64,000 bases of DNA from the NCBI GenBank assembly GCA_024236095.1, contig JACKLD010000012.1, forward strand, positions 345,219-409,218. The letters run 5' to 3'. Of this stretch, positions 1 to 64,000 are shown piece after piece. The position numbers and the translations under genes were made by a program. The DNA comes from Pseudomonadaceae bacterium (GTDB lineage: Bacteria; Pseudomonadota; Alphaproteobacteria; UBA2136; UBA6156). The stretch's first letter is position 1. Every line of letters begins with the position of its first letter. The notes under the pieces were generated by a model. It was given only the letters and a program-made list of their open reading frames with translations. It had not been told where the DNA came from and did not search any database.

Positions 1-77
1 GGGCCAAGTTGCCGGGGCCGTAGGCCTCTAGGCAACGGGGAAAGCGCCCATCCGAACTCCACCGCCCGCCTCAAGAA
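1..77 (+). repeat. Dispersed ~77-nt repeat, copy 1 (may extend beyond the window edge)
   Basis: gggccaagttgcc...ggcaacggggaaagcgccc...accgcccgcctcaagaa recurs at 145-221 with few mismatches. It contains the internal palindrome gttgcc...ggcaac. Confidence 0.8.
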
Positions 78-88
78 AAGAGGGGGTC

Positions 89-119
89 CAAGGGGGAGGA
101 GGTTTCCTCCTCCCCCTTG
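89..119. repeat. Perfect hairpin with 14-bp stem and 3-nt loop
   Basis: caagggggaggagg ttt cctcctcccccttg, read directly from the sequence. Confidence 0.85.
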
Positions 120-144
120 CCATCAAGAGTGAAGTTGACCCGCA

Positions 145-221
145 GGGCCAAGTTGCCGAGCCCGTAGGGCTTTAGGCAACGGGGAAAGCGCCCGCCATAC
201 CCCCACCGCCCGCCTCAAGAA
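145..221 (+). repeat. Dispersed ~77-nt repeat, copy 2
   Basis: Direct repeat of 1-77. Confidence 0.8.
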
Positions 222-490
222 GCACAACACCCCTTGACATCCCCCCACCCCCTCCCCAAACTCTCCCTACTCCTCCGGAGGCAAAAGAGTGCCTCCGGCA
301 CTTAGATCTTTTGTCTTTATTTGGTAGGAGAAAACCGAAAGGTTCTAAATGGAAGGCACCATCGGACCATCCCCCCGCCAAGCGCGCGAGGGAGATTACA
401 TTTCTCCCCGCCGCCCCGGCGGCGGTGGTATCGGTTGCAGCGGCTGCTGAAGCAACAACGCTGATCAGCCACAACAACCGAACAAAAACG

Positions 491-515
491 AAAAAGGCGG
501 CCAAGCCGCCTTTTT
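491..515 (-). terminator. Rho-independent terminator downstream of rpsB (bidirectional shape)
   Basis: aaaaa ggcggc caa gccgcc ttttt lies 15 nt after the rpsB stop. A-run and T-run flank a 6-bp GC stem. Confidence 0.7.
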
Positions 516-529
516 CACGTCCATACACC

Positions 530-1462
530 TTAGGCGCTGGCTTGGGCCTCGGCCGGAGCCGCCGCTTCGGCAGCCGCTTCCGCATTGGCCACTTCCTGCG
601 CTTTCTTGCTCAAGGTCACCGTGGTTTCTTTCTTCGGTGCACGGGCCGCCACCACACCACCGGCGCTCTTCACCACCGGCGCGTTGTGGGCCTGCATGGC
701 AATGCCGGAAAGCACCGCATCGGCCACCAAACGGCTGTACAGGCTCAGGGCACGGCTGGAGTCGTCGTTGCCGGGAATCACGTACGCCACACCGTCGTCG
801 CTGGCGTTGGTATCCACCACGCCCACCACGGGAATGCCCAAACGGTTGGCTTCATCCACCGCAATCTTGTCTTCATGGACGCTCAGCACCACCACCAGGT
901 CAGGCAGGCCGGCCATGTTCATGATACCGCCCAGCACACGCTTCAGGTTGTCGCGCTCGCGCTCCAGCATCAGGCGTTCCTTTTTGGTGTAGTGGCCCAT
1001 CGGGTCTTTCACCTGCGAAAGATCGGCCGGAGCATCTTCAGTGGCCGCGGCTTGCAGCTCTTCAATCTTCTTGGCGGCATCGGCGCTGCCGGCAAACTGG
1101 GCTTCCAAATCCTTCAGACGGGCGATGCTCTTGCTCACCGTTTTCCAGTTGGTCAGCAAACCACCCAACCAACGGTGGTTGATGTAAAACATCCCGCACT
1201 TCTCGGCGGCCTCTTGCACCGCTTCACGGGCTTGCTTCTTGGTGCCGACAAACAGCACGCGGCCGCCACGGGCCACGGTGCTTTCCACCGCTGCCAGCGC
1301 GGTGTACAGCATCGGCACGGTCTGGGTGATGTCGATGATGTGGATGCCGTTGCGCTGGCCGTAAATGTAGCTGCGCAGCTTGGGGTTCCAGCGGAAGCTG
1401 CGGTGCCCGAAGTGCACCCCGGCGGAAAGAAGGTCGGAGACGGTAAATTGCGGCAAAGCCAT
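530..1462 (-). CDS. rpsB: 30S ribosomal protein S2
   Basis: 310-aa ORF. MALPQFTVSDLLSAGVHFGHRSFRWNPK, IHIIDITQT and LFVGTKKQA are typical of bacterial S2. It has an Ala/Glu-rich C-terminal tail. Confidence 0.97.
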   Translation of the reverse strand: MALPQFTVSDLLSAGVHFGHRSFRWNPKLRSYIYGQRNGIHIIDITQTVPMLYTALAAVESTVARGGRVLFVGTKKQAREAVQEAAEKCGMFYINHRWLGGLLTNWKTVSKSIARLKDLEAQFAGSADAAKKIEELQAAATEDAPADLSQVKDPMGHYTKKERLMLERERDNLKRVLGGIMNMAGLPDLVVVLSVHEDKIAVDEANRLGIPVVGVVDTNASDDGVAYVIPGNDDSSRALSLYSRLVADAVLSGIAMQAHNAPVVKSAGGVVAARAPKKETTVTLSKKAQEVANAEAAAEAAAPAEAQASA

Positions 1463-1615
1463 GATACATAGTCCTTTGTTTGGTTTCAGTCGTCACCGTG
1501 GCGCTCTCACAGGGAAGCTTCCTCCCCTGCAACCAAAACCGCCCCGGCTGTGGTTTTCCCCTTACATAGGGGATGCGGCCTTATAGCGCTACCTCTGCCC
1601 CAACGCAAGGGTTTT

Positions 1616-2821
1616 TCAAACAATCTCCACCTTTCCCACCCGCACCCCCTGCGCATGGGTTTCAATCCACCCGCCCCCCAACATCACGCCATCGTCGGTA
1701 TAAAACACCGCCGCTTGCCCCGGCGACACCTGCTCCTCCGGCGCATCCAGCACCACTTCGGCCCGCCCGCCGTCCAGCAGACGTACCAAGCCGCCAGCCC
1801 CCGCATGCTGCGCCCGCACCTTCACCACCACCGGCAACTCGGCCACATCACCGCCCAGCCAATTCATCTCCCGCACGGTAAACATCTTGCGCCCCAAACT
1901 GGCACGCGGGCCAATCACCACCTCGCGGGTGTCGGGACGGATCTCCACCACATACATCCCTTCCTTGAAGCCCCCCGGCACCCCCTTCCGCTGCCCCACG
2001 GTAAAACCGACAATCCCGTCATGCCGTCCCGCCACCGTGCCGTCTTCCAGCACGATGTTCCCCGGCGCCTCGGCCTCCGGTGCAAACTTGCGCACCACCT
2101 TGCGGTAGTCCCCCCCCGGCACAAAACAAATGTCGTAACTGTCCTTCTTGCCGTGGTTGTGGATGCCCAACAGCTTCGCCAGCTCACGCACCTTTGGCTT
2201 TTCCATATTCCCCAGCGGAAACGCCAGAAAGTCCAACTGCTCCCGCGTGGTGGCAAACAGGTAATAGCTCTGGTCTTTCGTTACGTCCTCACCTCTCCGC
2301 AGCATCCACGTGCCGTCGGAAACCCCGTAATCCGTTAACCCGTCAACCTGCTCCCTGCGCACGTAATGCCCGGTCACCAACACATCGGCCCCCAAGGTCT
2401 TGGCCTTGTCCAACAATTCCTTGAACTTGATACGCTGGTTGCAGCGCACACACGGTATCGGCGTTGCTCCGGCCAAGTACGTCTCCACAAAGTCGTCAAT
2501 CACCGCCTCTTTAAAGGCGCTTTCCATGTTCAGCACATAGTGCGGAATGCCAATCGTCTGGCACACCATCCGCGCGTCATACACGTCATCCAGCGCGCAG
2601 CAGGTGCCAAAAGCCTTGGTCTTACCCGCATTGCTAGCAGGCGTGTAATCCCACAACTGCAAGGTCATGCCGATGGTCTTGTACCCCAGCCGCTGGCACA
2701 GCGCCGCCACACAGCTAGAATCCACCCCGCCACTCATCGCCACCACCACCGTGGTGTCTTCCGGCGCCTTGCCCGCCACCAGCGGCGGTACCTGCACCCA
2801 CTCGGGAAGCCCCTTTTCCAT
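1616..2821 (-). CDS. mnmA: tRNA-specific 2-thiouridylase
   Basis: 401 aa with PP-loop VVAMSGGVDSS. CCALDDVYDARMVC and the C-terminal barrel region are typical of MnmA. Confidence 0.93.
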   Translation of the reverse strand: MEKGLPEWVQVPPLVAGKAPEDTTVVVAMSGGVDSSCVAALCQRLGYKTIGMTLQLWDYTPASNAGKTKAFGTCCALDDVYDARMVCQTIGIPHYVLNMESAFKEAVIDDFVETYLAGATPIPCVRCNQRIKFKELLDKAKTLGADVLVTGHYVRREQVDGLTDYGVSDGTWMLRRGEDVTKDQSYYLFATTREQLDFLAFPLGNMEKPKVRELAKLLGIHNHGKKDSYDICFVPGGDYRKVVRKFAPEAEAPGNIVLEDGTVAGRHDGIVGFTVGQRKGVPGGFKEGMYVVEIRPDTREVVIGPRASLGRKMFTVREMNWLGGDVAELPVVVKVRAQHAGAGGLVRLLDGGRAEVVLDAPEEQVSPGQAAVFYTDDGVMLGGGWIETHAQGVRVGKVEIV

Positions 2822-2861
2822 GCCCGCGTTATAGGCAGGTTAACGCGTCAACGCAAGCAAG

Positions 2862-3116
2862 CTACAACTCATGCTCCGCAAGCTTCCGTACCTCGACCAA
2901 ATCAAACACCCGCTCATAACGGGCCTGCGCATCCCGTTTGTCGGCAGTACAACGGGCCGTCTCAATATCTTCTTTCAACGCGGCAAGCACAATTTCCAGC
3001 TCGTCCACCGCAAAGCATGCCAGCATAAAATCCCCACCACTCCGCCAATCCAGCAGCACCTTTTCCACCTTGGTGGGATGAACCAAAACCGTCGCGGAAT
3101 ATCGGGCATTTGCCAT
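2862..3116 (-). CDS. Hypothetical small protein (84 aa)
   Basis: ORF fills the gap between mnmA and the dehydrogenase gene. I recognise no motif. Confidence 0.4.
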   Translation of the reverse strand: MANARYSATVLVHPTKVEKVLLDWRSGGDFMLACFAVDELEIVLAALKEDIETARCTADKRDAQARYERVFDLVEVRKLAEHEL

Positions 3117-3181
3117 GCGCCATTATGCCCGCTACCATGCCGTCACACAAGTGCGACGCATATACAACGAGGAGCCATCCC

Positions 3182-4042
3182 ATGAACATCAGCTTTCTCG
3201 GCCTCGGCGTGATGGGTTACCCCATGGCGGGCTATTTGGCCAAAGCAGGCCACAATGTCACCGTGTATAACCGTACCGCCGGCAAAGCCGAGGCATGGGC
3301 AAACGAATACGGCGGCGCCACCGCCGCCACTCCCGCCGCCGCCGCCCAAAATGCCGACGTGCTCATCTCCATGGTCGGCAACGATGACGACGTGCGGCAA
3401 GTGCTGATAGCATCCGGCGCCCTCGCCGCCCTGCCCGAAGGCGCCTTGCTCATCGACCACACCACCGCCTCCGCCACACTGGCACAACAGCTGGCCACCC
3501 TGTGCGACCAACACGGCCACGCCTTCGTCGATGCCCCCGTCTCCGGCGGCCAGAAAGGCGCGGTGGAAGGCATCCTCACCATCATGGCAGGCGGTACACC
3601 ACAGGCCTTTGCCCGCGCCGAGCCTGTCTTTCAGGCCTACGCCAAAACCATCACCCACGTCGGCCCGGCAGGCCACGGCCAACTGTGCAAGATGCTCAAC
3701 CAAATCTGCATCGCAGGCGTGCTGGCCGGCGTCGCCGAGGCCGTGCATCTCGGCCAGAAGTCGGGGTTGGATATGCAAAAGGCCTATCAGGCCATCAAAG
3801 GCGGCAGCGCGCAAAGCTGGCAGTTCGATAACCGCGTGCCCACCATGCTGGATGACAAATATGACTTCGGTTTTGCTGTGGAATGGCTGCGCAAGGATCT
3901 CGGCATCGCCATTTCCCAAGCCAAAAGCGTCGGCGCCGCCCTGCCCGCCACCGCACTGGTCGACCAATTCCTCGCCGAAGTGGAAGCCATGGGAGGCAAA
4001 CGCTGGGACGGCTCCAGCCTGCTCAAACGCTACCGCCGCTGA
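3182..4042 (+). CDS. NAD(P)-dependent 3-hydroxyisobutyrate dehydrogenase / 6-phosphogluconate dehydrogenase-like oxidoreductase
   Basis: Internal ATG at 3182 gives MNISFLGLGVMGYPMAGYLAKAGHNVTVYNRT (Rossmann GxGxMG), plus DAPVSGG. The ORF-track start at 3110 adds a non-homologous extension. Confidence 0.85.
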   Translation: MNISFLGLGVMGYPMAGYLAKAGHNVTVYNRTAGKAEAWANEYGGATAATPAAAAQNADVLISMVGNDDDVRQVLIASGALAALPEGALLIDHTTASATLAQQLATLCDQHGHAFVDAPVSGGQKGAVEGILTIMAGGTPQAFARAEPVFQAYAKTITHVGPAGHGQLCKMLNQICIAGVLAGVAEAVHLGQKSGLDMQKAYQAIKGGSAQSWQFDNRVPTMLDDKYDFGFAVEWLRKDLGIAISQAKSVGAALPATALVDQFLAEVEAMGGKRWDGSSLLKRYRR

Positions 4043-5139
4043 AGGACATTCCCAAACCGGGCCAAAAAGTCGCCAATCTCGGTTGGCGTATTTTGCCACC
4101 CCAAACTCACCCGCACCACGTCACCCGCCGCCTGCGCATCCCAACCCATTGCTTGCAACACATGGCTGGCCTTCACCCGCCCGCTGCCGCAGGCGCTGCC
4201 TTGGCTGACCGCCACGCCCGCCATGTCCAGAGCAATCACCACGTCTTCGCCCTTGTGCCCGGAGACATGCACCTGCACCACATGGTCAACCCGTGCGGCG
4301 CCCCGTGCCACCACCGGCACCCCCAAATCATCCAACCCTGCCACCAACGCGCGGTTCATCGCCGCCAACCGTGCCTGTTCATCCCCGCCGCCCGCCACCG
4401 CCAGCGCCGCCGCCATCCCTGCGGCCCCGGCCACGTTTTCGGTTCCGGCCCGCCGGTTACGCTCTTGCCCGCCACCGGTCATCTGGGCGGTCAGCCTGTC
4501 CTGAATCTCACTTCTCACCACCAATGCCCCCACGCCCTGCGGGCCGCCAAATTTGTGGGCAGAAAGGCTCAGCATATCCACCCCCAACGCCACCATGCCT
4601 ACCGGCCCATGCCCTACCGTCTGCACCGCGTCACAATGCACCAGCGCACCATACGCACGGGCCAGCGCCGCCACCTCGGCCACGGGTTGCACCACCCCGT
4701 TCTCGTTGTTGGCGTGCATCACGCTCACCAGCGCTACGCCACCTTTCTTAAGCTCCGCTTCCAACGCCTCCAACCGCACCACGCCACTGGCATCAACCGG
4801 AAGCACCTCGCCTCCCGACACCATGGCCGTATTCAGCACGCAATCGTGCTCCACCGCACTCACCAACAACCGTCCGGCCTCACGGCCGACTCCCCGCAAC
4901 GCCAGATTGTTGGCTTCGGTGCCACCACTGGTCAACACCACCCGCTCGGCCCGCACCCCCAAACAATCCCCCAATTGCCGCCGCGCCTTGTCCAACACAA
5001 AGCGCAGAGCCTGCCCTTCGGCATGGATGCTGCTGGCATTGCCCGCCATCTCCAACACGTCCAGCACCGCCGCACGGGCTTCGGGCCGCAACGGGGCACT
5101 GGCCGCATTATCAAGGTAAATCCGCGATGTCATCCCCAA
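4030..5139 (-). CDS. Cysteine desulfurase (NifS/IscS class, PLP-dependent)
   Basis: 369 aa with IYLDNAASAP, TSGGTEANN and the PLP-lysine motif SAHKFGGPQGVGAL. Confidence 0.9.
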   Translation of the reverse strand: MGMTSRIYLDNAASAPLRPEARAAVLDVLEMAGNASSIHAEGQALRFVLDKARRQLGDCLGVRAERVVLTSGGTEANNLALRGVGREAGRLLVSAVEHDCVLNTAMVSGGEVLPVDASGVVRLEALEAELKKGGVALVSVMHANNENGVVQPVAEVAALARAYGALVHCDAVQTVGHGPVGMVALGVDMLSLSAHKFGGPQGVGALVVRSEIQDRLTAQMTGGGQERNRRAGTENVAGAAGMAAALAVAGGGDEQARLAAMNRALVAGLDDLGVPVVARGAARVDHVVQVHVSGHKGEDVVIALDMAGVAVSQGSACGSGRVKASHVLQAMGWDAQAAGDVVRVSLGWQNTPTEIGDFLARFGNVLQRR

Positions 5140-5173
5140 CCCATGCCGTCAAACGAGGCCAAGGTCAATGGCC

Positions 5174-5454
5174 TAAAGCCCTTCCCACAAATATGTCCCC
5201 ATTTGCAGGAGAGCCAAAACGATGAGAGATGGATGTTGGAGGAGGGAGCGTAGCGGGACTACGAGACTGACGACAACATGCATGTCTCGCGTTTTGGCCC
5301 CCTGCCCGCAGGGTGGCCGCCCAAACGGCGCCCGCGCGGGTTTCGGTGTCGGTTGTGTAGGCCCGCTACACGCCCTCACCAAAACGCCACGCGGTCGTAA
5401 ACTGCGCCGTTTGGTCGCGCCACAAATGGGGACATATTTATGGGAAGGGCTTTA
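5174..5454. mobile_element. MITE-like element, 281 bp, with 32-nt terminal inverted repeats
   Basis: The left arm taaagcccttcccacaaatatgtccccatttg (5174-5205) is the reverse complement of 5423-5454 with one mismatch. TA dinucleotides sit at both outer ends. There is no transposase ORF inside. Confidence 0.75.
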
Positions 5455-5943
5455 ATGGATTTCCACCCGTGCCGCCTTCCCTGCCGGCACGATGTTAAAA
5501 TCCTCACCCACATCGCCATCCAGCACCATCTGCAAACTCACCCGTTGGAGGAAACGTTCCATATGGCGGCTCATCGCCATCCACAACCCGTGGGCATTAC
5601 AGGGGCGCCCCACCACGCACCCGGTTTGCGGATGAATCCCTTCCAACTTATACAAAGTCTTACAGCGCGTTAAATCGATATCCTCATCAATCGCTGCAAC
5701 AATCTCGGCCAACCAGATGTGCCCGGCATCCCGTGCCAGATTGTACCCGCCGCCCGGCCCGCGCAGACTTTCCACGATGCCGTGCTTGCGCAACTTGGCG
5801 AACAGCTGCTCCAGGTAACTCAGGCTGATGCGCTGCCGCTCGGCAATCTGGGCCAACGTCACCGGCTTGTCAGAATGCGCACGCATCTCGGCCAAATCCA
5901 GCATCGCCATGATCGCGTAACGCCCACGGGTGGAAAACTGCAC
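5452..5943 (-). CDS. Rrf2-family transcriptional regulator (IscR-like)
   Basis: The GTG at 5943, preceded by GGAG 8 nt upstream, gives MQFSTRGRYAIMAMLDLA...LAQIAERQRISLSYLEQLFAKLRKHGIVESLRGPGGGY, a typical Rrf2 wHTH. The ORF track starts 11 codons earlier (5976). The stop codon lies inside the MITE arm. Confidence 0.85.
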   Translation of the reverse strand: MQFSTRGRYAIMAMLDLAEMRAHSDKPVTLAQIAERQRISLSYLEQLFAKLRKHGIVESLRGPGGGYNLARDAGHIWLAEIVAAIDEDIDLTRCKTLYKLEGIHPQTGCVVGRPCNAHGLWMAMSRHMERFLQRVSLQMVLDGDVGEDFNIVPAGKAARVEIH

Positions 5944-6125
5944 GGCACAAACTCCATAATTGTTGACCTCACCCAAGGGTTATCTCTCCCGCCCCCCGCC
6001 GTCAAGCCTTTGCCCAAACCTTCCGCACCTGGCTGTTACATGGTTACTTATCAGCATGTTATACGATATTCCTTGCAATCTTCCAACCATCTGTGGCATA
6101 CCCCGCGCAACGAATCATCCCCCGG

Positions 6126-6148
6126 CGTCATTCCCGCGAAAGCGGGAG
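6126..6148. repeat. REP-like hairpin unit (cgtcattcccgcgaaagcggga type)
   Basis: Stem tcccgc/gcggga. The same unit occurs at 13969-13993, with variants at 20445, 28759, 30071 and 30144. Confidence 0.8.
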
Positions 6149-6207
6149 CCGGGGCGCAGCAAAAACCAACGCAACGCGTCATCCAGCTTAATCAAGAGGA
6201 GCCCCCC

Positions 6208-6858
6208 ATGCCCGATGTCAACTTCCAAGGCCCGGCCGGCCGCCTCGAAGCCAAATACTTCAACCAGAACAAACCCGGCAGCCCCATCGCCGTGGTGCTG
6301 CACCCGCACCCACTGCACGGCGGCACCATGAACAACAAACTCACCTACCGCGTGTTCGAGACCTTCGTGCGCATGGGTTTCAACGTGCTGCGCTTCAACT
6401 TCCGGGGCGTCGGCAACAGCGAGGGCACGTTTGATAACGGCATCGGCGAACTCTCCGACGCTGCCGCCGCGCTCGACTGGCTCCACGCCCAACACCCCCA
6501 CACGCCGGAAATCTGGCTGGCAGGCTTCTCGTTCGGCAGCTGGATCACCATGCAGATGCTGATGCGCCGCCCCGACCTCAAGCGCTTCGTCTCCATCGCC
6601 CCGCCGGCGGGCCTTTACGATTTCGGCTTTCTCTCGCCTTGTCCCACCAGCGGACTGGTCATCTACGGCACGGCGGATGAAATCACCCCCCCGCACGATA
6701 CCGAAGCCCTGCTCAAACGCACCGTGCGCCAAAAGGGCATTACCCTCTCCGCCGCCAAAATCCGTGGCGCCGACCACTTCTTCACCAACCACATGGACGA
6801 GCTGACCGCCACCCTCACCGCCTACATCAAGCAGGAATACGGCAAGAACAAGCGTTAA
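6208..6858 (+). CDS. Alpha/beta-fold hydrolase
   Basis: ATG at 6208 after aagagga. MPDVNFQGPAGRLEAKY..., nucleophile elbow GFSFGS and C-terminal GADHFF. The upstream part of the 379-aa track ORF is antisense to the Rrf2 gene. Confidence 0.8.
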   Translation: MPDVNFQGPAGRLEAKYFNQNKPGSPIAVVLHPHPLHGGTMNNKLTYRVFETFVRMGFNVLRFNFRGVGNSEGTFDNGIGELSDAAAALDWLHAQHPHTPEIWLAGFSFGSWITMQMLMRRPDLKRFVSIAPPAGLYDFGFLSPCPTSGLVIYGTADEITPPHDTEALLKRTVRQKGITLSAAKIRGADHFFTNHMDELTATLTAYIKQEYGKNKR

Positions 6859-7238
6859 CGCGCGTCATTCGCCAAAAGATGCCCCAGAACTCTGGCGTTT
6901 TTAGCGTAGACCAAGGCAAGCCATTGCCATCCCAAATACGTTAGCACCAACCCCACCACGCCGCCCCCCACCATGACCAAGCGTCCGCCGATTCCCCCAA
7001 AAACTACCAGCAGCACACATACAAAAACGGCACTCCACGGGTAAAACAATGTCAATGATATCGGCAGGCGTCCAATCGCCCACCGCGCATAACGCTGCAC
7101 ATGCTTTTCCTGCCACGCAAGCGGATTCAGCGCACGGTAGCGGAACAATGTCACCACCAACGCCGTCAACGCGCAAAATATCGCCACTCCGGCCCACGCA
7201 GCCAGCACAACCAGAATATCACCATGCATGATCCACAT
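6855..7238 (-). CDS. Hypothetical membrane protein (127 aa)
   Basis: Several hydrophobic segments and no recognisable motif. Confidence 0.45.
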   Translation of the reverse strand: MWIMHGDILVVLAAWAGVAIFCALTALVVTLFRYRALNPLAWQEKHVQRYARWAIGRLPISLTLFYPWSAVFVCVLLVVFGGIGGRLVMVGGGVVGLVLTYLGWQWLALVYAKNARVLGHLLANDAR

Positions 7239-7265
7239 CCTTCATTGTAAGGTTTTTCCCCCGCA

Positions 7266-8354
7266 TCACATCACCCCCAACCCCACCAACTCCTCATAAT
7301 CGCCATCGTCCGGCCGTAGCACCCGCGCGCCCCCCTTGGCCTTGGGACATACCACATACACGCCGTGCTCCTCGTCCCGTGCCGCTTCATAACGCAAGTC
7401 GACAAACTGCACGCAGGTAGCCTTCAACCCGCGCAACGGTTCCTGCACCAATCCGTCGAACACCGCATAACGGCCATACCAAGCAAACGACGTATCTTGC
7501 CATGCGTCCCATGCCCGCTCCACCCGCAAGCGATCCTCGGCGGTGTCTTCCCCGGCGCGGCCAAAGCGGTCATACACCCGCCACACTGCCAGCCGTCTGG
7601 GCCGATACAACGCGTCAATCCGCGCCGCCCGCGTATCCCCCTCTTTCACCGTCAACACCTTGTCGCGCTTCAGGTTGATCAGCGTATCATGCACAAATCC
7701 TTGGTTGTCGGTCACCATCACCCGCCAGTTCATCGGCGAAAGCGCCTGCGGCACCGCCACCACATCACTATCTTCCAAGCCATGTTCTTCCGCGTAATCG
7801 CCGCCAAAACCCCGCGCCTGCCAGGCAAATCCGGCTGTCGAGAGCACATAGAGCACCAAACACACCAACCCCATCCGCGCCACATACATCCGCAACGGGT
7901 AAAACACCCCGGCCAGCACCAGCGTCAACGCACTCAACCCGAACACCAGCGCATCGAAGTCATACAGCACGTTCAACCCAACCCGCCCATCCCACAACAG
8001 CGCCAACGGCGCAATCCCGTCACTGGTCAGCAATGCCAGCATAATGGTAGAGGCCATGCCCGCCGCCACCGGCACAAACAACTCGCCGAACAACTTGCCG
8101 CTGGCGGCCCGCAACCCCGCCGCCACCGCAATGGCATGGAACGGCGCCAACGGCAGCGCCCAAAAGAAACCGTGCTGCATCTGCAAATACGCACCGCTGC
8201 CCAGCAGCCACAACAGCATATCCATCACATACGGGTACAATGCCCCGGTAGCGCCTGCCGCCACCCGCCACCAACCCAAGGTATCTTCGCGCCCGCGCTC
8301 CATCGCGGCCAGCGCCGCCACCAATCCCACCGCCAAAGCGACAACGCTGTACAT
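7266..8354 (-). CDS. Hypothetical polytopic membrane protein with C-terminal soluble domain
   Basis: 362 aa. The N-terminal ~190 aa are strongly hydrophobic and the C-terminal half is hydrophilic. Family not recognised. Confidence 0.55.
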   Translation of the reverse strand: MYSVVALAVGLVAALAAMERGREDTLGWWRVAAGATGALYPYVMDMLLWLLGSGAYLQMQHGFFWALPLAPFHAIAVAAGLRAASGKLFGELFVPVAAGMASTIMLALLTSDGIAPLALLWDGRVGLNVLYDFDALVFGLSALTLVLAGVFYPLRMYVARMGLVCLVLYVLSTAGFAWQARGFGGDYAEEHGLEDSDVVAVPQALSPMNWRVMVTDNQGFVHDTLINLKRDKVLTVKEGDTRAARIDALYRPRRLAVWRVYDRFGRAGEDTAEDRLRVERAWDAWQDTSFAWYGRYAVFDGLVQEPLRGLKATCVQFVDLRYEAARDEEHGVYVVCPKAKGGARVLRPDDGDYEELVGLGVM

Positions 8355-8392
8355 CGGCTATCCTGCCATATACCCGCGCAACAACCGCGTTT

Positions 8393-9505
8393 TCATGCGG
8401 TCAAACTACCCCCCGCCGTGCCGTGTGTACAGCCGGTTGTTGCCGGAACACTCAACGGCAAGTGGCGCAAACGCCGCACCGCCAGCCACCCAAAGCACTC
8501 GGCCTCCATGGTCGCCCCGCGTAACCCTGCGGCTTCCCCTGCTTCGGCCAACACCCCCGCCGCCCGCAACGCCGCCATCATGGCGGGGTTCCGAGCCCCG
8601 CCACCCACCACGTACACCGGCCCGCGCGCCCCCATTTGTTGCAACGTGTGCGCCACCCCCGCCGCCGTCAGCGCACACAAAGTAGCCGCCCCGTCTTCCA
8701 CACTCAAGCCGTCCAACCATCCCAGCACCGCATCAAAGTCATACCGGTCGGCACTGCGCGGCACGGGGCGCTGCCAAAAGGCAATTTCTCCCATGGCCCG
8801 CGCCACAATCCCGTCATCCACCTTGCCCGCCGCCGCCAGCTTGCCATCCTTGTCATAGGGCTCATCGGTTTTGGCTTGCACCCACGCATCCAGCAACCCC
8901 GCCCCGGGGCCGCAATCGCTGGCGGCCATGGCACCATCTGCCCCAAACCAACTGATGTTGCTCACCCCACCAATATTCAACACGCCCACATGCTCACGGT
9001 TGCCCAGCAACGCCTTATGGAACAACGGCACCAACGGCGCCCCCTGCCCGCCGGCCGCCATGTCGCGGCGACGGAAATCCCCCACCACAGCCACCCCGGT
9101 CTTTTCGGCCAGAAAATGCGCATCCCCCAACTGCCACGTCAGCCCTTCATCCGGCAAATGCCGAATGGTCTGGCCATGGCAGCCAATCACATCCACCTTG
9201 CTTAACGCATAGCCCAACGCTTCAATCTCAAACACCGCCCGTACATACAACTCGCTCACCAGCCGCTCCACCCTTAGCACCTCATTCAGCGGAACGCTTG
9301 CCCCAGCCCCCGAGCTGGGGTCCCCCCGCGCCACCACCTGCACCCGCGCCCTTACATCTTCCCCATACGGCACATACGCATGGGCCAGCAACTTCACCAC
9401 CGCCTCGCCATCGGTTTCAACCAACGCCGCATCCACGCCATCCAAGCTGGTGCCGCTCATCAACCCGATGGCCTTGTACAACCTTTGCGACTCTTGTGGT
9501 TTCAT
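8393..9505 (-). CDS. anmK: Anhydro-N-acetylmuramic acid kinase
   Basis: The ATG at 9505 gives MKPQESQRLYKAIGLMSGTSLDGVDAAL..., the canonical AnmK N-terminus. The rest of the 727-aa track ORF is antisense to tyrS. Confidence 0.9.
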   Translation of the reverse strand: MKPQESQRLYKAIGLMSGTSLDGVDAALVETDGEAVVKLLAHAYVPYGEDVRARVQVVARGDPSSGAGASVPLNEVLRVERLVSELYVRAVFEIEALGYALSKVDVIGCHGQTIRHLPDEGLTWQLGDAHFLAEKTGVAVVGDFRRRDMAAGGQGAPLVPLFHKALLGNREHVGVLNIGGVSNISWFGADGAMAASDCGPGAGLLDAWVQAKTDEPYDKDGKLAAAGKVDDGIVARAMGEIAFWQRPVPRSADRYDFDAVLGWLDGLSVEDGAATLCALTAAGVAHTLQQMGARGPVYVVGGGARNPAMMAALRAAGVLAEAGEAAGLRGATMEAECFGWLAVRRLRHLPLSVPATTGCTHGTAGGSLTA

Positions 9506-9529
9506 GGCGCGCAGTTTATAACGGCCCGC

Positions 9530-10816
9530 ATGACAACACCAGCCTCCATCTTCTCCGATCTCCAAGCCCGCGGCCTCATCGCCCAAACCACCAACGGTAT
9601 CGAGGCCCACCTCAATGAAGCCCCCCGCACCCTCTACTGCGGGTTCGACCCCACCGCCGACTCCCTGCACATCGGCAGCCTGATTCCGCTGCTCACCCTG
9701 CGCCGCTTCCAGCAGGCGGGGCATACCCCCATCATTCTGGTGGGCGGCGCCACCGGGATGATCGGCGACCCCAGCTTCAAGGCGCAAGAGCGCAAACTCA
9801 ACGACACCGCCACCATTCGCGGCTGGGTGGAAAAACTGCAAACCCAGACCAGCCGTTTTGTCGATTTCGATACCCAGCCCAACGCCGCCCGCGCGGTCAA
9901 CAACTACGACTGGACGCACACCATGGACGTCCTCACCTTTTTGCGTGATGTCGGCAAACACTTCACCGTCAACAACCTTATCGCCAAAGAGGCCATCAAA
10001 AGCCGGTTGGAACGCGACGGCGCGGGCATTTCCTTCACCGAGTTCACCTACCCGCTGTTGCAAGGGCTCGATTTCAAGCACTTGATTGAACACCACACCT
10101 GCACCATCCAACTCGGCGGCTCCGACCAATGGGGCAACATGACGGCAGGCACCGAGCTCATCCGCAAAACGCTGGGGGCAGAGGCCCACGTCATCACCGT
10201 CCCGCTGGTCACCAAGGCCGACGGCACCAAGTTCGGCAAAACCGAATCCGGCACCATCTGGCTGGACGCCACCAAAACCAGCCCTTACGCCTTCTACCAG
10301 TTCTGGCTCAACACCGCCGATGCCGATGTGGAAAAATTCCTGCTCTACTTCAGCTTCCGCAGCGTGGAAGCCATCAAAACCATCTGTGAAGAACACAAAG
10401 AAAACCCCGGCCTGCGCAAAGCCCAACGCATGCTTGCAAGCGACGTCACCTGTCTTGTCCACGGGGAAGATGCTTTCACCACCGCCGAGCGGATTTCCGA
10501 ATATCTCTTCGGCTCTCACTGGACAGATGGAGAGAAAAAAGACCTCTCCGCCGAAGATTACGCCCAACTCGCCCAAGACGGCCTCCCTACTACAACCTCC
10601 TTCACCGAAGGGTCCATCATCGAGGCTCTCACATCAGCAGGGTTGGCCCAATCCAACCGCCAAGCGCGGGAGTTTGTGGAAAACGGCGCCGTGACCCACA
10701 ATGGTGAATCCGTACAAACAACCGACCATCAACTCTCAACCAACAACGCGGCCTTTGGCCGCTACCACCTCCTCCGCCGTGGCAAAAAGAACTACGCCCT
10801 GTTGGTGCACGCGTGA
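9530..10816 (+). CDS. tyrS: Tyrosine--tRNA ligase
   Basis: ATG at 9530. HIGH-type motif DSLHIGSL, KMSKS-type KFGKT and a C-terminal S4-like domain. Confidence 0.95.
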   Translation: MTTPASIFSDLQARGLIAQTTNGIEAHLNEAPRTLYCGFDPTADSLHIGSLIPLLTLRRFQQAGHTPIILVGGATGMIGDPSFKAQERKLNDTATIRGWVEKLQTQTSRFVDFDTQPNAARAVNNYDWTHTMDVLTFLRDVGKHFTVNNLIAKEAIKSRLERDGAGISFTEFTYPLLQGLDFKHLIEHHTCTIQLGGSDQWGNMTAGTELIRKTLGAEAHVITVPLVTKADGTKFGKTESGTIWLDATKTSPYAFYQFWLNTADADVEKFLLYFSFRSVEAIKTICEEHKENPGLRKAQRMLASDVTCLVHGEDAFTTAERISEYLFGSHWTDGEKKDLSAEDYAQLAQDGLPTTTSFTEGSIIEALTSAGLAQSNRQAREFVENGAVTHNGESVQTTDHQLSTNNAAFGRYHLLRRGKKNYALLVHA

Positions 10817-11553
10817 GCAATCCCACCCTCGCCATCATCGGCTTCGGCCAACTGGGTCAGTTGGCCGCCAAACATCTGGCCCCCCATGCCGATGTCTGCG
10901 CGTACGACCCCGCCGACCGCAGCGCCGCCGCCAACGCCATGAACATCCCGCTGGTGCCGCTGCCACAAGCCGCAGCCGCCAGCATCGTGGTACTGGCCGT
11001 GCCCACCCAAGCCATGCGCGCCACCCTCACCGCCCTTGCCCCGCACCTGAAGGAGGGCGCACTGGTGGCCGACACCTGCTCGGTCAAAACCCTCCCCGCA
11101 CAGTGGATGCTGGAACTGCTGCCGCCCCATGTGGATATCATCGCTACCCATCCGCTGTTCGGCCCGCAAAGCGCCGCCGAGGGCATCACCGACCTCAAAG
11201 TCGTCACCTGCCCGCTGCGCCTGCCAGCCGCGCGCTACCAACGCATCACCCACTTTTTGCAAGACACCCTCAAACTGCTGGTCATCGACACCACACCCGA
11301 AGCCCACGACGCCGACATGGCTTACGTTCAGGCCCTCACGCACCTCATCGGCCGCGCACTGGCAGGCACCACCCCGCCGTCCACACCGCTGGCAACCCAG
11401 TCGTACCAGCAACTCCTCAACCTCTGCCATCTCATCGAACACGATACCGAAGAACTCTTCACCGCCCTGCACACCTTCAACCCACAAGCCGCGCCCGTGC
11501 GCCAGACTTTCAGCAACAGCCTGCAAGCCTTGCTCAACAAGCTCGGCACCTGA
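10813..11553 (+). CDS. Prephenate/arogenate dehydrogenase family protein
   Basis: 246 aa with AIIGFGQLG (NAD fold), DTCSVK and ATHPLFGP. The GTG start overlaps the tyrS stop (GTGA). Confidence 0.8.
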   Translation: MSNPTLAIIGFGQLGQLAAKHLAPHADVCAYDPADRSAAANAMNIPLVPLPQAAAASIVVLAVPTQAMRATLTALAPHLKEGALVADTCSVKTLPAQWMLELLPPHVDIIATHPLFGPQSAAEGITDLKVVTCPLRLPAARYQRITHFLQDTLKLLVIDTTPEAHDADMAYVQALTHLIGRALAGTTPPSTPLATQSYQQLLNLCHLIEHDTEELFTALHTFNPQAAPVRQTFSNSLQALLNKLGT

Positions 11554-11557
11554 AAAG

Positions 11558-12031
11558 CTACTCCCGCCCCCACTCCCGCGCCATGCTCACCGGCGCTATC
11601 CGCCTTGCCCGCCATTCGCTGGTATCCAGCCACATATCCCGCATCACCTGACATGCCAACATGTCCAAATCTCCGTCACGGGGGTCTGGCAAAGGGTTGT
11701 GCCCCAGCATCAACCGCCCGTACCAGCTGCCCACCGATGTATCGGGCGCCGCCCCCAACACCGGCACAACGCGCGTCTCCAACACATGAATGCGCGCATC
11801 CATATCGCGCCAATACAAGCCCGCCAGCCAGCTGTTGGCACGCACCCGCTGCAACCTGTCCAGTGTTTGCACGGCCCTGTTTTCCAATGCCCGACGCAAA
11901 AGCACATCCTTTTCAACATCCCGCATCACCCGCACCGCCCGCCGGAAGATAAAGCTGGGCGAAACCAAAAACGCTTTCCCTGCAACATGGATGTAATGCT
12001 GGCGCATATGCCCTTCTCCCAATCGCCGCAA
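11558..12031 (-). CDS. Hypothetical protein (157 aa)
   Basis: The ORF fills the gap. No motif recognised. Confidence 0.4.
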   Translation of the reverse strand: MRRLGEGHMRQHYIHVAGKAFLVSPSFIFRRAVRVMRDVEKDVLLRRALENRAVQTLDRLQRVRANSWLAGLYWRDMDARIHVLETRVVPVLGAAPDTSVGSWYGRLMLGHNPLPDPRDGDLDMLACQVMRDMWLDTSEWRARRIAPVSMAREWGRE

Positions 12032-12137
12032 CTTTTAGCAGCTTCCCTGCACAATGTATACCCACACCCCTTGCATACGCATACAACTTGTGGTTAAAGT
12101 GCGCCCAACATAACAAAAACAGGGAAAGTACAAAGGG

Positions 12138-12875
12138 ATGGCCAATTTTATGACACAACAGGGCAATTTGGATTCGATGGTGCGGGAAAACCTCCGCCAG
12201 AAAATCATTACCGGCGAACTGGAAGGCGGCTTTCACCTTAGTGAACTGAAGATTTCCAAAGAGTACAACGTCTCCCGCACTCCGGTGCGTGAAGCCTTGT
12301 GCGCCCTCGCCGCCGACGGTCTGGTGGAAATGGTGCCCCACCGCGGTGCCTTCGTCACCCACAGCGCCCCGCAAACCAAGACCGACCAAGTGCAGGCCTA
12401 CAGCCTGTTCATGGGTCTGGCCGCCAAAATCGCCGCCGAAAAGGCCAACATTGAAATGCTGATGGACTTGGAAACCGCGTTTTCCTTCACCACCGGCGAC
12501 AGCAAAATGAAGACCGAAGACTACATCACCAGCTTCGAAACCGCGCTCGACATGGTGGAAAAAGTCGCCGGAAGCCCCACGCTGAGCGAAGCGCTCGGCA
12601 TGGTCAAGCGCCGCACCAACATGGTGGAATTCATGGCCCACGCCGCCAGCCAACAGAAAGAGCTCAACACCCAGATGAGCCTGCTGCTGGGCGCCCTCAA
12701 GCGCAAAAAGGCCGACAGCGCTGAAAAAACCATGCGCCAAATCACCCAACTCATCGCCAACGCCTACCTCGCCAGCCGCCGCCCCACCGGCACGCAGGCT
12801 GAAAGCGTCACCGACGAGATGAACCAAGCCTTCACCAGCCAAAAAGGCAAGCAATCCCGGGCCACCGCCAACTAA
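12138..12875 (+). CDS. GntR-family transcriptional regulator (FCD-type C-terminal domain)
   Basis: LRQKIITGELEGGFHLSELKISKEYNVSRTPVREALCALAADGLVEMVPHRGAFV is a typical GntR wHTH. Confidence 0.88.
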   Translation: MANFMTQQGNLDSMVRENLRQKIITGELEGGFHLSELKISKEYNVSRTPVREALCALAADGLVEMVPHRGAFVTHSAPQTKTDQVQAYSLFMGLAAKIAAEKANIEMLMDLETAFSFTTGDSKMKTEDYITSFETALDMVEKVAGSPTLSEALGMVKRRTNMVEFMAHAASQQKELNTQMSLLLGALKRKKADSAEKTMRQITQLIANAYLASRRPTGTQAESVTDEMNQAFTSQKGKQSRATAN

Positions 12876-12898
12876 GATACGGCGGAAATGTGAACGAA

Positions 12899-12920
12899 AG
12901 GGGCCGCGTGCCCCTTTTAT
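12899..12920 (+). terminator. Rho-independent terminator after the GntR gene
   Basis: aggggc cgcgt gcccct followed by tttat. Confidence 0.6.
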
Positions 12921-12978
12921 TCACACCCAACCTTTGCTACGCTTGAAACCGCGCTAACAACCCAAGGGGAACAACGCC

Positions 12979-13110
12979 ATGACCTACTTCTTTCTGGTCA
13001 CCCTGCCCCTCATGATGGGCGCCGCCCTTATCGGCGCATGGCTGAAAATCAGCCCCTATATCGTTGCCGTTATCGTGATTCTCCTGGGGGCGACCTGGCT
13101 ATTCGGCTAG
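12979..13110 (+). CDS. Possible 43-aa hydrophobic peptide
   Basis: atg...tag read by hand: MTYFFLVTLPLMMGAALIGAWLKISPYIVAVIVILLGATWLFG. aagggga sits 8 nt upstream. It is below the ORF-track size cutoff. Confidence 0.35.
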   Translation: MTYFFLVTLPLMMGAALIGAWLKISPYIVAVIVILLGATWLFG

Positions 13111-13338
13111 ACCTTGCCCTTCGCGTATTTTCTCTAACTCCTTACGGAACGGACACATCTTACCTTGCCGGTCCGCCTCTTCGCACATGATACCCTCAAT
13201 CTGTTTCATCTCTCTCTGAACCTTGCAGGAATGAGCGGCCACAAGTGCGGTTACAGATGCCGCCGCCACCAGAAGCGTCTGTTTGAATAAGGCCATAGCC
13301 TCCGCTTTATTCGACGGATAAGGTTTCTGCTGTTTCAT
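13099..13338 (-). CDS. Hypothetical small secreted Cys-containing protein
   Basis: MKQQKPYPSNKAEAMALFKQTLLVAAASVTALVAAHSC... looks like a signal peptide. Local G+C is lower (32/60 on the line starting 13141). Confidence 0.4.
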   Translation of the reverse strand: MKQQKPYPSNKAEAMALFKQTLLVAAASVTALVAAHSCKVQREMKQIEGIMCEEADRQGKMCPFRKELEKIREGQGLAE

Positions 13339-13456
13339 CCGACAATCTCCTCTTGCCAACCCTTATGCCACGCTCCCGTGGCCTTTCCTGACAGATGGGC
13401 CTTGCCGCCCCCGTTTTCAAGCGCCAAAGTCACACCATCAACCAAGGAGCCCTTCC

Positions 13457-13939
13457 ATGACCAACCCGAAACCCCGCGCCTGCAAAACCATCAACGAACT
13501 CAATATCGGCGATGAATTCCGCCAACCCTACACCATCACCCACGCCGACGTGCAAAAATTCGCCGAGCTGTCGGGCGACTTCAACCCCGCCCACTTCAAC
13601 GAAGACTATGCCCAAGGCACCATCTTCAAAACCCGCATCGCCCACGGCATGATTTCGGTCGCCAAGTTCTCCGGCATCTTCGGGATGGATTTGCCCGGCC
13701 TCGGCGCCATCTGGGGCGCGCAAAGCGTGAAGTTCCTCGCCCCCGTGCAGCTCGACACCCCCTACACTGCCATCGCCACACTGAAGGAAAAAGACGAGAA
13801 GAAAGCTGTCTTCACCTGCCGTGTCGAAGCCACCGACGGCACCGTGATGCTGGAAGGCGAAGGCACCCTCTACCCCATTCCCCAAAAGGTGAAAGACAAA
13901 ATGGAAGCCGACGGCACCCTTGCCCCGCTGCTGGCTTAA
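13457..13939 (+). CDS. MaoC-like (R)-specific enoyl-CoA hydratase/dehydratase
   Basis: FAELSGDFNPAHFNEDYAQGTIFKTRIAHGM is the hot-dog fold signature. Confidence 0.88.
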   Translation: MTNPKPRACKTINELNIGDEFRQPYTITHADVQKFAELSGDFNPAHFNEDYAQGTIFKTRIAHGMISVAKFSGIFGMDLPGLGAIWGAQSVKFLAPVQLDTPYTAIATLKEKDEKKAVFTCRVEATDGTVMLEGEGTLYPIPQKVKDKMEADGTLAPLLA

Positions 13940-13968
13940 AGCTGCTTAAGCAATTACTTGCATGGGGG

Positions 13969-13993
13969 CGTCATTCCCGCGAAAGCGGGAATC
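13969..13993. repeat. REP-like hairpin unit (cgtcattcccgcgaaagcgggaatc)
   Basis: Same unit as 6126-6148. Confidence 0.8.
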
Positions 13994-14117
13994 CAGCTTT
14001 ATCTACATAAAATACGAGTGCAACAAAGCGCGGTTTCCACTCCCCCCTACCCGCTTGTTCCACCGCCTCCCATAACAGCCTCCAGCATCTCCGCAAAAAT
14101 GGAGAGAGAGCCTATCG

Positions 14118-15074
14118 TCACAAAATCCCCAAAAACCGTCCCCGCCGTGCCTCCGCCCCACCATTGGCTTTGGCCACTTCGGCCAACTGCGCCGCCACCG
14201 CCTTGCCCACGCGTTTCATCGCCAACGCCGCATCGCGCTGCGCGCCCCCCACCGGTTCGTCGATAATGCCGTCAATCACCTTGTGCTCCAACAAATCTTT
14301 CGCGGTCAGCTTCAACGCCGTGGCCGCCGCATGGATGGTGTCCTTGTTGGCCTCCTTCCACAAAATCGCCGCACAACCTTCCGGCGAAATCACGCTGTAA
14401 ATCCCGTGCTCCAACATCAACACCCGGTCCGCCGCCGCCAACGCCAACGCCCCCCCGCTGCCGCCTTCACCGGTAATCACACTCACCACCGGCACCTTCA
14501 CCTGCATCAGCACGTCCAAACTTTCGGCAATCGCCTGCCCCTGCCCGCGTTCCTCGGCATCCACCCCTGGGTACGCCCCCGGGGTGTCCACCAGCGTCAC
14601 AATCGGCAACCCCAGCCGGTCGGCCATCCGCATCAGCCGCTGCGCCTTGCGGTAACCCTCGGGCTTGGGCATCCCGAAGTTCCGCGCAATCCGCTCCGCC
14701 GTGGTCTTGCCCTTGTCAATCGCGCACACCACGCAGGGCGTTTGTCCCAGCCATTTACCGACCCCGGCCAACATCGCTTGGTCATCCCCATAACGCCGGT
14801 CACCCGCCAGCGGCACAAAACCTTCCACCAACGCCTTCACATAATCCGCCCCTTGCGGACGCTCCGGATGCCGCGCCACCTGCATAATCTGCACAGGTGA
14901 AAGATCGCGGTACAACAACCGCGCCACCCGCGCCATGCGTATCTCCAAACGGTCAATTTCACCCGCAATGTCCTTTTCGGCAATGTCCGCCCCGCTGGCC
15001 TCCGCCGCGCGCAATTCTTCCACCTTGGCCTGAAGGTCTAAAAGCGGTTTTTCAAAGTCGAGGAATTGCACCAT
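14118..15074 (-). CDS. accA: Acetyl-CoA carboxylase carboxyltransferase subunit alpha
   Basis: 318 aa with LDFEKPLLDLQAKVEELR and VDTPGAYPGVDAEERGQGQAIA, both canonical for AccA. Confidence 0.96.
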   Translation of the reverse strand: MVQFLDFEKPLLDLQAKVEELRAAEASGADIAEKDIAGEIDRLEIRMARVARLLYRDLSPVQIMQVARHPERPQGADYVKALVEGFVPLAGDRRYGDDQAMLAGVGKWLGQTPCVVCAIDKGKTTAERIARNFGMPKPEGYRKAQRLMRMADRLGLPIVTLVDTPGAYPGVDAEERGQGQAIAESLDVLMQVKVPVVSVITGEGGSGGALALAAADRVLMLEHGIYSVISPEGCAAILWKEANKDTIHAAATALKLTAKDLLEHKVIDGIIDEPVGGAQRDAALAMKRVGKAVAAQLAEVAKANGGAEARRGRFLGIL

Positions 15075-15080
15075 GTCTCT

Positions 15081-15989
15081 CTATCTTGTCCTTTGCCCGC
15101 CCCCACTCAACGGATGATACGTCTCCAGCGCCTCGCGCAAGGTCGTCCCCGCCACTTTGGTATAAATCTGCGTGGTGTTCAGGCTGGCATGGCCTAACAT
15201 AAGCTGCACCGCACGTAAATCGGCATCGTGTTCCAGCAGATGCGTGGCGAAGGTGTGCCGCAGGTGGTGCGGTGCCACGTTCACCTCCACCATCCGCCCG
15301 GCAGCCTGAATCAATTGGAACACCCGCTGCCGCGTCAATGCCTTGCCCTTCTGCGGGCTTGGCAATAACCATTTGGATGCCGCGCCCGCCAACACCGGCC
15401 GTGCCCCCCGCAGGTAATCCCCCACCACCGCCAATGCTTTCTCACCCAACGGCACCAGCCGCGTCTTGCCGCCCTTGCCGGTCACCCGCAACAACCCGTC
15501 TGCCGCCGCATCCTCCACATCCGCCACGGTAAGGGATACCAACTCGCTCACCCGCAATCCCGCCGCATACAGCAGATAGAATATCACCCGCAACCGTACT
15601 TGCTCGGGCCGCCCACCTTCCGCCGTCTCCAGCAACCGCTTCATCTCGGCGCCGGAAAGCGCCTTCGGCAAACTTTTCGGCAATTTCGGACTGGCCACCG
15701 CCGCCGTCGGGTCGTCGACCACCACGCCACTCTCCAACAGATACCTGTAAAATGTCCGCAAGGCGCTCAACCGTCGCGCATTGCTCCGCGCCCCATGCCC
15801 CTGTTTGGTCAGGTGCGCCAAAAACCCCTCCACCGTCTTCCCGTCCACCGCAATCCTGTTCTCCGTGAACGCCATAAACGCCGCCACATCGCGCTTGTAC
15901 GCCGCCAGCGTGTTGGGGCTCATCCCGCGCGCCACCAACAGATGCTCGGCAAAGGCGGTCACTTCGGGCGGAAGGGCTTTGCCCATCAC
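15081..15989 (-). CDS. xerD: Site-specific tyrosine recombinase XerD
   Basis: 302 aa with SPNTLAAYKRDV at the N-terminus and HHLRHTFATHLLEHDADLRAVQLMLGHASLNTTQIYT at the C-terminus. Confidence 0.92.
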   Translation of the reverse strand: MMGKALPPEVTAFAEHLLVARGMSPNTLAAYKRDVAAFMAFTENRIAVDGKTVEGFLAHLTKQGHGARSNARRLSALRTFYRYLLESGVVVDDPTAAVASPKLPKSLPKALSGAEMKRLLETAEGGRPEQVRLRVIFYLLYAAGLRVSELVSLTVADVEDAAADGLLRVTGKGGKTRLVPLGEKALAVVGDYLRGARPVLAGAASKWLLPSPQKGKALTRQRVFQLIQAAGRMVEVNVAPHHLRHTFATHLLEHDADLRAVQLMLGHASLNTTQIYTKVAGTTLREALETYHPLSGGGQRTR

Positions 15990-18028
15990 ATCCCCTCCGG
16001 CGGCGGCAACAACGGTGTCTCTTGAGGCGCCGTGCTGCGCGGCATGTTCTGCATGCGCACCCCGCCCGCCTTGACGGGCGTGGCATCTACCGCCCCTTCC
16101 TCCTTACGTTCGGCTTCCGCCCGTATCACCACCCCCTCGGCAGGCGCCGCCAAAATCTCCCACGCCAGCAACTTGGCCTCCCGCGTCAAGCCCACCGCCT
16201 GCAGCGCCGCCACCGCCGCTTTGGCCTCCAGCGGTGCCCATGCACGCAACGGACGCGCCTGCGCCCACTGCGCCACCTTCAACACCACCGGCCCGGGGCG
16301 CTTGGCTTCCGCCAAGACGTTCAATGCCTGCACCCGCACCATGTCGCCGCCAAAGCTGTCATCCCGCAGCGCCAGCATCGCCTCCAGCCGTGTCCATGCG
16401 TCATCTGGCAACTCAATTCCCAACCCTTCCAACACCGCCAAGCCACGCACCGCTGCGGTTCTGCCCGCCGCATCGGCCATGCTTTGCGTCACCAACCATT
16501 GCTCCAACGCCGTATCGGCCAAGCGGCCATCCGCCACCGCCGCCTCCACCCCCAACTGCGCCCGTGTGCGGATAAGCGGCACCGTGGCACTCACCACGTC
16601 CTGCGCCGCCACCCGCCATGCCAGCGCGGCCTTGTCATCTCCCAGCAACCATGCGCCTCGCACCGCCTGCGGCCACGCCTCTCCCAACGCTGCAAACGTC
16701 TCCGGCGAGGCCGCAATCTCCGCCCGGCTCGCCGGCAACCACACCGCCAACGCTTCCCGACCATCCTTCTCTGCCTGCGCGGCAAACAGCCCCCATGCCA
16801 CGGCCTTGTCGGCCAGCTGCGGCATCATCCGCGCCGCCTGCCACAACAGGGCGCGGGCTTCGCCGCCTTTCAGACTCTTGGCCAAGGCGGGCGCCATCTG
16901 CACTTGGTCTGGCGGAAACGGATACGCCTCATACAGCACCCGTACCGCTTCGGCGCCCACCGCGCTGGGCATGCGCACCTGCAACAACTCCGCCGCCTCC
17001 AGCCGCAACACCAGCGGCAGCGCCGGGGTCTGCAACAACCGCCGCAGCACCACGTTGGGCAAACGCCCCAACTCCTTCATCTCCAACAGCGACGGATACG
17101 CCGCCACCAGCGCCGCACTCAACGGCGAAACCGCCTCTTTCGCCTTCAGCTTCACCGGCACATCATCATCGCGCAACGCCACCAGCAGTTTCCACAAGAC
17201 GGGGTCAAAATTGCCAAGCCCCTGCTCATCCGCCACCGCAAGGCTCAAGTCCAGCCCGCCGGAAACCCTGTCCAACGCGGTGCAGGTCACCGCCATTTCC
17301 CGCCAAAAGCCCTGGGGAGACGCCACCACCAACTTCCGTGCCACCGCACAGGGCTCCACCGCTTGCCCGGCCATCAAACTGCTGGCCGCCCAACCACGGG
17401 TCAACACCCCGTCTTCGCCGCGCACACTGGCAGGAACCACCCGCCACAGGGCATAAGCCTGCTCGTCCAACCCGATGCCCTGCAACGCCTTGGCCCGCGC
17501 CGCCAACAAACCTCCCGCGACCGTAGCTTCGCCATCCATCCTGCCCCGCGTCAACAACGTCCGTGCCAGCAGGTCGCGTACGGCATCACTGGCCAAAGGC
17601 TTGGGGGCCAAACCATCCACCAAGGCCAACACCTCTGCCGCCTTCACCCCGCTCCATGCCTTTTCGCTGATGCCGCCGCTCATTTCGGTCAACGGCCCCC
17701 ACATATCCAGCTTGGCCAGTTCTTCGGGGATTTTCCCCACATCCTCCACCTGCACGGTGGGCAATTGCGGCATCGGCTTGGTCAGACTCACCTGCACGGT
17801 CGTGCTGGCCAGCACCGGCGTCATGCTGGGGTCGGCCGAGACCCTCGGCAAAGCCGAAACCGGCATGCTCACCACGCCCCCCTTCACAGGCACCGTACTT
17901 TCGCTGACGGACGACACGTCAAAATCGCGCACCGTCCAATCCAGCGGAAACCCGTCCGGCCCCAACGCTTCCGCCATAGCCACATACGACCACAGCACCA
18001 ACGCCAGCATCGCCCCCCAACGCATCAT
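15986..18028 (-). CDS. Hypothetical Ala/Leu-rich exported protein (680 aa)
   Basis: N-terminal signal-like MMRWGAMLALVLWSYVAMAEA. The start overlaps the stop of the small upstream gene and its stop overlaps the xerD start. No family recognised. Confidence 0.6.
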   Translation of the reverse strand: MMRWGAMLALVLWSYVAMAEALGPDGFPLDWTVRDFDVSSVSESTVPVKGGVVSMPVSALPRVSADPSMTPVLASTTVQVSLTKPMPQLPTVQVEDVGKIPEELAKLDMWGPLTEMSGGISEKAWSGVKAAEVLALVDGLAPKPLASDAVRDLLARTLLTRGRMDGEATVAGGLLAARAKALQGIGLDEQAYALWRVVPASVRGEDGVLTRGWAASSLMAGQAVEPCAVARKLVVASPQGFWREMAVTCTALDRVSGGLDLSLAVADEQGLGNFDPVLWKLLVALRDDDVPVKLKAKEAVSPLSAALVAAYPSLLEMKELGRLPNVVLRRLLQTPALPLVLRLEAAELLQVRMPSAVGAEAVRVLYEAYPFPPDQVQMAPALAKSLKGGEARALLWQAARMMPQLADKAVAWGLFAAQAEKDGREALAVWLPASRAEIAASPETFAALGEAWPQAVRGAWLLGDDKAALAWRVAAQDVVSATVPLIRTRAQLGVEAAVADGRLADTALEQWLVTQSMADAAGRTAAVRGLAVLEGLGIELPDDAWTRLEAMLALRDDSFGGDMVRVQALNVLAEAKRPGPVVLKVAQWAQARPLRAWAPLEAKAAVAALQAVGLTREAKLLAWEILAAPAEGVVIRAEAERKEEGAVDATPVKAGGVRMQNMPRSTAPQETPLLPPPEGM

Positions 18029-18196
18029 CTACTCCAGCGGGATCTCAACCGTCACAGCCTCTTGCGCGGGCGGCGTCCCCATGGTCAGGGCCACACCGGC
18101 AAATACCACCACCAGCAGGGCAACCGCGCCCAACGCCACAAGCAGCCCCATCGGAATCCCGTTGGTCTTTTCCCTACGCATGTTGGCCGGAATCAT
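18029..18196 (-). CDS. Possible 55-aa single-pass membrane protein
   Basis: MIPANMRREKTNGIPMGLLVALGAVALLVVVFAGVAL... lies directly upstream of the 680-aa gene. Confidence 0.35.
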   Translation of the reverse strand: MIPANMRREKTNGIPMGLLVALGAVALLVVVFAGVALTMGTPPAQEAVTVEIPLE

Positions 18197-18295
18197 CCCT
18201 GTTCTCCTTATTTTCGAGGCTGCATTGTACGCCTGCCACTCCCCCTGCCGCAACCCTTGCCGCATGGTTTGTGGGCTGTTATCTTGCCCTCCATC

Positions 18296-18721
18296 ATGGA
18301 CGATACCCCCGACCCCGCCGACTTCATGGCCACCCCACATTTGTTCCGCCACAAGTACGATATCGACACCATCATTTCCGCCCTGTGTACCGGCCAACCC
18401 GGCACGCTCAACACCGGCGCAGGCACCTACCCGCTGGAATCCCTTCCGCAAACCTATCTTGCCGAGAGTTTTTCGCATCCCTCTTTCACCAAACTGCCCG
18501 CCACCACCCAACAGGCCGTGCAAACGCTGGTACAAACCTGCCCCCTCGCCAACCTCCCTAACCATTTCGGCACACCGCACGGCGACTGGCTGCGCGAACG
18601 CATCAAAGACGCCGCACTGGAATGGCTGGATTCCCACAACCTCATCCCGCCCAGCATGCGCCACGTGCCGCGCCATATCCGTTCCCTCAATGCCCCCGTC
18701 AAGAAAGTCACCATCGCATGA
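18296..18721 (+). CDS. Hypothetical protein (141 aa)
   Basis: The in-frame ATG at 18296 gives MDDTPDPADFMATPHLFRHKYDIDT... with normal amino-acid composition. Its stop overlaps the next start (ATGA). Confidence 0.5.
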   Translation: MDDTPDPADFMATPHLFRHKYDIDTIISALCTGQPGTLNTGAGTYPLESLPQTYLAESFSHPSFTKLPATTQQAVQTLVQTCPLANLPNHFGTPHGDWLRERIKDAALEWLDSHNLIPPSMRHVPRHIRSLNAPVKKVTIA

Positions 18722-19986
18722 GTTCCCTCGCCATCGTCGCCGTTTTGCTGGTCATCTCCTCCATCAGCTCGGGCAGCGAGACGGCCTTCCTCAGCGTCTC
18801 CAAAGCCCGCTTGCACCAACGCGCACGGCTGGGGCAAGCCCGCGCCCTCAAGGCCATCAAACTGGTTTCCCATCCCGAGCCGATGCTCACCACCATCCTG
18901 CTCATCAACACGCTGGTCAACATCGCCAGCTCGGCGCTCATTACCGCCTTTTTGGTGCAACGCTTCGGCGAGGTCGGCGTGGCCTACGCCACCATCGCCA
19001 TGAGCGTCATCATCCTCATCTTTGCCGAGGCCCTGCCCAAAACCCTCGGCAGCCGCTTCGCCGAACCCATCACCCTCGCGCTTGCCCCCATTTTTCTGGC
19101 ACTCATCTGGCTGTGTACGCCCTTCGTATGGGTGGTCAAGGCGCTCAACCGGGGCATCTTGCGCCTGATGGGCCTGCACCGCCAAAATCTCCCCGCCTTC
19201 ACCGAAAACGACATCCGTGGCGCCATCAATCTGGGGCTGGAATACGGCACCATCAAACATTCCGAGCAACGCATGCTCGATGCGGTGCTGGATTTGGACG
19301 ACCTCACGGTGGCCGATGTGATGATCCACCGCAGCGCCATCGCCGCGCTGGATATCGCCACCGACCCGTCCACCATCCCCGAGGCACTGGGCAAACTCAA
19401 GCACAGCCGCGTGCCGGTGTTTTCCGGCCAACCCGACAACATCGTCGGCGTGCTGTATGTGCGCGATTATCTGGCCGCACTGGCCCAAGTCTCCAACCGC
19501 ACCCAAGTGGTACTGAAAGACCAGCTCCGCGCCCCCTACTACGTGCCTGAAACCACGCCGGTGGGCCACCAACTGCTGGAGTTCCTCAAGCACCGCCGCC
19601 ACCTCGCCATGGTGGTAGACGAATACGGCGACGTGCAGGGCATGATTTCGCTGGAAGATATTTTGGAAGAAATCGTCGGCGACATGGCCGATGAAAAAGA
19701 CGGCACGGCGGAAAACGTACTGGGCCCCGACGGCTCCATCATCCTCGCGGGCCGTCTGCCGGTGCGCGATGCCAACCGCCGCTACGGCTGGAACCTGCCG
19801 GAAGACGGCGCCGTCACGCTGGCAGGGCTGATGGTCGACCGCCTGCACCACCTGCCCGGCCAGGGTGAAAGCCTCACGGTGGGCACCCTCACCCTCACCG
19901 TGGCCAGCAAACGCGGCCACCGCATCGAGAAGGTTCACCTCGCCCCGGTCAAAAACGATATTCCCCCCAAGGCACCGGACGCATGA
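18718..19986 (+). CDS. HlyC/CorC-family transporter (DUF21 membrane domain + CBS pair + CorC_HlyC domain)
   Basis: MSSLAIVAVLLVISSISSGSETAFLSVSKARL, EALPKTLG, the CBS region and the C-terminal transporter-associated domain. Confidence 0.88.
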   Translation: MSSLAIVAVLLVISSISSGSETAFLSVSKARLHQRARLGQARALKAIKLVSHPEPMLTTILLINTLVNIASSALITAFLVQRFGEVGVAYATIAMSVIILIFAEALPKTLGSRFAEPITLALAPIFLALIWLCTPFVWVVKALNRGILRLMGLHRQNLPAFTENDIRGAINLGLEYGTIKHSEQRMLDAVLDLDDLTVADVMIHRSAIAALDIATDPSTIPEALGKLKHSRVPVFSGQPDNIVGVLYVRDYLAALAQVSNRTQVVLKDQLRAPYYVPETTPVGHQLLEFLKHRRHLAMVVDEYGDVQGMISLEDILEEIVGDMADEKDGTAENVLGPDGSIILAGRLPVRDANRRYGWNLPEDGAVTLAGLMVDRLHHLPGQGESLTVGTLTLTVASKRGHRIEKVHLAPVKNDIPPKAPDA

Positions 19987-20002
19987 CCTCTCACTCCCCA
20001 CC

Positions 20003-20057
20003 TTGCCAGACAAAGGGGGGTAAGCGGGCACAGCCCCCTTGCGCCGAAGGCGTCATT
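20003..20057 (+). repeat. Post-stop-codon repeat family, copy 1
   Basis: Contains the 26-nt core agcccccttgcgccgaaggcgtcatt, identical at 24527-24600 and 26919-26994. It begins 17 nt after the stop of the preceding gene. Confidence 0.85.
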
Positions 20058-20077
20058 TAAATACGGGGTAAACAGCT

Positions 20078-20332
20078 TTAGCGCCCCACCAGCGGACACT
20101 CTTTCCCTTTGGACAAAGGCACCGCAACACGCAACTTTTTCTCTTCCAGAAACCCCATCATCGGCCCGGACAAATACCCGTCTTTGCAGCGCACATGCCC
20201 TTTTGCCAGCTCATCAAGCATGCCCGCCCGCCCGTTGCACTGCGCCACAAACATTACCGGGATTAAAATAGATGCCGCCAAAAAGGGCCTTCCAATCACG
20301 TTGACCGGATGCATATCAGAATAACGCTTCAT
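20078..20332 (-). CDS. Hypothetical small lipoprotein-like protein
   Basis: MKRYSDMHPVNVIGRPFLAASILIPVMFVAQC looks like a signal plus lipobox. Confidence 0.4.
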   Translation of the reverse strand: MKRYSDMHPVNVIGRPFLAASILIPVMFVAQCNGRAGMLDELAKGHVRCKDGYLSGPMMGFLEEKKLRVAVPLSKGKECPLVGR

Positions 20333-20367
20333 GTCTTTTCTTCTCAAATTGTATTCACATTCTTCAT

Positions 20368-22197
20368 TTGACCCTCTACCATACAATGTCTAGTCTGCAA
20401 AGCATGTTCCGCCGTCTTGTCAGCCCCCTCCCCCGCCACAGGCACGTCATCCCCGCACAGGCGGGGATCCACGTTACAAGCCAGGCCGCAGGCCTTCCAT
20501 GCCCTCCACCCCCTACAGAGCATCACTGCAAACGCAGCGCGGCAACCTTTTTCTCCATTCTTTTCCTTTCCCTCCTCCTCCTCACCCTGTCCGCCTGCAC
20601 CCCCGATACCCCCGCCACGCCCCCGCAAGACTACACCACGCCCCCCGCTTCTTCCGCCACCGACACCGGCGACCGCCTCAACCTTACGCTGTTGGGCGAC
20701 GCCACCGGCCTGCTCCCCTTCCTTGCCGGAGAAGCCTCCGCCAGCGAGATTGCGGGCCACATTTACAACAGCCTTCTTACTTACGATAAAGATTTAAATT
20801 TGGTGTGCGAAATATGTGCAAAATATGATATTTCCAACAACGGAAAAACCATCACCTTCACCCTGAAAGACGATATCACCTTCAGCGACGGAACCCCCCT
20901 CACCAGTGCCGACGTACTCGCCACCTACCGTGCCATCACCCACCCCAACACCCGCACCCCCTACGCCGGAGACTACCTCTTGGTGCAAAAGGCCGAGGCC
21001 CCCACCCCCCGCACCTTCCGCGTCACCTATGCCGAACCGTTCGTCCCCGCGCTGGCCAGCTGGGCGGGGCTCACCATCCTGCCCAAAAAGGTTTTGGACG
21101 AAACCCCCGACGACATCAACGCCACCTCCCTCAAAACCGCGCCGCTGGGCAGCGGTCCCTACCAACTGGTGCGGTGGCGCCGCGGGCAGGATGTCCTGCT
21201 GCAAGCCAACCCGCATAGCTGGCAACATCCTAAAATCGGCCAATACTACTACCGCATCATCCCGGACGAAGACACCCAGTTCATGGAACTGAAAGCGGGC
21301 AACGTCGATATCGCCAGCCTCAAACCCCTCGCCTACAACCGCCAAACCGACGCCCCTTGGTTTACCAGCAGCTACACCAAACTGCGTTACCTCTCCAACG
21401 GCTATACCTACATGGGCTTCAACCTCACCCACCCCTTGTTTGCCGATACCCGCGTTCGCCAAGCCCTCTCCTACGCGATAGACCGCCAAGGCATCATCAA
21501 CGCCGTGCTGTTCGGCCAAGGGCTGCCCATGGCGGGCGTCTTCAAGCCGGGCACATGGGCTTATAACGAGAACCTCCAACCCTATCCCTACAACCCGCAA
21601 AAAGCCCGCCAACTGCTGGCCGAAGCAGGCTGGGCCGATACCGATGGCGACGGCCTGCTGGATAAAAACGGCACTCCCTTCCGCTTCACCGTCGTCACCA
21701 ACCAAGGCAACGAGGCCCGCCTCAAAACCGCCCAAATCATGCAATCCTTCTTCCGCGATATCGGCATCGAGATGTCCATCCGCGTACAAGAGTGGAGTAC
21801 CTTCGTCAGCAATACCATCCGCAACCGCGCGTTCGACGCCATCCTGCTGGGCTGGAGCCTCTCCGCCGAGCCCGACCCATATGACATCTGGCACAGCAGC
21901 AAAACCAAGCCGGAAGAGTTCAACATCATAGGCTTCGCCAACCCGCAGGCCGATACGCTGATGGACAAGGCCCGCCACGAATTCAACCAAGCCAAACGGA
22001 AAGAATATCTCGACGCCTTCCAAACCATCCTGCATGAAGAGCAGCCCTATCTCTGGCTCTATGCCCCCTACAGCCTGCTCGCCGTCCATAAACGCATTGT
22101 TGGCATCTCTCCCACCGAGGCCGCCGGCATCAGCTACAACCAACCGGACTGGTACGTGCCGGCCCCATGGCACCTCCGCCCGCAACTCCAACCCTGA
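20368..22197 (+). CDS. ABC transporter substrate-binding protein, peptide/nickel family 5 (start uncertain, possibly damaged 5' end)
   Basis: The mature part is typical of a family-5 binding protein, with lipobox LLTLSAC. The only in-frame ATG codons lie upstream of a REP unit (20445-20498) embedded in the ORF. Confidence 0.85.
   Translation: MTLYHTMSSLQSMFRRLVSPLPRHRHVIPAQAGIHVTSQAAGLPCPPPPTEHHCKRSAATFFSILFLSLLLLTLSACTPDTPATPPQDYTTPPASSATDTGDRLNLTLLGDATGLLPFLAGEASASEIAGHIYNSLLTYDKDLNLVCEICAKYDISNNGKTITFTLKDDITFSDGTPLTSADVLATYRAITHPNTRTPYAGDYLLVQKAEAPTPRTFRVTYAEPFVPALASWAGLTILPKKVLDETPDDINATSLKTAPLGSGPYQLVRWRRGQDVLLQANPHSWQHPKIGQYYYRIIPDEDTQFMELKAGNVDIASLKPLAYNRQTDAPWFTSSYTKLRYLSNGYTYMGFNLTHPLFADTRVRQALSYAIDRQGIINAVLFGQGLPMAGVFKPGTWAYNENLQPYPYNPQKARQLLAEAGWADTDGDGLLDKNGTPFRFTVVTNQGNEARLKTAQIMQSFFRDIGIEMSIRVQEWSTFVSNTIRNRAFDAILLGWSLSAEPDPYDIWHSSKTKPEEFNIIGFANPQADTLMDKARHEFNQAKRKEYLDAFQTILHEEQPYLWLYAPYSLLAVHKRIVGISPTEAAGISYNQPDWYVPAPWHLRPQLQP
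20445..20498 (+). repeat. REP-like unit type X (cgtcatccccgcacaggcggggatccacgttacaagccaggccgcaggccttcc)
   Basis: Close paralog at 30071-30124. It lies inside the 5' part of the binding-protein ORF. Confidence 0.8.
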
Positions 22198-22213
22198 ACG
22201 AAAGGAACCTCCC

Positions 22214-22732
22214 ATGCAAACCGTCATCGTCGGCAGCAAAAACGCCGCCAAACTGGCCGCCGTCACTACCGGCGTGCAGGGCTACTGGCCGCAGGCCAAA
22301 GTACGCGGCGAAAACGTCCCCAGCGGCGTCCCCGACCAACCGCTGGGCATGGAGCAAACCGTGCAAGGCGCCGTCAACCGCGCCAAGGCGGCACATGCAT
22401 TGGGGGCAAACCTCGGCATCGGGCTTGAAGGCGGCGTGGTGGAACTGGCAGAACGTCCGGTACTTCTGGGTATTGTCGCGGTGTTCGATGGCACACAGGT
22501 CTCCGTTTCTCCCACCGTCGGCGTGCCGCTGCCCGACGCTTGGGGCAACGCCCTGAAAGCGGGCGAAGAACTCGGCCCTTTCATTGTCAAAAAGTTCAAC
22601 GACTACAACAAAACCATCGGCACCATGCCGTTTCTCACCCATGGCCGCATCCTGCGGGAAGACGCGTTCACCACCGCCGTCATCGCCGCACTGGCACCAT
22701 GGGTGAAGCCTGAAGCCTTTGCGGAAGAGTAA
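22214..22732 (+). CDS. yjjX: Inosine/xanthosine triphosphatase (YjjX/DUF84 NTPase family)
   Basis: ATG at 22214. MQTVIVGSKNAAKLAAV...GIGLEGGV is typical of the family. Confidence 0.75.
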   Translation: MQTVIVGSKNAAKLAAVTTGVQGYWPQAKVRGENVPSGVPDQPLGMEQTVQGAVNRAKAAHALGANLGIGLEGGVVELAERPVLLGIVAVFDGTQVSVSPTVGVPLPDAWGNALKAGEELGPFIVKKFNDYNKTIGTMPFLTHGRILREDAFTTAVIAALAPWVKPEAFAEE

Positions 22733-22779
22733 AGCTAGGGCCCTGTTAGCAAAGGCCTTGTGCGTTTTGCTAACAGGGC

Positions 22780-23274
22780 CTACCCACCCGTCGAGCCAAA
22801 CCCGCCCTGCCGCACAGCCTCTTTTACCGCCACGCCACCCACGCGCCACACCAGCTGCACCGAGGCCTGCGCAATCCGCATCCCGTCCTCCACCACAAAC
22901 GGCTGACTGCCGCCGTTATGCAGAATCACCTTCATCTCATCAGGGTAGGTATAATCAATCACCCCGCCCAACGCATGCACGCCAAATTTGGCCGCCAGCC
23001 CGCTGCGCGAGCGGATGGTCAACTCCGGCACCAACACCATCGGCCGCTGTTGGAAAACCGGGTGCGCCATATCGGGCCTCAATCCCAACCCGGTCGGAAT
23101 GGGCCGTGTCTCTCCCGCCGCCAGCGTGATGCTGGGCACATCCAACGCCGCCACCATGTCAAAGCACGCTCCATCTGCGGTTTGATAGGCGGGCAGCCCG
23201 TATGCATCCACCTTGTAGTTGGGCAGCACCCGAATGTGCAACGGCGGCGTCTTCAACCAAGCATCAAAATCCAT
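22780..23274 (-). CDS. dut: dUTP diphosphatase-like protein
   Basis: RSRSGLAAKFGV and GGVIDYTYPDEMKVIL resemble dUTPase motifs 2 and 3. The C-terminus is GGFGSTGG. Confidence 0.8.
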   Translation of the reverse strand: MDFDAWLKTPPLHIRVLPNYKVDAYGLPAYQTADGACFDMVAALDVPSITLAAGETRPIPTGLGLRPDMAHPVFQQRPMVLVPELTIRSRSGLAAKFGVHALGGVIDYTYPDEMKVILHNGGSQPFVVEDGMRIAQASVQLVWRVGGVAVKEAVRQGGFGSTGG

Positions 23275-23368
23275 GATACCAACCTAACGGGGCCATATGC
23301 CCCGCGCAAGGGCAACTGCCACATCTGCATGCTTCCCATGTCCGCCCATATCCTGTACAAGGCGGCCC

Positions 23369-24526
23369 ATGAGCTACCACGTGCTGTACGAAGCCTGTCC
23401 GTGGCATTCCCGCGCCGCGCTGTTCGACGAGCACGGCCGCCTGCTCACCCTGCGCATCGACGACGTCGACAGGCCCTTCCGCGAAGGCGCCATCGTGCTG
23501 GGCCGCATCCGCGCGGTGGAAGGCTCGCTGGGGGGCGCCTTTGTCGATATCGGCGACCGTACCGACGGCTTTTTGCCCTTCACCACATTGATGCCCGAAC
23601 AACGCGACAGCAAACTCACCCAGGGGCAATCCTTGCTGGTGCGCATCTCCCGCGCCGGATATCTCGATAAAGGCGCGCGGCTGGATGCCCGCGTCTCGCT
23701 CAAAAACCCGCCAAACAAACTCACGCCGCCCGCGCTGGTGCAAGCGGCTCCCAGCGCCCTCACCCGCGCCTTCCACGATGCCGGCTCGCAACCGGTCAAG
23801 GGCTGGGTGCCCAACGGCGCCTTGCGCCCCACCATGGCCAAGCATCTGGCCGAGGCCAACATCGGCCAAGTGGATGCCGACGGCGACGACAGCTGGTACA
23901 CACGGCTGGACACCGAGCTTGATACCATGCTGACGCCGCAGCCCAGCTGGCCGATGTCCGGCGGCAACCTCATCGTGGAAATGACGTCCGCCGTCGCCAC
24001 CATCGATGTCAACGCGGGCCCAAGCGTGTCCCTTACCCGCAGCGAGACGGTGCTGGCCGCCAACCTTGCCGCCGCCACCGAAGTCGCCCGTCTGGCCCGC
24101 CTGCTCGATTTGGGCGGCGTCATCATCGTGGATTTCATCACTCCGCCGGTACGCGGCCACCGCCACATCATCAGCGAGCATCTGGAGGCCGCCCTCTCCA
24201 CCACCGACGAGAACTTCGTGAGCCTGAGGCCCATGAGCCGCCACGGCATCGTGGAAATCACCCGCGAGCGCAGCGGCCCCAGTCTTACCCTGTTGATGCA
24301 ACGCCCCTACGTGGTGGCGGGGCGCATCCTGCTGGAATTGTGGCGCACGCCGGCCGGCAGCCTGCCCCGCGTGCGAGGCCGCCGCATCCGCTGCCACCCG
24401 GATGTCGCCAGCCTGCTCAAGCAACGCCTCACCAGCGAAGCATGCCTCACCCACCTCGGCATGCTGGTGGCCATCGAGGCCGACCCCCTGCTGCCGGTGT
24501 CCCGCTACACAATTGCCGACGAATAA
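23369..24526 (+). CDS. Ribonuclease E/G family protein (short form)
   Basis: ATG at 23369. It has an S1-like GAIVLGRIRAVEGSLGGAFVDIG and a catalytic-domain-like body. Confidence 0.75.
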   Translation: MSYHVLYEACPWHSRAALFDEHGRLLTLRIDDVDRPFREGAIVLGRIRAVEGSLGGAFVDIGDRTDGFLPFTTLMPEQRDSKLTQGQSLLVRISRAGYLDKGARLDARVSLKNPPNKLTPPALVQAAPSALTRAFHDAGSQPVKGWVPNGALRPTMAKHLAEANIGQVDADGDDSWYTRLDTELDTMLTPQPSWPMSGGNLIVEMTSAVATIDVNAGPSVSLTRSETVLAANLAAATEVARLARLLDLGGVIIVDFITPPVRGHRHIISEHLEAALSTTDENFVSLRPMSRHGIVEITRERSGPSLTLLMQRPYVVAGRILLELWRTPAGSLPRVRGRRIRCHPDVASLLKQRLTSEACLTHLGMLVAIEADPLLPVSRYTIADE

Positions 24527-24600
24527 CCCAGTTTGCCAAATTCGTTACAGGCAAAGAGGGGTCACGGGGACAAAGCCCCCTTGCGCCGAAGGCGTCATTC
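24527..24600 (+). repeat. Post-stop-codon repeat family, copy 2
   Basis: Starts immediately after the TAA at 24524-24526: ...tttgccaaattcgttacaggcaa...agcccccttgcgccgaaggcgtcattcc. Confidence 0.85.
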
Positions 24601-24744
24601 CAGCCCCGCCAAGCCAAAGCAACAGCCACTGGCCGACAGCTGGAACCCAACACCGCTCGCGCTCGTTCCTGCCAATAAAGCCAATATGCTTTAAAGCCAC
24701 TCCCCTCCCTTGATATCCCCCGCCCAAACCCCATACCATTCACC

Positions 24745-25332
24745 ATGGACACCACCCCCCGCCCCGTCCCCATGGGCCAAGCCCGCGGGGCCGCCCCATC
24801 TCTCACACGCCGCCATCTTACGGGCCCGCTCACCGGTGTCACCCTCCGCGCAAGCTCGTTCCTGCTCACCGGCGCCACCGTTGCCGCCCTGCTGGCGGTA
24901 CCCCTTGCCGAATACCAACGCCGCAACATGCGCATCACCGTCAAGCCGGAAGCCTCGCAGGCGATCCAAAGCCTCACCTCCAACTATGTCAAACGCGGCA
25001 CCACCCGCTGGGCGTGCAAATATGGCCGGAAGCTCATCCAGTCGATGCTTGATACAAAATTCCACCCTGCCATCGATGTCGGTTGCCATATCCTGCGCGA
25101 CCTGCCCCGCCTGGAGTCCCAGCGGCTGCTCAAAGCCGTCAACACCATGAGCCGCGACGGTACGCTGGACGTCGATGAAATCGACAGCCTCCGCAACATC
25201 CTCGCCACCAACAATGTCAAGGTTCACTGCCCCTCGCTGGAAACCGCCTTGGCCCCGCTCGATGACAACAAACCGTCGGTGGCCCTTGGCAAAAAAGTTG
25301 CCCGCGCCGTTACCCATTGCCCCGCCCGCTAA
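24745..25332 (+). CDS. Hypothetical protein (195 aa, one N-terminal hydrophobic segment)
   Basis: ORF with normal composition. No family recognised. Confidence 0.45.
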   Translation: MDTTPRPVPMGQARGAAPSLTRRHLTGPLTGVTLRASSFLLTGATVAALLAVPLAEYQRRNMRITVKPEASQAIQSLTSNYVKRGTTRWACKYGRKLIQSMLDTKFHPAIDVGCHILRDLPRLESQRLLKAVNTMSRDGTLDVDEIDSLRNILATNNVKVHCPSLETALAPLDDNKPSVALGKKVARAVTHCPAR

Positions 25333-25370
25333 CCTGTCAGCCCTCCTTGCCCAACATTCCATAACATTCC

Positions 25371-25940
25371 ATGAGCACCGCCAAATCCGCCATCGCCTCC
25401 TTTATGGTGGCGACCACCGCTGCAACCGGCTTTACCGCCTGCACCAGCACGCCCGGACTGGCAGGACAAGCCAAAGCTGCACCAGCCGCATCCCGCTACC
25501 GCCTTCCAGACAAAGCCGTGGCCGACATCACCCCGACCAAAGCACGCTGGGCATGCAGCTTACTTGGCGCATTGGTAGCCAAACCGGCAATTCATATCGC
25601 CTACGGTTCCGATGGCACCAAGGCATTTGAAGGCGCCTGCGCCATCATGGAGCAACTCGACAGCATTGCCCCGCTCAAAACCACCAGCGGACAAGAAGTT
25701 TCACGCTTCGACTACCTCGTCGAGCTTATTCCCCAAATGCTGACGCGGCCCGACGGTTTCGGCCATCAAAACGTCGAAGCCTTAATCCGCACAGTCAAGG
25801 TTTTGGGCGCAGGCCTCACCCAAGAGCAAGCCGATGCGCTCGAAGCCGCAGCCCAACAAGCCCAACAGAACATGGGCATTACCAATCTCCAACTTAACAG
25901 CAATTTCGCCCAACCTTTGGTTGCCTCAGGCCCCCGTTAA
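25371..25940 (+). CDS. Hypothetical lipoprotein (189 aa)
   Basis: MSTAKSAIASFMVATTAATGFTAC is signal and lipobox-like. Confidence 0.5.
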   Translation: MSTAKSAIASFMVATTAATGFTACTSTPGLAGQAKAAPAASRYRLPDKAVADITPTKARWACSLLGALVAKPAIHIAYGSDGTKAFEGACAIMEQLDSIAPLKTTSGQEVSRFDYLVELIPQMLTRPDGFGHQNVEALIRTVKVLGAGLTQEQADALEAAAQQAQQNMGITNLQLNSNFAQPLVASGPR

Positions 25941-25955
25941 CCATTACCATGGGCC

Positions 25956-26918
25956 ATGCCCTATCTGGCCCGCCGCCTCCTTGCCACCATCCCCCTGCTG
26001 CTGGGCATCACCCTCGTCTGCTTTGCCGTCATCCACCTGGCCCCCGGCGATCCCACCCTGCTGATGGGCGATTTCGACCCCAAAGCCCAAGCCAACACCG
26101 CCATGCAACAAAGCTACGGGCTCGATAAACCTCTTTGGCAACAATACCTCCACTGGCTCGGCAACCTCGCCACCTTCAACCTCGGTACCAGCCTCGCACC
26201 GGGCAATCAGGCCGTAGCCGAGAAAATCCTCACCGCCCTTCCCACCACCCTATATCTCAATATCGGCGGCTTGCTCTTCACCCTGCTCATCGCCATTCCG
26301 GTGGGTGTGTGGGCCGCCACCCGTGCAGGCCGCACGTCCGATGCCACCCTCACCCTCGTCCTCTACCTTGGCCTTGCCGCCCCCGGCTTTTGGCTGGCAC
26401 TGTTGGGCATGCAGTATTTCGGCCTCACACTGGGCTGGGTGCCCCTCTCCGGCCTTAACAGCTTCGGGGCAGAAAACTGGCCCCTCCCCGCCCGCCTGGC
26501 CGATACCCTCCACCACCTCGCCCTCCCCCTTGCCGTGGGCGTGGTAGGCAGCGTGGCGGGCCTTACCCGCTTCGTGCGCGGCAGCATGGTTCAAGCCCTG
26601 CAAAGCGACTACGTGCTGGCCGCCCGCGCCAAAGGCTGCGGCCCCATCCGTACCCTTACCCGCCATGCGCTGCGCAATGCCCTCTTGCCGGTCATCACCA
26701 TTCTGGGCCTCAGCCTGCCAGGCCTTCTGGGCGGCAGCGTCATCATCGAGAGCATCTTTGCCCTCCCCGGCCTCGGCCAACTGTTCTACACCTCTGTCAT
26801 GATGCGCGACTACCCCACCATCATGGCCCTGCTGACCTTCGGCGCGGTACTCACACTTTTGGGCAACCTCCTCGCCGACCTCGCCTACGCCCTCGCCGAC
26901 CCCCGCATCCGCAATTAA
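25956..26918 (+). CDS. ABC transporter permease (DppB/OppB type)
   Basis: MPYLARRLLATIPLLLGITLVCFAVIHLAPGDP plus the EAA-loop region YVLAARAKGCGPIRTLTRHALRNAL. Confidence 0.92.
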   Translation: MPYLARRLLATIPLLLGITLVCFAVIHLAPGDPTLLMGDFDPKAQANTAMQQSYGLDKPLWQQYLHWLGNLATFNLGTSLAPGNQAVAEKILTALPTTLYLNIGGLLFTLLIAIPVGVWAATRAGRTSDATLTLVLYLGLAAPGFWLALLGMQYFGLTLGWVPLSGLNSFGAENWPLPARLADTLHHLALPLAVGVVGSVAGLTRFVRGSMVQALQSDYVLAARAKGCGPIRTLTRHALRNALLPVITILGLSLPGLLGGSVIIESIFALPGLGQLFYTSVMMRDYPTIMALLTFGAVLTLLGNLLADLAYALADPRIRN

Positions 26919-26994
26919 AGCTGTTTGCCAAGTTATTTTCACAGGTAACGGGGGTCAAGGGGGCGCAGCCCCCTTGCGCCGAAGGCGTCATTCC
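26919..26994 (+). repeat. Post-stop-codon repeat family, copy 3
   Basis: Starts immediately after the TAA at 26916-26918. It contains the perfect hairpin aagggggc gca gccccctt and the shared 26-nt core. Confidence 0.85.
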
Positions 26995-27131
26995 AAAGAG
27001 CTTGAGCCTGCCCTCGCGAAGGCGGGGGGCCCACCACATATCTCAGATATCTCTCGCCGTTGACGCCGCGCGCAACCTGGAACCCAGCTCAGATACCTCA
27101 CAAAGCCCTAAAAACTATCCACAAAAACGCT

Positions 27132-27842
27132 TTAGCGCTCCAAACCCGCCACATACGCATCCATCGCTCGATGCTCCTGCCACATTTCGGCTGCCGGCCC
27201 ATGCTTGGGCGTCAACGGCTGCAAAAACTCCTGCCACTCGGCTGGCTCAGGCGAGCGCGCATTCTTGAACGCCATCAGGTTGCCATACGTTGGCGTATAA
27301 ACCAGCACGTTCAACCGTCGGTCACCCTCCCCCTTCTTCCCCTTGCGCTGGTCGTGGCCCCGCTTGCTGTTCCAGTCCTGCGCGGCCAACGCCACATTGT
27401 CCCAGTTAATCTCACCGCCATAAAACGCCGGCACAATATGGTCAATCGAAGCCTGTTGCGCCGGGCTCCGCCCCTTCAAGCTCACCTTCCGCCGCCGTTT
27501 GTAAGCATCGCGACCGTTTTCCCGCTCATACAGGTTGGCCAAATTGCACGGCGGCACATCCTCCGGCGTCTGGTTAGGCGAATACTTTGTCAACGCCACA
27601 ACACTCGGCAAGCGCATCTCAAAACTGGGGCTGCGCGCCCACACCTCGCTCCATTTCACCGGAACAACCGTCTCCGCAAGAAGGCGCCGCACCAACTCTT
27701 CGCCATCCAAAGTAAGTAACGGAGAACCCATCGGGCGATAATCGGCATTCAACAGCAAGGCACGGTGGGTGGTAAAGGCAGTGGAACTCTGCGCCACGCC
27801 CACCATCTCAAATGCTTCGTTGCTTTTGCATGCAGCCATCAT
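27132..27842 (-). CDS. HNH-endonuclease-family protein, Cys-less variant with C-terminal extension
   Basis: LLLNADYRPMG...MRLPSVVALTKY...ASIDHIVPAFYGGEINWDNVALAAQDWNSKRG. Start taken at Met51 of the track ORF so as not to overlap the dppC-like start. Confidence 0.65.
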   Translation of the reverse strand: MMAACKSNEAFEMVGVAQSSTAFTTHRALLLNADYRPMGSPLLTLDGEELVRRLLAETVVPVKWSEVWARSPSFEMRLPSVVALTKYSPNQTPEDVPPCNLANLYERENGRDAYKRRRKVSLKGRSPAQQASIDHIVPAFYGGEINWDNVALAAQDWNSKRGHDQRKGKKGEGDRRLNVLVYTPTYGNLMAFKNARSPEPAEWQEFLQPLTPKHGPAAEMWQEHRAMDAYVAGLER

Positions 27843-27893
27843 ACAAACCCCAACCCTTCCCGCAAGCGCCCTGCCCATGATACAGTCACCGCC

Positions 27894-28658
27894 ATGAACT
27901 GGCACCGCCTTGGCCTCACCCTTTGTATCGCCATCGTGGCGGTGGGCGTGCTGGCACCGTGGCTGGCGCCATACCCGCCCAACGCCCTGCACTTAAACGA
28001 CGTCCTCGCCGCCCCATCCTCCGCCTACTGGCTGGGCACCGATGCCTTGGGCCGCGATGTCTTCTCCCGCCTGGTCTACGGCACCCGCGTCAGTTTGGCG
28101 GTCGGGCTGGTTGCCGTCAGCATCGCCGTGGGGCTGGGCACACTGGTCGGCGCACTGGCGGCCCTGTCGCCCAAGCTGGATGCCCCCCTCATGCGCTTCA
28201 CCGATATCATGCTGTGCTTTCCGGCGATTTTCCTCATTCTTGCGGTCATTGCCATCCTGCAACCCTCACTGATGAACGTGATGATCGTCATCGGCCTCAC
28301 CGGCTGGATGGGCACCGCCCGCCTTGTCCGCGCCGAGCTCCTCTCGCTGCGCAGCCGGCCGTTCATTCACGCCGCCACCATGGCGGGCGTGTCCAAACGC
28401 GGCCTGCTTATCCGCCACCTGCTACCCAACGCGCTGCCCCCCATTCTCACCAGCGCCAGCCTCGGCCTCGCCGCCGCCATCCTTACCGAAGCAGGGCTTT
28501 CCTACCTCGGCCTCGGGGTCCAACCGCCCACCGCCAGTTGGGGCGCCATGCTCTCCGAGGGCAAAAGCGTCATGGAAGCCGCATGGTGGCTCATCACCTT
28601 CCCCGGCCTCGCCATCGTCACCACCGTGCTGGCTTTCACGTTCACTGCCGAACGCTGA
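27894..28658 (+). CDS. ABC transporter permease (DppC/OppC type)
   Basis: ATG at 27894. YWLGTDALGRDVFSRLVYGTRVSL, with EAA loop FIHAATMAGVSKRGLLIRHLLPNAL. Confidence 0.92.
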   Translation: MNWHRLGLTLCIAIVAVGVLAPWLAPYPPNALHLNDVLAAPSSAYWLGTDALGRDVFSRLVYGTRVSLAVGLVAVSIAVGLGTLVGALAALSPKLDAPLMRFTDIMLCFPAIFLILAVIAILQPSLMNVMIVIGLTGWMGTARLVRAELLSLRSRPFIHAATMAGVSKRGLLIRHLLPNALPPILTSASLGLAAAILTEAGLSYLGLGVQPPTASWGAMLSEGKSVMEAAWWLITFPGLAIVTTVLAFTFTAER

Positions 28659-28688
28659 TACCCTAAAGCCCTTCTCATACAAACACAC

Positions 28689-28858
28689 CTGTCGTCATTG
28701 CGAGCCGCAGGCGAAGCAATCTCCCAGCAACACCTCCACCATCCACCCAACCGGAAAACGTCATGCCGGCGAAGGCCGGTATCCACGAAAATATCCAAGC
28801 AGGCCGCCTACCTTCCATACCTTCGAACATACCAACATCGAACATTCAAACATTCGAT
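28689..28858 (+). repeat. Array of REP-like hairpin units ending in an (a/c)acat-rich tail
   Basis: gtcgtcattgcgagccgcaggcgaagcaatc, then cgtcatgccggcgaaggccggtatccacgaaaatatccaagcaggcc..., then ttcgaacataccaacatcgaacattcaaacattcgat. The second unit has a paralog at 30144-30220. Confidence 0.8.
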
Positions 28859-28861
28859 AAC

Positions 28862-29557
28862 CTACCGCCCCGCAACCCGCCCGTCTTTCGCATACTCCGG
28901 CGCCAACGCCACCCACACCTTGGGGTTCAAATAACTCTGGCGCATCACAAACTGATACGGCGTCTTGTGCCAAATCTTCACCCCTTCATGCTTGTTGTCC
29001 AGCACGAAGTCGCCCTGCGCCGTCCGCGCCGTCAACACCGCGTGACCTTCGCCCTTCTCATCCCTCACCACCGTCATCAACAGCGCACTGGCGGGCCACC
29101 CACGCTCCATCAGCATTTTGCGTTTCAGCAACGCATAATCTTCACAGTCGGCAACATCGGTAGGGATGCGCCAATCCTCCGTCACACCACGAGCCTCAAG
29201 GTCGCTCATTCCCTTGAAACCTTTGTTGACCAACTCATTCACGGTCTCCAAGGCCCCCATGTCATGGGCATCCAACCCAACACGCTCCCGCATGGCCGAG
29301 GCCTTGCAAGCCTCTTCTCCTTCGGATGTTTTGCAAAATTCTACAGCCCCATACGGCGCCGTCACCACCTCTCCATATGTCCGCATAAACGGTGAAACAT
29401 CAGGCCGTTCAACAGTTACAGGCTGCGGCTGCGCAATGGCCCGTTCCACCGACCCGCTCCAGCCCTTCAACAGGCCCTTTTCCGCCTGCACCGGTACCCC
29501 CAACAATGCCAGCGCCGACCCCGCCGCCAACACCTTCATCCCGAACATCTGTTTCAT
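28862..29557 (-). CDS. Periplasmic transglutaminase-like cysteine peptidase (BTLCP family)
   Basis: Signal peptide MKVLAAGSALALLGVPVQA. Cys-His-Asp arrangement DCEDYALLKRKML...GEGHAVL...FVLDN. Confidence 0.8.
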   Translation of the reverse strand: MKQMFGMKVLAAGSALALLGVPVQAEKGLLKGWSGSVERAIAQPQPVTVERPDVSPFMRTYGEVVTAPYGAVEFCKTSEGEEACKASAMRERVGLDAHDMGALETVNELVNKGFKGMSDLEARGVTEDWRIPTDVADCEDYALLKRKMLMERGWPASALLMTVVRDEKGEGHAVLTARTAQGDFVLDNKHEGVKIWHKTPYQFVMRQSYLNPKVWVALAPEYAKDGRVAGR

Positions 29558-29735
29558 GCTCTAAAAGATGGGGCGCCTCCCCCCACCCCGCAAGAGGTAA
29601 AACTAGTGGACCTCAACACACAAAGCCACAACATATTGTGATGGGGTTGTAAAATATCCCCATTCGCCCTACATCTGGGGAACATAACAAACAGGGAGGC
29701 GTCATTCATTTCACACAAACTGAAAGGATGACGCC

Positions 29736-30005
29736 ATGCATATTCACAAAATGCCTCCCGCCGACCGGGTGGCCACTCTCCCAAGCAAAACGGGAGAGGC
29801 GGTGTTGATGGTTTACCATCGCCCCGCACTTGGTCTTGTCAGCGCCTACCTCTTCACCGAGAAAAGCGACGGCAAACATCTCCCCCTCGTTGAGGTGGGA
29901 AAAACCGAGGGTCAAGCCCTCACCAAGTTGGCCACCCACACAGATGCCAAACCGTGGCGTCCCCAACTTCTCAAGGGCGCCACGGAAGATCTTCTGGCAG
30001 GATAA
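29736..30005 (+). CDS. Hypothetical protein (89 aa)
   Basis: ORF divergent from the BTLCP gene. No motif recognised. Confidence 0.4.
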   Translation: MHIHKMPPADRVATLPSKTGEAVLMVYHRPALGLVSAYLFTEKSDGKHLPLVEVGKTEGQALTKLATHTDAKPWRPQLLKGATEDLLAG

Positions 30006-30070
30006 AGGCACAGACACCGACACACAAGGCCCGCCCTCAAGCGGGCCTTGTCATTCACGGCCCACAGGGC

Positions 30071-30220
30071 CGTCATCTCCGCGAAGGCGGAGACCCACGT
30101 TACAAATCAGGCCGTAGGCCTTCGATCACGTACGGGCGTAGCCCGTCATGCCGGCGAAGGCCGGTATCCACGAACACATCCAAGCAGGCCACAGGCCTTC
30201 AACATACTAACATCTAATTA
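30071..30220 (+). repeat. Array of REP-like hairpin units (type X, short hairpin, type Y with tail)
   Basis: cgtcatctccgcgaaggcggagacccacgttacaaatcaggccgtaggccttcg, then acgggc gta gcccgt, then cgtcatgccggcgaaggccggtatccacgaacacatccaagcaggcc...aacatactaacatc. Confidence 0.8.
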
Positions 30221-30227
30221 CTATCAC

Positions 30228-31967
30228 TCACCCCACCATCTGCAACGTCGCCAACGCCTTATAAAGCGGGCTCTTCGCCAACAATTGCCGATGCGTCCCC
30301 TCGGCCACCACCCGCCCCTTGTCCATCACCACAATCTTGTCGGCAGCCCGCACCGTACTCAAACGGTGGGCAATGGTAATCACCGTGCGCCCCTTGCCCG
30401 CCGCCTCCAACGCCTCTTGCACCGCGCGCTCGCTTTCGGCATCCAAATGGCTGGTCGCCTCGTCCAGCAACAAAATCGGCGCATCTACCAACACCGCCCG
30501 CGCAATCGCCAACCGCTGACGCTGCCCGCCACTCAGCTGCACGCCCTTCTCGCCCACCGGCGTCTCCAGCCCTTGCGGAAGCGCCCGCACAAAGCCATCC
30601 GCATGGGCCACCTTCAACGCCTTCCATACCTCCTCGTCACTGGCATCGGGCCGCCCGTAGGCCACATTGGCCCGCACCGTGGTGGAAAACACACTGGCCT
30701 CCTGCGCCACCACCGCAATCGCGCGCCGCAGGTCGGCAAACGCCAGCTCGCGTATATCCACACCATCAATCATAATCCGCCCACCCTGAACATCATAAAA
30801 CCGCAACAGCAAACTGAACAACGTACTCTTCCCCGCCCCACTCGGCCCCACCACCGCCACCTTTTCCCCCGCCTTCACCGCAAAATCCACCCCATCCGCC
30901 ACTTTCACTTCTGGCCTGCTGGCATAGGCAAACGCCACCCCCTCAAACACCACCCCCCGTGCTTTCCGCTTGGGCAAATGCTTGGGCTTTTCGGCTTCCA
31001 ACACCTCGGACTGCTGTCCCAAAACTTCCATAATCCGCGACATGGCTCCTTGGGCGGTCTGCATGGCTGGCCAAAAATTCGCCAAATTACTTACCCCATC
31101 TCCCAAAAAGGCCAAATAGAGCAAAAATGCCATCATCTCCCCCATACTCATCTGCCCCTCAATTACCCGCATTCCACCAAACCAGACCACTGACATGATG
31201 GCAAAGAATCCTAATAGTACAACAGTGCTGAAAAACATCCCCCGCCACAGCGCCATCTGTACCACCATACTCAATCCTTCCTGCAAAACACGCTGCATTT
31301 TTGACATTTCCTGCGCATGATTGCCATACGCACGCACGATCCGAATCCCGTAAACAGCCTCTTCAATTCTTCCAAAAGACTCTCCCGCCTTATCCTGCAC
31401 AAATCGAGATTCCCTTTTCCAGCGCCTTCCGAGCACCATGGAAAGCACGACCAGAAAAGGGAGCGCCACGCTCAACAGCAGCGTCAGCTGGACATCCGTC
31501 ACCACCAAAACAGCATAGGCACCAATTGCCAAAAGCAACCCTCGCACCATCATCGGCAAACCGGTTTCAATGAACTCACGCACCACAATCACATCCGACG
31601 ATGAGCGCGCGATAATATCCCCAGCCGATTTACGCTCGAAAAACGCGATATCCAAGCCTAGAATCTTGCCAAACATCCGCCCTACCAGCCCCCATGAAAT
31701 CCCATGAGTCGCCTGCTTCAAGACATATGACCGCACAAACACCCCCGCCACCAACACCAGCACCATCCCCCCCGCTTCCACCATCAACCAGTTCAACGCC
31801 ACCAAATCACCATTCACTATCGCCGCATCAAACACCTTCTTCAAATACTGCGGAATCACCAACATACACGCCGTCGTCACCAACATCGCCGCCACGCCGA
31901 TGGCCAAACGCCCCCAATAAGGCCGCACCAACTCCAACAAAAACGAGGTCGTCGCCGAAAGTTTCAT
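30228..31967 (-). CDS. ABC transporter, fused permease/ATP-binding protein (MsbA-like exporter)
   Basis: 579 aa with six N-terminal hydrophobic segments, Walker A GPSGAGKST, signature LSGGQRQR and Walker B ILLLDEATS. Confidence 0.92.
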   Translation of the reverse strand: MKLSATTSFLLELVRPYWGRLAIGVAAMLVTTACMLVIPQYLKKVFDAAIVNGDLVALNWLMVEAGGMVLVLVAGVFVRSYVLKQATHGISWGLVGRMFGKILGLDIAFFERKSAGDIIARSSSDVIVVREFIETGLPMMVRGLLLAIGAYAVLVVTDVQLTLLLSVALPFLVVLSMVLGRRWKRESRFVQDKAGESFGRIEEAVYGIRIVRAYGNHAQEMSKMQRVLQEGLSMVVQMALWRGMFFSTVVLLGFFAIMSVVWFGGMRVIEGQMSMGEMMAFLLYLAFLGDGVSNLANFWPAMQTAQGAMSRIMEVLGQQSEVLEAEKPKHLPKRKARGVVFEGVAFAYASRPEVKVADGVDFAVKAGEKVAVVGPSGAGKSTLFSLLLRFYDVQGGRIMIDGVDIRELAFADLRRAIAVVAQEASVFSTTVRANVAYGRPDASDEEVWKALKVAHADGFVRALPQGLETPVGEKGVQLSGGQRQRLAIARAVLVDAPILLLDEATSHLDAESERAVQEALEAAGKGRTVITIAHRLSTVRAADKIVVMDKGRVVAEGTHRQLLAKSPLYKALATLQMVG

Positions 31968-31976
31968 GCCGCCGTT

Positions 31977-32456
31977 TTACCCCTCCGCCGCCGCTTCGTC
32001 CAGCGCGCGCTTGGCCTCATCCAGACTGAACCCCTTCCGCACCAGCGCCGCCAAGGCTTTCTGCCGTTGCTTGAAGCGTGCTTCGGCATCCTCCACCTTC
32101 CCCGCCAACTTGCGCCGCGCCAATGCCACCGCGCCGTCCTGCAAATCAATCCCTTCCTCGGCCAACGCCCCCCGCGCCGCCGCAATATCGTCTTCCCCCA
32201 CACCGGCCATTTTCAACTCTTGCACAATCCGCCCCCACCCCCACTTGCTTTGCAAGGCCCGATACCGCACCCGCGCCACCGCATAGCGCGCATTGTCTAC
32301 ATAGCCATCCGCCTGCAACGCCTCCACCACCTGCCGCACCTCGGCCAGCCCAAACCCTTTCTGTCGCAGCTTGCGCCCCAGTTCACCAACCGAATGCTCC
32401 CGCCGCGCCAGCGCTCCCAGCGCGGTTTCCTTACATGTCGCGGGCTGGCGGGGCAT
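31977..32456 (-). CDS. recX: Recombination regulator RecX
   Basis: ALGALARREHSVGELGRKLRQKGF...YVDNARYA, located directly downstream of recA. Confidence 0.85.
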   Translation of the reverse strand: MPRQPATCKETALGALARREHSVGELGRKLRQKGFGLAEVRQVVEALQADGYVDNARYAVARVRYRALQSKWGWGRIVQELKMAGVGEDDIAAARGALAEEGIDLQDGAVALARRKLAGKVEDAEARFKQRQKALAALVRKGFSLDEAKRALDEAAAEG

Positions 32457-32470
32457 TTCTCCCCGCCTCC

Positions 32471-33526
32471 TTAGGCCGCTTCGTCCTGTTCACCGGCAAC
32501 TTCGGGCAGCCCGCCTTTGCCACGGATATCCGCCTCAATCGCCTTCATCACTTCGGGATGCTCGCGTAAGTACGTCTTGGCGTTCTCGCGGCCTTGGCCG
32601 ATGCGGTCGCCCTTGTAGCTGAACCACGCCCCGGCCTTTTCAATCACCCCGCGCGCCACACCGATGTCCACCACTTCCCCGGTGCGGGAAATCCCCTCGC
32701 CGTACATGATGTCGAAAATCGCTTCGCGGAACGGCGGCGCCACCTTGTTCTTCACTACCTTCACCCGCGTGGTGTTGCCCACAATCTCGTCCTTGTCCTT
32801 GATCGCCCCGGTGCGGCGGATATCCAACCGCACACTGGAATAAAACTTCAACGCGTTCCCGCCGGTGGTGGTTTCGGGGTTGCCGAACATCACGCCGATC
32901 TTCATGCGGATCTGGTTGATGAAAATCACCATGCATTTGCTCTTGTGCACCGTACCGGTCAGCTTGCGCAGCGCTTGGCTCATCAGACGCGCATGCAGCC
33001 CCACGTGACTGTCGCCCATATCGCCTTCAATTTCGGCCTTGGGGGTCAACGCGGCCACACTGTCCACCACCACCACATCCACAGCACCGCTGCGCACCAG
33101 TTGGTCGGTAATTTCCAGCGCCTGCTCGCCGTTGTCGGGCTGGCTCACCAGCAAACTTCCCAAATCAACCCCCAGCTTGCGCGCATAGTCGGTATCCAGC
33201 GCATGCTCGGCGTCAATGAAGGCACAGGTCCCACCCGCCTTCTGCGCTTCGGCAATCACCTGCAAGGTCAGCGTGGTCTTCCCGCTGCTTTCCGGGCCGT
33301 AAATCTCCACAATCCGTCCTTTCGGCAAACCGCCCACCCCCAGCGCCATGTCAAGGCTCAGGCTGCCGGTGGAAATCACCTCCACACTCTTGTCCACCGC
33401 GTCACCGGAAAGGTTCAGCACACTGCCCTTGCCGAACTGCTGCTCAATGTTCTTCAGCGCGGCTTCCAAAGCCTTTTTCTTGGCGTCGCTCATATCCGTC
33501 ATCCTTCTCTTCGTTGTCTTGGACAC
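32471..33526 (-). CDS. recA: Recombinase A
   Basis: [19 protein letters not shown], Walker [10 protein letters not shown] and canonical loops. The start may be the internal Met at 33493. Confidence 0.98.
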
Positions 33527-33694
33527 ACCCTAGCCGAACCCCGCCCCCAACGCAATATAGATTTTTGTACAATTATTCACTTTTTGCCGAACATGCCCGT
33601 TTTCCAAGCACTCCTGCATATTCATACAGACTTTTAACCCACCCCGGCTTACACTCCCCGCATACAATAGCCATACACATCAAGGAGCCCCGCC

Positions 33695-34129
33695 ATGCGC
33701 CATGCCCTCGCCCTTCTCGCCTCCTTTGCAGCCCTGCCCGCCCATGCCGCCAATGTCTATTGGTATCAGGCCCCCCACGGTACCGTCGAGGTCTACGAGC
33801 AACGCCTCACCCGCTACGAAGCCCCGCCCGTCGGCTGGCGCAGCGCCTCCATCTGGACACCCGACCGCCACCACGGCTGGATGCCCGACACCGTCCCGCC
33901 CTTCTATCGCAGCAACACGACCCAAAGCCACACGGGCGGCCCGGTCACCGTCTACACCCGCACCATCCGCCATGTTTATACCAACGATGACAGCTGGAAC
34001 ACCGCCCGTTTCTGGAACGATTACTACGCCGAAAACACCTCCCCCCCTACACGCAATCCTGCCCCCCGCATCAAAGCCAAACGCAAGCCTGTCAACCTCG
34101 ACACCACCAACCTGCCATACTGCAAATAG
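33695..34129 (+). CDS. Hypothetical secreted protein (144 aa)
   Basis: Signal peptide MRHALALLASFAALPAHA. No family recognised. Confidence 0.5.
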   Translation: MRHALALLASFAALPAHAANVYWYQAPHGTVEVYEQRLTRYEAPPVGWRSASIWTPDRHHGWMPDTVPPFYRSNTTQSHTGGPVTVYTRTIRHVYTNDDSWNTARFWNDYYAENTSPPTRNPAPRIKAKRKPVNLDTTNLPYCK

Positions 34130-34132
34130 ACC

Positions 34133-34849
34133 TTACTCCACCAACCGCCGGATAAACGACAACTGCCGCCCTGCCGTCGGCACCCCCTGATGGGTGTTGC
34201 GGCGATGCGAATGGAAGGTCTCCGGGCTGGCGTAGGTACAGCGGCCAATGTCGTGGAAGTGGATATCCAACACGCCCGAGGAGATGGCCTGATGACGCAC
34301 CAGCGCGGGGATATCCAAGGTACAAGACCCCGTGCCCGCAGGACGCACAAACCGCTCGCCGAAACGGGCGACAAAGGTGCCATCCACCTCGTAATTGGCG
34401 GCATGGACACAAGGCCCTAGCGCCACATGCAAGTCTTCCGGCAAGAGATCGAAGGCGGTGCAAAGGGTGTCGATGGTTGCGGGAAGAATGCCATTCTCCA
34501 ACCCGCGCCAGCCCGCATGCACCGCCGCCACCGCGTTTGGGCTGGAGATAAGCACGGGGGCGCAATCGGCGGTCTTGACCGCCAGCCAGAGTTCGGAATG
34601 GTCGGTAAACAGGGCGTCGCAATCTTCCAACACGCCGCTGGTTTCCGCATAGGCGATGCGGGGGCCGTGGGTTTGGCGCATATGGGCAATGGGGCCCAAG
34701 CGCTCAGTATGGCGGCGGATGGCGGCATCGGCGGTTGGGGTATCGTCCCGCGTGCCGAAAATGTGTTGGGCGTGGGGCAACGGTTTGTTGACGGTCAAAA
34801 AACCGTTGGGGGGGAGCGGAGCCAGTTCCATATGTACCATGGTTGCCAT
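34133..34849 (-). CDS. pgeF: Purine nucleoside phosphorylase / polyphenol oxidase YfiH (PgeF) family
   Basis: KTADCAPVLI, AAVHAGWRG and CTYASPETFHSHRR. Start taken at Met67 of the track ORF. Confidence 0.85.
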   Translation of the reverse strand: MATMVHMELAPLPPNGFLTVNKPLPHAQHIFGTRDDTPTADAAIRRHTERLGPIAHMRQTHGPRIAYAETSGVLEDCDALFTDHSELWLAVKTADCAPVLISSPNAVAAVHAGWRGLENGILPATIDTLCTAFDLLPEDLHVALGPCVHAANYEVDGTFVARFGERFVRPAGTGSCTLDIPALVRHQAISSGVLDIHFHDIGRCTYASPETFHSHRRNTHQGVPTAGRQLSFIRRLVE

Positions 34850-34940
34850 GATATGAAGCCGCCCCCCCGCATGACCAGTGCGCTGCGGGATTTGAAACAG
34901 GGGGGTGTGGCGTGGAACTGCCTGCCGAAAAGGCAGGATG

Positions 34941-35930
34941 TTAAGGAAGGTATTCCAATACCTTGAACAGACTCCCCATCTCGTTGGGGTGCAAAAGGCG
35001 GTGCAGACTGCCCTGTGTTTCGGCAGAGGTGATACTTGCTTCGGCAAGGTTCAAGAGCCCGTGCTGCATCAGAAAGGGGGTGAGATCGGTGAGGCTACAA
35101 TGGTTGGTGCCAAGCATAGCCGCAACATGGTCAAAATTGACGTGGGCGGTGAGGTCGGTTTCTCCCGGCAGGTGCAGGGGAGAAACCTGCGTATGGCGGT
35201 GAACCGCCTGCAACGTGCTGCCACCAGCCGCTTGGGCGGCGCCATAATCAACCAACAGCGCTGCCTGAAGGCCCGGCAAAGCCCTCAGCCCCTGCAGCCA
35301 TGCGGTCTGGGCGGGGCTGTCCTCGGCAGTCACGGAGTCTTCCGGATGAGAGAAAGCCAAACGCCCTTCCCGCAGCAACACCCCGCGTTCCTCCTCTCCG
35401 CAGAACTGGCGGATGGGGAAGGCATCGAGGAGCTCGTTGGCGATGACGCATGTTGGAATGTTGGAAGGTTCGATGTTCGATGTTCGAATGTCGGTGCTCC
35501 AGTGGCATTGGGGAAAGGGTTGGAGGGTTTGTTGTTGGAGGGCTGTGAGGGTGGGGGAGGTTTCCACCAACCATGGCTGGCAGACGGCGTAACAGGCGGG
35601 GTGGGCGGTGTGCAGGTGGGAGAGCAAACTGTGCATCAACGCGCCGTTGCCGGGGCCCGTTTCAATCAGCCGGAGGACGTCGGGTTGGCCGGCCTGCTGC
35701 CATTGCCGCACCACCCAGTTGCCCAGCGTGGCGCCGAACAGCGGGGTGAGCAGCGGCGCGGTGGTGAAATCCAGCCCCTTGGGATGCTCTGGCGAAGTAA
35801 AGTTGAGGCCGCGGGTGTAGTAGCCGTGGGTGGCATCGTACAGGCAAGCGGCCACGTAGGCTTCGACCGTTAGCGGAAGCTGGCAGGCAAGCCATCCCGG
35901 CACGAGGCTAGCGGGCACGGGATGCGACAT
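34941..35930 (-). CDS. SAM-dependent methyltransferase, MidA/NDUFAF7 (DUF185) family
   Basis: ATG at 35930. YYTRG...DFTTAP, ETGPGNGALM and ANELLDAFP. Confidence 0.8.
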   Translation of the reverse strand: MSHPVPASLVPGWLACQLPLTVEAYVAACLYDATHGYYTRGLNFTSPEHPKGLDFTTAPLLTPLFGATLGNWVVRQWQQAGQPDVLRLIETGPGNGALMHSLLSHLHTAHPACYAVCQPWLVETSPTLTALQQQTLQPFPQCHWSTDIRTSNIEPSNIPTCVIANELLDAFPIRQFCGEEERGVLLREGRLAFSHPEDSVTAEDSPAQTAWLQGLRALPGLQAALLVDYGAAQAAGGSTLQAVHRHTQVSPLHLPGETDLTAHVNFDHVAAMLGTNHCSLTDLTPFLMQHGLLNLAEASITSAETQGSLHRLLHPNEMGSLFKVLEYLP

Positions 35931-36708
35931 AAAGGAACACCAACCCCACCACCAACATCGGCAAACTGAGCAATTGGCCTTGGGTGAGTTGCAGGCCCAT
36001 GTAGGTGTGGGTGATTTCCGGCGTGCGGAAGTTTTCCACGAAGATGCGGGCAAGGGCGTAGCCTGTCAGAAACACGCCGCTGGGTTGGTAGCGGGTGATG
36101 CCCTTACGGGTGGTCAGCCAAAGGAGGGCAAAGAGGACGAGGCCTTCCAGCCCGGCCTCATACAGTTGGCTGGGGTGGCGCGGTTGTGGGCCTGCGTGGG
36201 GGAAGACCATCGCCCACGGCAACTCGGGGCTGGTCACGCGCCCCCACAGCTCGCCGTTGATGAAGTTGGCAATGCGCCCGAAAAACAGGCCGATGGGCAG
36301 CACCGGCGTGATGCGGTCGGCGAGGTCGAGCGGATGGATGCGGTGTTTCCACGCCACCCAGAACATCGCCAGCACCACGCCGATGACGCCGCCGTGGAAA
36401 CTCATGCCGCCTTCCCATACGCGGAAGGGGTAGGTGGGGTCGGCGGCCAGCAGGCCGAAGCCGTAGGTTGGCAGGGCGTAAAACAACACGTAGCCGAGAC
36501 GGCCACCCAGCACCACGCCGAGAATGATGGCGAGGAAGGCGTTTTCCATGGTGTCCGGCGAAAGGTTGCGGGCGGGGTGCCGGCTGGCCAAGCGCTTGGC
36601 CAGCCACAAGCCGCCCAGCATGCCCGCCACATAGGCAAGACCATACCAGCGCACCGCCACCGGGCCGAGTTGGAGGGCAATGGGGGAGATGTCGGGGAAC
36701 GGAATCAT
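35908..36708 (-). CDS. lgt: Prolipoprotein diacylglyceryl transferase
   Basis: VRWYGLAYVAG, GGRLGYVL, GRIANFINGELWG and HPSQLYEA. Confidence 0.93.
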   Translation of the reverse strand: MIPFPDISPIALQLGPVAVRWYGLAYVAGMLGGLWLAKRLASRHPARNLSPDTMENAFLAIILGVVLGGRLGYVLFYALPTYGFGLLAADPTYPFRVWEGGMSFHGGVIGVVLAMFWVAWKHRIHPLDLADRITPVLPIGLFFGRIANFINGELWGRVTSPELPWAMVFPHAGPQPRHPSQLYEAGLEGLVLFALLWLTTRKGITRYQPSGVFLTGYALARIFVENFRTPEITHTYMGLQLTQGQLLSLPMLVVGLVFLYVASRAR

Positions 36709-36749
36709 GCCCGCGATGCTAAAGCTATCGGCAGCGGTGCGCAAGGCGC

Positions 36750-36778
36750 TTGACAGGCTTTGCCATCCCGTTTATTCA
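36750..36778 (+). promoter_or_regulatory. Candidate sigma70 promoter for the tRNA-Ile/tRNA-Ala pair
   Basis: TTGACA (36750-36755), a 17-nt spacer, then TATTCA (36773-36778), about 15 nt before the tRNA 5' end. Confidence 0.45.
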
Positions 36779-36792
36779 CGGCGGTGCACTTG

Positions 36793-36869
36793 GGGCCTAT
36801 AGCTCAGTTGGTTAGAGCACTGTGTTGATAACGCAGGGGTCGGTGGTTCGAGTCCACCTGGGCCCACCA
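36793..36869 (+). tRNA. tRNA-Ile (anticodon GAU)
   Basis: Hand-folded cloverleaf: acceptor GGGCCTA/TGGGCCC, D arm GCTC-AGTTGGTTA-GAGC, anticodon arm CTGTG-TTGATAA-CGCAG, T arm GGTGG-TTCGAGT-CCACC, encoded CCA. Confidence 0.9.
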
Positions 36870-36912
36870 TTTTCCTTACGTTTTGGTGAAGACAGGTGCG
36901 GCTTGTTACGTT

Positions 36913-36988
36913 GGGCCTATAGCTCAGTTGGTAGAGCGCGTCGTTCGCAATGACGAGGTCAGCGGTTCGAATCCGCTTAGGTCCACCA
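36913..36988 (+). tRNA. tRNA-Ala (anticodon CGC)
   Basis: Acceptor GGGCCTA/TAGGTCC gives the G3:U70 alanine identity pair. Anticodon arm CGTCG-TTCGCAA-TGACG, T arm AGCGG-TTCGAAT-CCGCT, encoded CCA. Confidence 0.9.
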
Positions 36989-36996
36989 GTTTATTT
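36970..36996 (+). repeat. Left direct repeat (attL core): last 19 nt of tRNA-Ala plus 8 nt downstream
   Basis: aatccgcttaggtccaccagtttattt is identical to 61152-61178. Confidence 0.9.
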
Positions 36997-37026
36997 TTCG
37001 AACCTATCGCATACCGCCTGAAAGCC

Positions 37027-37047
37027 CCCGCAAATGCGGGATTTTTT
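37027..37047 (+). terminator. Rho-independent terminator downstream of tRNA-Ala (island-borne)
   Basis: cccgc aaat gcggg followed by atttttt. Confidence 0.7.
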
Positions 37048-37275
37048 GTGCCTTCTGAGAGCTGATATAAGCCCCAAACCTCTCCAAGTAAGTCTTTTCT
37101 CTCTGAGATGAGGACAAGATAAATCGGCAGCCTTTTTATATTCAATGAGTTGTACGGTTCAAGTTCGTCTTTCAAACCGCCACCCAAACTTTTGTACAAA
37201 CCGTTTCGTCGGTTTGCGGCGGCTTCGCAAAGCTATGGGGATGAAGGCGGAAAACCGCCTGAAACAGGAGGTCCC

Positions 37276-37482
37276 ATGCCGAAGAAGAAACCCGTAAATC
37301 CCCTCCAATCTCCCGCCGAGCGTCTGGCCGCCGTGGCCGAGTTGCTGGCCCTGGGAATCGTGCGATTGGCTGCCCGAAACGATGCCTCTCGAGAGAGAAA
37401 GAAAGCTGGACTTCCGCGGGCTTTGAAGCGTTCCTCCACATCAGAAAAACCCTTGAAAGGAAAGGAGAAATGCCATGGCTAG
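37276..37482 (+). CDS. Possible small basic protein (68 aa) preceding the DUF2924 gene
   Basis: MPKKKPVNPLQSPAERLAAVAELLALGIVRLAARN... aggagg lies upstream. The stop overlaps the next ATG by 8 nt. Confidence 0.35.
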   Translation: MPKKKPVNPLQSPAERLAAVAELLALGIVRLAARNDASRERKKAGLPRALKRSSTSEKPLKGKEKCHG

Positions 37483-37918
37483 TCTGGCTCTCCAGATTGC
37501 CCGATTGCCTGACCACAGCATGTCTGACCTGCGCTTGGTATGGCAGGAGGTGTTTGGCTTTCCATGCCCCCATGGCAACAACCGGATGTACATGATGCGC
37601 CGGATTGCCCATGCCTGGCAGGTGAAACGGTATGGTGGCCTGAGCGAGTTGGACCTCAAGCGGCTGGCGGCGTATGTCGATGAAACCAGCCGCAAGACCA
37701 AAGGTGAGCATAAAGTGGTACGCCCCTTGCCGGGAACAGTAATTGTACGCCGCTGGCATGAGGTGGAGCATCAGGTGATGGTGTTGCGCAGCGGGTTTGA
37801 GTATCGGAACGTCCGCTACAACAGCCTCACCGAGATTGCCCGCGTGATTACAGGCACCCACCAGTCTGGCCCCCTGTTCTTTGGCCTCAGCCGTTCCAGC
37901 AAGGCGCGGCGCTCATGA
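37475..37918 (+). CDS. DUF2924-family protein (usual partner of large serine recombinases)
   Basis: LRLVWQEVFGFPCP...RMYMMRRIAHAWQVKRYGGLS...PGTVIVRRWHEVEHQVMVLRSGFEYRNVRYNSLTEIARVITGTHQSGPLFFGL matches my recollection of DUF2924. Its stop overlaps the recombinase start. Confidence 0.7.
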   Translation: MASLALQIARLPDHSMSDLRLVWQEVFGFPCPHGNNRMYMMRRIAHAWQVKRYGGLSELDLKRLAAYVDETSRKTKGEHKVVRPLPGTVIVRRWHEVEHQVMVLRSGFEYRNVRYNSLTEIARVITGTHQSGPLFFGLSRSSKARRS

Positions 37919-39381
37919 AGCTAGCCCAGGCCAATTCTCCCTATCTCAAACCCAAGGTGCGCTGTGCGGTTTATACCCGCAAATCCACTGACGAAGGGTT
38001 GGCCATGGAGTACAACTCACTTGATGCCCAACGGGATGCGGCGGAGGCGTACATCCGGTCCCAGCTGCATGAAGGATGGGTTTTGGTGCCCGAGCGCTAT
38101 GACGACCCTGCCTATTCCGGTGGGACCATGGATCGTCCCGCCCTCCAGCGGCTGATGACCGATATCAAAGCCGGTCGGGTGCAGATGGTGGTGGTTTACA
38201 AGATTGACCGCCTGTCGCGCTCGCTGATGGATTTTGCCACCCTGGCACGGATGTTTGAGGAGCATGGGGCCAGCTTTGCCTCGGTGACCGAACAGTTCAG
38301 CACCGCCAATGCCATTGGTCGGCTGCACCTCAACATGATTCTGAGTTTTGCCCAATTCGAGCGGGAACTTGCAGGCGAACGCATCCGCGACAAGTTTTCC
38401 GCCTCCAAAAAGAAGGGGATGTGGATGGGGGGCTATCCTCCCCTGGGGTACGATGTGGCCAACCGCCACCTGCTGGTCAACACCCCTGAAGCTGAAACGG
38501 TGCGGTGGATCTTCCAGCGGTTTCTGGAACTGCGTTCATACCGTGAATTGGCCCGAGAATTAAACGCTGCAGGCCATCTCAGCAAGCTACTTGTTACCCA
38601 GCAGGGCAAACGCCGCGGGGGAAATCCGTTTACCCCGATGGCGGTCCACGCCATCCTTCGCAACCCCATTTACATTGGCAAAATCAATGATCATGGCACT
38701 CTCTATGATGGGTTGCACGAAGCCATCATCTCCACCGATGTGTGGGAACGGGTCCAGAAATCCATCAAGGCATCGCGTTTCAAAGGGCGGACGCCTGGAA
38801 AAACCTCCAGCATCTTAAGGGGTATGGTCCATTGTGCCTGCTGTAAATCGTCGATGGCGCATACGTTCACCCGCAAGAAGGATGGGCGTTTGTACCGCTA
38901 TTTCACTTGCAGCACAATGCGGCGACGTGTCGATCGGCATTGCTCCATGCCTACGGTTTCAGCGGACGAGCTGGAAAAGACCGTCTTGACGCAACTGCAA
39001 AATCTCCTCCGTCAACCGCGGGTCATCACGCAGGTTTGGGAGAGCCTTCAGGGTATAGGGCATGCGTTCTCGGAAGAGGATGTTCGTCGCCAATTGGGCA
39101 ACATGGCAGCGGTGTGGGACGAGCTATTTCCATTGGAGCAACGCAATCTCATTCAAATGTTGGTCCGTCGCGTGGAGATGTCTCCTCAGGGGGCGGACAT
39201 CCACATGCACATAGATCGGATTGGAGAACTGATGGTGGAGAACAATCCCAAGGAGGAAATGTCTGATGAAGTCAACAAACGAAATGCCCAACCCCGTGAT
39301 ACACGTGCCCATGCGATACCAGCGCACCGGCGGGCGGATCATGGTGCTGGCTCCGCACGCGGATACGGACAGCCTCGATGA
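37915..39381 (+). CDS. Large serine recombinase (resolvase catalytic domain + recombinase domain + zinc ribbon)
   Basis: VRCAVYTRKSTDEGL...NSLDAQR, VVVYKIDRLSRSLMDF, FAQFERELAGERIRDK and CxxC...C...C (CACCKS...CSTMRRRVDRHC). Confidence 0.9.
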   Translation: MKLAQANSPYLKPKVRCAVYTRKSTDEGLAMEYNSLDAQRDAAEAYIRSQLHEGWVLVPERYDDPAYSGGTMDRPALQRLMTDIKAGRVQMVVVYKIDRLSRSLMDFATLARMFEEHGASFASVTEQFSTANAIGRLHLNMILSFAQFERELAGERIRDKFSASKKKGMWMGGYPPLGYDVANRHLLVNTPEAETVRWIFQRFLELRSYRELARELNAAGHLSKLLVTQQGKRRGGNPFTPMAVHAILRNPIYIGKINDHGTLYDGLHEAIISTDVWERVQKSIKASRFKGRTPGKTSSILRGMVHCACCKSSMAHTFTRKKDGRLYRYFTCSTMRRRVDRHCSMPTVSADELEKTVLTQLQNLLRQPRVITQVWESLQGIGHAFSEEDVRRQLGNMAAVWDELFPLEQRNLIQMLVRRVEMSPQGADIHMHIDRIGELMVENNPKEEMSDEVNKRNAQPRDTRAHAIPAHRRADHGAGSARGYGQPR

Positions 39382-39688
39382 GGGTGTGGTGGGCAAGGTG
39401 CTGGGTGCGGTGGAGGCCTATGCCACCCGCGACGAGCGCCTACAGGCCATGCTAGCGGCGGAGATCGATAAAGCCCGCCAGCACGATGTGACGACCTTCG
39501 ACAAGAACGACCTGTTCAGTAACCGTCTGCGGAGCAGTGTGCGACCGCTCATCACCTTCGCGGCCATGGCTTGGTACATCTACGCCCGCCTGACCGGCAT
39601 TCCCCTAGCCGGGGAGGACTATGCCATCATCGGCGGGGTAATGATGTTCTGGTTCGGGTTCAGGCCGTTTGAGAAAAGACAGGTTTGA
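39341..39688 (+). CDS. 3-TM holin-like protein (GTA/phage holin family resemblance), start uncertain
   Basis: GVVGKVLGAV at the N-terminus, RSSVRPLITFAAMAWYIY and the C-terminal FGFRPFEKR resemble the holin-of-3TMs family as I recall it. Its 5' end overlaps the recombinase 3' end. The track ORF begins at 39266. Confidence 0.4.
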   Translation: MVLAPHADTDSLDEGVVGKVLGAVEAYATRDERLQAMLAAEIDKARQHDVTTFDKNDLFSNRLRSSVRPLITFAAMAWYIYARLTGIPLAGEDYAIIGGVMMFWFGFRPFEKRQV

Positions 39689-39690
39689 CT

Positions 39691-39704
39691 TTGATGTAGG
39701 TCAA
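39691..39704. promoter_or_regulatory. FNR/NnrR-type box upstream of nnrS
   Basis: TTGATgtagGTCAA matches TTGAT-N4-ATCAA at 9 of 10 half-site positions. Confidence 0.6.
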
Positions 39705-39710
39705 GAAGAT

Positions 39711-40934
39711 ATGTCTCAAATTATCTACAACGGTCTTATGAAAAATATTCATTCGGTTTCGCGGTATCTTTTCTCACTTGGTTTTAGGCCCTTTTTTTTA
39801 GGAGCAGGGGTTTATGCTGCGTGGTCGCTTATTGCATGGTTATCCGTTTATTTAGGGGGCGTTTCTATCCCTCATATATGGGACGATGGCATGGTGTGGC
39901 ATGCCCATGAGATGATTTATGGCTTTACGGCAGCGGTGATTGGGGGCTTTTTGTTGACGGCAGTGCCGAATTGGACCAAAGCCCGCCCTATACGGGCCTG
40001 GCCACTGATGGTGTTGTTTAGCCTGTGGTTAGTGGGGCGGTTAGTCATGCATTGCGGTTCGCTTTTACCCTGGGGGATTGTGGCTGCGTTAGATATGGTC
40101 TTTTTGCCTGCGGTGGGTTTAAGCCTATTACCCGCCGTGATACGTGGAAGCAGTGTGAGGAACTATGTTTTCTTTGTTATTCTGGCATTTATGACGCTGC
40201 TCAACGGTTTCATTCATGTGGGAATGCAAGGGTATGTGTTGTGGCTGGATGCTCATCAAGCCCTGCGTGCTGCCCTATTTTTGATTTGCCTGATGATCAC
40301 CATTTTTGGCGGACGTGTGGTACCGATGTTTACCCGCAATGCCTTGAAAGTGAGTGAGGTTGACGTTGTGATGCGTGTTCATCCACTTTTGGAAAAAGCC
40401 TCACTTGGTAGCGTGTTTATTCTTGTGGTTTTTGCGTTGATTGGACAGGCTGAGTCGGCATGGATGGGTTGGCTGGCTTTAATGGTAGGAGCTTTGCATC
40501 TGTTCCGGTTGTTTGGCTGGCACGGGCATCGTACCCTCCGCATGCCGATTGTATGGGTTCTGCACGCAGGATATGGCTGGATTGCCTTTGGTTTTTTAGC
40601 CTATGGATTGGCATTGTTGGTAGAGCCCTCCTTCATATTGGTCGCTTTACATATTTTAACCATTGGCGGCATTGGCACCATGACATTGGCCATGATGAGC
40701 CGCGTGAGCCTTGGCCATACCGGGCACAAACTTCAGGCTGCCAAGGCCGTGGTTGCCGCCTATGCCCTTCTTCAAGTGGCTGTTCTCGTGAGAATTGCAG
40801 GTGGGTTGGGGTGGTTGGATTATACCCATGCGATTGCCCTTTCGGGCATGTTATGGAGCACAACCTTTGCCTTGTTTTCGGCTGTTTACTTACCTATTCT
40901 GCTACGGCCACGGGCCGATGGGCCTGCAGATTAA
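39711..40934 (+). CDS. nnrS: NnrS-family membrane protein (NO-response, haem/copper protein family)
   Basis: YLFSLGFRPFFLGAG near the N-terminus and about 12 hydrophobic segments. An alternative start at 39738 (MKNIHS...) fits the promoter geometry better. Confidence 0.85.
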   Translation: MSQIIYNGLMKNIHSVSRYLFSLGFRPFFLGAGVYAAWSLIAWLSVYLGGVSIPHIWDDGMVWHAHEMIYGFTAAVIGGFLLTAVPNWTKARPIRAWPLMVLFSLWLVGRLVMHCGSLLPWGIVAALDMVFLPAVGLSLLPAVIRGSSVRNYVFFVILAFMTLLNGFIHVGMQGYVLWLDAHQALRAALFLICLMITIFGGRVVPMFTRNALKVSEVDVVMRVHPLLEKASLGSVFILVVFALIGQAESAWMGWLALMVGALHLFRLFGWHGHRTLRMPIVWVLHAGYGWIAFGFLAYGLALLVEPSFILVALHILTIGGIGTMTLAMMSRVSLGHTGHKLQAAKAVVAAYALLQVAVLVRIAGGLGWLDYTHAIALSGMLWSTTFALFSAVYLPILLRPRADGPAD

Positions 40935-41635
40935 AAGTTACGGAATGCGACCCTGACTTTGCGAGGAGTAGCGACAAACGCTTGATTCAGAATTATTTTC
41001 TGGGGTTCCAGATTTCCTAATGTTTCACCATGACGGTAATTTTGAACGTGATAGGTGCCCGTGTAGCCGCGCTGTTTCAGGTCATCCTGGATGGCCAGAA
41101 TATCTATCTCGTTCAGGAGGTCGGTGTGCACCGTGGTCCGGATATCCAGCGCAATCTGAGATTGGTGAATAAGCAAATCCAACGTTGTGCCAAACGCATC
41201 CCACAGGCTTTCGCGCAGGCCCGTCACCTGTTTAAATTTGGGCCGGGGTGCTTTGTAATCCATGGCCACCATGTCCAAAAGCCCTTCCGCAACCAAAGCC
41301 TGTACCACATCAGGGCGGGTACCGTTGGTGTCCAGCTTCAATCTGTAGCCAAGGGCTTTGACATCTTTGGCAAATGACACCAGGTGCGGGTGCAGCGTTG
41401 CCTCACCGCCCGAAAACACCACACCCGTCAGCCTTCCCTGCCGTTGCTGCAGGAAAGCGAGGATTTCGTCCCATGGTTTTATACCCACACTCCGCACCAT
41501 CTCGGGGTTATGGCAGTAAGCGCAGCGCAGGTTGCACCCTGCAAACCAGACAATACAGGCCAATTCACCGGGGTAATCCAGTTGCGTAAAGGGGGTGAGG
41601 CTATACACCCCCACAGGTTTTGTGCAGGTTGCCAT
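40931..41635 (-). CDS. nrdG: Anaerobic ribonucleoside-triphosphate reductase activating protein (radical SAM)
   Basis: DYPGELACIVWFAGCNLRCAYCHNPE (CxxxCxxC), immediately downstream of nrdD. Confidence 0.9.
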   Translation of the reverse strand: MATCTKPVGVYSLTPFTQLDYPGELACIVWFAGCNLRCAYCHNPEMVRSVGIKPWDEILAFLQQRQGRLTGVVFSGGEATLHPHLVSFAKDVKALGYRLKLDTNGTRPDVVQALVAEGLLDMVAMDYKAPRPKFKQVTGLRESLWDAFGTTLDLLIHQSQIALDIRTTVHTDLLNEIDILAIQDDLKQRGYTGTYHVQNYRHGETLGNLEPQKIILNQAFVATPRKVRVAFRNF

Positions 41636-41638
41636 AGG

Positions 41639-43639
41639 TCAGGCGACATTCAGCTTCAGTGATGTTTGTGTGGCTTTATCTTCCGTAAAATGCTTGCGGC
41701 CACGGTGCTCGCCCTTTTTGCCCAGATTAAAGCTGGAGACTGGCCGGTAGTAGCCCATCACCCGTGTCCACACCTCGGTGGTTTGGCCGCAGTGGGGGCA
41801 ACTATGATGCTCGCCTGATAAATATCCATGCTCTTGGCACACACTAAACACGGGGGTGATGGTAATGTACGGCAAGCGATAGTTTTGCAGCACGGTTTTG
41901 ACCAGTTGTTTGCAGGTTTCCCCATCTGTTAGCTTTTCGCTCATGTACAGATGCAATACGGTTCCGCCGGTATATTTTCCTTGCAGATCGTCTTGCAAAT
42001 CCAGGGCCTCAAAGGGGTCATCGGTATGGCCGACCGGGATTTGCGAGGAGTTGGTGTAATAAATATTCGCTTCGGTGCCTGCCTGCAAAATATCGGGAAA
42101 GCGTTTGATATCCTCCTTGGCGAAGCGGTAAGTTGTCCCTTCAGCCGGGGTTGCTTCTAGATTATACAGATGCCCAGTTTCTTCCTGGTAGGCTTTCAGG
42201 CGGGTGCGGATATGTTCCAACACTTCAGCGGCCATGCGACGGCCCTGCTCGCTGGTCACGTCGGTGGCACCTCTCGTAAAGTTCAGCAGCATTTCGTTGA
42301 TACCGTTCACGCCGATGGTTGAGAAGTGGTTCATAAAACCCCGCAAATACCGCTTGGTATAGGGGTAAAGGCCACGGTCATACTGCTGCTGGATAAAGCG
42401 CCGTTTGGCTTCCAAACTGTCGCGGGAAATATCCATCAGCCGTTCAGTTTCAGTAAGCAAGCCCTGCCAATTGCCTGTGAAACGGTGGCCCAAACGCGCC
42501 ATGTTGAGTGTTACTACCCCAATACTGCCAGTCATTTCAGCGCTGCCAAACAGGCCATTGCCACGCTTGAGCAGCTCGCGCAAATCCAACTGCAAGCGGC
42601 AGCACATGCTGCGCACGGCGCCGGGCTGGTAGGCATCTGGGTTGGCCACACGGTTGCCGTGCTCGTCGGTTTTATATTGGCTGCCCACAAAGTTTTGAAA
42701 GTAGCTACTGCCCACTTTGGCGGTATTTTCAAAAATGGCACCGGCAACCTTGCTATTCCAGTCAAAATCCTCGGTAATATTGACAGTAGGAATCGGGAAC
42801 GTGAACGGCTGCCCATGGCTATCGCCTTCCGTCATCACTTCGTAATAAGCCAAGTTAATCAATTCCATTTCTGGCGTAAAATGGCTGTAGCGAAGGTCGG
42901 TCAATGCTTTGATGGTAAAGTCGCGCTGCTTGGCTTTTTCCAGCAAATCTTCCCGATGAGAGAGTTTTTCAAACAAGTGCCGGTCTTGATAGGTGGGCCA
43001 TTGGCTGGCTAAATCTTCGGGCACCACAATATCCAACGTGATGTTGGTAAACGGGCTTTGCCCCCAGCGGGAAGGCACATTCAGGTTATACACAAACTGC
43101 CGGACGGCTTTCTTGACCTCGGCAAAACCAAGGTTATCAATAAACACATAAGGTGCCAGGTAGGTATCAAAGCTGCTAAACGCCTGTGCTCCCGCCCATT
43201 CCGATTGTAAAATACCTAAAAAGTTAGCCATTTGCCCCAATGCTTCACGGAAATGTTTAGGTGGGCGGCTACCAACCCGTCCATGGCCGCAGTTGAAACC
43301 TTCATTCAACACTTGTCGGAGGCTCCAGCCTGCGCAGTAACCAGTTAGGCAATCGAGGTCGTGTATATGGATATCGGCGTTGCGATGCGCTTCACCAGCC
43401 TCGGTGCTGTACACTTCATCCAGCCAGTAGTTGGCAATCACCTTCCCTGCCAGGTTACTCACCAACCCGGCATTGCTGTAACCTACATTGGCATTGGCTT
43501 TGACTCGCCAATCGCTTTGGCTCAGATACTCCTCCACCGTGCTTTGGCACACCACATGGCGTGGTGTCTTTTCATGTCTGTTCTCTGCTGGGATAGAGGG
43601 GGTAGGTTGAAAATCAGACAGCGCAATTACCTTCGCCAT
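41639..43639 (-). CDS. nrdD: Anaerobic (class III) ribonucleoside-triphosphate reductase
   Basis: 666 aa with C-terminal zinc ribbon CQEHGYLSGEHHSCPHCG and glycyl-radical motif TRVMGYYRP. I see no ATP-cone at the N-terminus. Confidence 0.92.
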   Translation of the reverse strand: MAKVIALSDFQPTPSIPAENRHEKTPRHVVCQSTVEEYLSQSDWRVKANANVGYSNAGLVSNLAGKVIANYWLDEVYSTEAGEAHRNADIHIHDLDCLTGYCAGWSLRQVLNEGFNCGHGRVGSRPPKHFREALGQMANFLGILQSEWAGAQAFSSFDTYLAPYVFIDNLGFAEVKKAVRQFVYNLNVPSRWGQSPFTNITLDIVVPEDLASQWPTYQDRHLFEKLSHREDLLEKAKQRDFTIKALTDLRYSHFTPEMELINLAYYEVMTEGDSHGQPFTFPIPTVNITEDFDWNSKVAGAIFENTAKVGSSYFQNFVGSQYKTDEHGNRVANPDAYQPGAVRSMCCRLQLDLRELLKRGNGLFGSAEMTGSIGVVTLNMARLGHRFTGNWQGLLTETERLMDISRDSLEAKRRFIQQQYDRGLYPYTKRYLRGFMNHFSTIGVNGINEMLLNFTRGATDVTSEQGRRMAAEVLEHIRTRLKAYQEETGHLYNLEATPAEGTTYRFAKEDIKRFPDILQAGTEANIYYTNSSQIPVGHTDDPFEALDLQDDLQGKYTGGTVLHLYMSEKLTDGETCKQLVKTVLQNYRLPYITITPVFSVCQEHGYLSGEHHSCPHCGQTTEVWTRVMGYYRPVSSFNLGKKGEHRGRKHFTEDKATQTSLKLNVA

Positions 43640-43652
43640 GGCCAGGGCTCCT

Positions 43653-43701
43653 TTTCTATATGTTGTTTGTTAGGTATGCCTAATAACACCATATATAGTT
43701 A
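43653..43701. promoter_or_regulatory. Two candidate NrdR boxes in the nrdD promoter
   Basis: acaccatatatagtta (43686-43701) and tttctatatgttgttt (43653-43668) resemble acaCwAtATaTwGtgt. Their centres are 33 bp apart. Confidence 0.45.
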
Positions 43702-43710
43702 TTTCTGCGT

Positions 43711-43724
43711 TTGATGTATCTCAA
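43711..43724. promoter_or_regulatory. FNR-type box upstream of nrdD
   Basis: TTGATgtatCTCAA. The centre is 78.5 nt upstream of the nrdD ATG, and an AGGAG Shine-Dalgarno is present. Confidence 0.6.
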
Positions 43725-43754
43725 GTATGACCATTCCATAGTTTGTTTGCGAGA

Positions 43755-43782
43755 ATAAAAAAGGCAGGGACTGTGCCCTGCC
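43755..43782 (-). terminator. Rho-independent terminator ending the narK-narGHJI-MCP transcription unit
   Basis: On the minus strand, ggcaggg cacagt ccctgcc is followed by ttttttat, 24 nt after the MCP-like stop. Confidence 0.7.
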
Positions 43783-43805
43783 AGTAACAAGCACTCTGGC
43801 CTAAA

Positions 43806-44810
43806 TTACTGCAGGTTTTTCAGCTCCCGCATAAACGTTGCCATATTAGAAGCATCATGAATGTGCCCCATGTGCTGGCTGATAGAACCAAGCTGTTCAG
43901 TCAATCCAGCTTTATGCTGTTCTGGGTCAGAAAGTAATAGGGTTGAAATATCGTTGGTTGCCCCATTTAAGGCCGCAACCTGTTCCCGAATCGTGATGGT
44001 TGACTGTGCGGTTCGGCTAGAAAGCTGTTTGACCTCGCCGGTTACAACGGCAAAACCTTGTCCAGCTTCTCCTGCGCGGGCTGACTCAATAGCCGCATTC
44101 AGGGCAAGCAGGTTGGTTTGGCTTGCAATCGAACCGATAAGCTGAACAACCTCACCAATGGTTTTTCCAGCGCTGACGGCAGCCTGGATGCTTTTTTGAG
44201 CCACTTCGGCGTTATCGGAAATAGCTTGGGTTTCGCGTTTGGTTTCATTGGCGTGACTGACCATTTCAACGGCTGTCTTTTGGAGCATATCGATAGCGCT
44301 TGCCATTTCAGTACTGACGTCACGCAAAGTGTTTTCAAGTGTTATGGCCACAGCGGTAAAACTACTGATACGATTGGCCACAGCATCTGTTGCTTTGTTG
44401 ATAATATGGGCGCTACGAGCTACATCGCCATGCAGTCCGTGGGGCAGAATGCGCCTGAAGTAGCGGCTCTGGCTAATGTAGGCCATGCTGGCCGAGGCTT
44501 CCCGGACAAACGCGTCAATATGGTCGGTGTGGTTGTTGACGGCCTGTACTAGCGCAAACAATTCAGGGTGCTCGGGTCTGCGTGTAACACGCTGTTCAAA
44601 TTCGCCCTGCGAGATCAGACGACACTCATGAATAATTTGTCTCATATAGTGATCTTCCGAGTATCCAGCTAACCGTAGGAAAACATCGTTTGCATACGTG
44701 ATATGCCCTTTAAGATCGGTTTTCGTGACGATAATTTCATCCGCAGTAAAGGGACGGGCAATACCGGTCAAGGTTAGTTTTTCGTCGCGGCGGGGGGTAC
44801 GTCGAGCCAT
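43806..44810 (-). CDS. Soluble methyl-accepting chemotaxis-like signalling protein with an N-terminal PAS remnant
   Basis: The highly conserved MCP hairpin is [44 protein letters not shown]. The N-terminus [27 protein letters not shown] resembles the first strands of an Aer-type PAS domain. There is no hydrophobic segment. The ATG lies 1 nt after the narI stop. Confidence 0.8.
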
Positions 44811-44811
44811 T

Positions 44812-45546
44812 TTAACCTCTCTTACGAACCAATTGATAACGACGCAGCACATAGCCTAAGGGCAATGCGACCACATGGATAAGCCGTGTGAAAGGAGTGA
44901 TGAGAATAAGGGTGAGCCCTAGCACAATATGAACCTTGAAAATTAGAGCTTCAGGCTGAACATACGCAGCCGCATTGGGTTGCAAGAATACGATGCTTTG
45001 TGCCCAGTTGGCCAAAGCTAGCATGCTGGAGCCATCGGGGTGTTGAGCTGACACAGGAATGGTTCCTAACCCCAGCAGAAGCTGTGCGAGCAGCATGACC
45101 AACAGTGCTATATCGGCAAAGCTGGAGGTACGCCGTACATGAGGGTGATTGGTGCGGCGGGTCAGCAGAATGATAAGACCAATGAGGCATAGCGCCCCAA
45201 AAAAACCACCCACAACCATGGCAATCAGTTGTTTAAGCTGAGCCGAAAGACCAAACGCTGTATAAAGCCAATGGGGGGTAAGCAAGCCCACAAAGTGCCC
45301 GCCCAAAATGGCCAAAATACCAATATGGAAGAGATTAATACCGATAAGGAACGTTCGGTCGTATCCCAAAAACTGGCTAGATTTACTGCGCACGGTAAAG
45401 GGTTCGCGGTCGAGCCGTAACAGGCAACCCACCACGCACACTACGGCGGCAATGTAGGGGTAAACCTGAAACAGCACCCAATGCAGGGCATCGGGGGTGG
45501 GTAACGTGGTCAGGGTGTGGGGATCAACCATGGTGTGGCTCCTCAA
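44812..45546 (-). CDS. narI: Respiratory nitrate reductase gamma subunit (cytochrome b)
   Basis: [36 protein letters not shown] and five hydrophobic helices. The start is possibly at Met6. Confidence 0.92.
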
Positions 45547-46207
45547 TCGTCACATGGGTTGGTTTGGAAGGAAGCGGTTTAAGGGAGTTTGAGGCACAGC
45601 CAGGGTTGGGAAAAGCTTCTGGCTCGGCCCAGGTTGCCTCGGGGTCTGGTTCAATATCGGGGTTGATGGCTGCGGCGGCTGCCACACGGTTAGCTTCAGG
45701 GTGCGGTTCGCACAAGCTACAGAGTGCCTTCAATACGGGTGCATAAACATTCTGGCGTTGTTCCAAACGTTCCGCCAACAACAGCAAGATATGCCCGACT
45801 TCGCCCAGAAGGCGGCGGGCTTCTTTTTCCGGCTGACCGGCCATAAACTCCAGAAATGCCGGAAGGTAGTCCGGCGTTTCGCCGTTCGTGAGAAAGAGGT
45901 CGCTAGCAGCATAAAGATCAGCCAGTTCGGCCAAAGCCTGTCCGCGGTCACGACTTTCGCCATACACATGTTCAAATAAGTGCAGCGATAGCCCTGGGTG
46001 GCGATCAAATAGCGCGACATAGCCTTCCTGCGCATCCAGCAGCGGGGTATGGGTTAAATGCTTGAACACAGGCTCAAGGCTCTGGTGATGCGGTGCGGAA
46101 AGAGCTTCCTCAGCCTGCAGCACTTGGCGTAATTCAGGCAAGGCTGTAAGCAAATCAGCCGTTGGATATGTGAGCAAAAGCCCAAGGGTTTGGAAAGTAC
46201 GCATCAA
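45524..46207 (-). CDS. narJ: Nitrate reductase molybdenum cofactor assembly chaperone (delta subunit)
   Basis: Lies between narH and narI. FQTLGLLLTYPTADLL...LFDRHPGLSLHLFEHVYGESRDRGQA is typical of NarJ. Confidence 0.9.
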   Translation of the reverse strand: MMRTFQTLGLLLTYPTADLLTALPELRQVLQAEEALSAPHHQSLEPVFKHLTHTPLLDAQEGYVALFDRHPGLSLHLFEHVYGESRDRGQALAELADLYAASDLFLTNGETPDYLPAFLEFMAGQPEKEARRLLGEVGHILLLLAERLEQRQNVYAPVLKALCSLCEPHPEANRVAAAAAINPDIEPDPEATWAEPEAFPNPGCASNSLKPLPSKPTHVTIEEPHHG

Positions 46208-47808
46208 GATTTATCTCCTAAGATTTCCACCCGCGTGCGCCGACCAGCAAACAGGTCGCTTAATACCTTGTCGCGCCGCGGTGCTTCGTAGGCATCGGGC
46301 TTGGCGGAGTCACTTCCGACCGCACACCCATTCCCAAAGCTAAACCCACAGGCGCCCTTCTCATCATACGCCGCCAGCACTTCCTCGCGGTGGCTGGTGG
46401 GGATGACGAAACGGTCTTCGTAATTAGCAATGGCCAGCAGCTGGTACATTTGCTCAACCTGAGCGGGGCTAAGCCCAACACTTTCCAAAATATGAGCAGC
46501 ATCTTCGCCATCCACCGTTTGCTTGCGCTTATAAAACCGCATAGCCAGCATCCGCTTAAGAGCAAGCTCAACAGGTGCTTCATCGCCCGCCGTCAGTAAG
46601 TTGGCCAAGTAACGCATGGGGATGCGCAAGGCTTTTACATCGGGCAGCAAACCGTCGGTAGGAATGAGCCCATTGGTGGCCGCCGCCTGAATGGGTGAGA
46701 GCGGCGGCACATACCACACCATCGGCAGGGTGCGGTATTCCGGGTGCAACGGCAGGGCCAACTGCCATTCCACCGCCAGTTTATATATGGGCGAATGCTG
46801 GGCGGATTCCACCCAGCTGTCAGGGATGCCATCGCGCTTGGCGGCGGCAATCACCTCCGGGTCATTGGGGTCAAGGAAGACATCCAGTTGGGCTTTGTAA
46901 AGGTCTTGTTCGTTTTCGGTAGCCGCCGCTTCGGCAATGCGGTCGGCATCGTACAGCAGCACGCCCAAGTAACGGATGCGCCCTACACAGGTTTCCGAAC
47001 ACACGGTGGGTTGCCCTGCTTCAATCCGCGGATAGCATAGGGTGCATTTCTCAGCTTTGCCGGTGTGCCAGTTGTAATACATTTTTTTATAGGGGCAGCC
47101 CGAGACGCACATGCGCCAGCCTCGGCATTTGTCTTGGTCGACCAGCACAATACCATCTTCTTCCCGCTTATATACCGACCCCGAGGGGCAAACCGCGACA
47201 CAGGTGGGGTTTAGGCAATGTTCGCACAGGCGGGGCAGGTACATCATGAAAGTCTGCTCAAACTGGCCGAGAATTTCCTTTTCCGCCACATCGCGCAGGT
47301 TGGTATCGTTTTTACGGCTTTCATACGGAGTTGCCAGAATTTCCTCCCAGTTCGGGCCGCGCTCGATTTTTTCCATCCGCTTGCCGCTGATCAGCGAACG
47401 CGGGCGGGCCGTAGGAGCAGCCTCACTTGGCCCAGCACTTTGCAGATGATTGTAATCAAATGTGAATGGCTCATAGTAATCCGCTACTTGTGGCAAATGG
47501 GGATTACCGAATATTTTGGCCAGCACGCCCAACTTGCCACCTAGTTTGGGCACCAGTTTACCCTCTTTGGTGCGCACCCACCCTCCGCGCCATTTCTCCT
47601 GATTTTCCCAGTCATTGGGGTAGCCTAAGCCCGGCTTGGTTTCCACATTGTTGAACCACGCGTATTCCACACCAGGACGGCTGGTCCAGGTGTTCTTGCA
47701 GGTCACAGAGCACGTATGGCAACCGATGCATTTATCAAGGTTCAGCACCATGGAAACCTGGGCGCGAACCTTACCAATCGGGCGACGAGGTGTTGAAGAT
47801 ATGCTCAT
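46204..47808 (-). CDS. narH: Respiratory nitrate reductase beta subunit (Fe-S)
   Basis: The ATG at 47808 gives MSISSTPRRPIGKVRAQVSMVLNLDKCIGCHTCSVTCKNTW, plus further Cys clusters. The upstream 32 codons of the track ORF overlap narG. Confidence 0.96.
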   Translation of the reverse strand: MSISSTPRRPIGKVRAQVSMVLNLDKCIGCHTCSVTCKNTWTSRPGVEYAWFNNVETKPGLGYPNDWENQEKWRGGWVRTKEGKLVPKLGGKLGVLAKIFGNPHLPQVADYYEPFTFDYNHLQSAGPSEAAPTARPRSLISGKRMEKIERGPNWEEILATPYESRKNDTNLRDVAEKEILGQFEQTFMMYLPRLCEHCLNPTCVAVCPSGSVYKREEDGIVLVDQDKCRGWRMCVSGCPYKKMYYNWHTGKAEKCTLCYPRIEAGQPTVCSETCVGRIRYLGVLLYDADRIAEAAATENEQDLYKAQLDVFLDPNDPEVIAAAKRDGIPDSWVESAQHSPIYKLAVEWQLALPLHPEYRTLPMVWYVPPLSPIQAAATNGLIPTDGLLPDVKALRIPMRYLANLLTAGDEAPVELALKRMLAMRFYKRKQTVDGEDAAHILESVGLSPAQVEQMYQLLAIANYEDRFVIPTSHREEVLAAYDEKGACGFSFGNGCAVGSDSAKPDAYEAPRRDKVLSDLFAGRRTRVEILGDKS

Positions 47809-47809
47809 A

Positions 47810-50800
47810 TTAGGCCACTTTCTTACTGCTGGAGTGAGATGTTTCGGAGGCAGGGCCTTCCAGCCATTCCACCTGTTCAAGGCGCCGCACCACGACAAAC
47901 TCATCGCGGTTACAGCCTACGGTGCCGTAATAGTTGAATCCGTAGGAAAGCTGTGCATAGCCGCCAATCATGTGCGTCGGTTTCAGCACTGTGCGTGTGA
48001 CGGAGTTGTGAATCCCACCGCGTTGCCCTGTACTTGGGCTGCCAGGTGTGTTGATGATTTTCTCCTGCGCGTGGTACATCATCGTCATACCTTCCGGCAC
48101 CCGCTGGCTAACAATGGCGCGGGCAACCAGTGAACCATTGACGTTCACAAACTCCACCCAATCGTTGTCGGCGATATTGGCCTTGGCGGCATCAATCTCG
48201 GAAAGCCAGACAATCGGCCCGCCGCGTGAGAGTGTAAGCATCAGCAGGTTGTCGGAATACGTGCTGTGTATTCCCCACTTCTGGTGCGGCGTGATGAAGT
48301 TCAGAACCAGCGTTTTTTCGTCTTTATAACGCTCTAACAAGGGCTGGACGGTTTGTAGATCAACGGGAGGTTTGTAGCATACTAATCCTTCACCAAAATC
48401 CCTCATCCAGCTGTGGTCTTGATACAGTTGTTGACGGCCTGTGAGTGTGCGCCACGGAATGAACTCATGTACATTGGTGTAACCTGCGTTATAGGTCACG
48501 TTTTCGTCTTCAATCCCGCTCCAGATGGGTGACGAGATGATTTTTCGGGGTTGGGCCTGTAAATCGCGGAAGCGATGCTTCTCGTGGTGACGACCTTCGG
48601 CCAAGTGGGTGTGGTGGCGGCCCGTGGCTTTTTCAAGCGAAGCCCATGATTTGACGGCCACTTCACCATTGGTTTCGGGCGCCAGCTGCAGAATGGCCTC
48701 GCAGAACTCAATGTCGGTCTTCATGCTGGGTTGACCGTTGGCTGCGGTGCCGTTCAAGGCCCGAAGTTGGTTCATTTCCAGCTCGGTGTTCCAGCTCATC
48801 CCTTTGCCGCCGTTGCCGACTTTTTCAAGTAAAGGGCCAATGCTGGTAAAGCGTTCATACAGCTTGGTGTAATCTCGCGTTACCACTGTCACGTTCGGCA
48901 TATTTTTGCCGGGGACAGGCTTTTCGGAACCCGTCAGCCAATCTTTCACATCGTAAGGTTGAGCCAGCTCGCCAGGGGTATCGTGCAGAATGGGGCTGAT
49001 AACCATATCCTTTTCTTCCCCCAAATGCCCGGGGCAGAGTTTGGAAACATTTTCGGCAAAACCCTTGAAGATGTTGTAATCCGTTCGGCTTTCCCACACG
49101 GGGTCTACCGCCGCGCTCAGTGGGTGGATAAACGGGTGCATATCCGAGGTGTTGAGGTCATGTTTTTCATACCAGCTGGCGGTAGGCAGCACGATATCGG
49201 CATACAGGCAAGTGGTGGACATCCGGAAGTCCAGCGCGACCAGCAAGTCAAGTTTCCCTTCCGGTGCCTCGTCGTGCCACTCGACCACTTTATTATGGTG
49301 TTTACCTTCAACGCCCATATCTTCACCCAATACGCCGTGTTGCGTGCCGAGAAGGTGTTTGAGGAAATACTCGTGCCCTTTGCCGCTGGATCCGAGCAGA
49401 TTGGAACGCCACACAAACAGGTTGCGTGGCCAGTTGGCTTCGGCATCAGGGTCCAGGCAGGAAAGTTGGGTATCACCCTTCACAAGTTGTTCAGCCAACC
49501 AAGCAGGTGCCTCTTTGCCTTGAGGAAGCAGCTTACCCAGCTGCAGTGGGTTGGTGGCCAGTTGCGGGGCTGAAGGTAGCCAGCCCATACTTTCGGCACG
49601 GGCGTTGCAGTCAATAAAACTCCCTTGCCAGTTTTTGGTGTTGGCCAGCGGTGAGAGCAGGTCTTTCACGTCCAGTTTTTCGTAACGCCATTGGTCGGTA
49701 TGGGCATACCAGAAACTGGTGCTGTTCATCTGGCGGCTGGGGCGGTACCAATCTCCGCCAAAGGCCAGCGGGGCCCAACCACTTTGGGGGCGGAGTTTTT
49801 CCTGCCCCACATAGTGGGCCCAACCGCCACCAGGTTGGCCAATGCATCCGCAAAATACCAACATGTTGATGATGGCACGGTAGTTCATATCCATGTGATA
49901 CCAATGGTTCATCGCCGCGCCGATGATGATGGTACTGCGGCCCTTGGTTTTGGCGGCGTTATCGGCAAAGGCGCGGGCCACTTGCAGCACGAGTTCGGGC
50001 TTCACACCCGTAATGGCTTGCTGCCAACCGGGCGTATAAGGCTGGTTATCAGTATAGGTTTTACCAACGGTTTTGTCCTTCAGGCCACGGTCCACGCCGT
50101 AGTGGGCCAGCATCAGATCGTGCACAGTGGCCACCAATACGTGACCTTTTTTGGCTTTGAGCTTTTTCACCGGAACCTTGCGCAGCAACACATCCGAGTG
50201 TTCGGTATGGGTAAAATGGTCGTGAGGCTGGTTGCCAAAATAAGGGAAGGCCACATCCGTCACGTCATCCTCAACACCCAGCAGGCTTAAACGCAGCTCT
50301 GGTGTTTCCCCTTTTTGTGGCTTAAGGTGCCATTTGCCTTGTTCACCCCAACGGAAGCCTACACTCCCACTGGGCACAACCAACTCACTTTTTTTACCTT
50401 CGGTAAAGGCCAACGTCTTCCAATCTGGGTTGTTTGTCTCACCAGCATCGGACGGTAAATCGGCGGCCCGTAAAAAGCGTCCCGGCACGAGTTTGCCATT
50501 CTGTTCATCCAGCTGCACCAGCATGGGCATATCGGAATAAGCCTTGGCATAACTTTGGAAATAGGGGTTTGGGTTTTCTACGTAATATTCTTTCAAAATC
50601 ACATGTCCCATCGCCATGGCCAATGCGGCATCGGTGCCTTGCTTAGGGGCCATCCATACATCGGCCAACTTGCTAGCTTCCGAGAAGTCAGGGCACACCG
50701 CAATCGTGGTGGCGCCCTTGTAGCGGGCTTCGGTGAGGAAGTGAGCATCCGGCGTACGAGTTTGTGGCACGTTGCTGCCCCACATCATGAGCAGGCCCGC

Positions 50801-51538
50801 GTTGTACCAATCGGCACTTTCGGGCACATCGGTTTGCTCGCCCCATGTTTGCGGACTGCTGGGGGGTAGATCGCAATACCAATCGTAAAAGCTCATACAC
50901 ACTCCACCCAACAGCGAAAGATAACGAGCGCCAGCCCCGTAGCTGACCATGCTCATGGCTGGAATGGGGGAGAAGCCGATCACGCGGTCAGGACCCCATT
51001 TTTTGGCGGTATAAATGTTTGCCGAGGCTATAAGTTCGTTGATTTCATTCCAGCCTACCCGAATAAAACCACCATGGCCGCGGGCTTTTTGGTAGGCCTT
51101 ACGTTCGGCTGGCTGGGCTTGGAGGGTTGCCCATGCATCCACAGGGTCGGTGTGCAGGGCCTTGGTGGCTTGCCAGCGCTCCCACAACGCACGGCGCACC
51201 AGTGGGTATTTCAGGCGGTTGGCGCTGTAAATATACCAACTGTAACTGGCACCACGCGCGCAGCCACGGGGTTCGTGGTTGGGCATATCGGGGCGAGTGC
51301 GTGGGTAATCTGTCTGTTGGGTTTCCCAGGTGACCAAACCATTCTTGACGTAAATCTTCCAACTGCAACTGCCAGTACAGTTCACCCCATGGGTGCTGCG
51401 GACAATTTTATCGTGTTGCCAACGCTGGCGGTATGCCTGTTCCCACGAGCGGCTCTCGTCGGTGAGTTGACCGTGCCCGTCGGCATAAGGCTCTGGCTTT
51501 TTGCTGAATTGGCTTAGTTTTTCGAAAAGATAGCTCAT
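47810..51538 (-). CDS. narG: Respiratory nitrate reductase alpha subunit (Mo-bisMGD)
   Basis: 1242 aa. The N-terminal FS0 motif is HGVNCTGSCSW, there is no twin-arginine signal, and the body is long and conserved. Confidence 0.97.
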   Translation of the reverse strand: MSYLFEKLSQFSKKPEPYADGHGQLTDESRSWEQAYRQRWQHDKIVRSTHGVNCTGSCSWKIYVKNGLVTWETQQTDYPRTRPDMPNHEPRGCARGASYSWYIYSANRLKYPLVRRALWERWQATKALHTDPVDAWATLQAQPAERKAYQKARGHGGFIRVGWNEINELIASANIYTAKKWGPDRVIGFSPIPAMSMVSYGAGARYLSLLGGVCMSFYDWYCDLPPSSPQTWGEQTDVPESADWYNAGLLMMWGSNVPQTRTPDAHFLTEARYKGATTIAVCPDFSEASKLADVWMAPKQGTDAALAMAMGHVILKEYYVENPNPYFQSYAKAYSDMPMLVQLDEQNGKLVPGRFLRAADLPSDAGETNNPDWKTLAFTEGKKSELVVPSGSVGFRWGEQGKWHLKPQKGETPELRLSLLGVEDDVTDVAFPYFGNQPHDHFTHTEHSDVLLRKVPVKKLKAKKGHVLVATVHDLMLAHYGVDRGLKDKTVGKTYTDNQPYTPGWQQAITGVKPELVLQVARAFADNAAKTKGRSTIIIGAAMNHWYHMDMNYRAIINMLVFCGCIGQPGGGWAHYVGQEKLRPQSGWAPLAFGGDWYRPSRQMNSTSFWYAHTDQWRYEKLDVKDLLSPLANTKNWQGSFIDCNARAESMGWLPSAPQLATNPLQLGKLLPQGKEAPAWLAEQLVKGDTQLSCLDPDAEANWPRNLFVWRSNLLGSSGKGHEYFLKHLLGTQHGVLGEDMGVEGKHHNKVVEWHDEAPEGKLDLLVALDFRMSTTCLYADIVLPTASWYEKHDLNTSDMHPFIHPLSAAVDPVWESRTDYNIFKGFAENVSKLCPGHLGEEKDMVISPILHDTPGELAQPYDVKDWLTGSEKPVPGKNMPNVTVVTRDYTKLYERFTSIGPLLEKVGNGGKGMSWNTELEMNQLRALNGTAANGQPSMKTDIEFCEAILQLAPETNGEVAVKSWASLEKATGRHHTHLAEGRHHEKHRFRDLQAQPRKIISSPIWSGIEDENVTYNAGYTNVHEFIPWRTLTGRQQLYQDHSWMRDFGEGLVCYKPPVDLQTVQPLLERYKDEKTLVLNFITPHQKWGIHSTYSDNLLMLTLSRGGPIVWLSEIDAAKANIADNDWVEFVNVNGSLVARAIVSQRVPEGMTMMYHAQEKIINTPGSPSTGQRGGIHNSVTRTVLKPTHMIGGYAQLSYGFNYYGTVGCNRDEFVVVRRLEQVEWLEGPASETSHSSSKKVA

Positions 51539-51547
51539 GATATTCTC

Positions 51548-53152
51548 CTAGGCGTTGAAATGTTCGGCTTTGGGGCGCAGGTAAACCCACCCATTCAGGA
51601 AAAGGCACAGCAGATAAAAGGCGGCAAACCCGTACATGGCGTATTCGGGCGTACCCCCCTTGATTTGCTCACCAATGATTTGTGGAATCAGAAATGATCC
51701 ATAGGCAGCCACAGCAGATGTCCAACCCAGCACTGGTCCCGCTTGTTCACGGCTAAAAACCACACCAATCGTGCGGAAGGTGGAACCATTCCCCAGACCA
51801 GAAGCAAAGAATAGCAGGATAAACACCCCAAGTGTTACCGGGAAGTGAACTTCTGGCGTCGGAGATGCATAGGCCAGACTAAGGTAGTATCCCGCTGCCA
51901 CAGCACCACCAACCATCAGTACTGAGGATATTTGTGTGACCAACGCTCCACCCCATTTATCAGCTAGCCAGCCACCCACGGGGCGGATGAGAGCCCCTAC
52001 AAACGGCCCAATCCAGACATACATAAAAGCTGCGGGGGCATTGGGATTGGCGAGGGTGTGCGTCATGGTCCCAGCCGCATCTGGCGCGTGACTAAACCCA
52101 AAAATCACGGTGATGGCGAGCGGTAAGGCCGCAGAAAAACCAATAAAGCTACCGAACGTCATCGTATAGATGATGGTCATGACCCATGTGTGGTTGTTTT
52201 TGAAAATCCCATACTGGCGCTCAAGCCCAGCCTTCGCTTCGGGCGGCAAAACAAAACGCATGGCTAATACGGTGACGGCAATCATGGCGGGGAGGACAAG
52301 CCATTTGGAAAGTTCAACCCCACCGGCAGGTAACATCAGCCACAGGCCTGTAGCACTGGTTAATAGGCCCACTCCCAGCAGCTTACTTATGGTCAACATA
52401 GCCTCTGATAATGAGGGGACTCTAGGAGTGACGTGGGCGGCTTCCAGGTTGTTCATACCCCAGCGAATAGCAAACACCAAGGGTACAAGCACCGCCACCC
52501 ACATCCACCCCGCATTATGCAGGTAAGTGGCGGTGCCCGCTGCAATCTGGCCAATGGGGCTACCGCTCGCTTTCTGTAAAAGCATACTGCTTCCACCAAA
52601 CACGCCAACCGTCATAAGAAGGGGCACCATGAATTGCATGGTGGTAACGCCAAAGTTACCCAAGCCTGCGTTTAATCCTAAGGATAGACCTTGCATTTTT
52701 TTGGGGAAGAAAAAACTAATATTGCTCATGCTACTCGCAAAGTTACCCCCGCCAAACCCTGAAAGAAGAGCTAATAGCTGGAATACCCAGAGTGGCGTCT
52801 TGGTATCCAGTAAGGCAAAGGCTGCGCCAATGGCAGGTAAAAGAAGTAATGCCGTGGTGAACAAGAGGGTATTCATCCCCCCGCACAAGCGAATCAGGAA
52901 AGTGCTGGGAATGCGTAAAGTAGCCCCCGAAAGCCCGGCAATGGCGGTCAGAGTAAAATAATCAGCCTGACTAAATGGAAAGCCCAGATTCAACATCTGC
53001 ACCGTAATGATGCCCCACAACATCCATACGGCAAAACCACACAACAAGGCAGGGATGGAGATCCATAAATTGCGCCAAGCGACTTTCTTGCCTGTTTGTT
53101 CCCAGAATCTGGCATCATCAGGTTCCCATGTCGTGAGGGTGGATTGGCGCAT
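51548..53152 (-). CDS. narK: Nitrate/nitrite transporter, NarK2-like (MFS, NNP family)
   Basis: WRNLWISIPALLCGFAVWMLWGII and LSGATLRIPSTF align by eye with the E. coli NarK N-terminus. 12 or more hydrophobic segments. Confidence 0.9.
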   Translation of the reverse strand: MRQSTLTTWEPDDARFWEQTGKKVAWRNLWISIPALLCGFAVWMLWGIITVQMLNLGFPFSQADYFTLTAIAGLSGATLRIPSTFLIRLCGGMNTLLFTTALLLLPAIGAAFALLDTKTPLWVFQLLALLSGFGGGNFASSMSNISFFFPKKMQGLSLGLNAGLGNFGVTTMQFMVPLLMTVGVFGGSSMLLQKASGSPIGQIAAGTATYLHNAGWMWVAVLVPLVFAIRWGMNNLEAAHVTPRVPSLSEAMLTISKLLGVGLLTSATGLWLMLPAGGVELSKWLVLPAMIAVTVLAMRFVLPPEAKAGLERQYGIFKNNHTWVMTIIYTMTFGSFIGFSAALPLAITVIFGFSHAPDAAGTMTHTLANPNAPAAFMYVWIGPFVGALIRPVGGWLADKWGGALVTQISSVLMVGGAVAAGYYLSLAYASPTPEVHFPVTLGVFILLFFASGLGNGSTFRTIGVVFSREQAGPVLGWTSAVAAYGSFLIPQIIGEQIKGGTPEYAMYGFAAFYLLCLFLNGWVYLRPKAEHFNA

Positions 53153-53165
53153 GGGGGTTTCTCCT

Positions 53166-54467
53166 TTATTTCTTTTGTGAGCCTAAATCTTGGGGCATAG
53201 CCAACGTGGGATGCTCGGATTTTTCCATGTGGCGAATCGTCCAATGCATCCAAATCATGGAAATAATCACCAACCCATAAAGCAGCATGAAGCAGCTGCT
53301 CCAAATACCCGTCAGATCATTCATGACGCCAAACAGAATCGGTAAAATCCAGCCACCCAAACCGCCTACCAGCCCCACCATGCCACTCACGGCGCCCACG
53401 CGGTTGGGGTAATAAGAAACGATATGCTTGTAAACGGCGGCTTTGCCAAAGCTCATGAAAAACCCCAACACAAAGAGAATGCCGGTAAAGGCCCATACAT
53501 TCCAACCGAAACTGAAGGTTATATCGCCTTTAATGCCGTGGATGACATAGTCGGTATGCGGGTAAGCCAACAAAAAACAGCAGATAATGCTCACCCAGAA
53601 GGTGGCGTACATAACCGTACGGGCGCCATAGCGATCAGAGAGCCAGCCGCCCCAAGCACGGAAAACGCTGGCGGAGAGCGAATAGCTGGCAGCGAGTAAT
53701 CCGGCCAATTTGATATCCACCCCGTAAGCGCCCGTTAGGTAGCGCGGCAACCATAAGGCCAAAGCCACAAAGGCCCCAAACACAAAAAAGTAATAGAGAG
53801 AGAAGCGCCAAACACGGGCGTCCTTCAACGGCTCTAACTGGTCCCAGAAACTCTCAGGAGGCTGACCTTCGGCCACACGTTTAGCCAGAGTAGGCTCATC
53901 TTTTGTGCCAAACCAAAATACTGCTGTCATCAGCAGCAAGGCCGCCGCCCAGACTTGGGCCACCATGGGCCAGCCAAAGGCAATCATCACATATGGAGCC
54001 ACAAACTTGGTAACAGCCGCCCCGGCATTGCCCATGCCCAATACTCCCATGGCCATCCCTTTACGGTGGGGGGGGAACCAGTGAGCTACGTAAGTAATTC
54101 CCACTACGAACGACCCTCCCGCAATGCCGACCCCAAGGGCCGCCAGGAGGATTTGACTATAGGTTTGCGCCCCACTCAGGAGAAATGTAGCCAGCGAGGA
54201 TGCCAACATCACCCAGGCAAACATCACACGACCACCGAACTGGTCTGTCCATATACCCAGCATTAAACGGATAAGCGAACCGGTCAGGATGGGGGTACCC
54301 ACCAAAATGCCCAACTGGGTGTCACTTAATCCGAGGTCTTTCTGAATCTGTACCCCAATAATGGCAAAGATCGTCCACACGGCAAAACAGACGGTAAAGG
54401 CAAGAGTACTCAGTGAAAGTGCGGCTGTTTGGTCACCCGTTGAAGGCGCTATATTCTCATTTTTCAT
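53166..54467 (-). CDS. narK: Nitrate transporter, NarK1-like (MFS, NNP family)
   Basis: ATG at 54467. LAFTVCFAVWTIFAIIGVQIQKDLGLSDTQ and GIWTDQFGGR. Confidence 0.88.
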   Translation of the reverse strand: MKNENIAPSTGDQTAALSLSTLAFTVCFAVWTIFAIIGVQIQKDLGLSDTQLGILVGTPILTGSLIRLMLGIWTDQFGGRVMFAWVMLASSLATFLLSGAQTYSQILLAALGVGIAGGSFVVGITYVAHWFPPHRKGMAMGVLGMGNAGAAVTKFVAPYVMIAFGWPMVAQVWAAALLLMTAVFWFGTKDEPTLAKRVAEGQPPESFWDQLEPLKDARVWRFSLYYFFVFGAFVALALWLPRYLTGAYGVDIKLAGLLAASYSLSASVFRAWGGWLSDRYGARTVMYATFWVSIICCFLLAYPHTDYVIHGIKGDITFSFGWNVWAFTGILFVLGFFMSFGKAAVYKHIVSYYPNRVGAVSGMVGLVGGLGGWILPILFGVMNDLTGIWSSCFMLLYGLVIISMIWMHWTIRHMEKSEHPTLAMPQDLGSQKK

Positions 54468-54500
54468 GGGGTCAAAATGCACCTTATTTTGCAACCCCAC

Positions 54501-54514
54501 TTGAGGCAGATCAA
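54501..54514. promoter_or_regulatory. FNR-type box in the divergent narK1 / moeB promoter region
   Basis: TTGAGgcagATCAA. The centre is 40.5 nt from the narK1 ATG and 41.5 nt from the moeB ATG. Confidence 0.6.
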
Positions 54515-54548
54515 TCGGCAACTGAAAGTGACCTCTAAAGTAACCCCC

Positions 54549-55265
54549 ATGAGTGAATTACGACACAGTCGGTATGGCTTGCTTGCAGGGGTGGAAACTG
54601 AGGGACTAGCACGTCAATACCAAACACATATCACACTGATCGGTTGTGGAGGGGTTGGACAAGCCGTGACGGGGATGTTGGGAGCCGCTGGGAATGGATG
54701 CCTAACCCTGATTGACCCCGAACATATTACCCTTAGCAACATCAGCCGCCTACCGCTAATGCAGGCCAGCGATGTTGGACGCCCTAAGGTAGAAGCATTG
54801 GCCGATGCCATTCGGCGAAATCATCCCGAACAGCGGGTTATATGTTTGCAGGAGATTATCAGTTCGCGGACGCTGGATGGATTGTGCAGTAAAACCAATA
54901 TTATGATTGATGCCACCGATAACTGGCCAACCCGCAAACTGCTTGCAACCTATTGCCGTGAGAAAAAGATACCCCTTGTCAGTGGTGGAGCTTTGGCCAC
55001 CGATGGCTGGGTGGGGATGTTCATGCCCGATGGCCCGCCGCTGGAAGCGTGGCTAGGCCAGCCTGGGCAATTGGCCGATACCTGCGAGAGTGTGGGCGTG
55101 TTGGGGCCACTGGTGGGGATTGTGGGTAACTGGATGGCCATGGAGACCCTGAAACTCATCTGGCAGAGCAGCAACCCAACCCGGTGGCAAACGCTCACGG
55201 GGCGAATTGTTTACATTGATGGTCGTTATAGCGATGTTCGAATACAACCTCTTGGCAATGCCTAA
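54549..55265 (+). CDS. moeB: Molybdopterin-synthase adenylyltransferase (ThiF/MoeB family, no rhodanese domain)
   Basis: ATG at 54549. RYGLL..., nucleotide loop LIGCGGVGQAV, SNISRLPL and DATDNWPTR. Confidence 0.8.
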   Translation: MSELRHSRYGLLAGVETEGLARQYQTHITLIGCGGVGQAVTGMLGAAGNGCLTLIDPEHITLSNISRLPLMQASDVGRPKVEALADAIRRNHPEQRVICLQEIISSRTLDGLCSKTNIMIDATDNWPTRKLLATYCREKKIPLVSGGALATDGWVGMFMPDGPPLEAWLGQPGQLADTCESVGVLGPLVGIVGNWMAMETLKLIWQSSNPTRWQTLTGRIVYIDGRYSDVRIQPLGNA

Positions 55266-55555
55266 ATGCGGCTAAGCCTATCCCGTTTATCTACTTCCAT
55301 TATAATTTTTGGTGTCACGGTGTTCAGGATAATCCCGTTTTCGGGCTCGGCCTGAAGGTCATGAAAGTCTCTTGTTCCCAGTTTCAACAATGGGAAGGAT
55401 GGCCAACCTGTCAGTACCGAGATTGGTCCTGACGTAGACTGAACCGTCCATTCCCATCCTGCGCACGTCATATGGAGAGCTTCCGCTGTTAACGCCTCAA
55501 GTTCGGCATAGGTTAACCGGATACGCACACCTTCCGAGGTCAGGGTCAGCTTCAT
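55262..55555 (-). CDS. Hypothetical protein (97 aa), translationally coupled to mobA
   Basis: The ATG overlaps the mobA stop (ATGA). MKLTLTSEGVRIRLTYAELEALT... has no recognisable family. Confidence 0.5.
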   Translation of the reverse strand: MKLTLTSEGVRIRLTYAELEALTAEALHMTCAGWEWTVQSTSGPISVLTGWPSFPLLKLGTRDFHDLQAEPENGIILNTVTPKIIMEVDKRDRLSRI

Positions 55556-56127
55556 GAGTTTGATACATCCTTCATATTTTGAAGGGCTGCCCAATCATCC
55601 GGTGTATTGATATTTGTCAAAAAGCCAGTTTGTTTAGGTCGTGGCAACCATACAGCTTCTGGTATTATGTCCCATAAGCCTTTAAGTGATGCTCCTGGCT
55701 GCTTGGCGTAAGTGGTTACCTTCTGCTGAAGGTCTGGGGTGATACGCATCACACAGGGTAAAGGGTTCTCCGCATAGGCCACCAAGGGAGAAGGATGGAT
55801 CAACAAAGACTGCAAGGCCGCGGGTGTGAGCAGTGGCATATCCACCGGCGCTATGATGATTTTACCGGGGATAAGTGAAAACATCGCGTGTATCTGGTTC
55901 ATCATGTTGGCAATGGCAGCCACAGGGCCCCGAAAGGGTTGCGCATCGGGTAGGCTTGGCCAACCCGTAACCTGCCGTCCTGCCATCAACACGGCATCAC
56001 ATCCTGCTTGTTTCAGCAGATGGGCTTGCCGTTCCAACAAGGATTGACCATGCCACACCAGTTCGGCTTTATCGCGGCCCATGCGGCTGGAACGCCCACC
56101 CGCGAGAACCACACCCAACAGGCTCAT
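55552..56127 (-). CDS. mobA: Molybdenum cofactor guanylyltransferase
   Basis: MSLLGVVLAGGRSSRMGRDKAEL is the canonical N-terminus. Confidence 0.9.
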   Translation of the reverse strand: MSLLGVVLAGGRSSRMGRDKAELVWHGQSLLERQAHLLKQAGCDAVLMAGRQVTGWPSLPDAQPFRGPVAAIANMMNQIHAMFSLIPGKIIIAPVDMPLLTPAALQSLLIHPSPLVAYAENPLPCVMRITPDLQQKVTTYAKQPGASLKGLWDIIPEAVWLPRPKQTGFLTNINTPDDWAALQNMKDVSNS

Positions 56128-56585
56128 GCAGTTTCTCCTATTGTTTTGGCAAGCGCTTCAGGAAGGGGCGTGCCCTCCAGCCATGCTTCTTGGCCATTGG
56201 CATAAACCTCACATTTCCAAATCGGTACGCGCTGTTTGATGGTCTCAATCAAAAAGCGGCTGGCTTCATACGCTGCGGCGCGTTTGGGGGTTCCCACGGC
56301 AATATATACGCTAGGTTGGCCGATTTCAATGCGCCCATAGGCATGGGCCAGTATGAGTGTGTTGATTTCCCACTGTACCAGGGCATCTTCAGCAATAGAA
56401 TTCAGGGCTTGTCGGGCCAATTCGGGGGCACAGTCATAATCCAGTGCCACCACAGGTTTGCCAAGGTTCTGGTTACGCACTACGCCTACAAACGTCAGTA
56501 AAGCGCCTGATTCAGCATCTTGCGGTGTTGTTATCAACGCATTGAGATTCAGCGGGCCGTGTTGCAAGTGAATGAGAGGTTGCAT
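56124..56585 (-). CDS. moaE: Molybdopterin synthase catalytic subunit
   Basis: GALLTFVGVVRN...PSVYIAVGTPKRAAAYEASRFLIETIKQRVPIWK. Confidence 0.9.
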   Translation of the reverse strand: MQPLIHLQHGPLNLNALITTPQDAESGALLTFVGVVRNQNLGKPVVALDYDCAPELARQALNSIAEDALVQWEINTLILAHAYGRIEIGQPSVYIAVGTPKRAAAYEASRFLIETIKQRVPIWKCEVYANGQEAWLEGTPLPEALAKTIGETA

Positions 56586-56588
56586 GGT

Positions 56589-56843
56589 TTATCCCCCACA
56601 CACGGGCGGTAAAACCGCCAAATCTTCATGCAGTGGCAGTACATCATCTGGCTTCAGAACCTGCGTGCGTGTGGCCAGGGCAATAGCTTGTCCATCCAGC
56701 GGGATAAGTTCTAACAGACGTATTTGGGCTTCCCGCACGGTCGTGTTTTCAGGCAGTTCAAGAATCAACGTACGGCTGCCATAGGTGGCTTGGGTCATGC
56801 CATACAGGGTAAAGGTTAAGCTTGGCATGGCGGTAATCTCCAT
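56589..56843 (-). CDS. moaD: Molybdopterin synthase sulfur-carrier subunit
   Basis: About 80 aa ending in ...LPPVCGG (C-terminal Gly-Gly), directly upstream of moaE. The start is possibly at 56828. Confidence 0.85.
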   Translation of the reverse strand: MEITAMPSLTFTLYGMTQATYGSRTLILELPENTTVREAQIRLLELIPLDGQAIALATRTQVLKPDDVLPLHEDLAVLPPVCGG

Positions 56844-58045
56844 TCAGTGCTGAGCAGGGGGGAAACTTCAATGAGACTCCCCGCCGCATGGTCTCCCACT
56901 ACATGCAGCCACGCATTACAGGTGGCTAGGTTAGCCACGCGGTGGGATTCGTTCCCTGTAAGCGGCTGAACCAAAAGACGACCATCTTCACCAACACTGG
57001 TACGCCCACGGATGAATGTCCGAAAGCCAATTTTACCCGCACAGGGGTTAGTCAGAGTCGCTTTGATGGTGTTCATGCCCTGCAGCATCGGCTTGCCCAT
57101 GAGTAAAGGGAACACAACCGCTTGCAGCGCCACGAGTTGGGAGATAGGGTTACCAGGCAACCCAACCAGAATAGCGCCGTTGGGGAACCTCGCTATGAGC
57201 AGCGGCTTGGCAGGCTTTATCGCCAGCCGATGCAGCACAATTGTAGCACCTAGCGCTTTGGCCACATCCGGCACATGGTCGGCCACACCTTTACTAACCC
57301 CGCCCGTGGTGAGGATAAGCTGCACACCTGCATCAAGGGCCTGCTGCATGGCTGCCTGCAATGCTTCCTTGGTGTCTTGGACCTGCTGTGATGTTATCAG
57401 GCATTTATCAAGTTGGTGTAATGCGCTTACCATGCAGTCTCGCGTGCTTTCATACACGCTTCCGGCGGCTAAGTTTTTGTCAATCTCTACCAGCTCGTTA
57501 CCTGTTTGTATAAGGTTAATGGCCACCGGCGCCAACACCTTCACTTGCCGCACACCAGCAGTGCGGAGCAACACCAAATGCTGGGCCAGAAGCCTTGTTC
57601 CTTGAGGTAATATAGGTTGGTTGTGTTTAAAATCTTCCCCCTGAGCTCGGATATGCTGCCCAGCCCGTAAAGGTATATCCCAAAACAGTTTACCTTCCTG
57701 TTCGCGCACATCTTCAACCGGAATAACAGCAGCTGTTTGGGAAGGTACGGGAGCACCCGTCATGATGGCACAGGTTGTGCCTGCCTTAAGGTTAGGGGCG
57801 GCCATGCCTGCCAGTACCGTGCCCGCAATAGTCAACCCGCCCACACCCGCATTTATATCTTTGGCGTGAATCGCCCATCCATCCATGGCCGACATGGCAA
57901 AGCGGGGATTGGATGACTCGGCTAACACGTCTTCAGCCAACACCTGGCCGAGCAGACCCATACCTACATCGCAGTATTGCGACGTGCGGGATAGGTGCAG
58001 ATGCGCCAAGGATTCAGCAGCTTGTTCCCAGGTTGATAAGGCCAT
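56816..58045 (-). CDS. moeA: Molybdopterin molybdenumtransferase
   Basis: 409 aa with SAMDGWA, LILTTGGVSKGVADHV and LPGNPISQ. Confidence 0.9.
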   Translation of the reverse strand: MALSTWEQAAESLAHLHLSRTSQYCDVGMGLLGQVLAEDVLAESSNPRFAMSAMDGWAIHAKDINAGVGGLTIAGTVLAGMAAPNLKAGTTCAIMTGAPVPSQTAAVIPVEDVREQEGKLFWDIPLRAGQHIRAQGEDFKHNQPILPQGTRLLAQHLVLLRTAGVRQVKVLAPVAINLIQTGNELVEIDKNLAAGSVYESTRDCMVSALHQLDKCLITSQQVQDTKEALQAAMQQALDAGVQLILTTGGVSKGVADHVPDVAKALGATIVLHRLAIKPAKPLLIARFPNGAILVGLPGNPISQLVALQAVVFPLLMGKPMLQGMNTIKATLTNPCAGKIGFRTFIRGRTSVGEDGRLLVQPLTGNESHRVANLATCNAWLHVVGDHAAGSLIEVSPLLSTEWRLPPCQA

Positions 58046-58048
58046 GTT

Positions 58049-58588
58049 CTAGCTCCCCTTCAGCATAGTGGCCAGCGCATGGGGCAGAATCGGCCCCAAT
58101 ACCTCAAAGCTTTCTCCAATCGCCTTGGGGTTCCCCGGCAAGGCTACAATCAGAGTATCTCTGTAAATTAGCGCCACACTGCGACTTAGAAAACTGGTGG
58201 GAGTATAGGTGGCGCCATGTGCCCGAATAAGCTCGGCCAAGCCGGGCACTTCTTTGCCACCCAAGCCCAAAAGGGTTTCTGGCGTAATATCCCGTGGACC
58301 AAGGCCAGTACCGCCGCTGGTGATAATCAGATTCGAACCTTCCGCTTGCAAATCATGAATCGCTTGCACAAGTGCCACCGATTCATCCGGCACAATACGG
58401 GTGGTGAGAATCTGGATAGCACCATAGTTACGGAGAGATTCCTCTAACGCAGGTCCCGCTTTATCTTGATATTCACCGCGGCTGGCCCGGTCGGAGAGTA
58501 TAATCCCCGCACAGGTAAAGTCAGCCAACGTGGTATCGCCATGTTTCAAGCGTTCGGCCTGCTGGCGGGCCAAAGGGGATAACGTCAT
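58049..58588 (-). CDS. moaB: MoaB/MogA-family molybdenum cofactor biosynthesis protein
   Basis: Start taken at Met31 of the track ORF, preceded by aaggagcaaaacg. AGIILSDRASRGEYQDKAGP, IITSGGTGLGPRD and LPGNPKA. Confidence 0.85.
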   Translation of the reverse strand: MTLSPLARQQAERLKHGDTTLADFTCAGIILSDRASRGEYQDKAGPALEESLRNYGAIQILTTRIVPDESVALVQAIHDLQAEGSNLIITSGGTGLGPRDITPETLLGLGGKEVPGLAELIRAHGATYTPTSFLSRSVALIYRDTLIVALPGNPKAIGESFEVLGPILPHALATMLKGS

Positions 58589-58749
58589 CGTTTTGCTCCT
58601 TTCTAAGGGGTTGAGAGATCCATCGGTTTCCCCATGAACCTGGCCGGTTATTGCTTCAACCGACGGCCTGATTAGCATAGTAGGAATATCACGTTAGCTT
58701 CTCAGGCTTCAGAGCCACGGGTAGATTGGCATGGTTTAGATTTACCAAG

Positions 58750-58763
58750 TTGATCTGTATCAA
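58750..58763. promoter_or_regulatory. Perfect FNR box in the divergent moaB-operon / hemN promoter region
   Basis: TTGATctgtATCAA. The centre is 39.5 nt from the hemN ATG at 58796. Confidence 0.7.
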
Positions 58764-58795
58764 TCGATGGAATGTTTCTTGGGTCATGCTGCGGC

Positions 58796-60163
58796 ATGGA
58801 ATTCAAAGACCAGCACCAAAGTACCCTTGTTGAAAAATATGATCGGCCCGTGCCGCGTTATACGAGCTATCCAACAGCGGCACAGTTTCAGGATAACATC
58901 TCACCTAACATCGTCGATTCATGGCTGAAAAGCCTTTATCCAGAACAATCACTCTCTCTCTACGTTCATTTGCCATTTTGTCCGTCTTTATGTTCTTACT
59001 GTGGCTGCAATATGCGCGTCACCCACAGCCAAAGCCTGATGCAAGGGTATTTGGCTGCCTTGCGGGATGAAATCACCATGGTGATGGCCAAATTGCCAGC
59101 ACGCATGGCCGTTTCAACCTTACACTTGGGTGGAGGTACGCCAACCTATTATGCGGCTGAAGATTTGTCATCTCTCTTTAAATTTATCGGTCAATACGTC
59201 GTTTTTACCCCAGGTGCAGAAATCTCGTTGGAAGTTGATCCACGTCGGTTCACGCGCACGCAAGCCGCTCACCTTAAAAAAGCCGGCGTCAATCGGGTCA
59301 GCCTAGGCGTTCAGGATACCAACTCCCATGTTCAAAAAGCGATTGGGCGTAATCAGACGCTGGAACAAACAGTACAAGCTTTTCAGATGTTGCATGACGA
59401 AGGCATTGAGGCCATCAACACTGACCTCATTTATGGGTTACCCCTGCAAACTCCAGAATCTATCGCTCAGACAGCCTGCGACGTTGCCAATCTTCGCCCA
59501 TCACGCCTTGCGTTGTATGGTTATGCCCATGTGCCGTGGATGAAGCGCCATCAAAGATTACTCGAACCGCATGGCTTGCCCGATGGCCCAGAGCGTATGG
59601 CACTTTTCATGGCGGCACGTGAAGTCTTTATTCAAAATGGCTATATTCCGGTGGGGATAGACCATTTTGCCTTACCAGACGATCCTTTGGTTTTGGCCGC
59701 CGCGAGAGGCGAACTGCATCGCAACTTTATGGGCTACACGACAGATACAGCCAAAACGCTTCTGGGATTTGGCGTATCTGCCATCAGTTCATACCCGCAG
59801 GGATACGTTCAAAACACGACATCTATTAAAGATTATCTGCATCAGGTACGCCAAAAAGCTCTCCCCATATGGAAAGGTTTACAGCTAACTGAACTTGATA
59901 AATGTTCCGCTGAAATCATTGAGAAACTTCTTTGCCAATTTCAAGTTGATATTGCCGAGGTGGCAGGCATGCACAGCCTACAGCCCTCTCATATCAAAGT
60001 TCATACCCTTAATCTTCATCAAATGATGTCGGACGGCCTTGTGGTGGGGGATACAGAGGATAAAATCATCATCACCGAGCGTGGCAAACCGTTTGCCCGC
60101 ATTGTTGCCTCCTGTTTCGATGGCTATTTACGCCAAAGCGAACTGCGTCATTCACGGCTATAG
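58796..60163 (+). CDS. hemN: Oxygen-independent coproporphyrinogen III oxidase (radical SAM)
   Basis: KYDRPVPRYTSYPTA and LYVHLPFCPSLCSYCGCN (CxxxCxxC). About 455 aa from the ATG at 58796. Confidence 0.92.
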   Translation: MEFKDQHQSTLVEKYDRPVPRYTSYPTAAQFQDNISPNIVDSWLKSLYPEQSLSLYVHLPFCPSLCSYCGCNMRVTHSQSLMQGYLAALRDEITMVMAKLPARMAVSTLHLGGGTPTYYAAEDLSSLFKFIGQYVVFTPGAEISLEVDPRRFTRTQAAHLKKAGVNRVSLGVQDTNSHVQKAIGRNQTLEQTVQAFQMLHDEGIEAINTDLIYGLPLQTPESIAQTACDVANLRPSRLALYGYAHVPWMKRHQRLLEPHGLPDGPERMALFMAAREVFIQNGYIPVGIDHFALPDDPLVLAAARGELHRNFMGYTTDTAKTLLGFGVSAISSYPQGYVQNTTSIKDYLHQVRQKALPIWKGLQLTELDKCSAEIIEKLLCQFQVDIAEVAGMHSLQPSHIKVHTLNLHQMMSDGLVVGDTEDKIIITERGKPFARIVASCFDGYLRQSELRHSRL

Positions 60164-60925
60164 GCCAAACATCCGGCAACGCACCTTATCTCGATCTTTG
60201 CATTTATGCGCATGTACAGGGTCGCAATTAGGACATAGTACGTCCTTGTTATCCAGCTTCACGTGTTTGCCTTTGACATGAATACCCCGTTCAGCCAGAA
60301 CTTTGAGGCAACGGGAGAATGTTTCGGGCGTCAGTCCTAAATGGTTGGCGATTTCAGCCTTTTCATAAGGGAGAGAAAACTCTTGGCGCGGGGCATGGCT
60401 CTCGAGCATAACCCTCAATAAAAAATGAGCCACCCGCTCGACAGCAGGGTGGATGGTGACCAATTCCAGCTGGTACATCATCTCATTTGTTCGCTCGGCC
60501 AAAACACCCATAATATTGATGGCAAACTGAGGGATCTTAGCAATGCAGTCTTTAAGCTGGCTGGATGTGAGTGCCAGCATCGTGACATCCGATTCAGTTT
60601 GTGCCGAGACAGGCGATGGTTTGCCATAAAAAACAACATTCTCTAGAATACTTTCACCTGGCCCTAAGAGACGGGTAATGATTTCCTCACCTTCCTCAGT
60701 ACACCGAAATACCTTAATCCGGCCATCAAGGATAATAAATACTCCAGGCGGTTGATCTCCCTGGTTAATAATCCGCATCCCGCGCTCAAACTTACGGAGA
60801 ATCCCAGTTCCAGCAATCTGGCTAGCCTGCTCCGGGCTCAAATCATAAAAAAGGCGGCTCTTTAGTAAGGAAGCAGAGAGCTTGGGGTCCGTGATAAGTT
60901 TATGAAGAATCGAATTTGTAGCCAT
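60158..60925 (-). CDS. Crp/Fnr-family transcriptional regulator with C-terminal Cys-rich tail
   Basis: cNMP-binding-like fold (GDQPPGVFIILDGRIKVF) and HTH with the FNR-type recognition helix ETFSR. The tail is CPNCDPVHAHKCKDRDKVRC. There is no N-terminal Cys cluster. Confidence 0.85.
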   Translation of the reverse strand: MATNSILHKLITDPKLSASLLKSRLFYDLSPEQASQIAGTGILRKFERGMRIINQGDQPPGVFIILDGRIKVFRCTEEGEEIITRLLGPGESILENVVFYGKPSPVSAQTESDVTMLALTSSQLKDCIAKIPQFAINIMGVLAERTNEMMYQLELVTIHPAVERVAHFLLRVMLESHAPRQEFSLPYEKAEIANHLGLTPETFSRCLKVLAERGIHVKGKHVKLDNKDVLCPNCDPVHAHKCKDRDKVRCRMFGL

Positions 60926-61151
60926 GTGAGTACCATAGCGATATAAATGATCTAGGACAAGTTCTTGGCCTAAAGAGTTGTCTAGAAAAATAGAACAATC
61001 TCTTGCTTATAATAACGAATCTTATAGAGAGGTTTGATGGGAAGTAAGAATTTGCACCCCACCAGTCTCTCTCCGCAGGAGAGTTTCATTTGAATCCTAA
61101 CGGAACGCGGCTTCAAACATGGCCGTGAGGCCGACTCCAAACAAGAGACGC

Positions 61152-61178
61152 AATCCGCTTAGGTCCACCAGTTTATTT
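61152..61178 (+). repeat. Right direct repeat (attR core)
   Basis: aatccgcttaggtccaccagtttattt is identical to 36970-36996. There is no tRNA homology upstream of it. Confidence 0.9.
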
Positions 61179-61338
61179 ACTCGCACACTGCCGTTGACAG
61201 TGATGTTTTTACTTGACAAAGGCCCCCGTTTTTGCCAGGTTTTTGTCAGATTGGCTATGGTCTAAGTTACAGATAATTGTTGGTCGGTTGCCCCCTCCCG
61301 GTTGATTACGTGAGTACGCTTTTAGGTGTATGTTTGAG

Positions 61339-61361
61339 CCGTCTCGCAGGGCGGTTTTTTT
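61339..61361 (+). terminator. Terminator-like hairpin plus T-run with no upstream ORF
   Basis: ccgtc tcgcag ggcgg followed by ttttttt. Confidence 0.4.
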
Positions 61362-61397
61362 ATTCACATGTAATGGAAGGAACGTTATGATATCGCC

Positions 61398-61880
61398 ATG
61401 AAAAAATATGTCTTGCGCGGGGTGGCTGTGCTGCTTGTGGTGTTGGCATTGCCCGGTATGGCGGCTTTGACGGGGGCGGCCCCGGCACAGCTGGTTTTTG
61501 GGGCTGAACTTCATACGTTTGGATTGGGCCGTTGGGCGCATTATTGGTATGAAAAGGCTGCAAAGCAGAATCATCCTGGAGCCATGCATGTACTTGCTTG
61601 GTACAGTCTGACGGGATATTGGAACTTCCCTCAGGATGACTTTGAGGCGTGGAAATGGTTCTTCAAAGGGGGAGTAATGGCCGAAGGAATGGCCGTGGAT
61701 GTGTCCCTTTTGGGGTATCATCACGTATTGTTTGAACCGGGGATGATGTTGGACCTTGCCCGGGATATGCCTGCTGCGACTGTTGAGGAGGAACTGGATT
61801 ATGTTCGCATGCTTTCTGAAAGTGGCGTCCTGCCGTTTACTTTGGATGAAGCTGGGTACCGCGCCACGTTGAAGAATTGA
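61398..61880 (+). CDS. Secreted Sel1/TPR-like repeat protein
   Basis: Signal peptide MKKYVLRGVAVLLVVLALPGMAA. Sel1-like motif AHYWYEKAAKQNHPGAMHVLAWYSLTG. Confidence 0.6.
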   Translation: MKKYVLRGVAVLLVVLALPGMAALTGAAPAQLVFGAELHTFGLGRWAHYWYEKAAKQNHPGAMHVLAWYSLTGYWNFPQDDFEAWKWFFKGGVMAEGMAVDVSLLGYHHVLFEPGMMLDLARDMPAATVEEELDYVRMLSESGVLPFTLDEAGYRATLKN

Positions 61881-61941
61881 CCCCGTGTGAATGACTTAAA
61901 CCAACCCCCTTCCGGGGGTTTTTAACTATGGAGAAACAGAC

Positions 61942-62640
61942 ATGAATGAATACGTAGAAACATTGAAACGACTGAAAACTTTATATAATGTCGTTAAAGA
62001 GTTTTCAGTAAACGCCTTACAAAAGAATATTTTTGCGAGTGCCTTGAAAGAACTGAAACGACAACTTACCAATGGTGAACATTTGCGGCAGGCTTTAACG
62101 ATCTCTCACCAAGCTTTGGAGGATGCTCGGTCTAATCTAAACAAAATGCAACAAACATTGGAGACATCCCGTGAGCTGGAACGTCGCGCACCTTTGACGC
62201 CCGAAGAACATCAGGCCATCCAGAAACTTCAACAGGAGGTTGAAGAGCAGGAGAAACGTGTCCAATGGATGCAAGAAGCTTACGGTGAATTGGAAGGTGA
62301 CATTCAAGAGCGCGAAAAAGACGACGAACAACGACGCATACAGGACATGGCAGGTACGAATGCGCCTTCGGAAGAACCGGAACAAACCCTCGTAGAAGAC
62401 CAACGCTGGCGGGAGAAACAAAGCTGGTTGGTGCGGCTGTTCAAACGTCGGGAGAGTTTGCCGACCAAGAACACCTACCGGGCTCCCACTGAGATGGAAA
62501 AATTCATTCACGGCGGGTCTGGTGGTGGTGAGGTGAAAGTCTCGGCCTATGCGCGACGGACGGGGGACGTGCGGGCCCACACCCGCACCAAAGGGGATGG
62601 TGACCCGACCAACAACCTGTCGTATCGCAAAAAAGCCTGA
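61942..62640 (+). CDS. Hypothetical coiled-coil protein (232 aa)
   Basis: Glu/Gln/Lys-rich heptad-like sequence over the first ~150 aa, with a basic C-terminus. No family recognised. Confidence 0.55.
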   Translation: MNEYVETLKRLKTLYNVVKEFSVNALQKNIFASALKELKRQLTNGEHLRQALTISHQALEDARSNLNKMQQTLETSRELERRAPLTPEEHQAIQKLQQEVEEQEKRVQWMQEAYGELEGDIQEREKDDEQRRIQDMAGTNAPSEEPEQTLVEDQRWREKQSWLVRLFKRRESLPTKNTYRAPTEMEKFIHGGSGGGEVKVSAYARRTGDVRAHTRTKGDGDPTNNLSYRKKA

Positions 62641-62721
62641 ACCACCCGCCCGCGGGCGACAGGGGCTTCGGCACCACCTGTGCCAACCTTCACCATGGGA
62701 GGTATAAGCTGGAAGGTACAT

Positions 62722-62765
62722 GGCGCGCTCAAGCTGGCTCAATCGGCGGGCCTCTTGAGCGCGCC
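62722..62765. repeat. Perfect 12-bp inverted repeat with 20-nt spacer
   Basis: ggcgcgctcaag ... cttgagcgcgcc. Confidence 0.7.
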
Positions 62766-62935
62766 TTCCCGTCGTAGGGTGAGAGTGGAGGTTCCAACCC
62801 GCTTGTGTGATGGATATGAGGGTGTTTGTGGCTTACGTGGGATAGTTCCCCAAAATGGATTTGAACCTAAGCCGCCAAGCGTTCAAGGCTGCGGGCCATG
62901 CTGACGATGTCGCGCATGTACGGGTTCCAATTATT

Positions 62936-62956
62936 TTGAATCAAGTCCACCAGTTT
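62936..62956 (+). repeat. Degenerate third copy of the tRNA-Ala 3' end / att core
   Basis: ttgaatcaaGTCCACCAGTTTta against ttcgaatccgcttagGTCCACCAGTTTat. A 12-nt exact core is followed by a terminator at similar spacing to attL. Confidence 0.45.
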
Positions 62957-62992
62957 TAAGTCATTATTTTACTTCATATCCACCTCACAATG

Positions 62993-63013
62993 CCCGCCTT
63001 TGGCGGGATTTTT
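62993..63013 (+). terminator. Rho-independent terminator following the decayed tRNA-end remnant
   Basis: cccgcc ttt ggcggg followed by attttt. This resembles the hairpin at 37027-37047. Confidence 0.6.
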
Positions 63014-63188
63014 GGGTTGTGAGGACTTGAGAATGATTAGGAAAAAAGGATTTAAAGCGGCTTGTTGGGCTTATTTCTCAGGACGAGGGTTGGGAAGTCC
63101 TCGTTAGCTATAAAATTGGCTTACTGGTATCCTTATCGCAATTCAACGAATGAGAGTTTACTTGCTCAAGATAGAGTGACTACATCCA

Positions 63189-63280
63189 TGGCGCCCATAG
63201 CCGGATTCGAACCAGCACTGGAAGGATGTTGCGCCAGTGGCGCACAACCTGCAAACCCGTCCTCTGTCTCTACCGTTGGA
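63189..63280 (-). pseudogene. 5'-truncated paralog of the adjacent tRNA with the anticodon loop replaced by a 33-nt insert
   Basis: The 37-nt 3' part (63189-63225) is 35/37 identical and the 22-nt D-arm/anticodon-stem part (63259-63280) 22/22 identical to the tRNA at 63288-63363. The 5' acceptor strand is missing. 63226-63258 replaces the 7-nt loop region. Confidence 0.7.
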
Positions 63281-63287
63281 AAGGATT

Positions 63288-63363
63288 TGGTGCCCATAGC
63301 TGGATTCGAACCAGCACTGGAAGGATTTTAAGTCCTCTGTCTCTACCGTTGGACTATATGGGC
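63288..63363 (-). tRNA. 76-nt tRNA, anticodon UAA (Leu codon box) but class I architecture (5-nt variable region)
   Basis: Hand fold of the minus strand: acceptor GCCCATA/TATGGGC, D region TAGTCCAACGGTAGAGAC, anticodon arm GAGGA-CTTAAAA-TCCTT, variable CCAGT, T arm GCTGG-TTCGAAT-CCAGC, discriminator A, encoded CCA. Confidence 0.65.
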
Positions 63364-63403
63364 ACGGCTGGGGTTGTAGCGGAAATGGCGGGACCGGGCA
63401 AGC

Positions 63404-64000
63404 TCAGCCGTTGATGGCGGCCAAAAACAGCGGATGCAGCTTCAGGTTGGCGGCCAGCAGGGTATCACTGGCGGCGCCAAACGGCGCCCCGTCCAACTGG
63501 CTCAGCTGCGCGCCGGATTCGGCGAGAATAAGGCCGGCCAAGAGCGCTTCCAGCCGGTTAAGCCGGGTGGCGGCCATGCCGTCGGCACGACCGGCGGCCA
63601 CGTCAATGGCGTCAAACAGCGTATGGCCGGTCTTGCGGGTGTGCAGCGGCAGGTCTTCGGCCTGCTCGAGCAGTTTGGAGAGTAAGGGCAAGTCGCCGGT
63701 TTTCAGCGGCAGCAAAAACAGGCTGTGTTCCAGCGTGGTGCGGGCGGCGGTGCGCAGGCGCTCCGGCCCGATGGTGCCGCTACCTTTTTCTGCCAACACC
63801 AGCACGTCTTCCACCGGAAAGTACACCGCGCCCAGCGGGCAGGCGCCGGTCTCGTCCACGTAGGCCATGTGCACGCTGACCGGCAGGCGGCCATGCAAGA
63901 AGTTGCGGCTGCCGCCCAAGGACTCGATCAGCCAATGCTCGCCGTCAGGCTGGGCTTGCTGCGGGGTCACCACCGGCAGGCCGGTCTTGCCGAACTCGGC
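63404..64000 (-). CDS. Inositol monophosphatase-family protein (partial; N-terminus beyond window)
   Basis: WLIESLGGSRNFLHGRLPVSV...GAVYFPVEDVLVLAEKGSG aligns with the IMPase W-x-x-DP-x-DGT-x-NF region. The frame stays open to position 64000. Confidence 0.7.
   Translation of the reverse strand, partial: AEFGKTGLPVVTPQQAQPDGEHWLIESLGGSRNFLHGRLPVSVHMAYVDETGACPLGAVYFPVEDVLVLAEKGSGTIGPERLRTAARTTLEHSLFLLPLKTGDLPLLSKLLEQAEDLPLHTRKTGHTLFDAIDVAAGRADGMAATRLNRLEALLAGLILAESGAQLSQLDGAPFGAASDTLLAANLKLHPLFLAAING

Follow-up and report, generated by a model that had tools for sequence, protein, structure and literature searches.

A nitrate-respiration gene set on the putative remnant of a temperate siphophage beside a tRNA-Ala gene

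In classical tRNA-associated islands, the integrase is of the tyrosine type and the flanks carry a duplication of the tRNA 3' end. Large serine integrases exchange strands through a 2-bp crossover, do not need a long core, and do not make long target duplications. Lysogenic-conversion genes usually sit between the lysis genes and attR, and in phage WO one end of the prophage is occupied by a large accessory module. WO prophages also have a DUF2924 gene beside the recombinase (PMC11376236). In Thermus thermophilus, the NCE, a mobile cluster, combines a nar operon with genes for nitrate/nitrite transport and with regulators of its own that respond to oxygen, and it confers strain-specific anaerobic growth on nitrate (PMC5748679, PMC6282519). 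Denitrification genes occur on predicted islands in Arctic Pseudomonas (PMC10494350), and narG and narH have been reported from a vent-snail symbiont, on a phage bin (PMC8418041). Here, in a 64,000-nucleotide window of one single assembly, the block at 36989-61067 is very probably the decayed prophage of a lambda-like temperate siphophage, which keeps its integration module and a cargo for anaerobic respiration (Table 1).

Table 1. Features of the element and its surroundings in the window
Feature	Coordinates	Strand	Evidence or remark
tRNA-Ala(CGC)	36913..36988	+	ARAGORN; Rfam 68.9 bits; gene intact; CCA end = left junction (attL)
Left 27-bp repeat copy	36970..36996	+	19 nt of tRNA-Ala 3' end plus GTTTATTT (element nt 1-8)
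Left arm (P' arm)	36989..37275	+	reads GTTTATTTTTCGAACC...; terminator-like hairpin GCCCCCGCAAATGCGGGATTTTTT inside
68-aa ORF	37276..37482	+	conserved; opens integration module; same position in L001, L168
DUF2924 protein	37475..37918	+	PF11149, E = 6e-38; phrog_11806
Large serine recombinase (phage integrase)	37915..39381	+	488 aa, full length; Resolvase, Recombinase, Zn_ribbon_recom domains
Chimeric remnant ORF (P0192)	39311..39688	+	125 aa; N-terminus from phage 107-aa gene, C-terminus from last phage gene
Deletion junction	39372..39389	+	18-bp microhomology; marks loss of ~30.8 kb of phage genes
FNR-type box	39691..39704		TTGATGTAGGTCAA; between remnant-ORF stop and nnrS ATG
nnrS	39711..40934	+	haem/copper membrane protein, NO stress link; PF05940, E = 7e-107
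nrdG (40931-41635), nrdD (41639-43639)	40931..43639	-	activase and anaerobic ribonucleotide reductase; TIGR02495, NF006126, both above cut-off
FNR-type box	43711-43724		at nrdDG
MCP-signal-domain protein	43806..44852	-	PF00015
narI, narJ, narH, narG	44812..51538	-	respiratory nitrate reductase; Pfam Nitrate_red_gam, Nitrate_red_del, Nitr_red_bet_C, Nitr_red_alph_N, Molybdopterin, Molydop_binding
narK2 (51548-53152), narK1 (53166-about 54467)	51548..54521	-	nitrate/nitrite MFS transporters; TIGR00886
FNR-type box	54501-54514		divergent narK1-moeB gap
moeB/ThiF-family adenylyltransferase	54549..55265	+	PF00899; NF004281 below cut-off
ORF, ~100 aa	55262-55594		without family match
Moco operon: moaB/mog (58049-58588), moeA, moaD, moaE, mobA	55552..58588	-	Pfam/NCBIfam
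Moco riboswitch	58580..58726	-	precedes moaB; RF01055, 52.6 bits (gathering score 36)
FNR-type box, perfect	58750..58763		TTGATCTGTATCAA; between moaB leader and hemN
hemN	58772..60163	+	oxygen-independent coproporphyrinogen III oxidase; TIGR00538, 432.9 bits (equivalog cut-off 325)
Crp/Fnr-family regulator	60158..60925	-	cNMP_binding and HTH_Crp_2
Right arm (P arm)	60926..61067	+	ends ...AAGAATTTGCACCCCACCA; attR at 61067/61068
84-bp flank outside element	61068..61151	+	terminator-like hairpin CTCTCCGCAGGAGAG, then TTTCATTT; common to L174 only
Right 27-bp repeat copy	61152..61178	+	outside element
Low-G+C stretch outside element	61179..62956	+	Sel1-like ORF and 232-aa ORF; ends at GTCCACCAGTTT

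The initial annotation had described a block of lower G+C than the chromosome at the 3' end of tRNA-Ala, and both observations hold: ARAGORN and Rfam confirm the tRNA, which lies downstream of tRNA-Ile(gat) at 36793-36869; windowed G+C is 0.56-0.69 (mean about 0.61) at 1-37000 versus 0.47-0.57 at 37001-63000; and block windows differ from the left flank by a tetranucleotide distance of 0.028-0.035, flank windows by 0.011-0.014. The exact 27-bp direct repeat that it took as the boundary, AATCCGCTTAGGTCCACCAGTTTATTT, is also real. The 27-mer occurs exactly twice in the window, where no further copy with up to 3 mismatches was found, and none of 100 shuffles gave one. It is not, however, the edge of the element, the extent of which is set by near-identical copies abutting the CCA end of tRNA-Val genes elsewhere. 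Every left junction reads ...CCACCA followed by GTTTATYTTTCGAACC; the gene concerned is tRNA-Ala(CGC) in the window, tRNA-Val(GAC) in loci L001 and L168 (two different genes), and tRNA-Val(CAC) in L166. Homology with the tRNA-Val copies begins immediately past the CCA, and alignments spanning the P' arm are 89.7-97.1% identical to the post-tRNA-Val sequence of these three loci. Every right junction ends in ...GCACCCCACCA and then runs into one of six different flanks (one common to the window and L174, and one each in L167, L169, L170, L171, and L173). The identity between left and right junctions is limited to CCACCA or CCCACCA (6-7 bp), and the crossover probably falls within CCACCA.

These junctions make it very unlikely that the block is a self-contained 24.2-kb island that entered the tRNA-Ala 3' end by site-specific recombination across a 27-bp core. 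The repeat is far above chance, the recombinase adjoins the tRNA, and the drop in G+C is real, all of which would fit such an island. Against it, the right end falls at 61067 according to six independent junctions from other assemblies, which is 85 bp before the right 27-mer begins. In five copies about 88-99% identical to the window (L167, L169, L170, L171, L173), homology stops at 61064-61067 rather than at 61151 or 61178, and L174 (about 76% identical) matches on to about 61132 only through the flank that it has in common with the window. Copies at tRNA-Val have just CCCACCA common to both junctions, the right side of the copy on a JGI contig has no seed of at least 10 nt from the tRNA end, and an integrase of the serine type would neither require nor create a core of this length. 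G+C also stays low for about 1.8 kb beyond the right repeat, up to a third, shorter copy of it at 62945-62956. This stretch is probably a scar from earlier occupation of the same site. The 27-bp repeat and its third short copy are not accounted for by serine-integrase chemistry and count against the prophage reading. The empty site that the initial annotation suggested looking for in relatives was not found; in the syntenic relative L004, this tRNA-Ala is occupied by another prophage, and other genomes have the same element at tRNA-Val genes. Neither an excised circle nor an attP junction was found; in the metagenome search, a control pattern known from the JGI contig likewise gave no match.

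The recombinase module reported at the start of the block is indeed present beside the tRNA, and can be specified further: the recombinase is a phage integrase of the large serine type, and its partner is a DUF2924 protein. The integrase matches phrog_95 'integrase' (E = 9e-117), is 95% identical in amino acids to P0001, and has at least 590 relatives on IMG/VR viral contigs; R16, Y20, R22, and S24 are invariant in an alignment of 20 sequences. DUF2924 adjoins the recombinase in all relatives examined and is a conserved partner of the integrase family. The position of the 68-aa ORF, which has no match in Pfam or PHROG, is filled by 74-aa and 85-aa ORFs in L002 and L004. As a whole, the module is 97% identical in nucleotides to L168, the carrier of cluster member P0123.

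L168 lies, with L179 and L175, on the 42,741-bp metagenomic contig SRR32464027_44268, which begins within tRNA-Val and whose small ORF, DUF2924 gene, and recombinase are 97.1% identical in nucleotides to window positions 36964-39389. This contig holds a complete lambda-like siphophage gene set: the recombinase is followed by AAA_25, ParB-methylase, GpA terminase, gpW, portal, S49 protease, HDPD, capsid E, tube, tape measure, GpJ-like protein, Peptidase_M15_3, and a gene for a 132-aa protein. The latter, located after the endolysin, is the last phage gene, and directly after it come nnrS, nrdG, nrdD, PAS+MCP, narI, narJ, narH, and narG at 99.2-99.6% nucleotide identity to the window. Only about 23 nt, with an FNR box among them, separate the last phage gene from nnrS; the junction sequences compared contain no internal att site or spacer, and the same junction recurs in L176 and L166. 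In L182-L184, the same endolysin and 132-aa genes precede an unrelated redox cargo, as in a cargo slot.

It is scarcely probable, then, that a native or separately acquired nar island simply has a serine-integrase prophage as its neighbor at the tRNA, with the cargo never part of the phage unit. The absence of phage-like genes from the cargo would suit two neighbors, as would its share of the composite (40%, unusual for a phage moron region) and the 33-46 kb contigs on which capsid relatives mostly occur. The junction without att site or spacer argues against them, as do the right arm ending in CCACCA beyond crp, which at 98.9-99.7% identity adjoins six different flanks and so indicates that the cargo end has integrated repeatedly, and the travel of left and right ends together to different loci in two contiguous examples.

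Homology between the window and the phage contig ends at 39389 on the left and starts at 39372 on the right, so that both breakpoints lie in the microhomology GCCTCGATGAGG..GTGGTGG. By this comparison, the window has evidently lost 30.8 kb, all the phage genes that lie after the integrase and before the last gene of the lysis region. A mis-join of a phage-integrase contig and a nar contig at a short common sequence is extremely unlikely: the 18-bp microhomology, an apparently metagenome-type source, and closest relatives that are all MAGs would allow it, but an independent assembly (L168/L175) has both sides of the junction within one element, a 1.1-Mb contig (L166) carries a decay product that is different and independent, the reading frame of the chimeric ORF is kept, and 18 bp is little overlap for a de Bruijn mis-join.

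Two copies of the whole element are fully contiguous, the window and JGI contig Ga0498938_0000007, and their flanks differ on both sides. Between the two genomes, NarG is 98.4%, NrdD 98.3%, and DUF2924 95% identical, versus only 84% for RecA. Given this gap between NarG and RecA in the two hosts, the element was evidently acquired horizontally, and the shift in composition agrees with this. In one metagenome, the intact form comes in two contigs (L168/L175 and L169), and it is presumably contiguous through narG-narK. At about 55 kb, it exceeds the 33-46 kb of most contigs with the same capsid family, and packaging together with the cargo is therefore a conjecture. What had been called a self-contained unit is instead a deletion derivative of this roughly 55-kb prophage: replication, packaging, virion, and lysis genes are gone, and moaA and moaC are absent. 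The single mobile unit proposed earlier stands as a horizontally acquired mobile-element derivative, but it is not self-transmissible.

All cargo genes named in the initial annotation were recovered with Pfam and NCBIfam, moaD by a weak match, and its description of foreign DNA derived from a mobile element, with a coherent FNR-controlled anaerobic package, is supported. Relative to the intact prophage, the MCP-signal gene is missing 536 bp that encode the PAS sensor part (gap at 44649/44650), and L175 has a PAS gene and an MCP gene at this place. The element's own regulator, confirmed by its domains, is FtrB- and Fnr-like, with scores below the equivalog cut-offs. The cognate boxes are enriched: TTGAT-N4-ATCAA (up to 1 mismatch) has nine sites against 1.3 expected, eight of the nine within the block, where FNR-type boxes occupy four intergenic regions, a detail beyond the initial annotation. 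The Moco riboswitch is a further addition.

We propose that the phage integrates at the CCA end of tRNA genes by means of its large serine recombinase and the DUF2924 partner. The intact element of about 55 kb would run from the P' arm through the integration module, replication/regulation, TerL/portal/protease/decoration/capsid, tail, endolysin, and 132-aa protein into a 21.4-kb cargo (nnrS, nrdGD, PAS-MCP, narIJHG, narK2K1, moeB, mobA-moaEDmoeA-moaB, hemN, crp/fnr) and end with the P arm, so that the cargo would lie inside the recombination unit, between lysis genes and attR. In the window's genome, a microhomology-mediated deletion evidently removed 30.8 kb and left an intact integrase, both junctions, and the cargo. 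We infer regulation, function, and past transfer as a phage, the working of the cargo from established family roles. Upon anoxia or NO, the Crp/Fnr protein would activate the TTGAT-N4-ATCAA promoters of nnrS, nrdDG, narK/moeB, and moaB/hemN. NarK1 and NarK2 would exchange nitrate and nitrite, and NarGHI, with NarJ as chaperone, would reduce nitrate and generate proton-motive force. Moco genes gated by the riboswitch could provide late cofactor steps, and NrdDG and HemN could stand in for O2-dependent dNTP and haem synthesis. The genes for the early Moco steps, moaA and moaC, and every transfer function would have to be supplied from elsewhere.

A 21-kb nitrate-respiration set on the remnant of a temperate phage suggests a virus that moves a whole respiratory pathway between bacteria. 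Mobile nar clusters are already known, the Thermus NCE being one; a regulon for nitrate respiration carried by a phage appears to be new. Like the NCE, the element combines mobile nar genes with transporters and its own regulators. The NCE spreads from a megaplasmid region through conjugation or transjugation, whereas the element has serine-integrase junctions at a tRNA and belongs to a siphophage prophage, and it adds Moco genes, nrdDG, hemN, and nnrS. With tRNA-associated metabolic islands it shares low G+C, a position next to a tRNA, a recombinase at one of its ends, an accessory function in respiration, and a patchy distribution; it differs from the classical ones in its serine-type integrase and a flanking identity of 6-7 bp. 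Acidithiobacillus phage AcaML1 and Wolbachia phage WO have the same three-domain integrase architecture (44% and about 40% identity, respectively), but the target here is the tRNA CCA end, the window copy is without any virion genes, and the cargo consists of a respiratory regulon, not of eukaryote-interaction genes. The GenBank record 'Stenotrophomonas phage TS-12' includes a narGHJI-like block, and the NarG-like protein encoded there has 50% identity to NarG of the window. It and the vent-snail bin are each a single record or bin without defined att junctions, whereas the element described here has about 20 cargo genes, its own regulator, and junctions set by several independent insertions.

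The element at tRNA-Ala is most likely what a deletion has left of a serine-integrase prophage with cargo. Its recombinase (488 aa) combines Resolvase (PF00239, E = 7e-36), Recombinase (PF07508) and Zn_ribbon_recom (PF13408) domains, the last two above cut-off; the class of large serine recombinases is set by a length of ~450 to 700 aa and by C-terminal recombinase and zinc-ribbon domains. The catalytic residues (R16, Y20, R22, S24) are invariant over 20 homologues, and the protein matches phrog_95 "integrase" (E = 9e-117). Relatives are encoded on at least 590 IMG/VR viral contigs, and the closest named phages by recombinase are Acidithiobacillus phage AcaML1 (44%) and Wolbachia phage WO (~40%). 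By domain content and phage affiliation, the recombinase is best classed as a large serine integrase of phage type. In WO prophages, a DUF2924 gene adjoins the recombinase (PMC11376236). The integration module here also holds a DUF2924 protein, together with a 68-aa ORF, and both are kept in the window. An exact-sequence look-up of the window recombinase returned no record. When 80 IMG/VR contigs with integrases at most 50% identical were scanned, no tRNA adjoined any integrase, so either the wider family does not target tRNAs or the contigs were trimmed.

The ends of the element were set by comparison with loci found through cluster look-ups, namely those encoding proteins at least 90% identical to the window NarG, NrdD, DUF2924 or Crp on other assemblies. 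On the left, the window reads GTTTATTTTTCGAACCTATCGC... and then a hairpin directly after the CCA of tRNA-Ala. It also lies behind three tRNA-Val genes, two distinct ones with anticodon GAC (loci L001 and L168) and one with CAC (L166), within alignments 89.7 to 97.1% identical to the window. On the right, homology to five copies (L167, L169, L170, L171, L173; 88 to 99.7% identity) ceases right after ...AAGAATTTGCACCCCACCA, and a sixth, more distant copy (L174, ~76% identity) has the same junction. Six different flanks follow this junction, and that of the window is matched by L174 only. Because the left and right junctions of related copies fall at these points, the mobile unit spans 36989-61067. 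Across the left (four contexts) and right (six contexts) junctions, the only common sequence is CCACCA or CCCACCA, as expected of a serine integrase crossing over in the last tRNA bases, which is where we infer the crossover site to lie. An 8-bp inverted repeat in attL, formed by the tRNA T-loop (GGTTCGAA) and the element (TTCGAACC), is centred near the CCA end and is present at the tRNA-Val junctions too; its arms may be candidate integrase half-site motifs. A symmetric half-site model drawn from it by eye was set aside: the repeat is in attL, yet the spacings give no consistent attP/attB geometry. The attP junction pattern had no matches in viral contigs. It had none in metagenome contigs either, a result that carries no weight since a 22-nt control pattern known on a JGI contig (Ga0498938_0000007) was also unfound, the collection not covering all JGI samples.

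Features of the window bearing on the ends, deletion and regulation of the element
Feature	Position	Strand	Sequence or remark
tRNA-Ile(gat)	36793-36869		ARAGORN and Rfam agree
tRNA-Ala(cgc)	36913-36988		ARAGORN and Rfam agree
attL with inverted repeat	36964-37004		GGTTCGAA and TTCGAACC
27-mer, left copy	36970-36996		AATCCGCTTAGGTCCACCAGTTTATTT; last 19 nt of tRNA-Ala + 8 nt
Mobile unit	36989-61067
Chimeric ORF	39311-39688		in frame
Phage left-part homology, end	39389
Phage right-part homology, start	39372
Point of 536-bp loss in MCP gene	44649/44650
Moco riboswitch (RF01055)	58580-58726	-	52.6 bits
End of homology to five copies	61064-61067		...AAGAATTTGCACCCCACCA
Flank common with L174	to ~61132
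27-mer, right copy	61152-61178		AATCCGCTTAGGTCCACCAGTTTATTT
Low-G+C stretch outside element	61179-62944
Third direct copy of tRNA-Ala 3' end + GTTT	62945-62956		GTCCACCAGTTT
Terminator-like hairpin	~62990-63015		strong
tRNA-Leu(taa)	in 63189-63363	-
Truncated second tRNA-Leu copy	63189-63280
Element termini joined on excision (predicted)	61067 to 36989		GCACCCCACCA, GTTTATTTTTCG
Predicted attB at tRNA-Val			...CCCACCA then TTTTTCCGAAGG

The initial annotation had described a self-contained 24.2-kb island bounded by an exact 27-bp repeat of the tRNA-Ala 3' end plus 8 nt. The repeat is real: two exact copies are present in the window, with no further copy there at up to three mismatches and none in 100 shuffles. 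As a boundary, it did not hold up. Strand exchange by serine integrases takes place at a 2-bp crossover, without long target duplications, which already makes a 27-bp repeat doubtful in this role, and the right copy lies 85 bp outside the right end set by the six junctions. This copy is tRNA-Ala-specific (GGTCCACCA), whereas the right arm of the element has CCCCACCA instead, and it continues with the same 8 nt that open the left arm. The contrast in composition was borne out: G+C is ~0.61 up to 37 kb and 0.47 to 0.57 over 37 to 63 kb, and by tetranucleotides the block is more than twice as distant from the left flank, but the low G+C runs past the right repeat to ~63,000. Host-level G+C resumes at the third GTCCACCAGTTT copy (three copies against 0.04 expected), 1.8 kb right of the 27-mer, with the hairpin after it. 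A classical tyrosine-integrase tRNA island would account for the deviant composition and for the situation in a syntenic relative (L004), which carries Cu-oxidase_4, Methyltransf_28, lgt, tRNA-Ile and tRNA-Ala in the order of the window and holds at that tRNA-Ala another prophage, with an integrase of this family (58% identity); however, the sole recombinase here is of the serine type, and the tRNA 3' repeat does not mark both ends of the unit. The initial observation is confirmed and its interpretation partly supported.

Between the right 27-mer and the third GTCCACCAGTTT copy, the low-G+C stretch encodes a Sel1-like 160-aa ORF and a coiled-coil-like 232-aa ORF, whose PHROG matches are weak and to families of unknown function; it may be a remnant of another mobile element. 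The two repeats have the look of scars from previous use of the tRNA, possibly by older elements with a tRNA-3' core or by homology-anchored illegitimate recombination importing donor DNA. An older element of the same family spanning 61171-62951 was rejected, as alignments of its ends to the left (P') and right (P) arms did not exceed shuffled controls; the sole matches that hold are the 8-nt GTTTATTT and the 12-nt GTCCACCAGTTT. Rfam at a permissive threshold found nothing but the tRNA in 60900-63400. The neighboring tRNA-Leu(taa) is itself unusual for a bacterial tRNA-Leu, being just 76 nt without a long variable arm, and 7 nt downstream of it is a 5'-truncated second copy in which a 28-nt insert replaces the anticodon loop.

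The prophage from which the window copy would derive is represented by metagenomic contig SRR32464027_44268 (42,741 bp; loci L168, L179 and L175). Its sequence opens inside tRNA-Val and runs on through the small ORF, DUF2924 and recombinase at 97.1% nucleotide identity to the window. These are followed by regulatory genes, an AAA_25 primase/helicase-type protein and ParB-methylase; head genes (GpA terminase, gpW, portal, S49 protease, HDPD decoration, E-type major capsid); and tail and lysis genes (tube, 1,000-aa tape measure, GpJ-like, Peptidase_M15_3 endolysin, 132-aa protein), which by gene content make up a complete lambda-like siphophage. After the 132-aa gene and a gap of ~23 nt come nnrS, nrdG, nrdD, a PAS+MCP pair, narI, narJ, narH and the start of narG, 99.2 to 99.6% identical to the window. 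The gap holds an FNR box only, with no att-like sequence, and the same phage-nnrS junction is present at a further locus (L176). From the same sample, a second contig (L169) spans narK1 to crp and runs on through the right arm into host flank. Pfam found no terminase, portal, capsid, tail or lysis genes within the element in the window. Since these virion genes are present on the 97 to 99% identical contig, the window copy is a remnant unable to make virions.

How the remnant arose can be read from its breakpoint. Homology to the left and right parts of the phage overlaps in the window, and both parental sequences contain GCCTCGA(T/A)GAGG..GTGGTGG, which marks the loss of ~30.8 kb by microhomology deletion. 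The deletion spared the integrase and formed an in-frame chimeric ORF, and it destroyed the 107-aa gene that follows the integrase in the phage and is a candidate accessory gene. On the JGI contig (L166, 10441-12204), the recombinase has been truncated and joined in frame to the S49 prohead protease (587 aa), and decoration, capsid and endolysin genes are retained before nnrS, the outcome of an internal deletion that this prophage underwent independently. An endolysin probe of IMG/VR found no close phage relatives. The window copy has lost the ability to replicate, package or lyse, and is a domesticated prophage remnant without self-transfer for which integrase-driven excision, subject to a directionality factor, is still conceivable. 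More tentatively, and less probably than not, the intact form of ~55 kb could be a working, infectious temperate phage that excises from tRNA genes, packages the cargo and, on lysogeny, endows a new host with FNR-controlled nitrate respiration (nar, narK, late Moco steps, nrdDG, hemN and nnrS). If so, anaerobic respiration would be acquired by lysogenic conversion, and host-type metabolism would take up ~40% of the viral genome.

All genes named in the initial annotation (recombinase module, nar, narK, Moco, nrdDG, hemN, nnrS, Crp/Fnr) were recovered with Pfam and NCBIfam. The cargo comprises nnrS, nrdG, nrdD, an MCP-signalling-domain protein, narI, narJ, narH, narG, two NarK-family transporters, a MoeB/ThiF-type adenylyltransferase, mobA, moaE, a weak moaD, moeA, a MoaB/Mog-type protein, hemN (above its equivalog cut-off) and a Crp/Fnr-family regulator with cNMP-binding and HTH_Crp domains, the NCBIfam matches of which are below equivalog cut-offs. 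The NarGHJI set is complete and in operon order (NarG: Nitr_red_alph_N, Molybdopterin, Molydop_binding; NarH: Fer4_11, Nitr_red_bet_C; NarJ: Nitrate_red_del; NarI: Nitrate_red_gam), and by gene content it is predicted to be the respiratory nitrate reductase Nar. No moaA or moaC is among the ORFs of the element, so that its Moco pathway appears incomplete, with late steps only and no cPMP synthesis; the unit was therefore less self-contained than proposed, lacking these genes as well as those for phage replication, packaging and lysis. A Moco riboswitch precedes the moaB-moeA-moaD-moaE-mobA operon, and its place inside the mobile cargo suggests that the cofactor genes would be feedback-controlled independently of the host. 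The proposed pairing of an own Crp/Fnr regulator with cognate boxes stood: TTGAT-N4-ATCAA with at most one mismatch occurs at nine sites against 1.3 expected, eight of the nine in the element, and four are at intergenic promoter positions (before nnrS, before nrdD, in the narK1/moeB gap and in the moaB leader/hemN gap). With regulator and boxes both present, the cargo has the makings of an FNR/CRP-controlled regulon. The MCP gene in the window lacks 536 bp coding the PAS part of the PAS+MCP pair of the intact prophage, and its product is probably a truncated receptor without a sensor. Chemoreceptor-type cargo recurs in this phage family. At L004 (6545-9560), a PAS protein and an MCP protein separate tRNA-Ala/attL from the DUF2924-integrase module of the related prophage.

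From this anatomy and what is known of the family, the integrase most likely pairs a phage site, made by joining the right arm to the left arm, with the T-arm, acceptor and CCA end of a tRNA gene, crossing over within CCACCA and leaving the tRNA intact. Judging by family functions, the Crp/Fnr regulator of the element would activate the boxed promoters as O2 falls or NO rises. Nitrate would then enter and nitrite leave via NarK1/NarK2, nitrate being respired by NarGHI with NarJ and the late cofactor steps supplied by the riboswitch-gated Moco genes. NrdDG and HemN could replace the O2-dependent dNTP and haem steps, and NnrS may mitigate NO stress.

Two copies are fully contiguous, in the window and on the 1.11-Mb JGI contig, and their flanks differ on both sides (lgt, tRNA-Ile and tRNA-Ala left and tRNA-Leu right in the window; tRNA-Tyr and tRNA-Val left and YflT, glyA and gyrA right in the JGI contig). 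Between the two genomes, NarG and NrdD are 98.4% and 98.3% identical compared to 84% for RecA, which makes the element far younger than the divergence of its hosts. RecA puts the host among uncultured Alphaproteobacteria. The best NarG matches in species-representative genomes were low (64 to 68%) and scattered over Alpha-, Beta- and Gammaproteobacteria, and no donor can therefore be named. At three loci (L182 to L184), other cargo stands behind the same pair of endolysin and 132-aa genes, near a tRNA-Met: a Pyr_redox_2 oxidoreductase, a VTT/DedA protein, a small cNMP-binding protein and a CMD/AhpD-like protein. Unrelated redox-type cargo here implies that the interval between lysis genes and right arm behaves as a cargo slot, and suggests that the slot at this prophage end may be exchangeable.

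The junctions indicate repeated insertion of the package by one serine-integrase phage lineage: copies at 99% identity sit at the CCA ends of various tRNA genes, in hosts that include genomes whose RecA differs by 16%. The window copy itself is an ordinary outcome, a decayed prophage keeping useful cargo; the lineage is the interesting part. If the intact form is infectious, viruses can directly spread the capacity for nitrate respiration, which bears on denitrification potential moving through wastewater and sediment communities and on the reading of "viral" nitrogen-cycle genes in metagenomes. The family may also offer a serine integrase with a near-universal natural target (tRNA T-arm and CCA end) and demonstrated tolerance for >20 kb of cargo, of practical interest for genome engineering.

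Nar clusters on mobile DNA have been described before, but phages are usually credited with single auxiliary genes, not a regulated pathway of ~20 genes. In Thermus, the NCE brings together nar, transporters and regulators that respond to oxygen, and makes anaerobic growth possible (PMC5748679, PMC6282519). Genomic islands are also commonly predicted to hold denitrification genes (PMC10494350), and a claim of narGH on a phage has been made from a metagenomic phage bin (PMC8418041). GenBank record MW302330.1 ("Stenotrophomonas phage TS-12"; 79.8 kb, circular; L181) holds a narGHJI-like block annotated as hypothetical and adjoining Gram-positive-style lysis genes; either this phage truly carries such cargo or the record itself is problematic. 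With the whole element as query, megablast found no match among deposited phages and, among plasmids, conserved narG/narH cores only (~74% identity). A tRNA-CCA-targeting serine-integrase siphophage combined with a regulated anaerobic package of ~20 genes was found neither in the literature nor among the deposited phages and plasmids that were searched; here, that combination has junctions defined by several independent insertions.

Follow-up and report, generated by a model that had tools for sequence, protein, structure and literature searches.

A Crp/Fnr-family regulator with a conserved four-cysteine C-terminal tail at the end of an alphaproteobacterial nitrate-respiration island

The regulator and its island

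The window (the whole stretch of 64,000 nucleotides that was analysed) contains a 24-kb island at a tRNA-Ala gene, bounded by two copies of a 27-bp direct repeat, with a G+C content of 52% versus 61% outside. It carries a large serine recombinase preceded by a DUF2924 gene (37475-37918), as well as narK-narGHJI, molybdenum-cofactor (Moco) genes, hemN, nrdDG and nnrS. [quoted passage not shown] The features considered here, with the subfamily named tail-A described below, are the following:

36970..36996, + strand: 27-bp direct repeat, left copy, covering the 3' end of tRNA-Ala; island boundary
37915..39381, + strand: large serine recombinase of the island (Pfam Resolvase, Recombinase, Zn_ribbon_recom)
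39691..39704, unstranded: FNR-type box with one mismatch, at the head of nnrS
43711..43724, unstranded: FNR-type box with one mismatch, upstream of nrdD-nrdG
54501..54514, unstranded: FNR-type box with one mismatch, between narK1 and moeB
58750..58763, unstranded: perfect FNR-type box TTGATCTGTATCAA, between the moaB-like/moeA/moaE/mobA genes and hemN
60158..60925, - strand: Crp/Fnr-family regulator gene, 255 aa, tail-A subfamily (ORF, Pfam, AF2, Foldseek)
60176..60238, - strand: tail codons L230-C250 (LCPNCDPVHAHKCKDRDKVRC), proposed Cys4 metal site (translation, conservation, pLDDT)
60299..60355, - strand: helix-turn-helix with FNR-type recognition helix (TPETFSRCLK; translation)
61152..61178, + strand: 27-bp direct repeat, right copy; island boundary

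The regulator ORF starts with ATG, and its product matched the Pfam families cNMP_binding (PF00027, residues 44-129, 7e-18) and HTH_Crp_2 (PF13545, residues 163-230, 2.8e-14). Its AF2 model (mean pLDDT 94.3) was identified by Foldseek against the PDB as a Crp/FNR fold, with query-normalised TM scores of 0.76-0.79 and target-normalised scores of 0.84-0.89 to GlxR, MtbCRP and FNR; the beta-barrel, the long dimerisation helix and the C-terminal winged helix-turn-helix of the superfamily are all present. The recognition helix, translated as EIANHLGLTPETFSRCLKV, contains ETFSR; the equivalent stretch of E. coli FNR is VETISR. The sequence-only reading of this locus, which described a Crp/Fnr protein with an FNR-type helix, thus agrees with the Pfam domains and the translation. 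It also held that the N-terminal cluster motif was missing, and indeed the translated ORF has no cysteine among its first 74 residues; cysteines are found at positions 75, 127, 206, 231, 234, 242 and 250, the last four numbered exactly as in that reading. The regulator therefore resembles FNR of E. coli and Aliivibrio in fold (TM 0.79-0.87), in the E--SR helix and in the predicted target, TTGAT-N4-ATCAA, for which candidate boxes were found; however, the E. coli cluster motif (C20/C23/C29 and C122) is missing, and FNR has no C-terminal extension.

We found eight FNR-type boxes in the 24-kb island versus about 0.5 expected. They make up 8 of the 53 boxes in the genome, an approximately 8-fold enrichment. 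The box upstream of nrdD-nrdG is centred 78.5 bp from the start codon, and the distance for the moaB-like gene is equal. Perfect boxes occur only twice genome-wide, at 58750..58763 and between ompW and a chromosomal hemN, both well-known anaerobic targets. In this genome (1.29 Mb, 90% complete) only two Crp/Fnr proteins were found, both of the tail-A subfamily; no canonical E. coli-type FNR and no other oxygen sensor of the Crp/Fnr type were found. Since the chromosomal tail-A paralogue has an identical ETFSR helix, the boxes cannot be assigned to the island copy alone. The earlier proposal that the regulator controls the whole island fits the enrichment of boxes, but the paralogue may share them.

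The four-cysteine tail and the subfamily it marks

The tail begins directly after the winged-helix DNA-binding domain, and its residues 231-255 were modelled by AF2 as a coil-rich segment with block-mean pLDDT of about 88-93. Foldseek against the PDB aligned only about 225 residues of the regulator, which leaves the tail without a solved counterpart. The sequence-only reading would have been abandoned if homologues lacked the tail; its motif, L-C-x2-C-D-x6-C-x7-C, was present in 103 of the 170 collected homologues, and the 2/7/7 cysteine spacing was kept in 71 of these 103 proteins. Among 62 tail-bearing homologues, L230, C231, C242 and C250 were invariant and C234 and D235 were kept in at least 90%, while the mean column identity was 31%; the motif remained invariant or nearly so among homologues of about 25-75% identity. 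Because the motif is conserved far more than the mean column, the tail is not a chance feature. Some members have His instead of the second cysteine, two collected proteins (P0009 and P0010) have compensating Cys or His replacements in the tail, and many relatives have an extra fifth Cys and a His, giving a CxxC...CxxC pattern with a zinc-ribbon look.

In a tree built from core columns alone, with the tail left out, the tail-bearing proteins formed one clade (SH-aLRT 99) with the window regulator nested inside, so that the regulator has both the motif after the winged helix and the phylogenetic placement of tail-A. The clade is separate from Paracoccus NarR, NnrR, E. coli FNR and an alphaproteobacterial C-x2-C-x5-C group; with this last group, which resembles Bacillus Fnr in its motif and forms a clade of its own, it makes a polytomy in a tree set that contained no true Bacillus Fnr sequence. 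A B. cereus plasmid Crp (H7), considered as a stand-in for Bacillus Fnr, has no cysteine tail. Since the C-terminal C-x2-C-x5-C motif also occurs in Alphaproteobacteria, including Micavibrio-like genomes, the proteobacterial setting is less unusual than had been assumed.

Named families did not account for the regulator. Its score of 105 bits in the FtrB model (NCBIfam NF006901 / PRK09392) fell short of the cut-off of 211, with an alignment ending before the tail; it scored 57 bits against 228 in the Fnr equivalog model (NCBIfam), and below the cut-offs of the FixK and CRP equivalog models. RedB, in whose description no cysteine is mentioned (PMC9603854), does not resemble the tail-A family, and C-terminal cysteines of HcpR/HcpR2 were not described in the literature examined. 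The Paracoccus plasmid genes H4 and H30 are NnrR-type genes beside nnrS/nor and not NarR. A literature search for the CX2CX7CX7C spacing returned only plant B-box and leech peptide papers, and the reviews examined mentioned neither NIT-Crp fusions nor C-terminal cysteines. One collected sequence, P0066, is a chimeric MoaC-Crp gene call, and a protein search with it gave no named Sphingopyxis protein among the matches.

In the majority of 38 genome loci, the tail-A regulator adjoins narK-narG and moeA, and in most relatives it is adjacent and divergent to nar genes; the neighbours of the members are narK-narG, Moco, hemN or nrdDG genes. Of the 39 relatives scanned, 26 carried perfect TTGAT-N4-ATCAA boxes in the shared promoter. 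The cultured Hyphomicrobium zavarzinii ATCC 27496 has an orthologue 68% identical to the window regulator in a syntenic cluster, reg-hemN-moaB-moeA-moaE-mobA-moeB-narK, with one box at the hemN/moaB junction, matching the position of 58750..58763, and another at the moeB/narK1 junction, the counterpart of 54501..54514. In two nearly complete genomes, G270 (97%) and G159 (99%), the sole Crp/Fnr protein found was a tail-A protein or its His variant. Many tail-A members carry an N-terminal NIT (nitrate/nitrite-sensing) domain, and these fusions occupy the equivalent place within nar/Moco clusters. This domain, which is absent from the 255-aa window regulator, is shared with NIT one-component sensors such as NasR (PF08376), which couples NIT to an ANTAR RNA-binding domain (cited in PMC8199190). 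Judging from these comparisons, the tail marks a large, uncharacterised Crp/Fnr subfamily that is mostly alphaproteobacterial and travels with nitrate-respiration genes.

Candidate roles of the tail

The closest precedent for such a tail is Bacillus Fnr, whose C-terminal extension bears a [4Fe-4S] cluster (PMC3520743; PMC12937710), ligated by C-x2-C-x4-C and by Asp141 from the central helix (PMC3520743). The tail-A regulator and Fnr of B. subtilis and B. cereus belong to the same superfamily and lack the N-terminal cluster motif; in both, a cysteine-rich extension that opens with CxxC follows directly after the winged helix, and both have anaerobic and nitrate-respiration target genes, predicted ones in the case of tail-A. 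In contrast to Bacillus Fnr, all four tail-A cysteines lie in the tail, in the pattern C-x2-C-x7-C-x7-C, with a conserved Asp after the second one. The regulator does not show the Bacillus-type ligand pattern, and the remark in the sequence-only reading that the two spacings differ was correct. Its suggestion of a distinct solution holds for the spacing, but the tail is not a one-off, since it belongs to a large subfamily that includes NIT fusions. We know of no Fe-S motif that matches the 2/7/7 spacing.

On the basis of sequence conservation, the tail cysteines probably form a metal site. By analogy, the metal centre is most likely an Fe-S cluster and the signal oxygen, although this is held less firmly than metal binding itself. 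We give about an even chance to the regulator being an anaerobic activator, the tail of which would be an oxygen- or NO-labile Fe-S site switching the island genes. The protein would act as a dimeric Crp/Fnr-type activator whose ETFSR helix binds the TTGAT-N4-ATCAA boxes and which switches on narK-narGHJI, the molybdenum-cofactor genes, hemN, nrdDG and nnrS. The labile cluster would sit on the four tail cysteines and make DNA binding or activation dependent on anoxia, in parallel to the C-terminal [4Fe-4S] cluster of Bacillus Fnr but with all four ligands in the tail. More tentatively, and with somewhat less than even probability, the tail may be an all-cysteine C-terminal [4Fe-4S] or [2Fe-2S] module that serves as the stand-alone oxygen switch of small-genome, FNR-less Alphaproteobacteria and is portable, travelling with a self-contained nar/Moco/hemN/nrdDG cassette carried by an integrative island. 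Neither a kinase nor a second regulator was seen among the annotated island genes, so that the regulator of a portable cassette would have to be a direct sensor.

Alternatively, the tail may play a structural part as a Zn(Cys)4 knuckle, like a zinc ribbon or a B-box, and stabilise the DNA-binding domain or the dimer. Any signal would then be read elsewhere, for example through haem and NO in the beta-barrel, which is how DNR and NnrR work, or, on the model of FixK, at the level of the regulator gene's own transcription. This is a less likely but serious reading. The only match in a search of the PDB with the tail profile was the B-box1 zinc finger of MID1, with LCxFCD aligned at a non-significant E of 5.2, and the Pfam matches of this profile were weak zinc ribbons, all below cut-off. 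The C-x2-C...C-x2-C(-x2-H) patterns and Cys-to-His swaps of relatives also point to zinc. However, the minimal invariant set is C1, C3 and C4 with C2 rather than two CxxC knuckles, the second knuckle is absent from the window regulator, and the precedent for a C-terminal cysteine extension in the same family holds an Fe-S cluster (Bacillus Fnr, PMC3520743).

As for a signal read in the barrel, the solved sequences closest to the family profile were DNR of P. aeruginosa (3dkw, 8e-49) and two Ruegeria Crp proteins, with FNR at 1e-31, and one box lies at nnrS, a typical NO-regulon gene. DNR and NnrR sense NO through haem, and their regulon overlaps the one predicted for tail-A (nar, hemN, nrdD, nnrS). 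The predicted regulon would also fit a DNR-type NO sensor. DNR and NnrR nevertheless end at the winged helix without a tail, and the NnrR-like proteins in the tree form a clade other than tail-A. Neither nirK nor nirS, as a source of NO, was found in this 90%-complete genome, which lowers the odds of a dedicated NO sensor; the lack of a further Crp/Fnr-type oxygen sensor among the proteins found also argues against reading the tail as purely structural. As the occupant of the tail, we lean towards an Fe-S cluster rather than structural zinc.

It is improbable, though conceivable, that the regulator is an analogue of NarR, i.e. a nar activator responsive to nitrate/nitrite or nitrosative stress, in which the cysteine tail, with or without a cluster, helps to sense nitrogen oxides and not oxygen. 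NarR of Paracoccus pantotrophus and P. denitrificans is regarded as a nar activator (PMC8139620 and PMC4771820, citing Wood et al. 2001). Like tail-A, it is a Crp/Fnr protein without the N-terminal FNR cysteines, encoded near narK-narGHJI, and the NarR genes of Paracoccus, Tistrella, Thioclava and Methylovirgula are also divergent from narK-narG. To our knowledge, the sensing mechanism of NarR itself is not known. Sphingopyxis granuli TFA has two canonical FNRs and, divergent from narU, an 'ftrB' gene; this ftrB-like gene, described as 'similar to NarR', is itself preceded by Fnr sites (PMC7713065). Mutants in fnrN, fixK and narG as well as transcriptomes exist for this strain. Micavibrio-like genomes have a separate C-x2-C-x5-C regulator as a possible oxygen sensor, in which case tail-A would keep a NarR-like role. 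The nar-adjacent location is indeed shared, but orthology is not: NarR is 22% identical to the window regulator, falls with its Tistrella, Thioclava and Methylovirgula orthologues in a clade of its own outside tail-A (SH-aLRT 100), and these proteins have an E-[SN]-L-S-R helix and no cysteine tail. Moreover, many members are fused to a NIT domain, which suggests that nitrate is not read by the core on its own, and the boxes precede the general anaerobic genes nrdDG, hemN and ompW as well.

A metal-free thiol-disulfide switch, as in CprK, Lactobacillus FLP and FixK2, is very improbable: redox-sensitive cysteines are known in the superfamily and two disulfides could arise from four cysteines so close together, but the strictly conserved ligands with fixed spacing, the adjacent Asp, the Cys/His compensation in P0009/P0010 and the compact, high-confidence AF2 fold of the tail are typical of a metal site.

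With its cysteine ligands placed in the Crp/Fnr scaffold in a third way, this large and conserved subfamily would offer a concrete, purifiable candidate. In the NIT fusions of nar clusters, if NIT reads nitrate, the remaining module is free for another signal, and if the proposal is true, such a fusion would be one polypeptide computing 'nitrate AND anoxia'. How nitrate respiration is switched in Alphaproteobacteria without NarXL, and here also without canonical FNR, is poorly understood. The island context indicates that the regulator and its predicted regulon move as a single unit, which matters for predicting nitrate respiration in uncultured bacteria.

The regulator and its C-terminal cysteines

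The regulator gene (60158-60925, minus strand) is a genuine ORF with an ATG start, and the encoded protein of 255 aa was divided as follows:

Residues 44-129 of the window protein: cNMP-binding-like domain
Residues 163-230 of the window protein: Crp-type HTH

The FNR-type recognition helix ETFSR, noticed in the sequence-only reading, was present as TPETFSRCLK (VETISR being its counterpart in E. coli FNR). Cysteines were found only at positions 75, 127, 206, 231, 234, 242 and 250, so the N-terminal cluster motif is absent, as that reading had claimed (the first Cys is residue 75), and its numbering of the tail cysteines (Cys231, 234, 242 and 250, here Cys1-Cys4) agreed exactly with the translated ORF, whose tail reads LCPNCDPVHAHKCKDRDKVRC. 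Of the curated family models, FtrB scored best, its 105 bits comparing with a cut-off of 211, and the FNR, FixK, FnrL and CRP models scored far below it. The family profile matched P. aeruginosa DNR (8e-49) and a pair of Ruegeria Crp proteins better than it did FNR (1e-31), and the matches to solved proteins ended near residue 225-230 every time. The AF2 model based on a 62-sequence alignment had a mean pLDDT of 94.3, with about 88-93 in the tail blocks despite their being mostly coil. Foldseek matched it to Crp, GlxR and FNR over only ~225 residues, indicating that such a tail is absent from every solved structure.

We searched exhaustively 1.84 billion cluster representatives for homologues and scored the motif L-C-x2-C-D-x6-C-x7-C (tail-A) by regular expression. 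The tail was kept rather than varied among homologues: 103 of the 170 proteins collected at that stage matched, 71 of those 103 with the exact spacing C-x2-C-x7-C-x7-C. In the conservation alignment of 62 short tail-bearers, with a mean column identity of 31%, L230, C231, C242 and C250 were invariant, and C234 and D235 were retained in at least 90%. All 12 close homologues (36-76% identity) had four cysteines; two of them lacked Cys2, each with an extra Cys nearby. Among the 103 tail-bearing proteins, 38 were longer than 310 aa (mostly ~500-530 aa), and an N-terminal nitrate/nitrite-sensing NIT domain (PF08376) was present in all five long ones scanned. In the literature searched, neither the four-Cys tail nor a fusion of NIT to Crp was found described.

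The nitrate-respiration island and its FNR-type boxes

The regulator is the final gene of a 24.2-kb integrative island (36970-61178) at tRNA-Ala, with the following features:

36970-36996: left copy of an exact 27-bp direct repeat, covering the tRNA-Ala 3' end
37475-37918: DUF2924 gene, inside the island
37915-39381: large serine recombinase gene, inside the island
61152-61178: right copy of the 27-bp repeat

The G+C content was 52% in the island against 61% in flanking DNA. Across the high-G+C chromosomal DNA at 1-36000, GC skew was unusually strongly negative, with values of -0.18 to -0.31 per 4-kb window; within the island it was about zero. The island carries a complete "anaerobic kit" comprising nnrS, nrdDG, narGHJI, two narK, hemN and the Moco genes moeB, mobA, moaE, moeA and moaB-like, together with a chemoreceptor gene. 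The latter, a methyl-accepting chemotaxis protein gene (43806-44852), lies between nrdD and narI, and a relative also adjoins nrdD in G270, a MAG of the same order as the window's genome. The receptor may serve aerotaxis or nitrate taxis and travel with the cassette. The convergent hemN (plus strand) and regulator (minus strand) genes overlap by 6 nt (60158-60163): the palindrome CTATAG contains the stop codons of both, so that terminators have no space between them.

Relatives, sought across 185,579 species genomes, were mainly Alphaproteobacteria (Micavibrio-like MAGs, Puniceispirillaceae and Hyphomicrobium zavarzinii ATCC 27496, 68% identity), with a few records labelled Gammaproteobacteria, Cardiobacteriaceae or Pseudomonadales. 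In most of the 38 loci, narK, as a single fused gene or as a pair, and then narG were divergent from the regulator, and moeA was convergent with it. The H. zavarzinii order (regulator, hemN, moaB, moeA, moaE, mobA, moeB, narK1) is the mirror image of that in the window, with synteny over the readable part, from regulator to narK1. Three NIT-fused members were located in narG-narK-(hemN)-regulator-moaB-moeA-moaE-mobA clusters, and G270 had hemN-regulator-nrdG-nrdD.

The narK/regulator intergenic region contained a perfect TTGAT-N4-ATCAA box in 26 of 39 scanned loci and a one-mismatch box in six more; additional boxes in relatives lay before narG and beyond moeA. Allowing at most one mismatch, we counted 53 boxes in the 1.29-Mb genome and nine in the window (1.3 expected for the whole window), eight of these in the island. 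Those in intergenic DNA lie ahead of nnrS, nrdD, narK1/moeB and moaB/hemN. No more than two boxes in the genome were perfect, that at 58750 in the island and the following one, which suggests a small chromosomal anaerobic regulon:

L116:2620-2633 (C12:5119 of the window's genome): perfect box between divergent ompW and a second, chromosomal hemN

Related regulators and other cysteine types

At the Pfam cut-off, a Crp-type HTH was detected in only two proteins of the window's assembly (90% complete), the window protein and a chromosomal paralogue (representative P0024, 35-40% identical) located in high-G+C DNA:

L001:1024-1791 (contig C15 of the window's genome): paralogue gene, 255 aa

The paralogue also ends in C-x2-C-x7-C-x7-C (ALCHACDPSHARKCPDHGTAQC); it adjoins a UDP-sugar-dehydrogenase-like gene and has no adjacent nar genes. 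Neither nirK nor nirS was found in this 90% complete assembly. The sole Crp/Fnr protein found was tail-A in the near-complete genome G159 and a tail-A variant with His replacing Cys2 in the near-complete G270; none was found in two congeners of G270. In the database protein P0066 a MoaC fragment is joined to a tail-A regulator, probably because gene calling merged a Moco gene with the regulator gene next to it.

Tail columns were left out of both trees, which were thus not driven by the tail trait. The tail-bearers clustered with support 89 in FastTree (185 rows) and formed one clade in IQ-TREE (66 rows, SH-aLRT 99), with NIT-fused forms nested within and NnrR-like proteins apart. Tail-A was in a polytomy with a C-x2-C-x5-C group, ending Y-[ST]-C-[ST]-A-C-S-x-x-F-P-C, and an FtrB-like group, ending F-C-D...P-C. 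Since Bacillus Fnr uses C-x2-C-x4-C plus Asp141 (PMC3520743), the former group is Bacillus-like and tail-A, with the differing spacing already pointed out from sequence, is a third arrangement. Five Micavibrio-like genomes had 3-5 Crp-type regulators each, covering the three types between them; those that were read had PETFSR or PETLSR helices, and none showed an N-terminal cluster motif. The C-x2-C-x5-C proteins of these genomes (G001-G005; loci L090 and L092-L095) resemble Bacillus Fnr in their C-terminal cluster motif; among their paralogues there, none with N-terminal cysteines was seen.

What the tail may bind

The four fixed ligands, the compensating substitutions and the confident AF2 packing suggest that the tail is a metal site. 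We see an even chance that it forms an Fe-S centre with a sensing role. In its favour, the Crp/Fnr family offers a precedent at this very position, the window's genome yielded no further oxygen sensor of that family, and the annotated island genes showed neither a kinase nor a second regulator. A NIT fusion would also supply nitrate input, leaving the core for another signal.

Alternatively, the tail could hold structural zinc, the signal being read elsewhere, which is possible but less likely. None of the known Fe-S motifs has the tail's spacing, an added fifth Cys and His produce CxxC...CxxC in many relatives, and some members have His at the second ligand position. Weak Pfam matches of the tail were zinc ribbons, and the sole tail-profile match was the MID1 B-box1 zinc finger (E = 5.2, not significant).

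A NarR-like nitrogen-oxide role seems unlikely. NarR proteins of P. pantotrophus, Tistrella, Thioclava and Methylovirgula lie beside narK-narG, as does tail-A, but they lack the Cys tail and formed their own clade (SH-aLRT 100), P. pantotrophus NarR being 22% identical to the window protein. In Sphingopyxis granuli TFA, an "ftrB" gene "similar to NarR" is divergent from narU, with Fnr sites upstream (PMC7713065), and it may be a tail-A family member. That the tail acts as a thiol switch we consider very improbable.

Returning to the Fe-S reading, the putative centre would be held by the tail and used for sensing. It is well supported that the window protein is a Crp/Fnr activator with predicted recognition of FNR-type boxes and that it travels with anaerobic nitrate-respiration genes, which it very probably controls.
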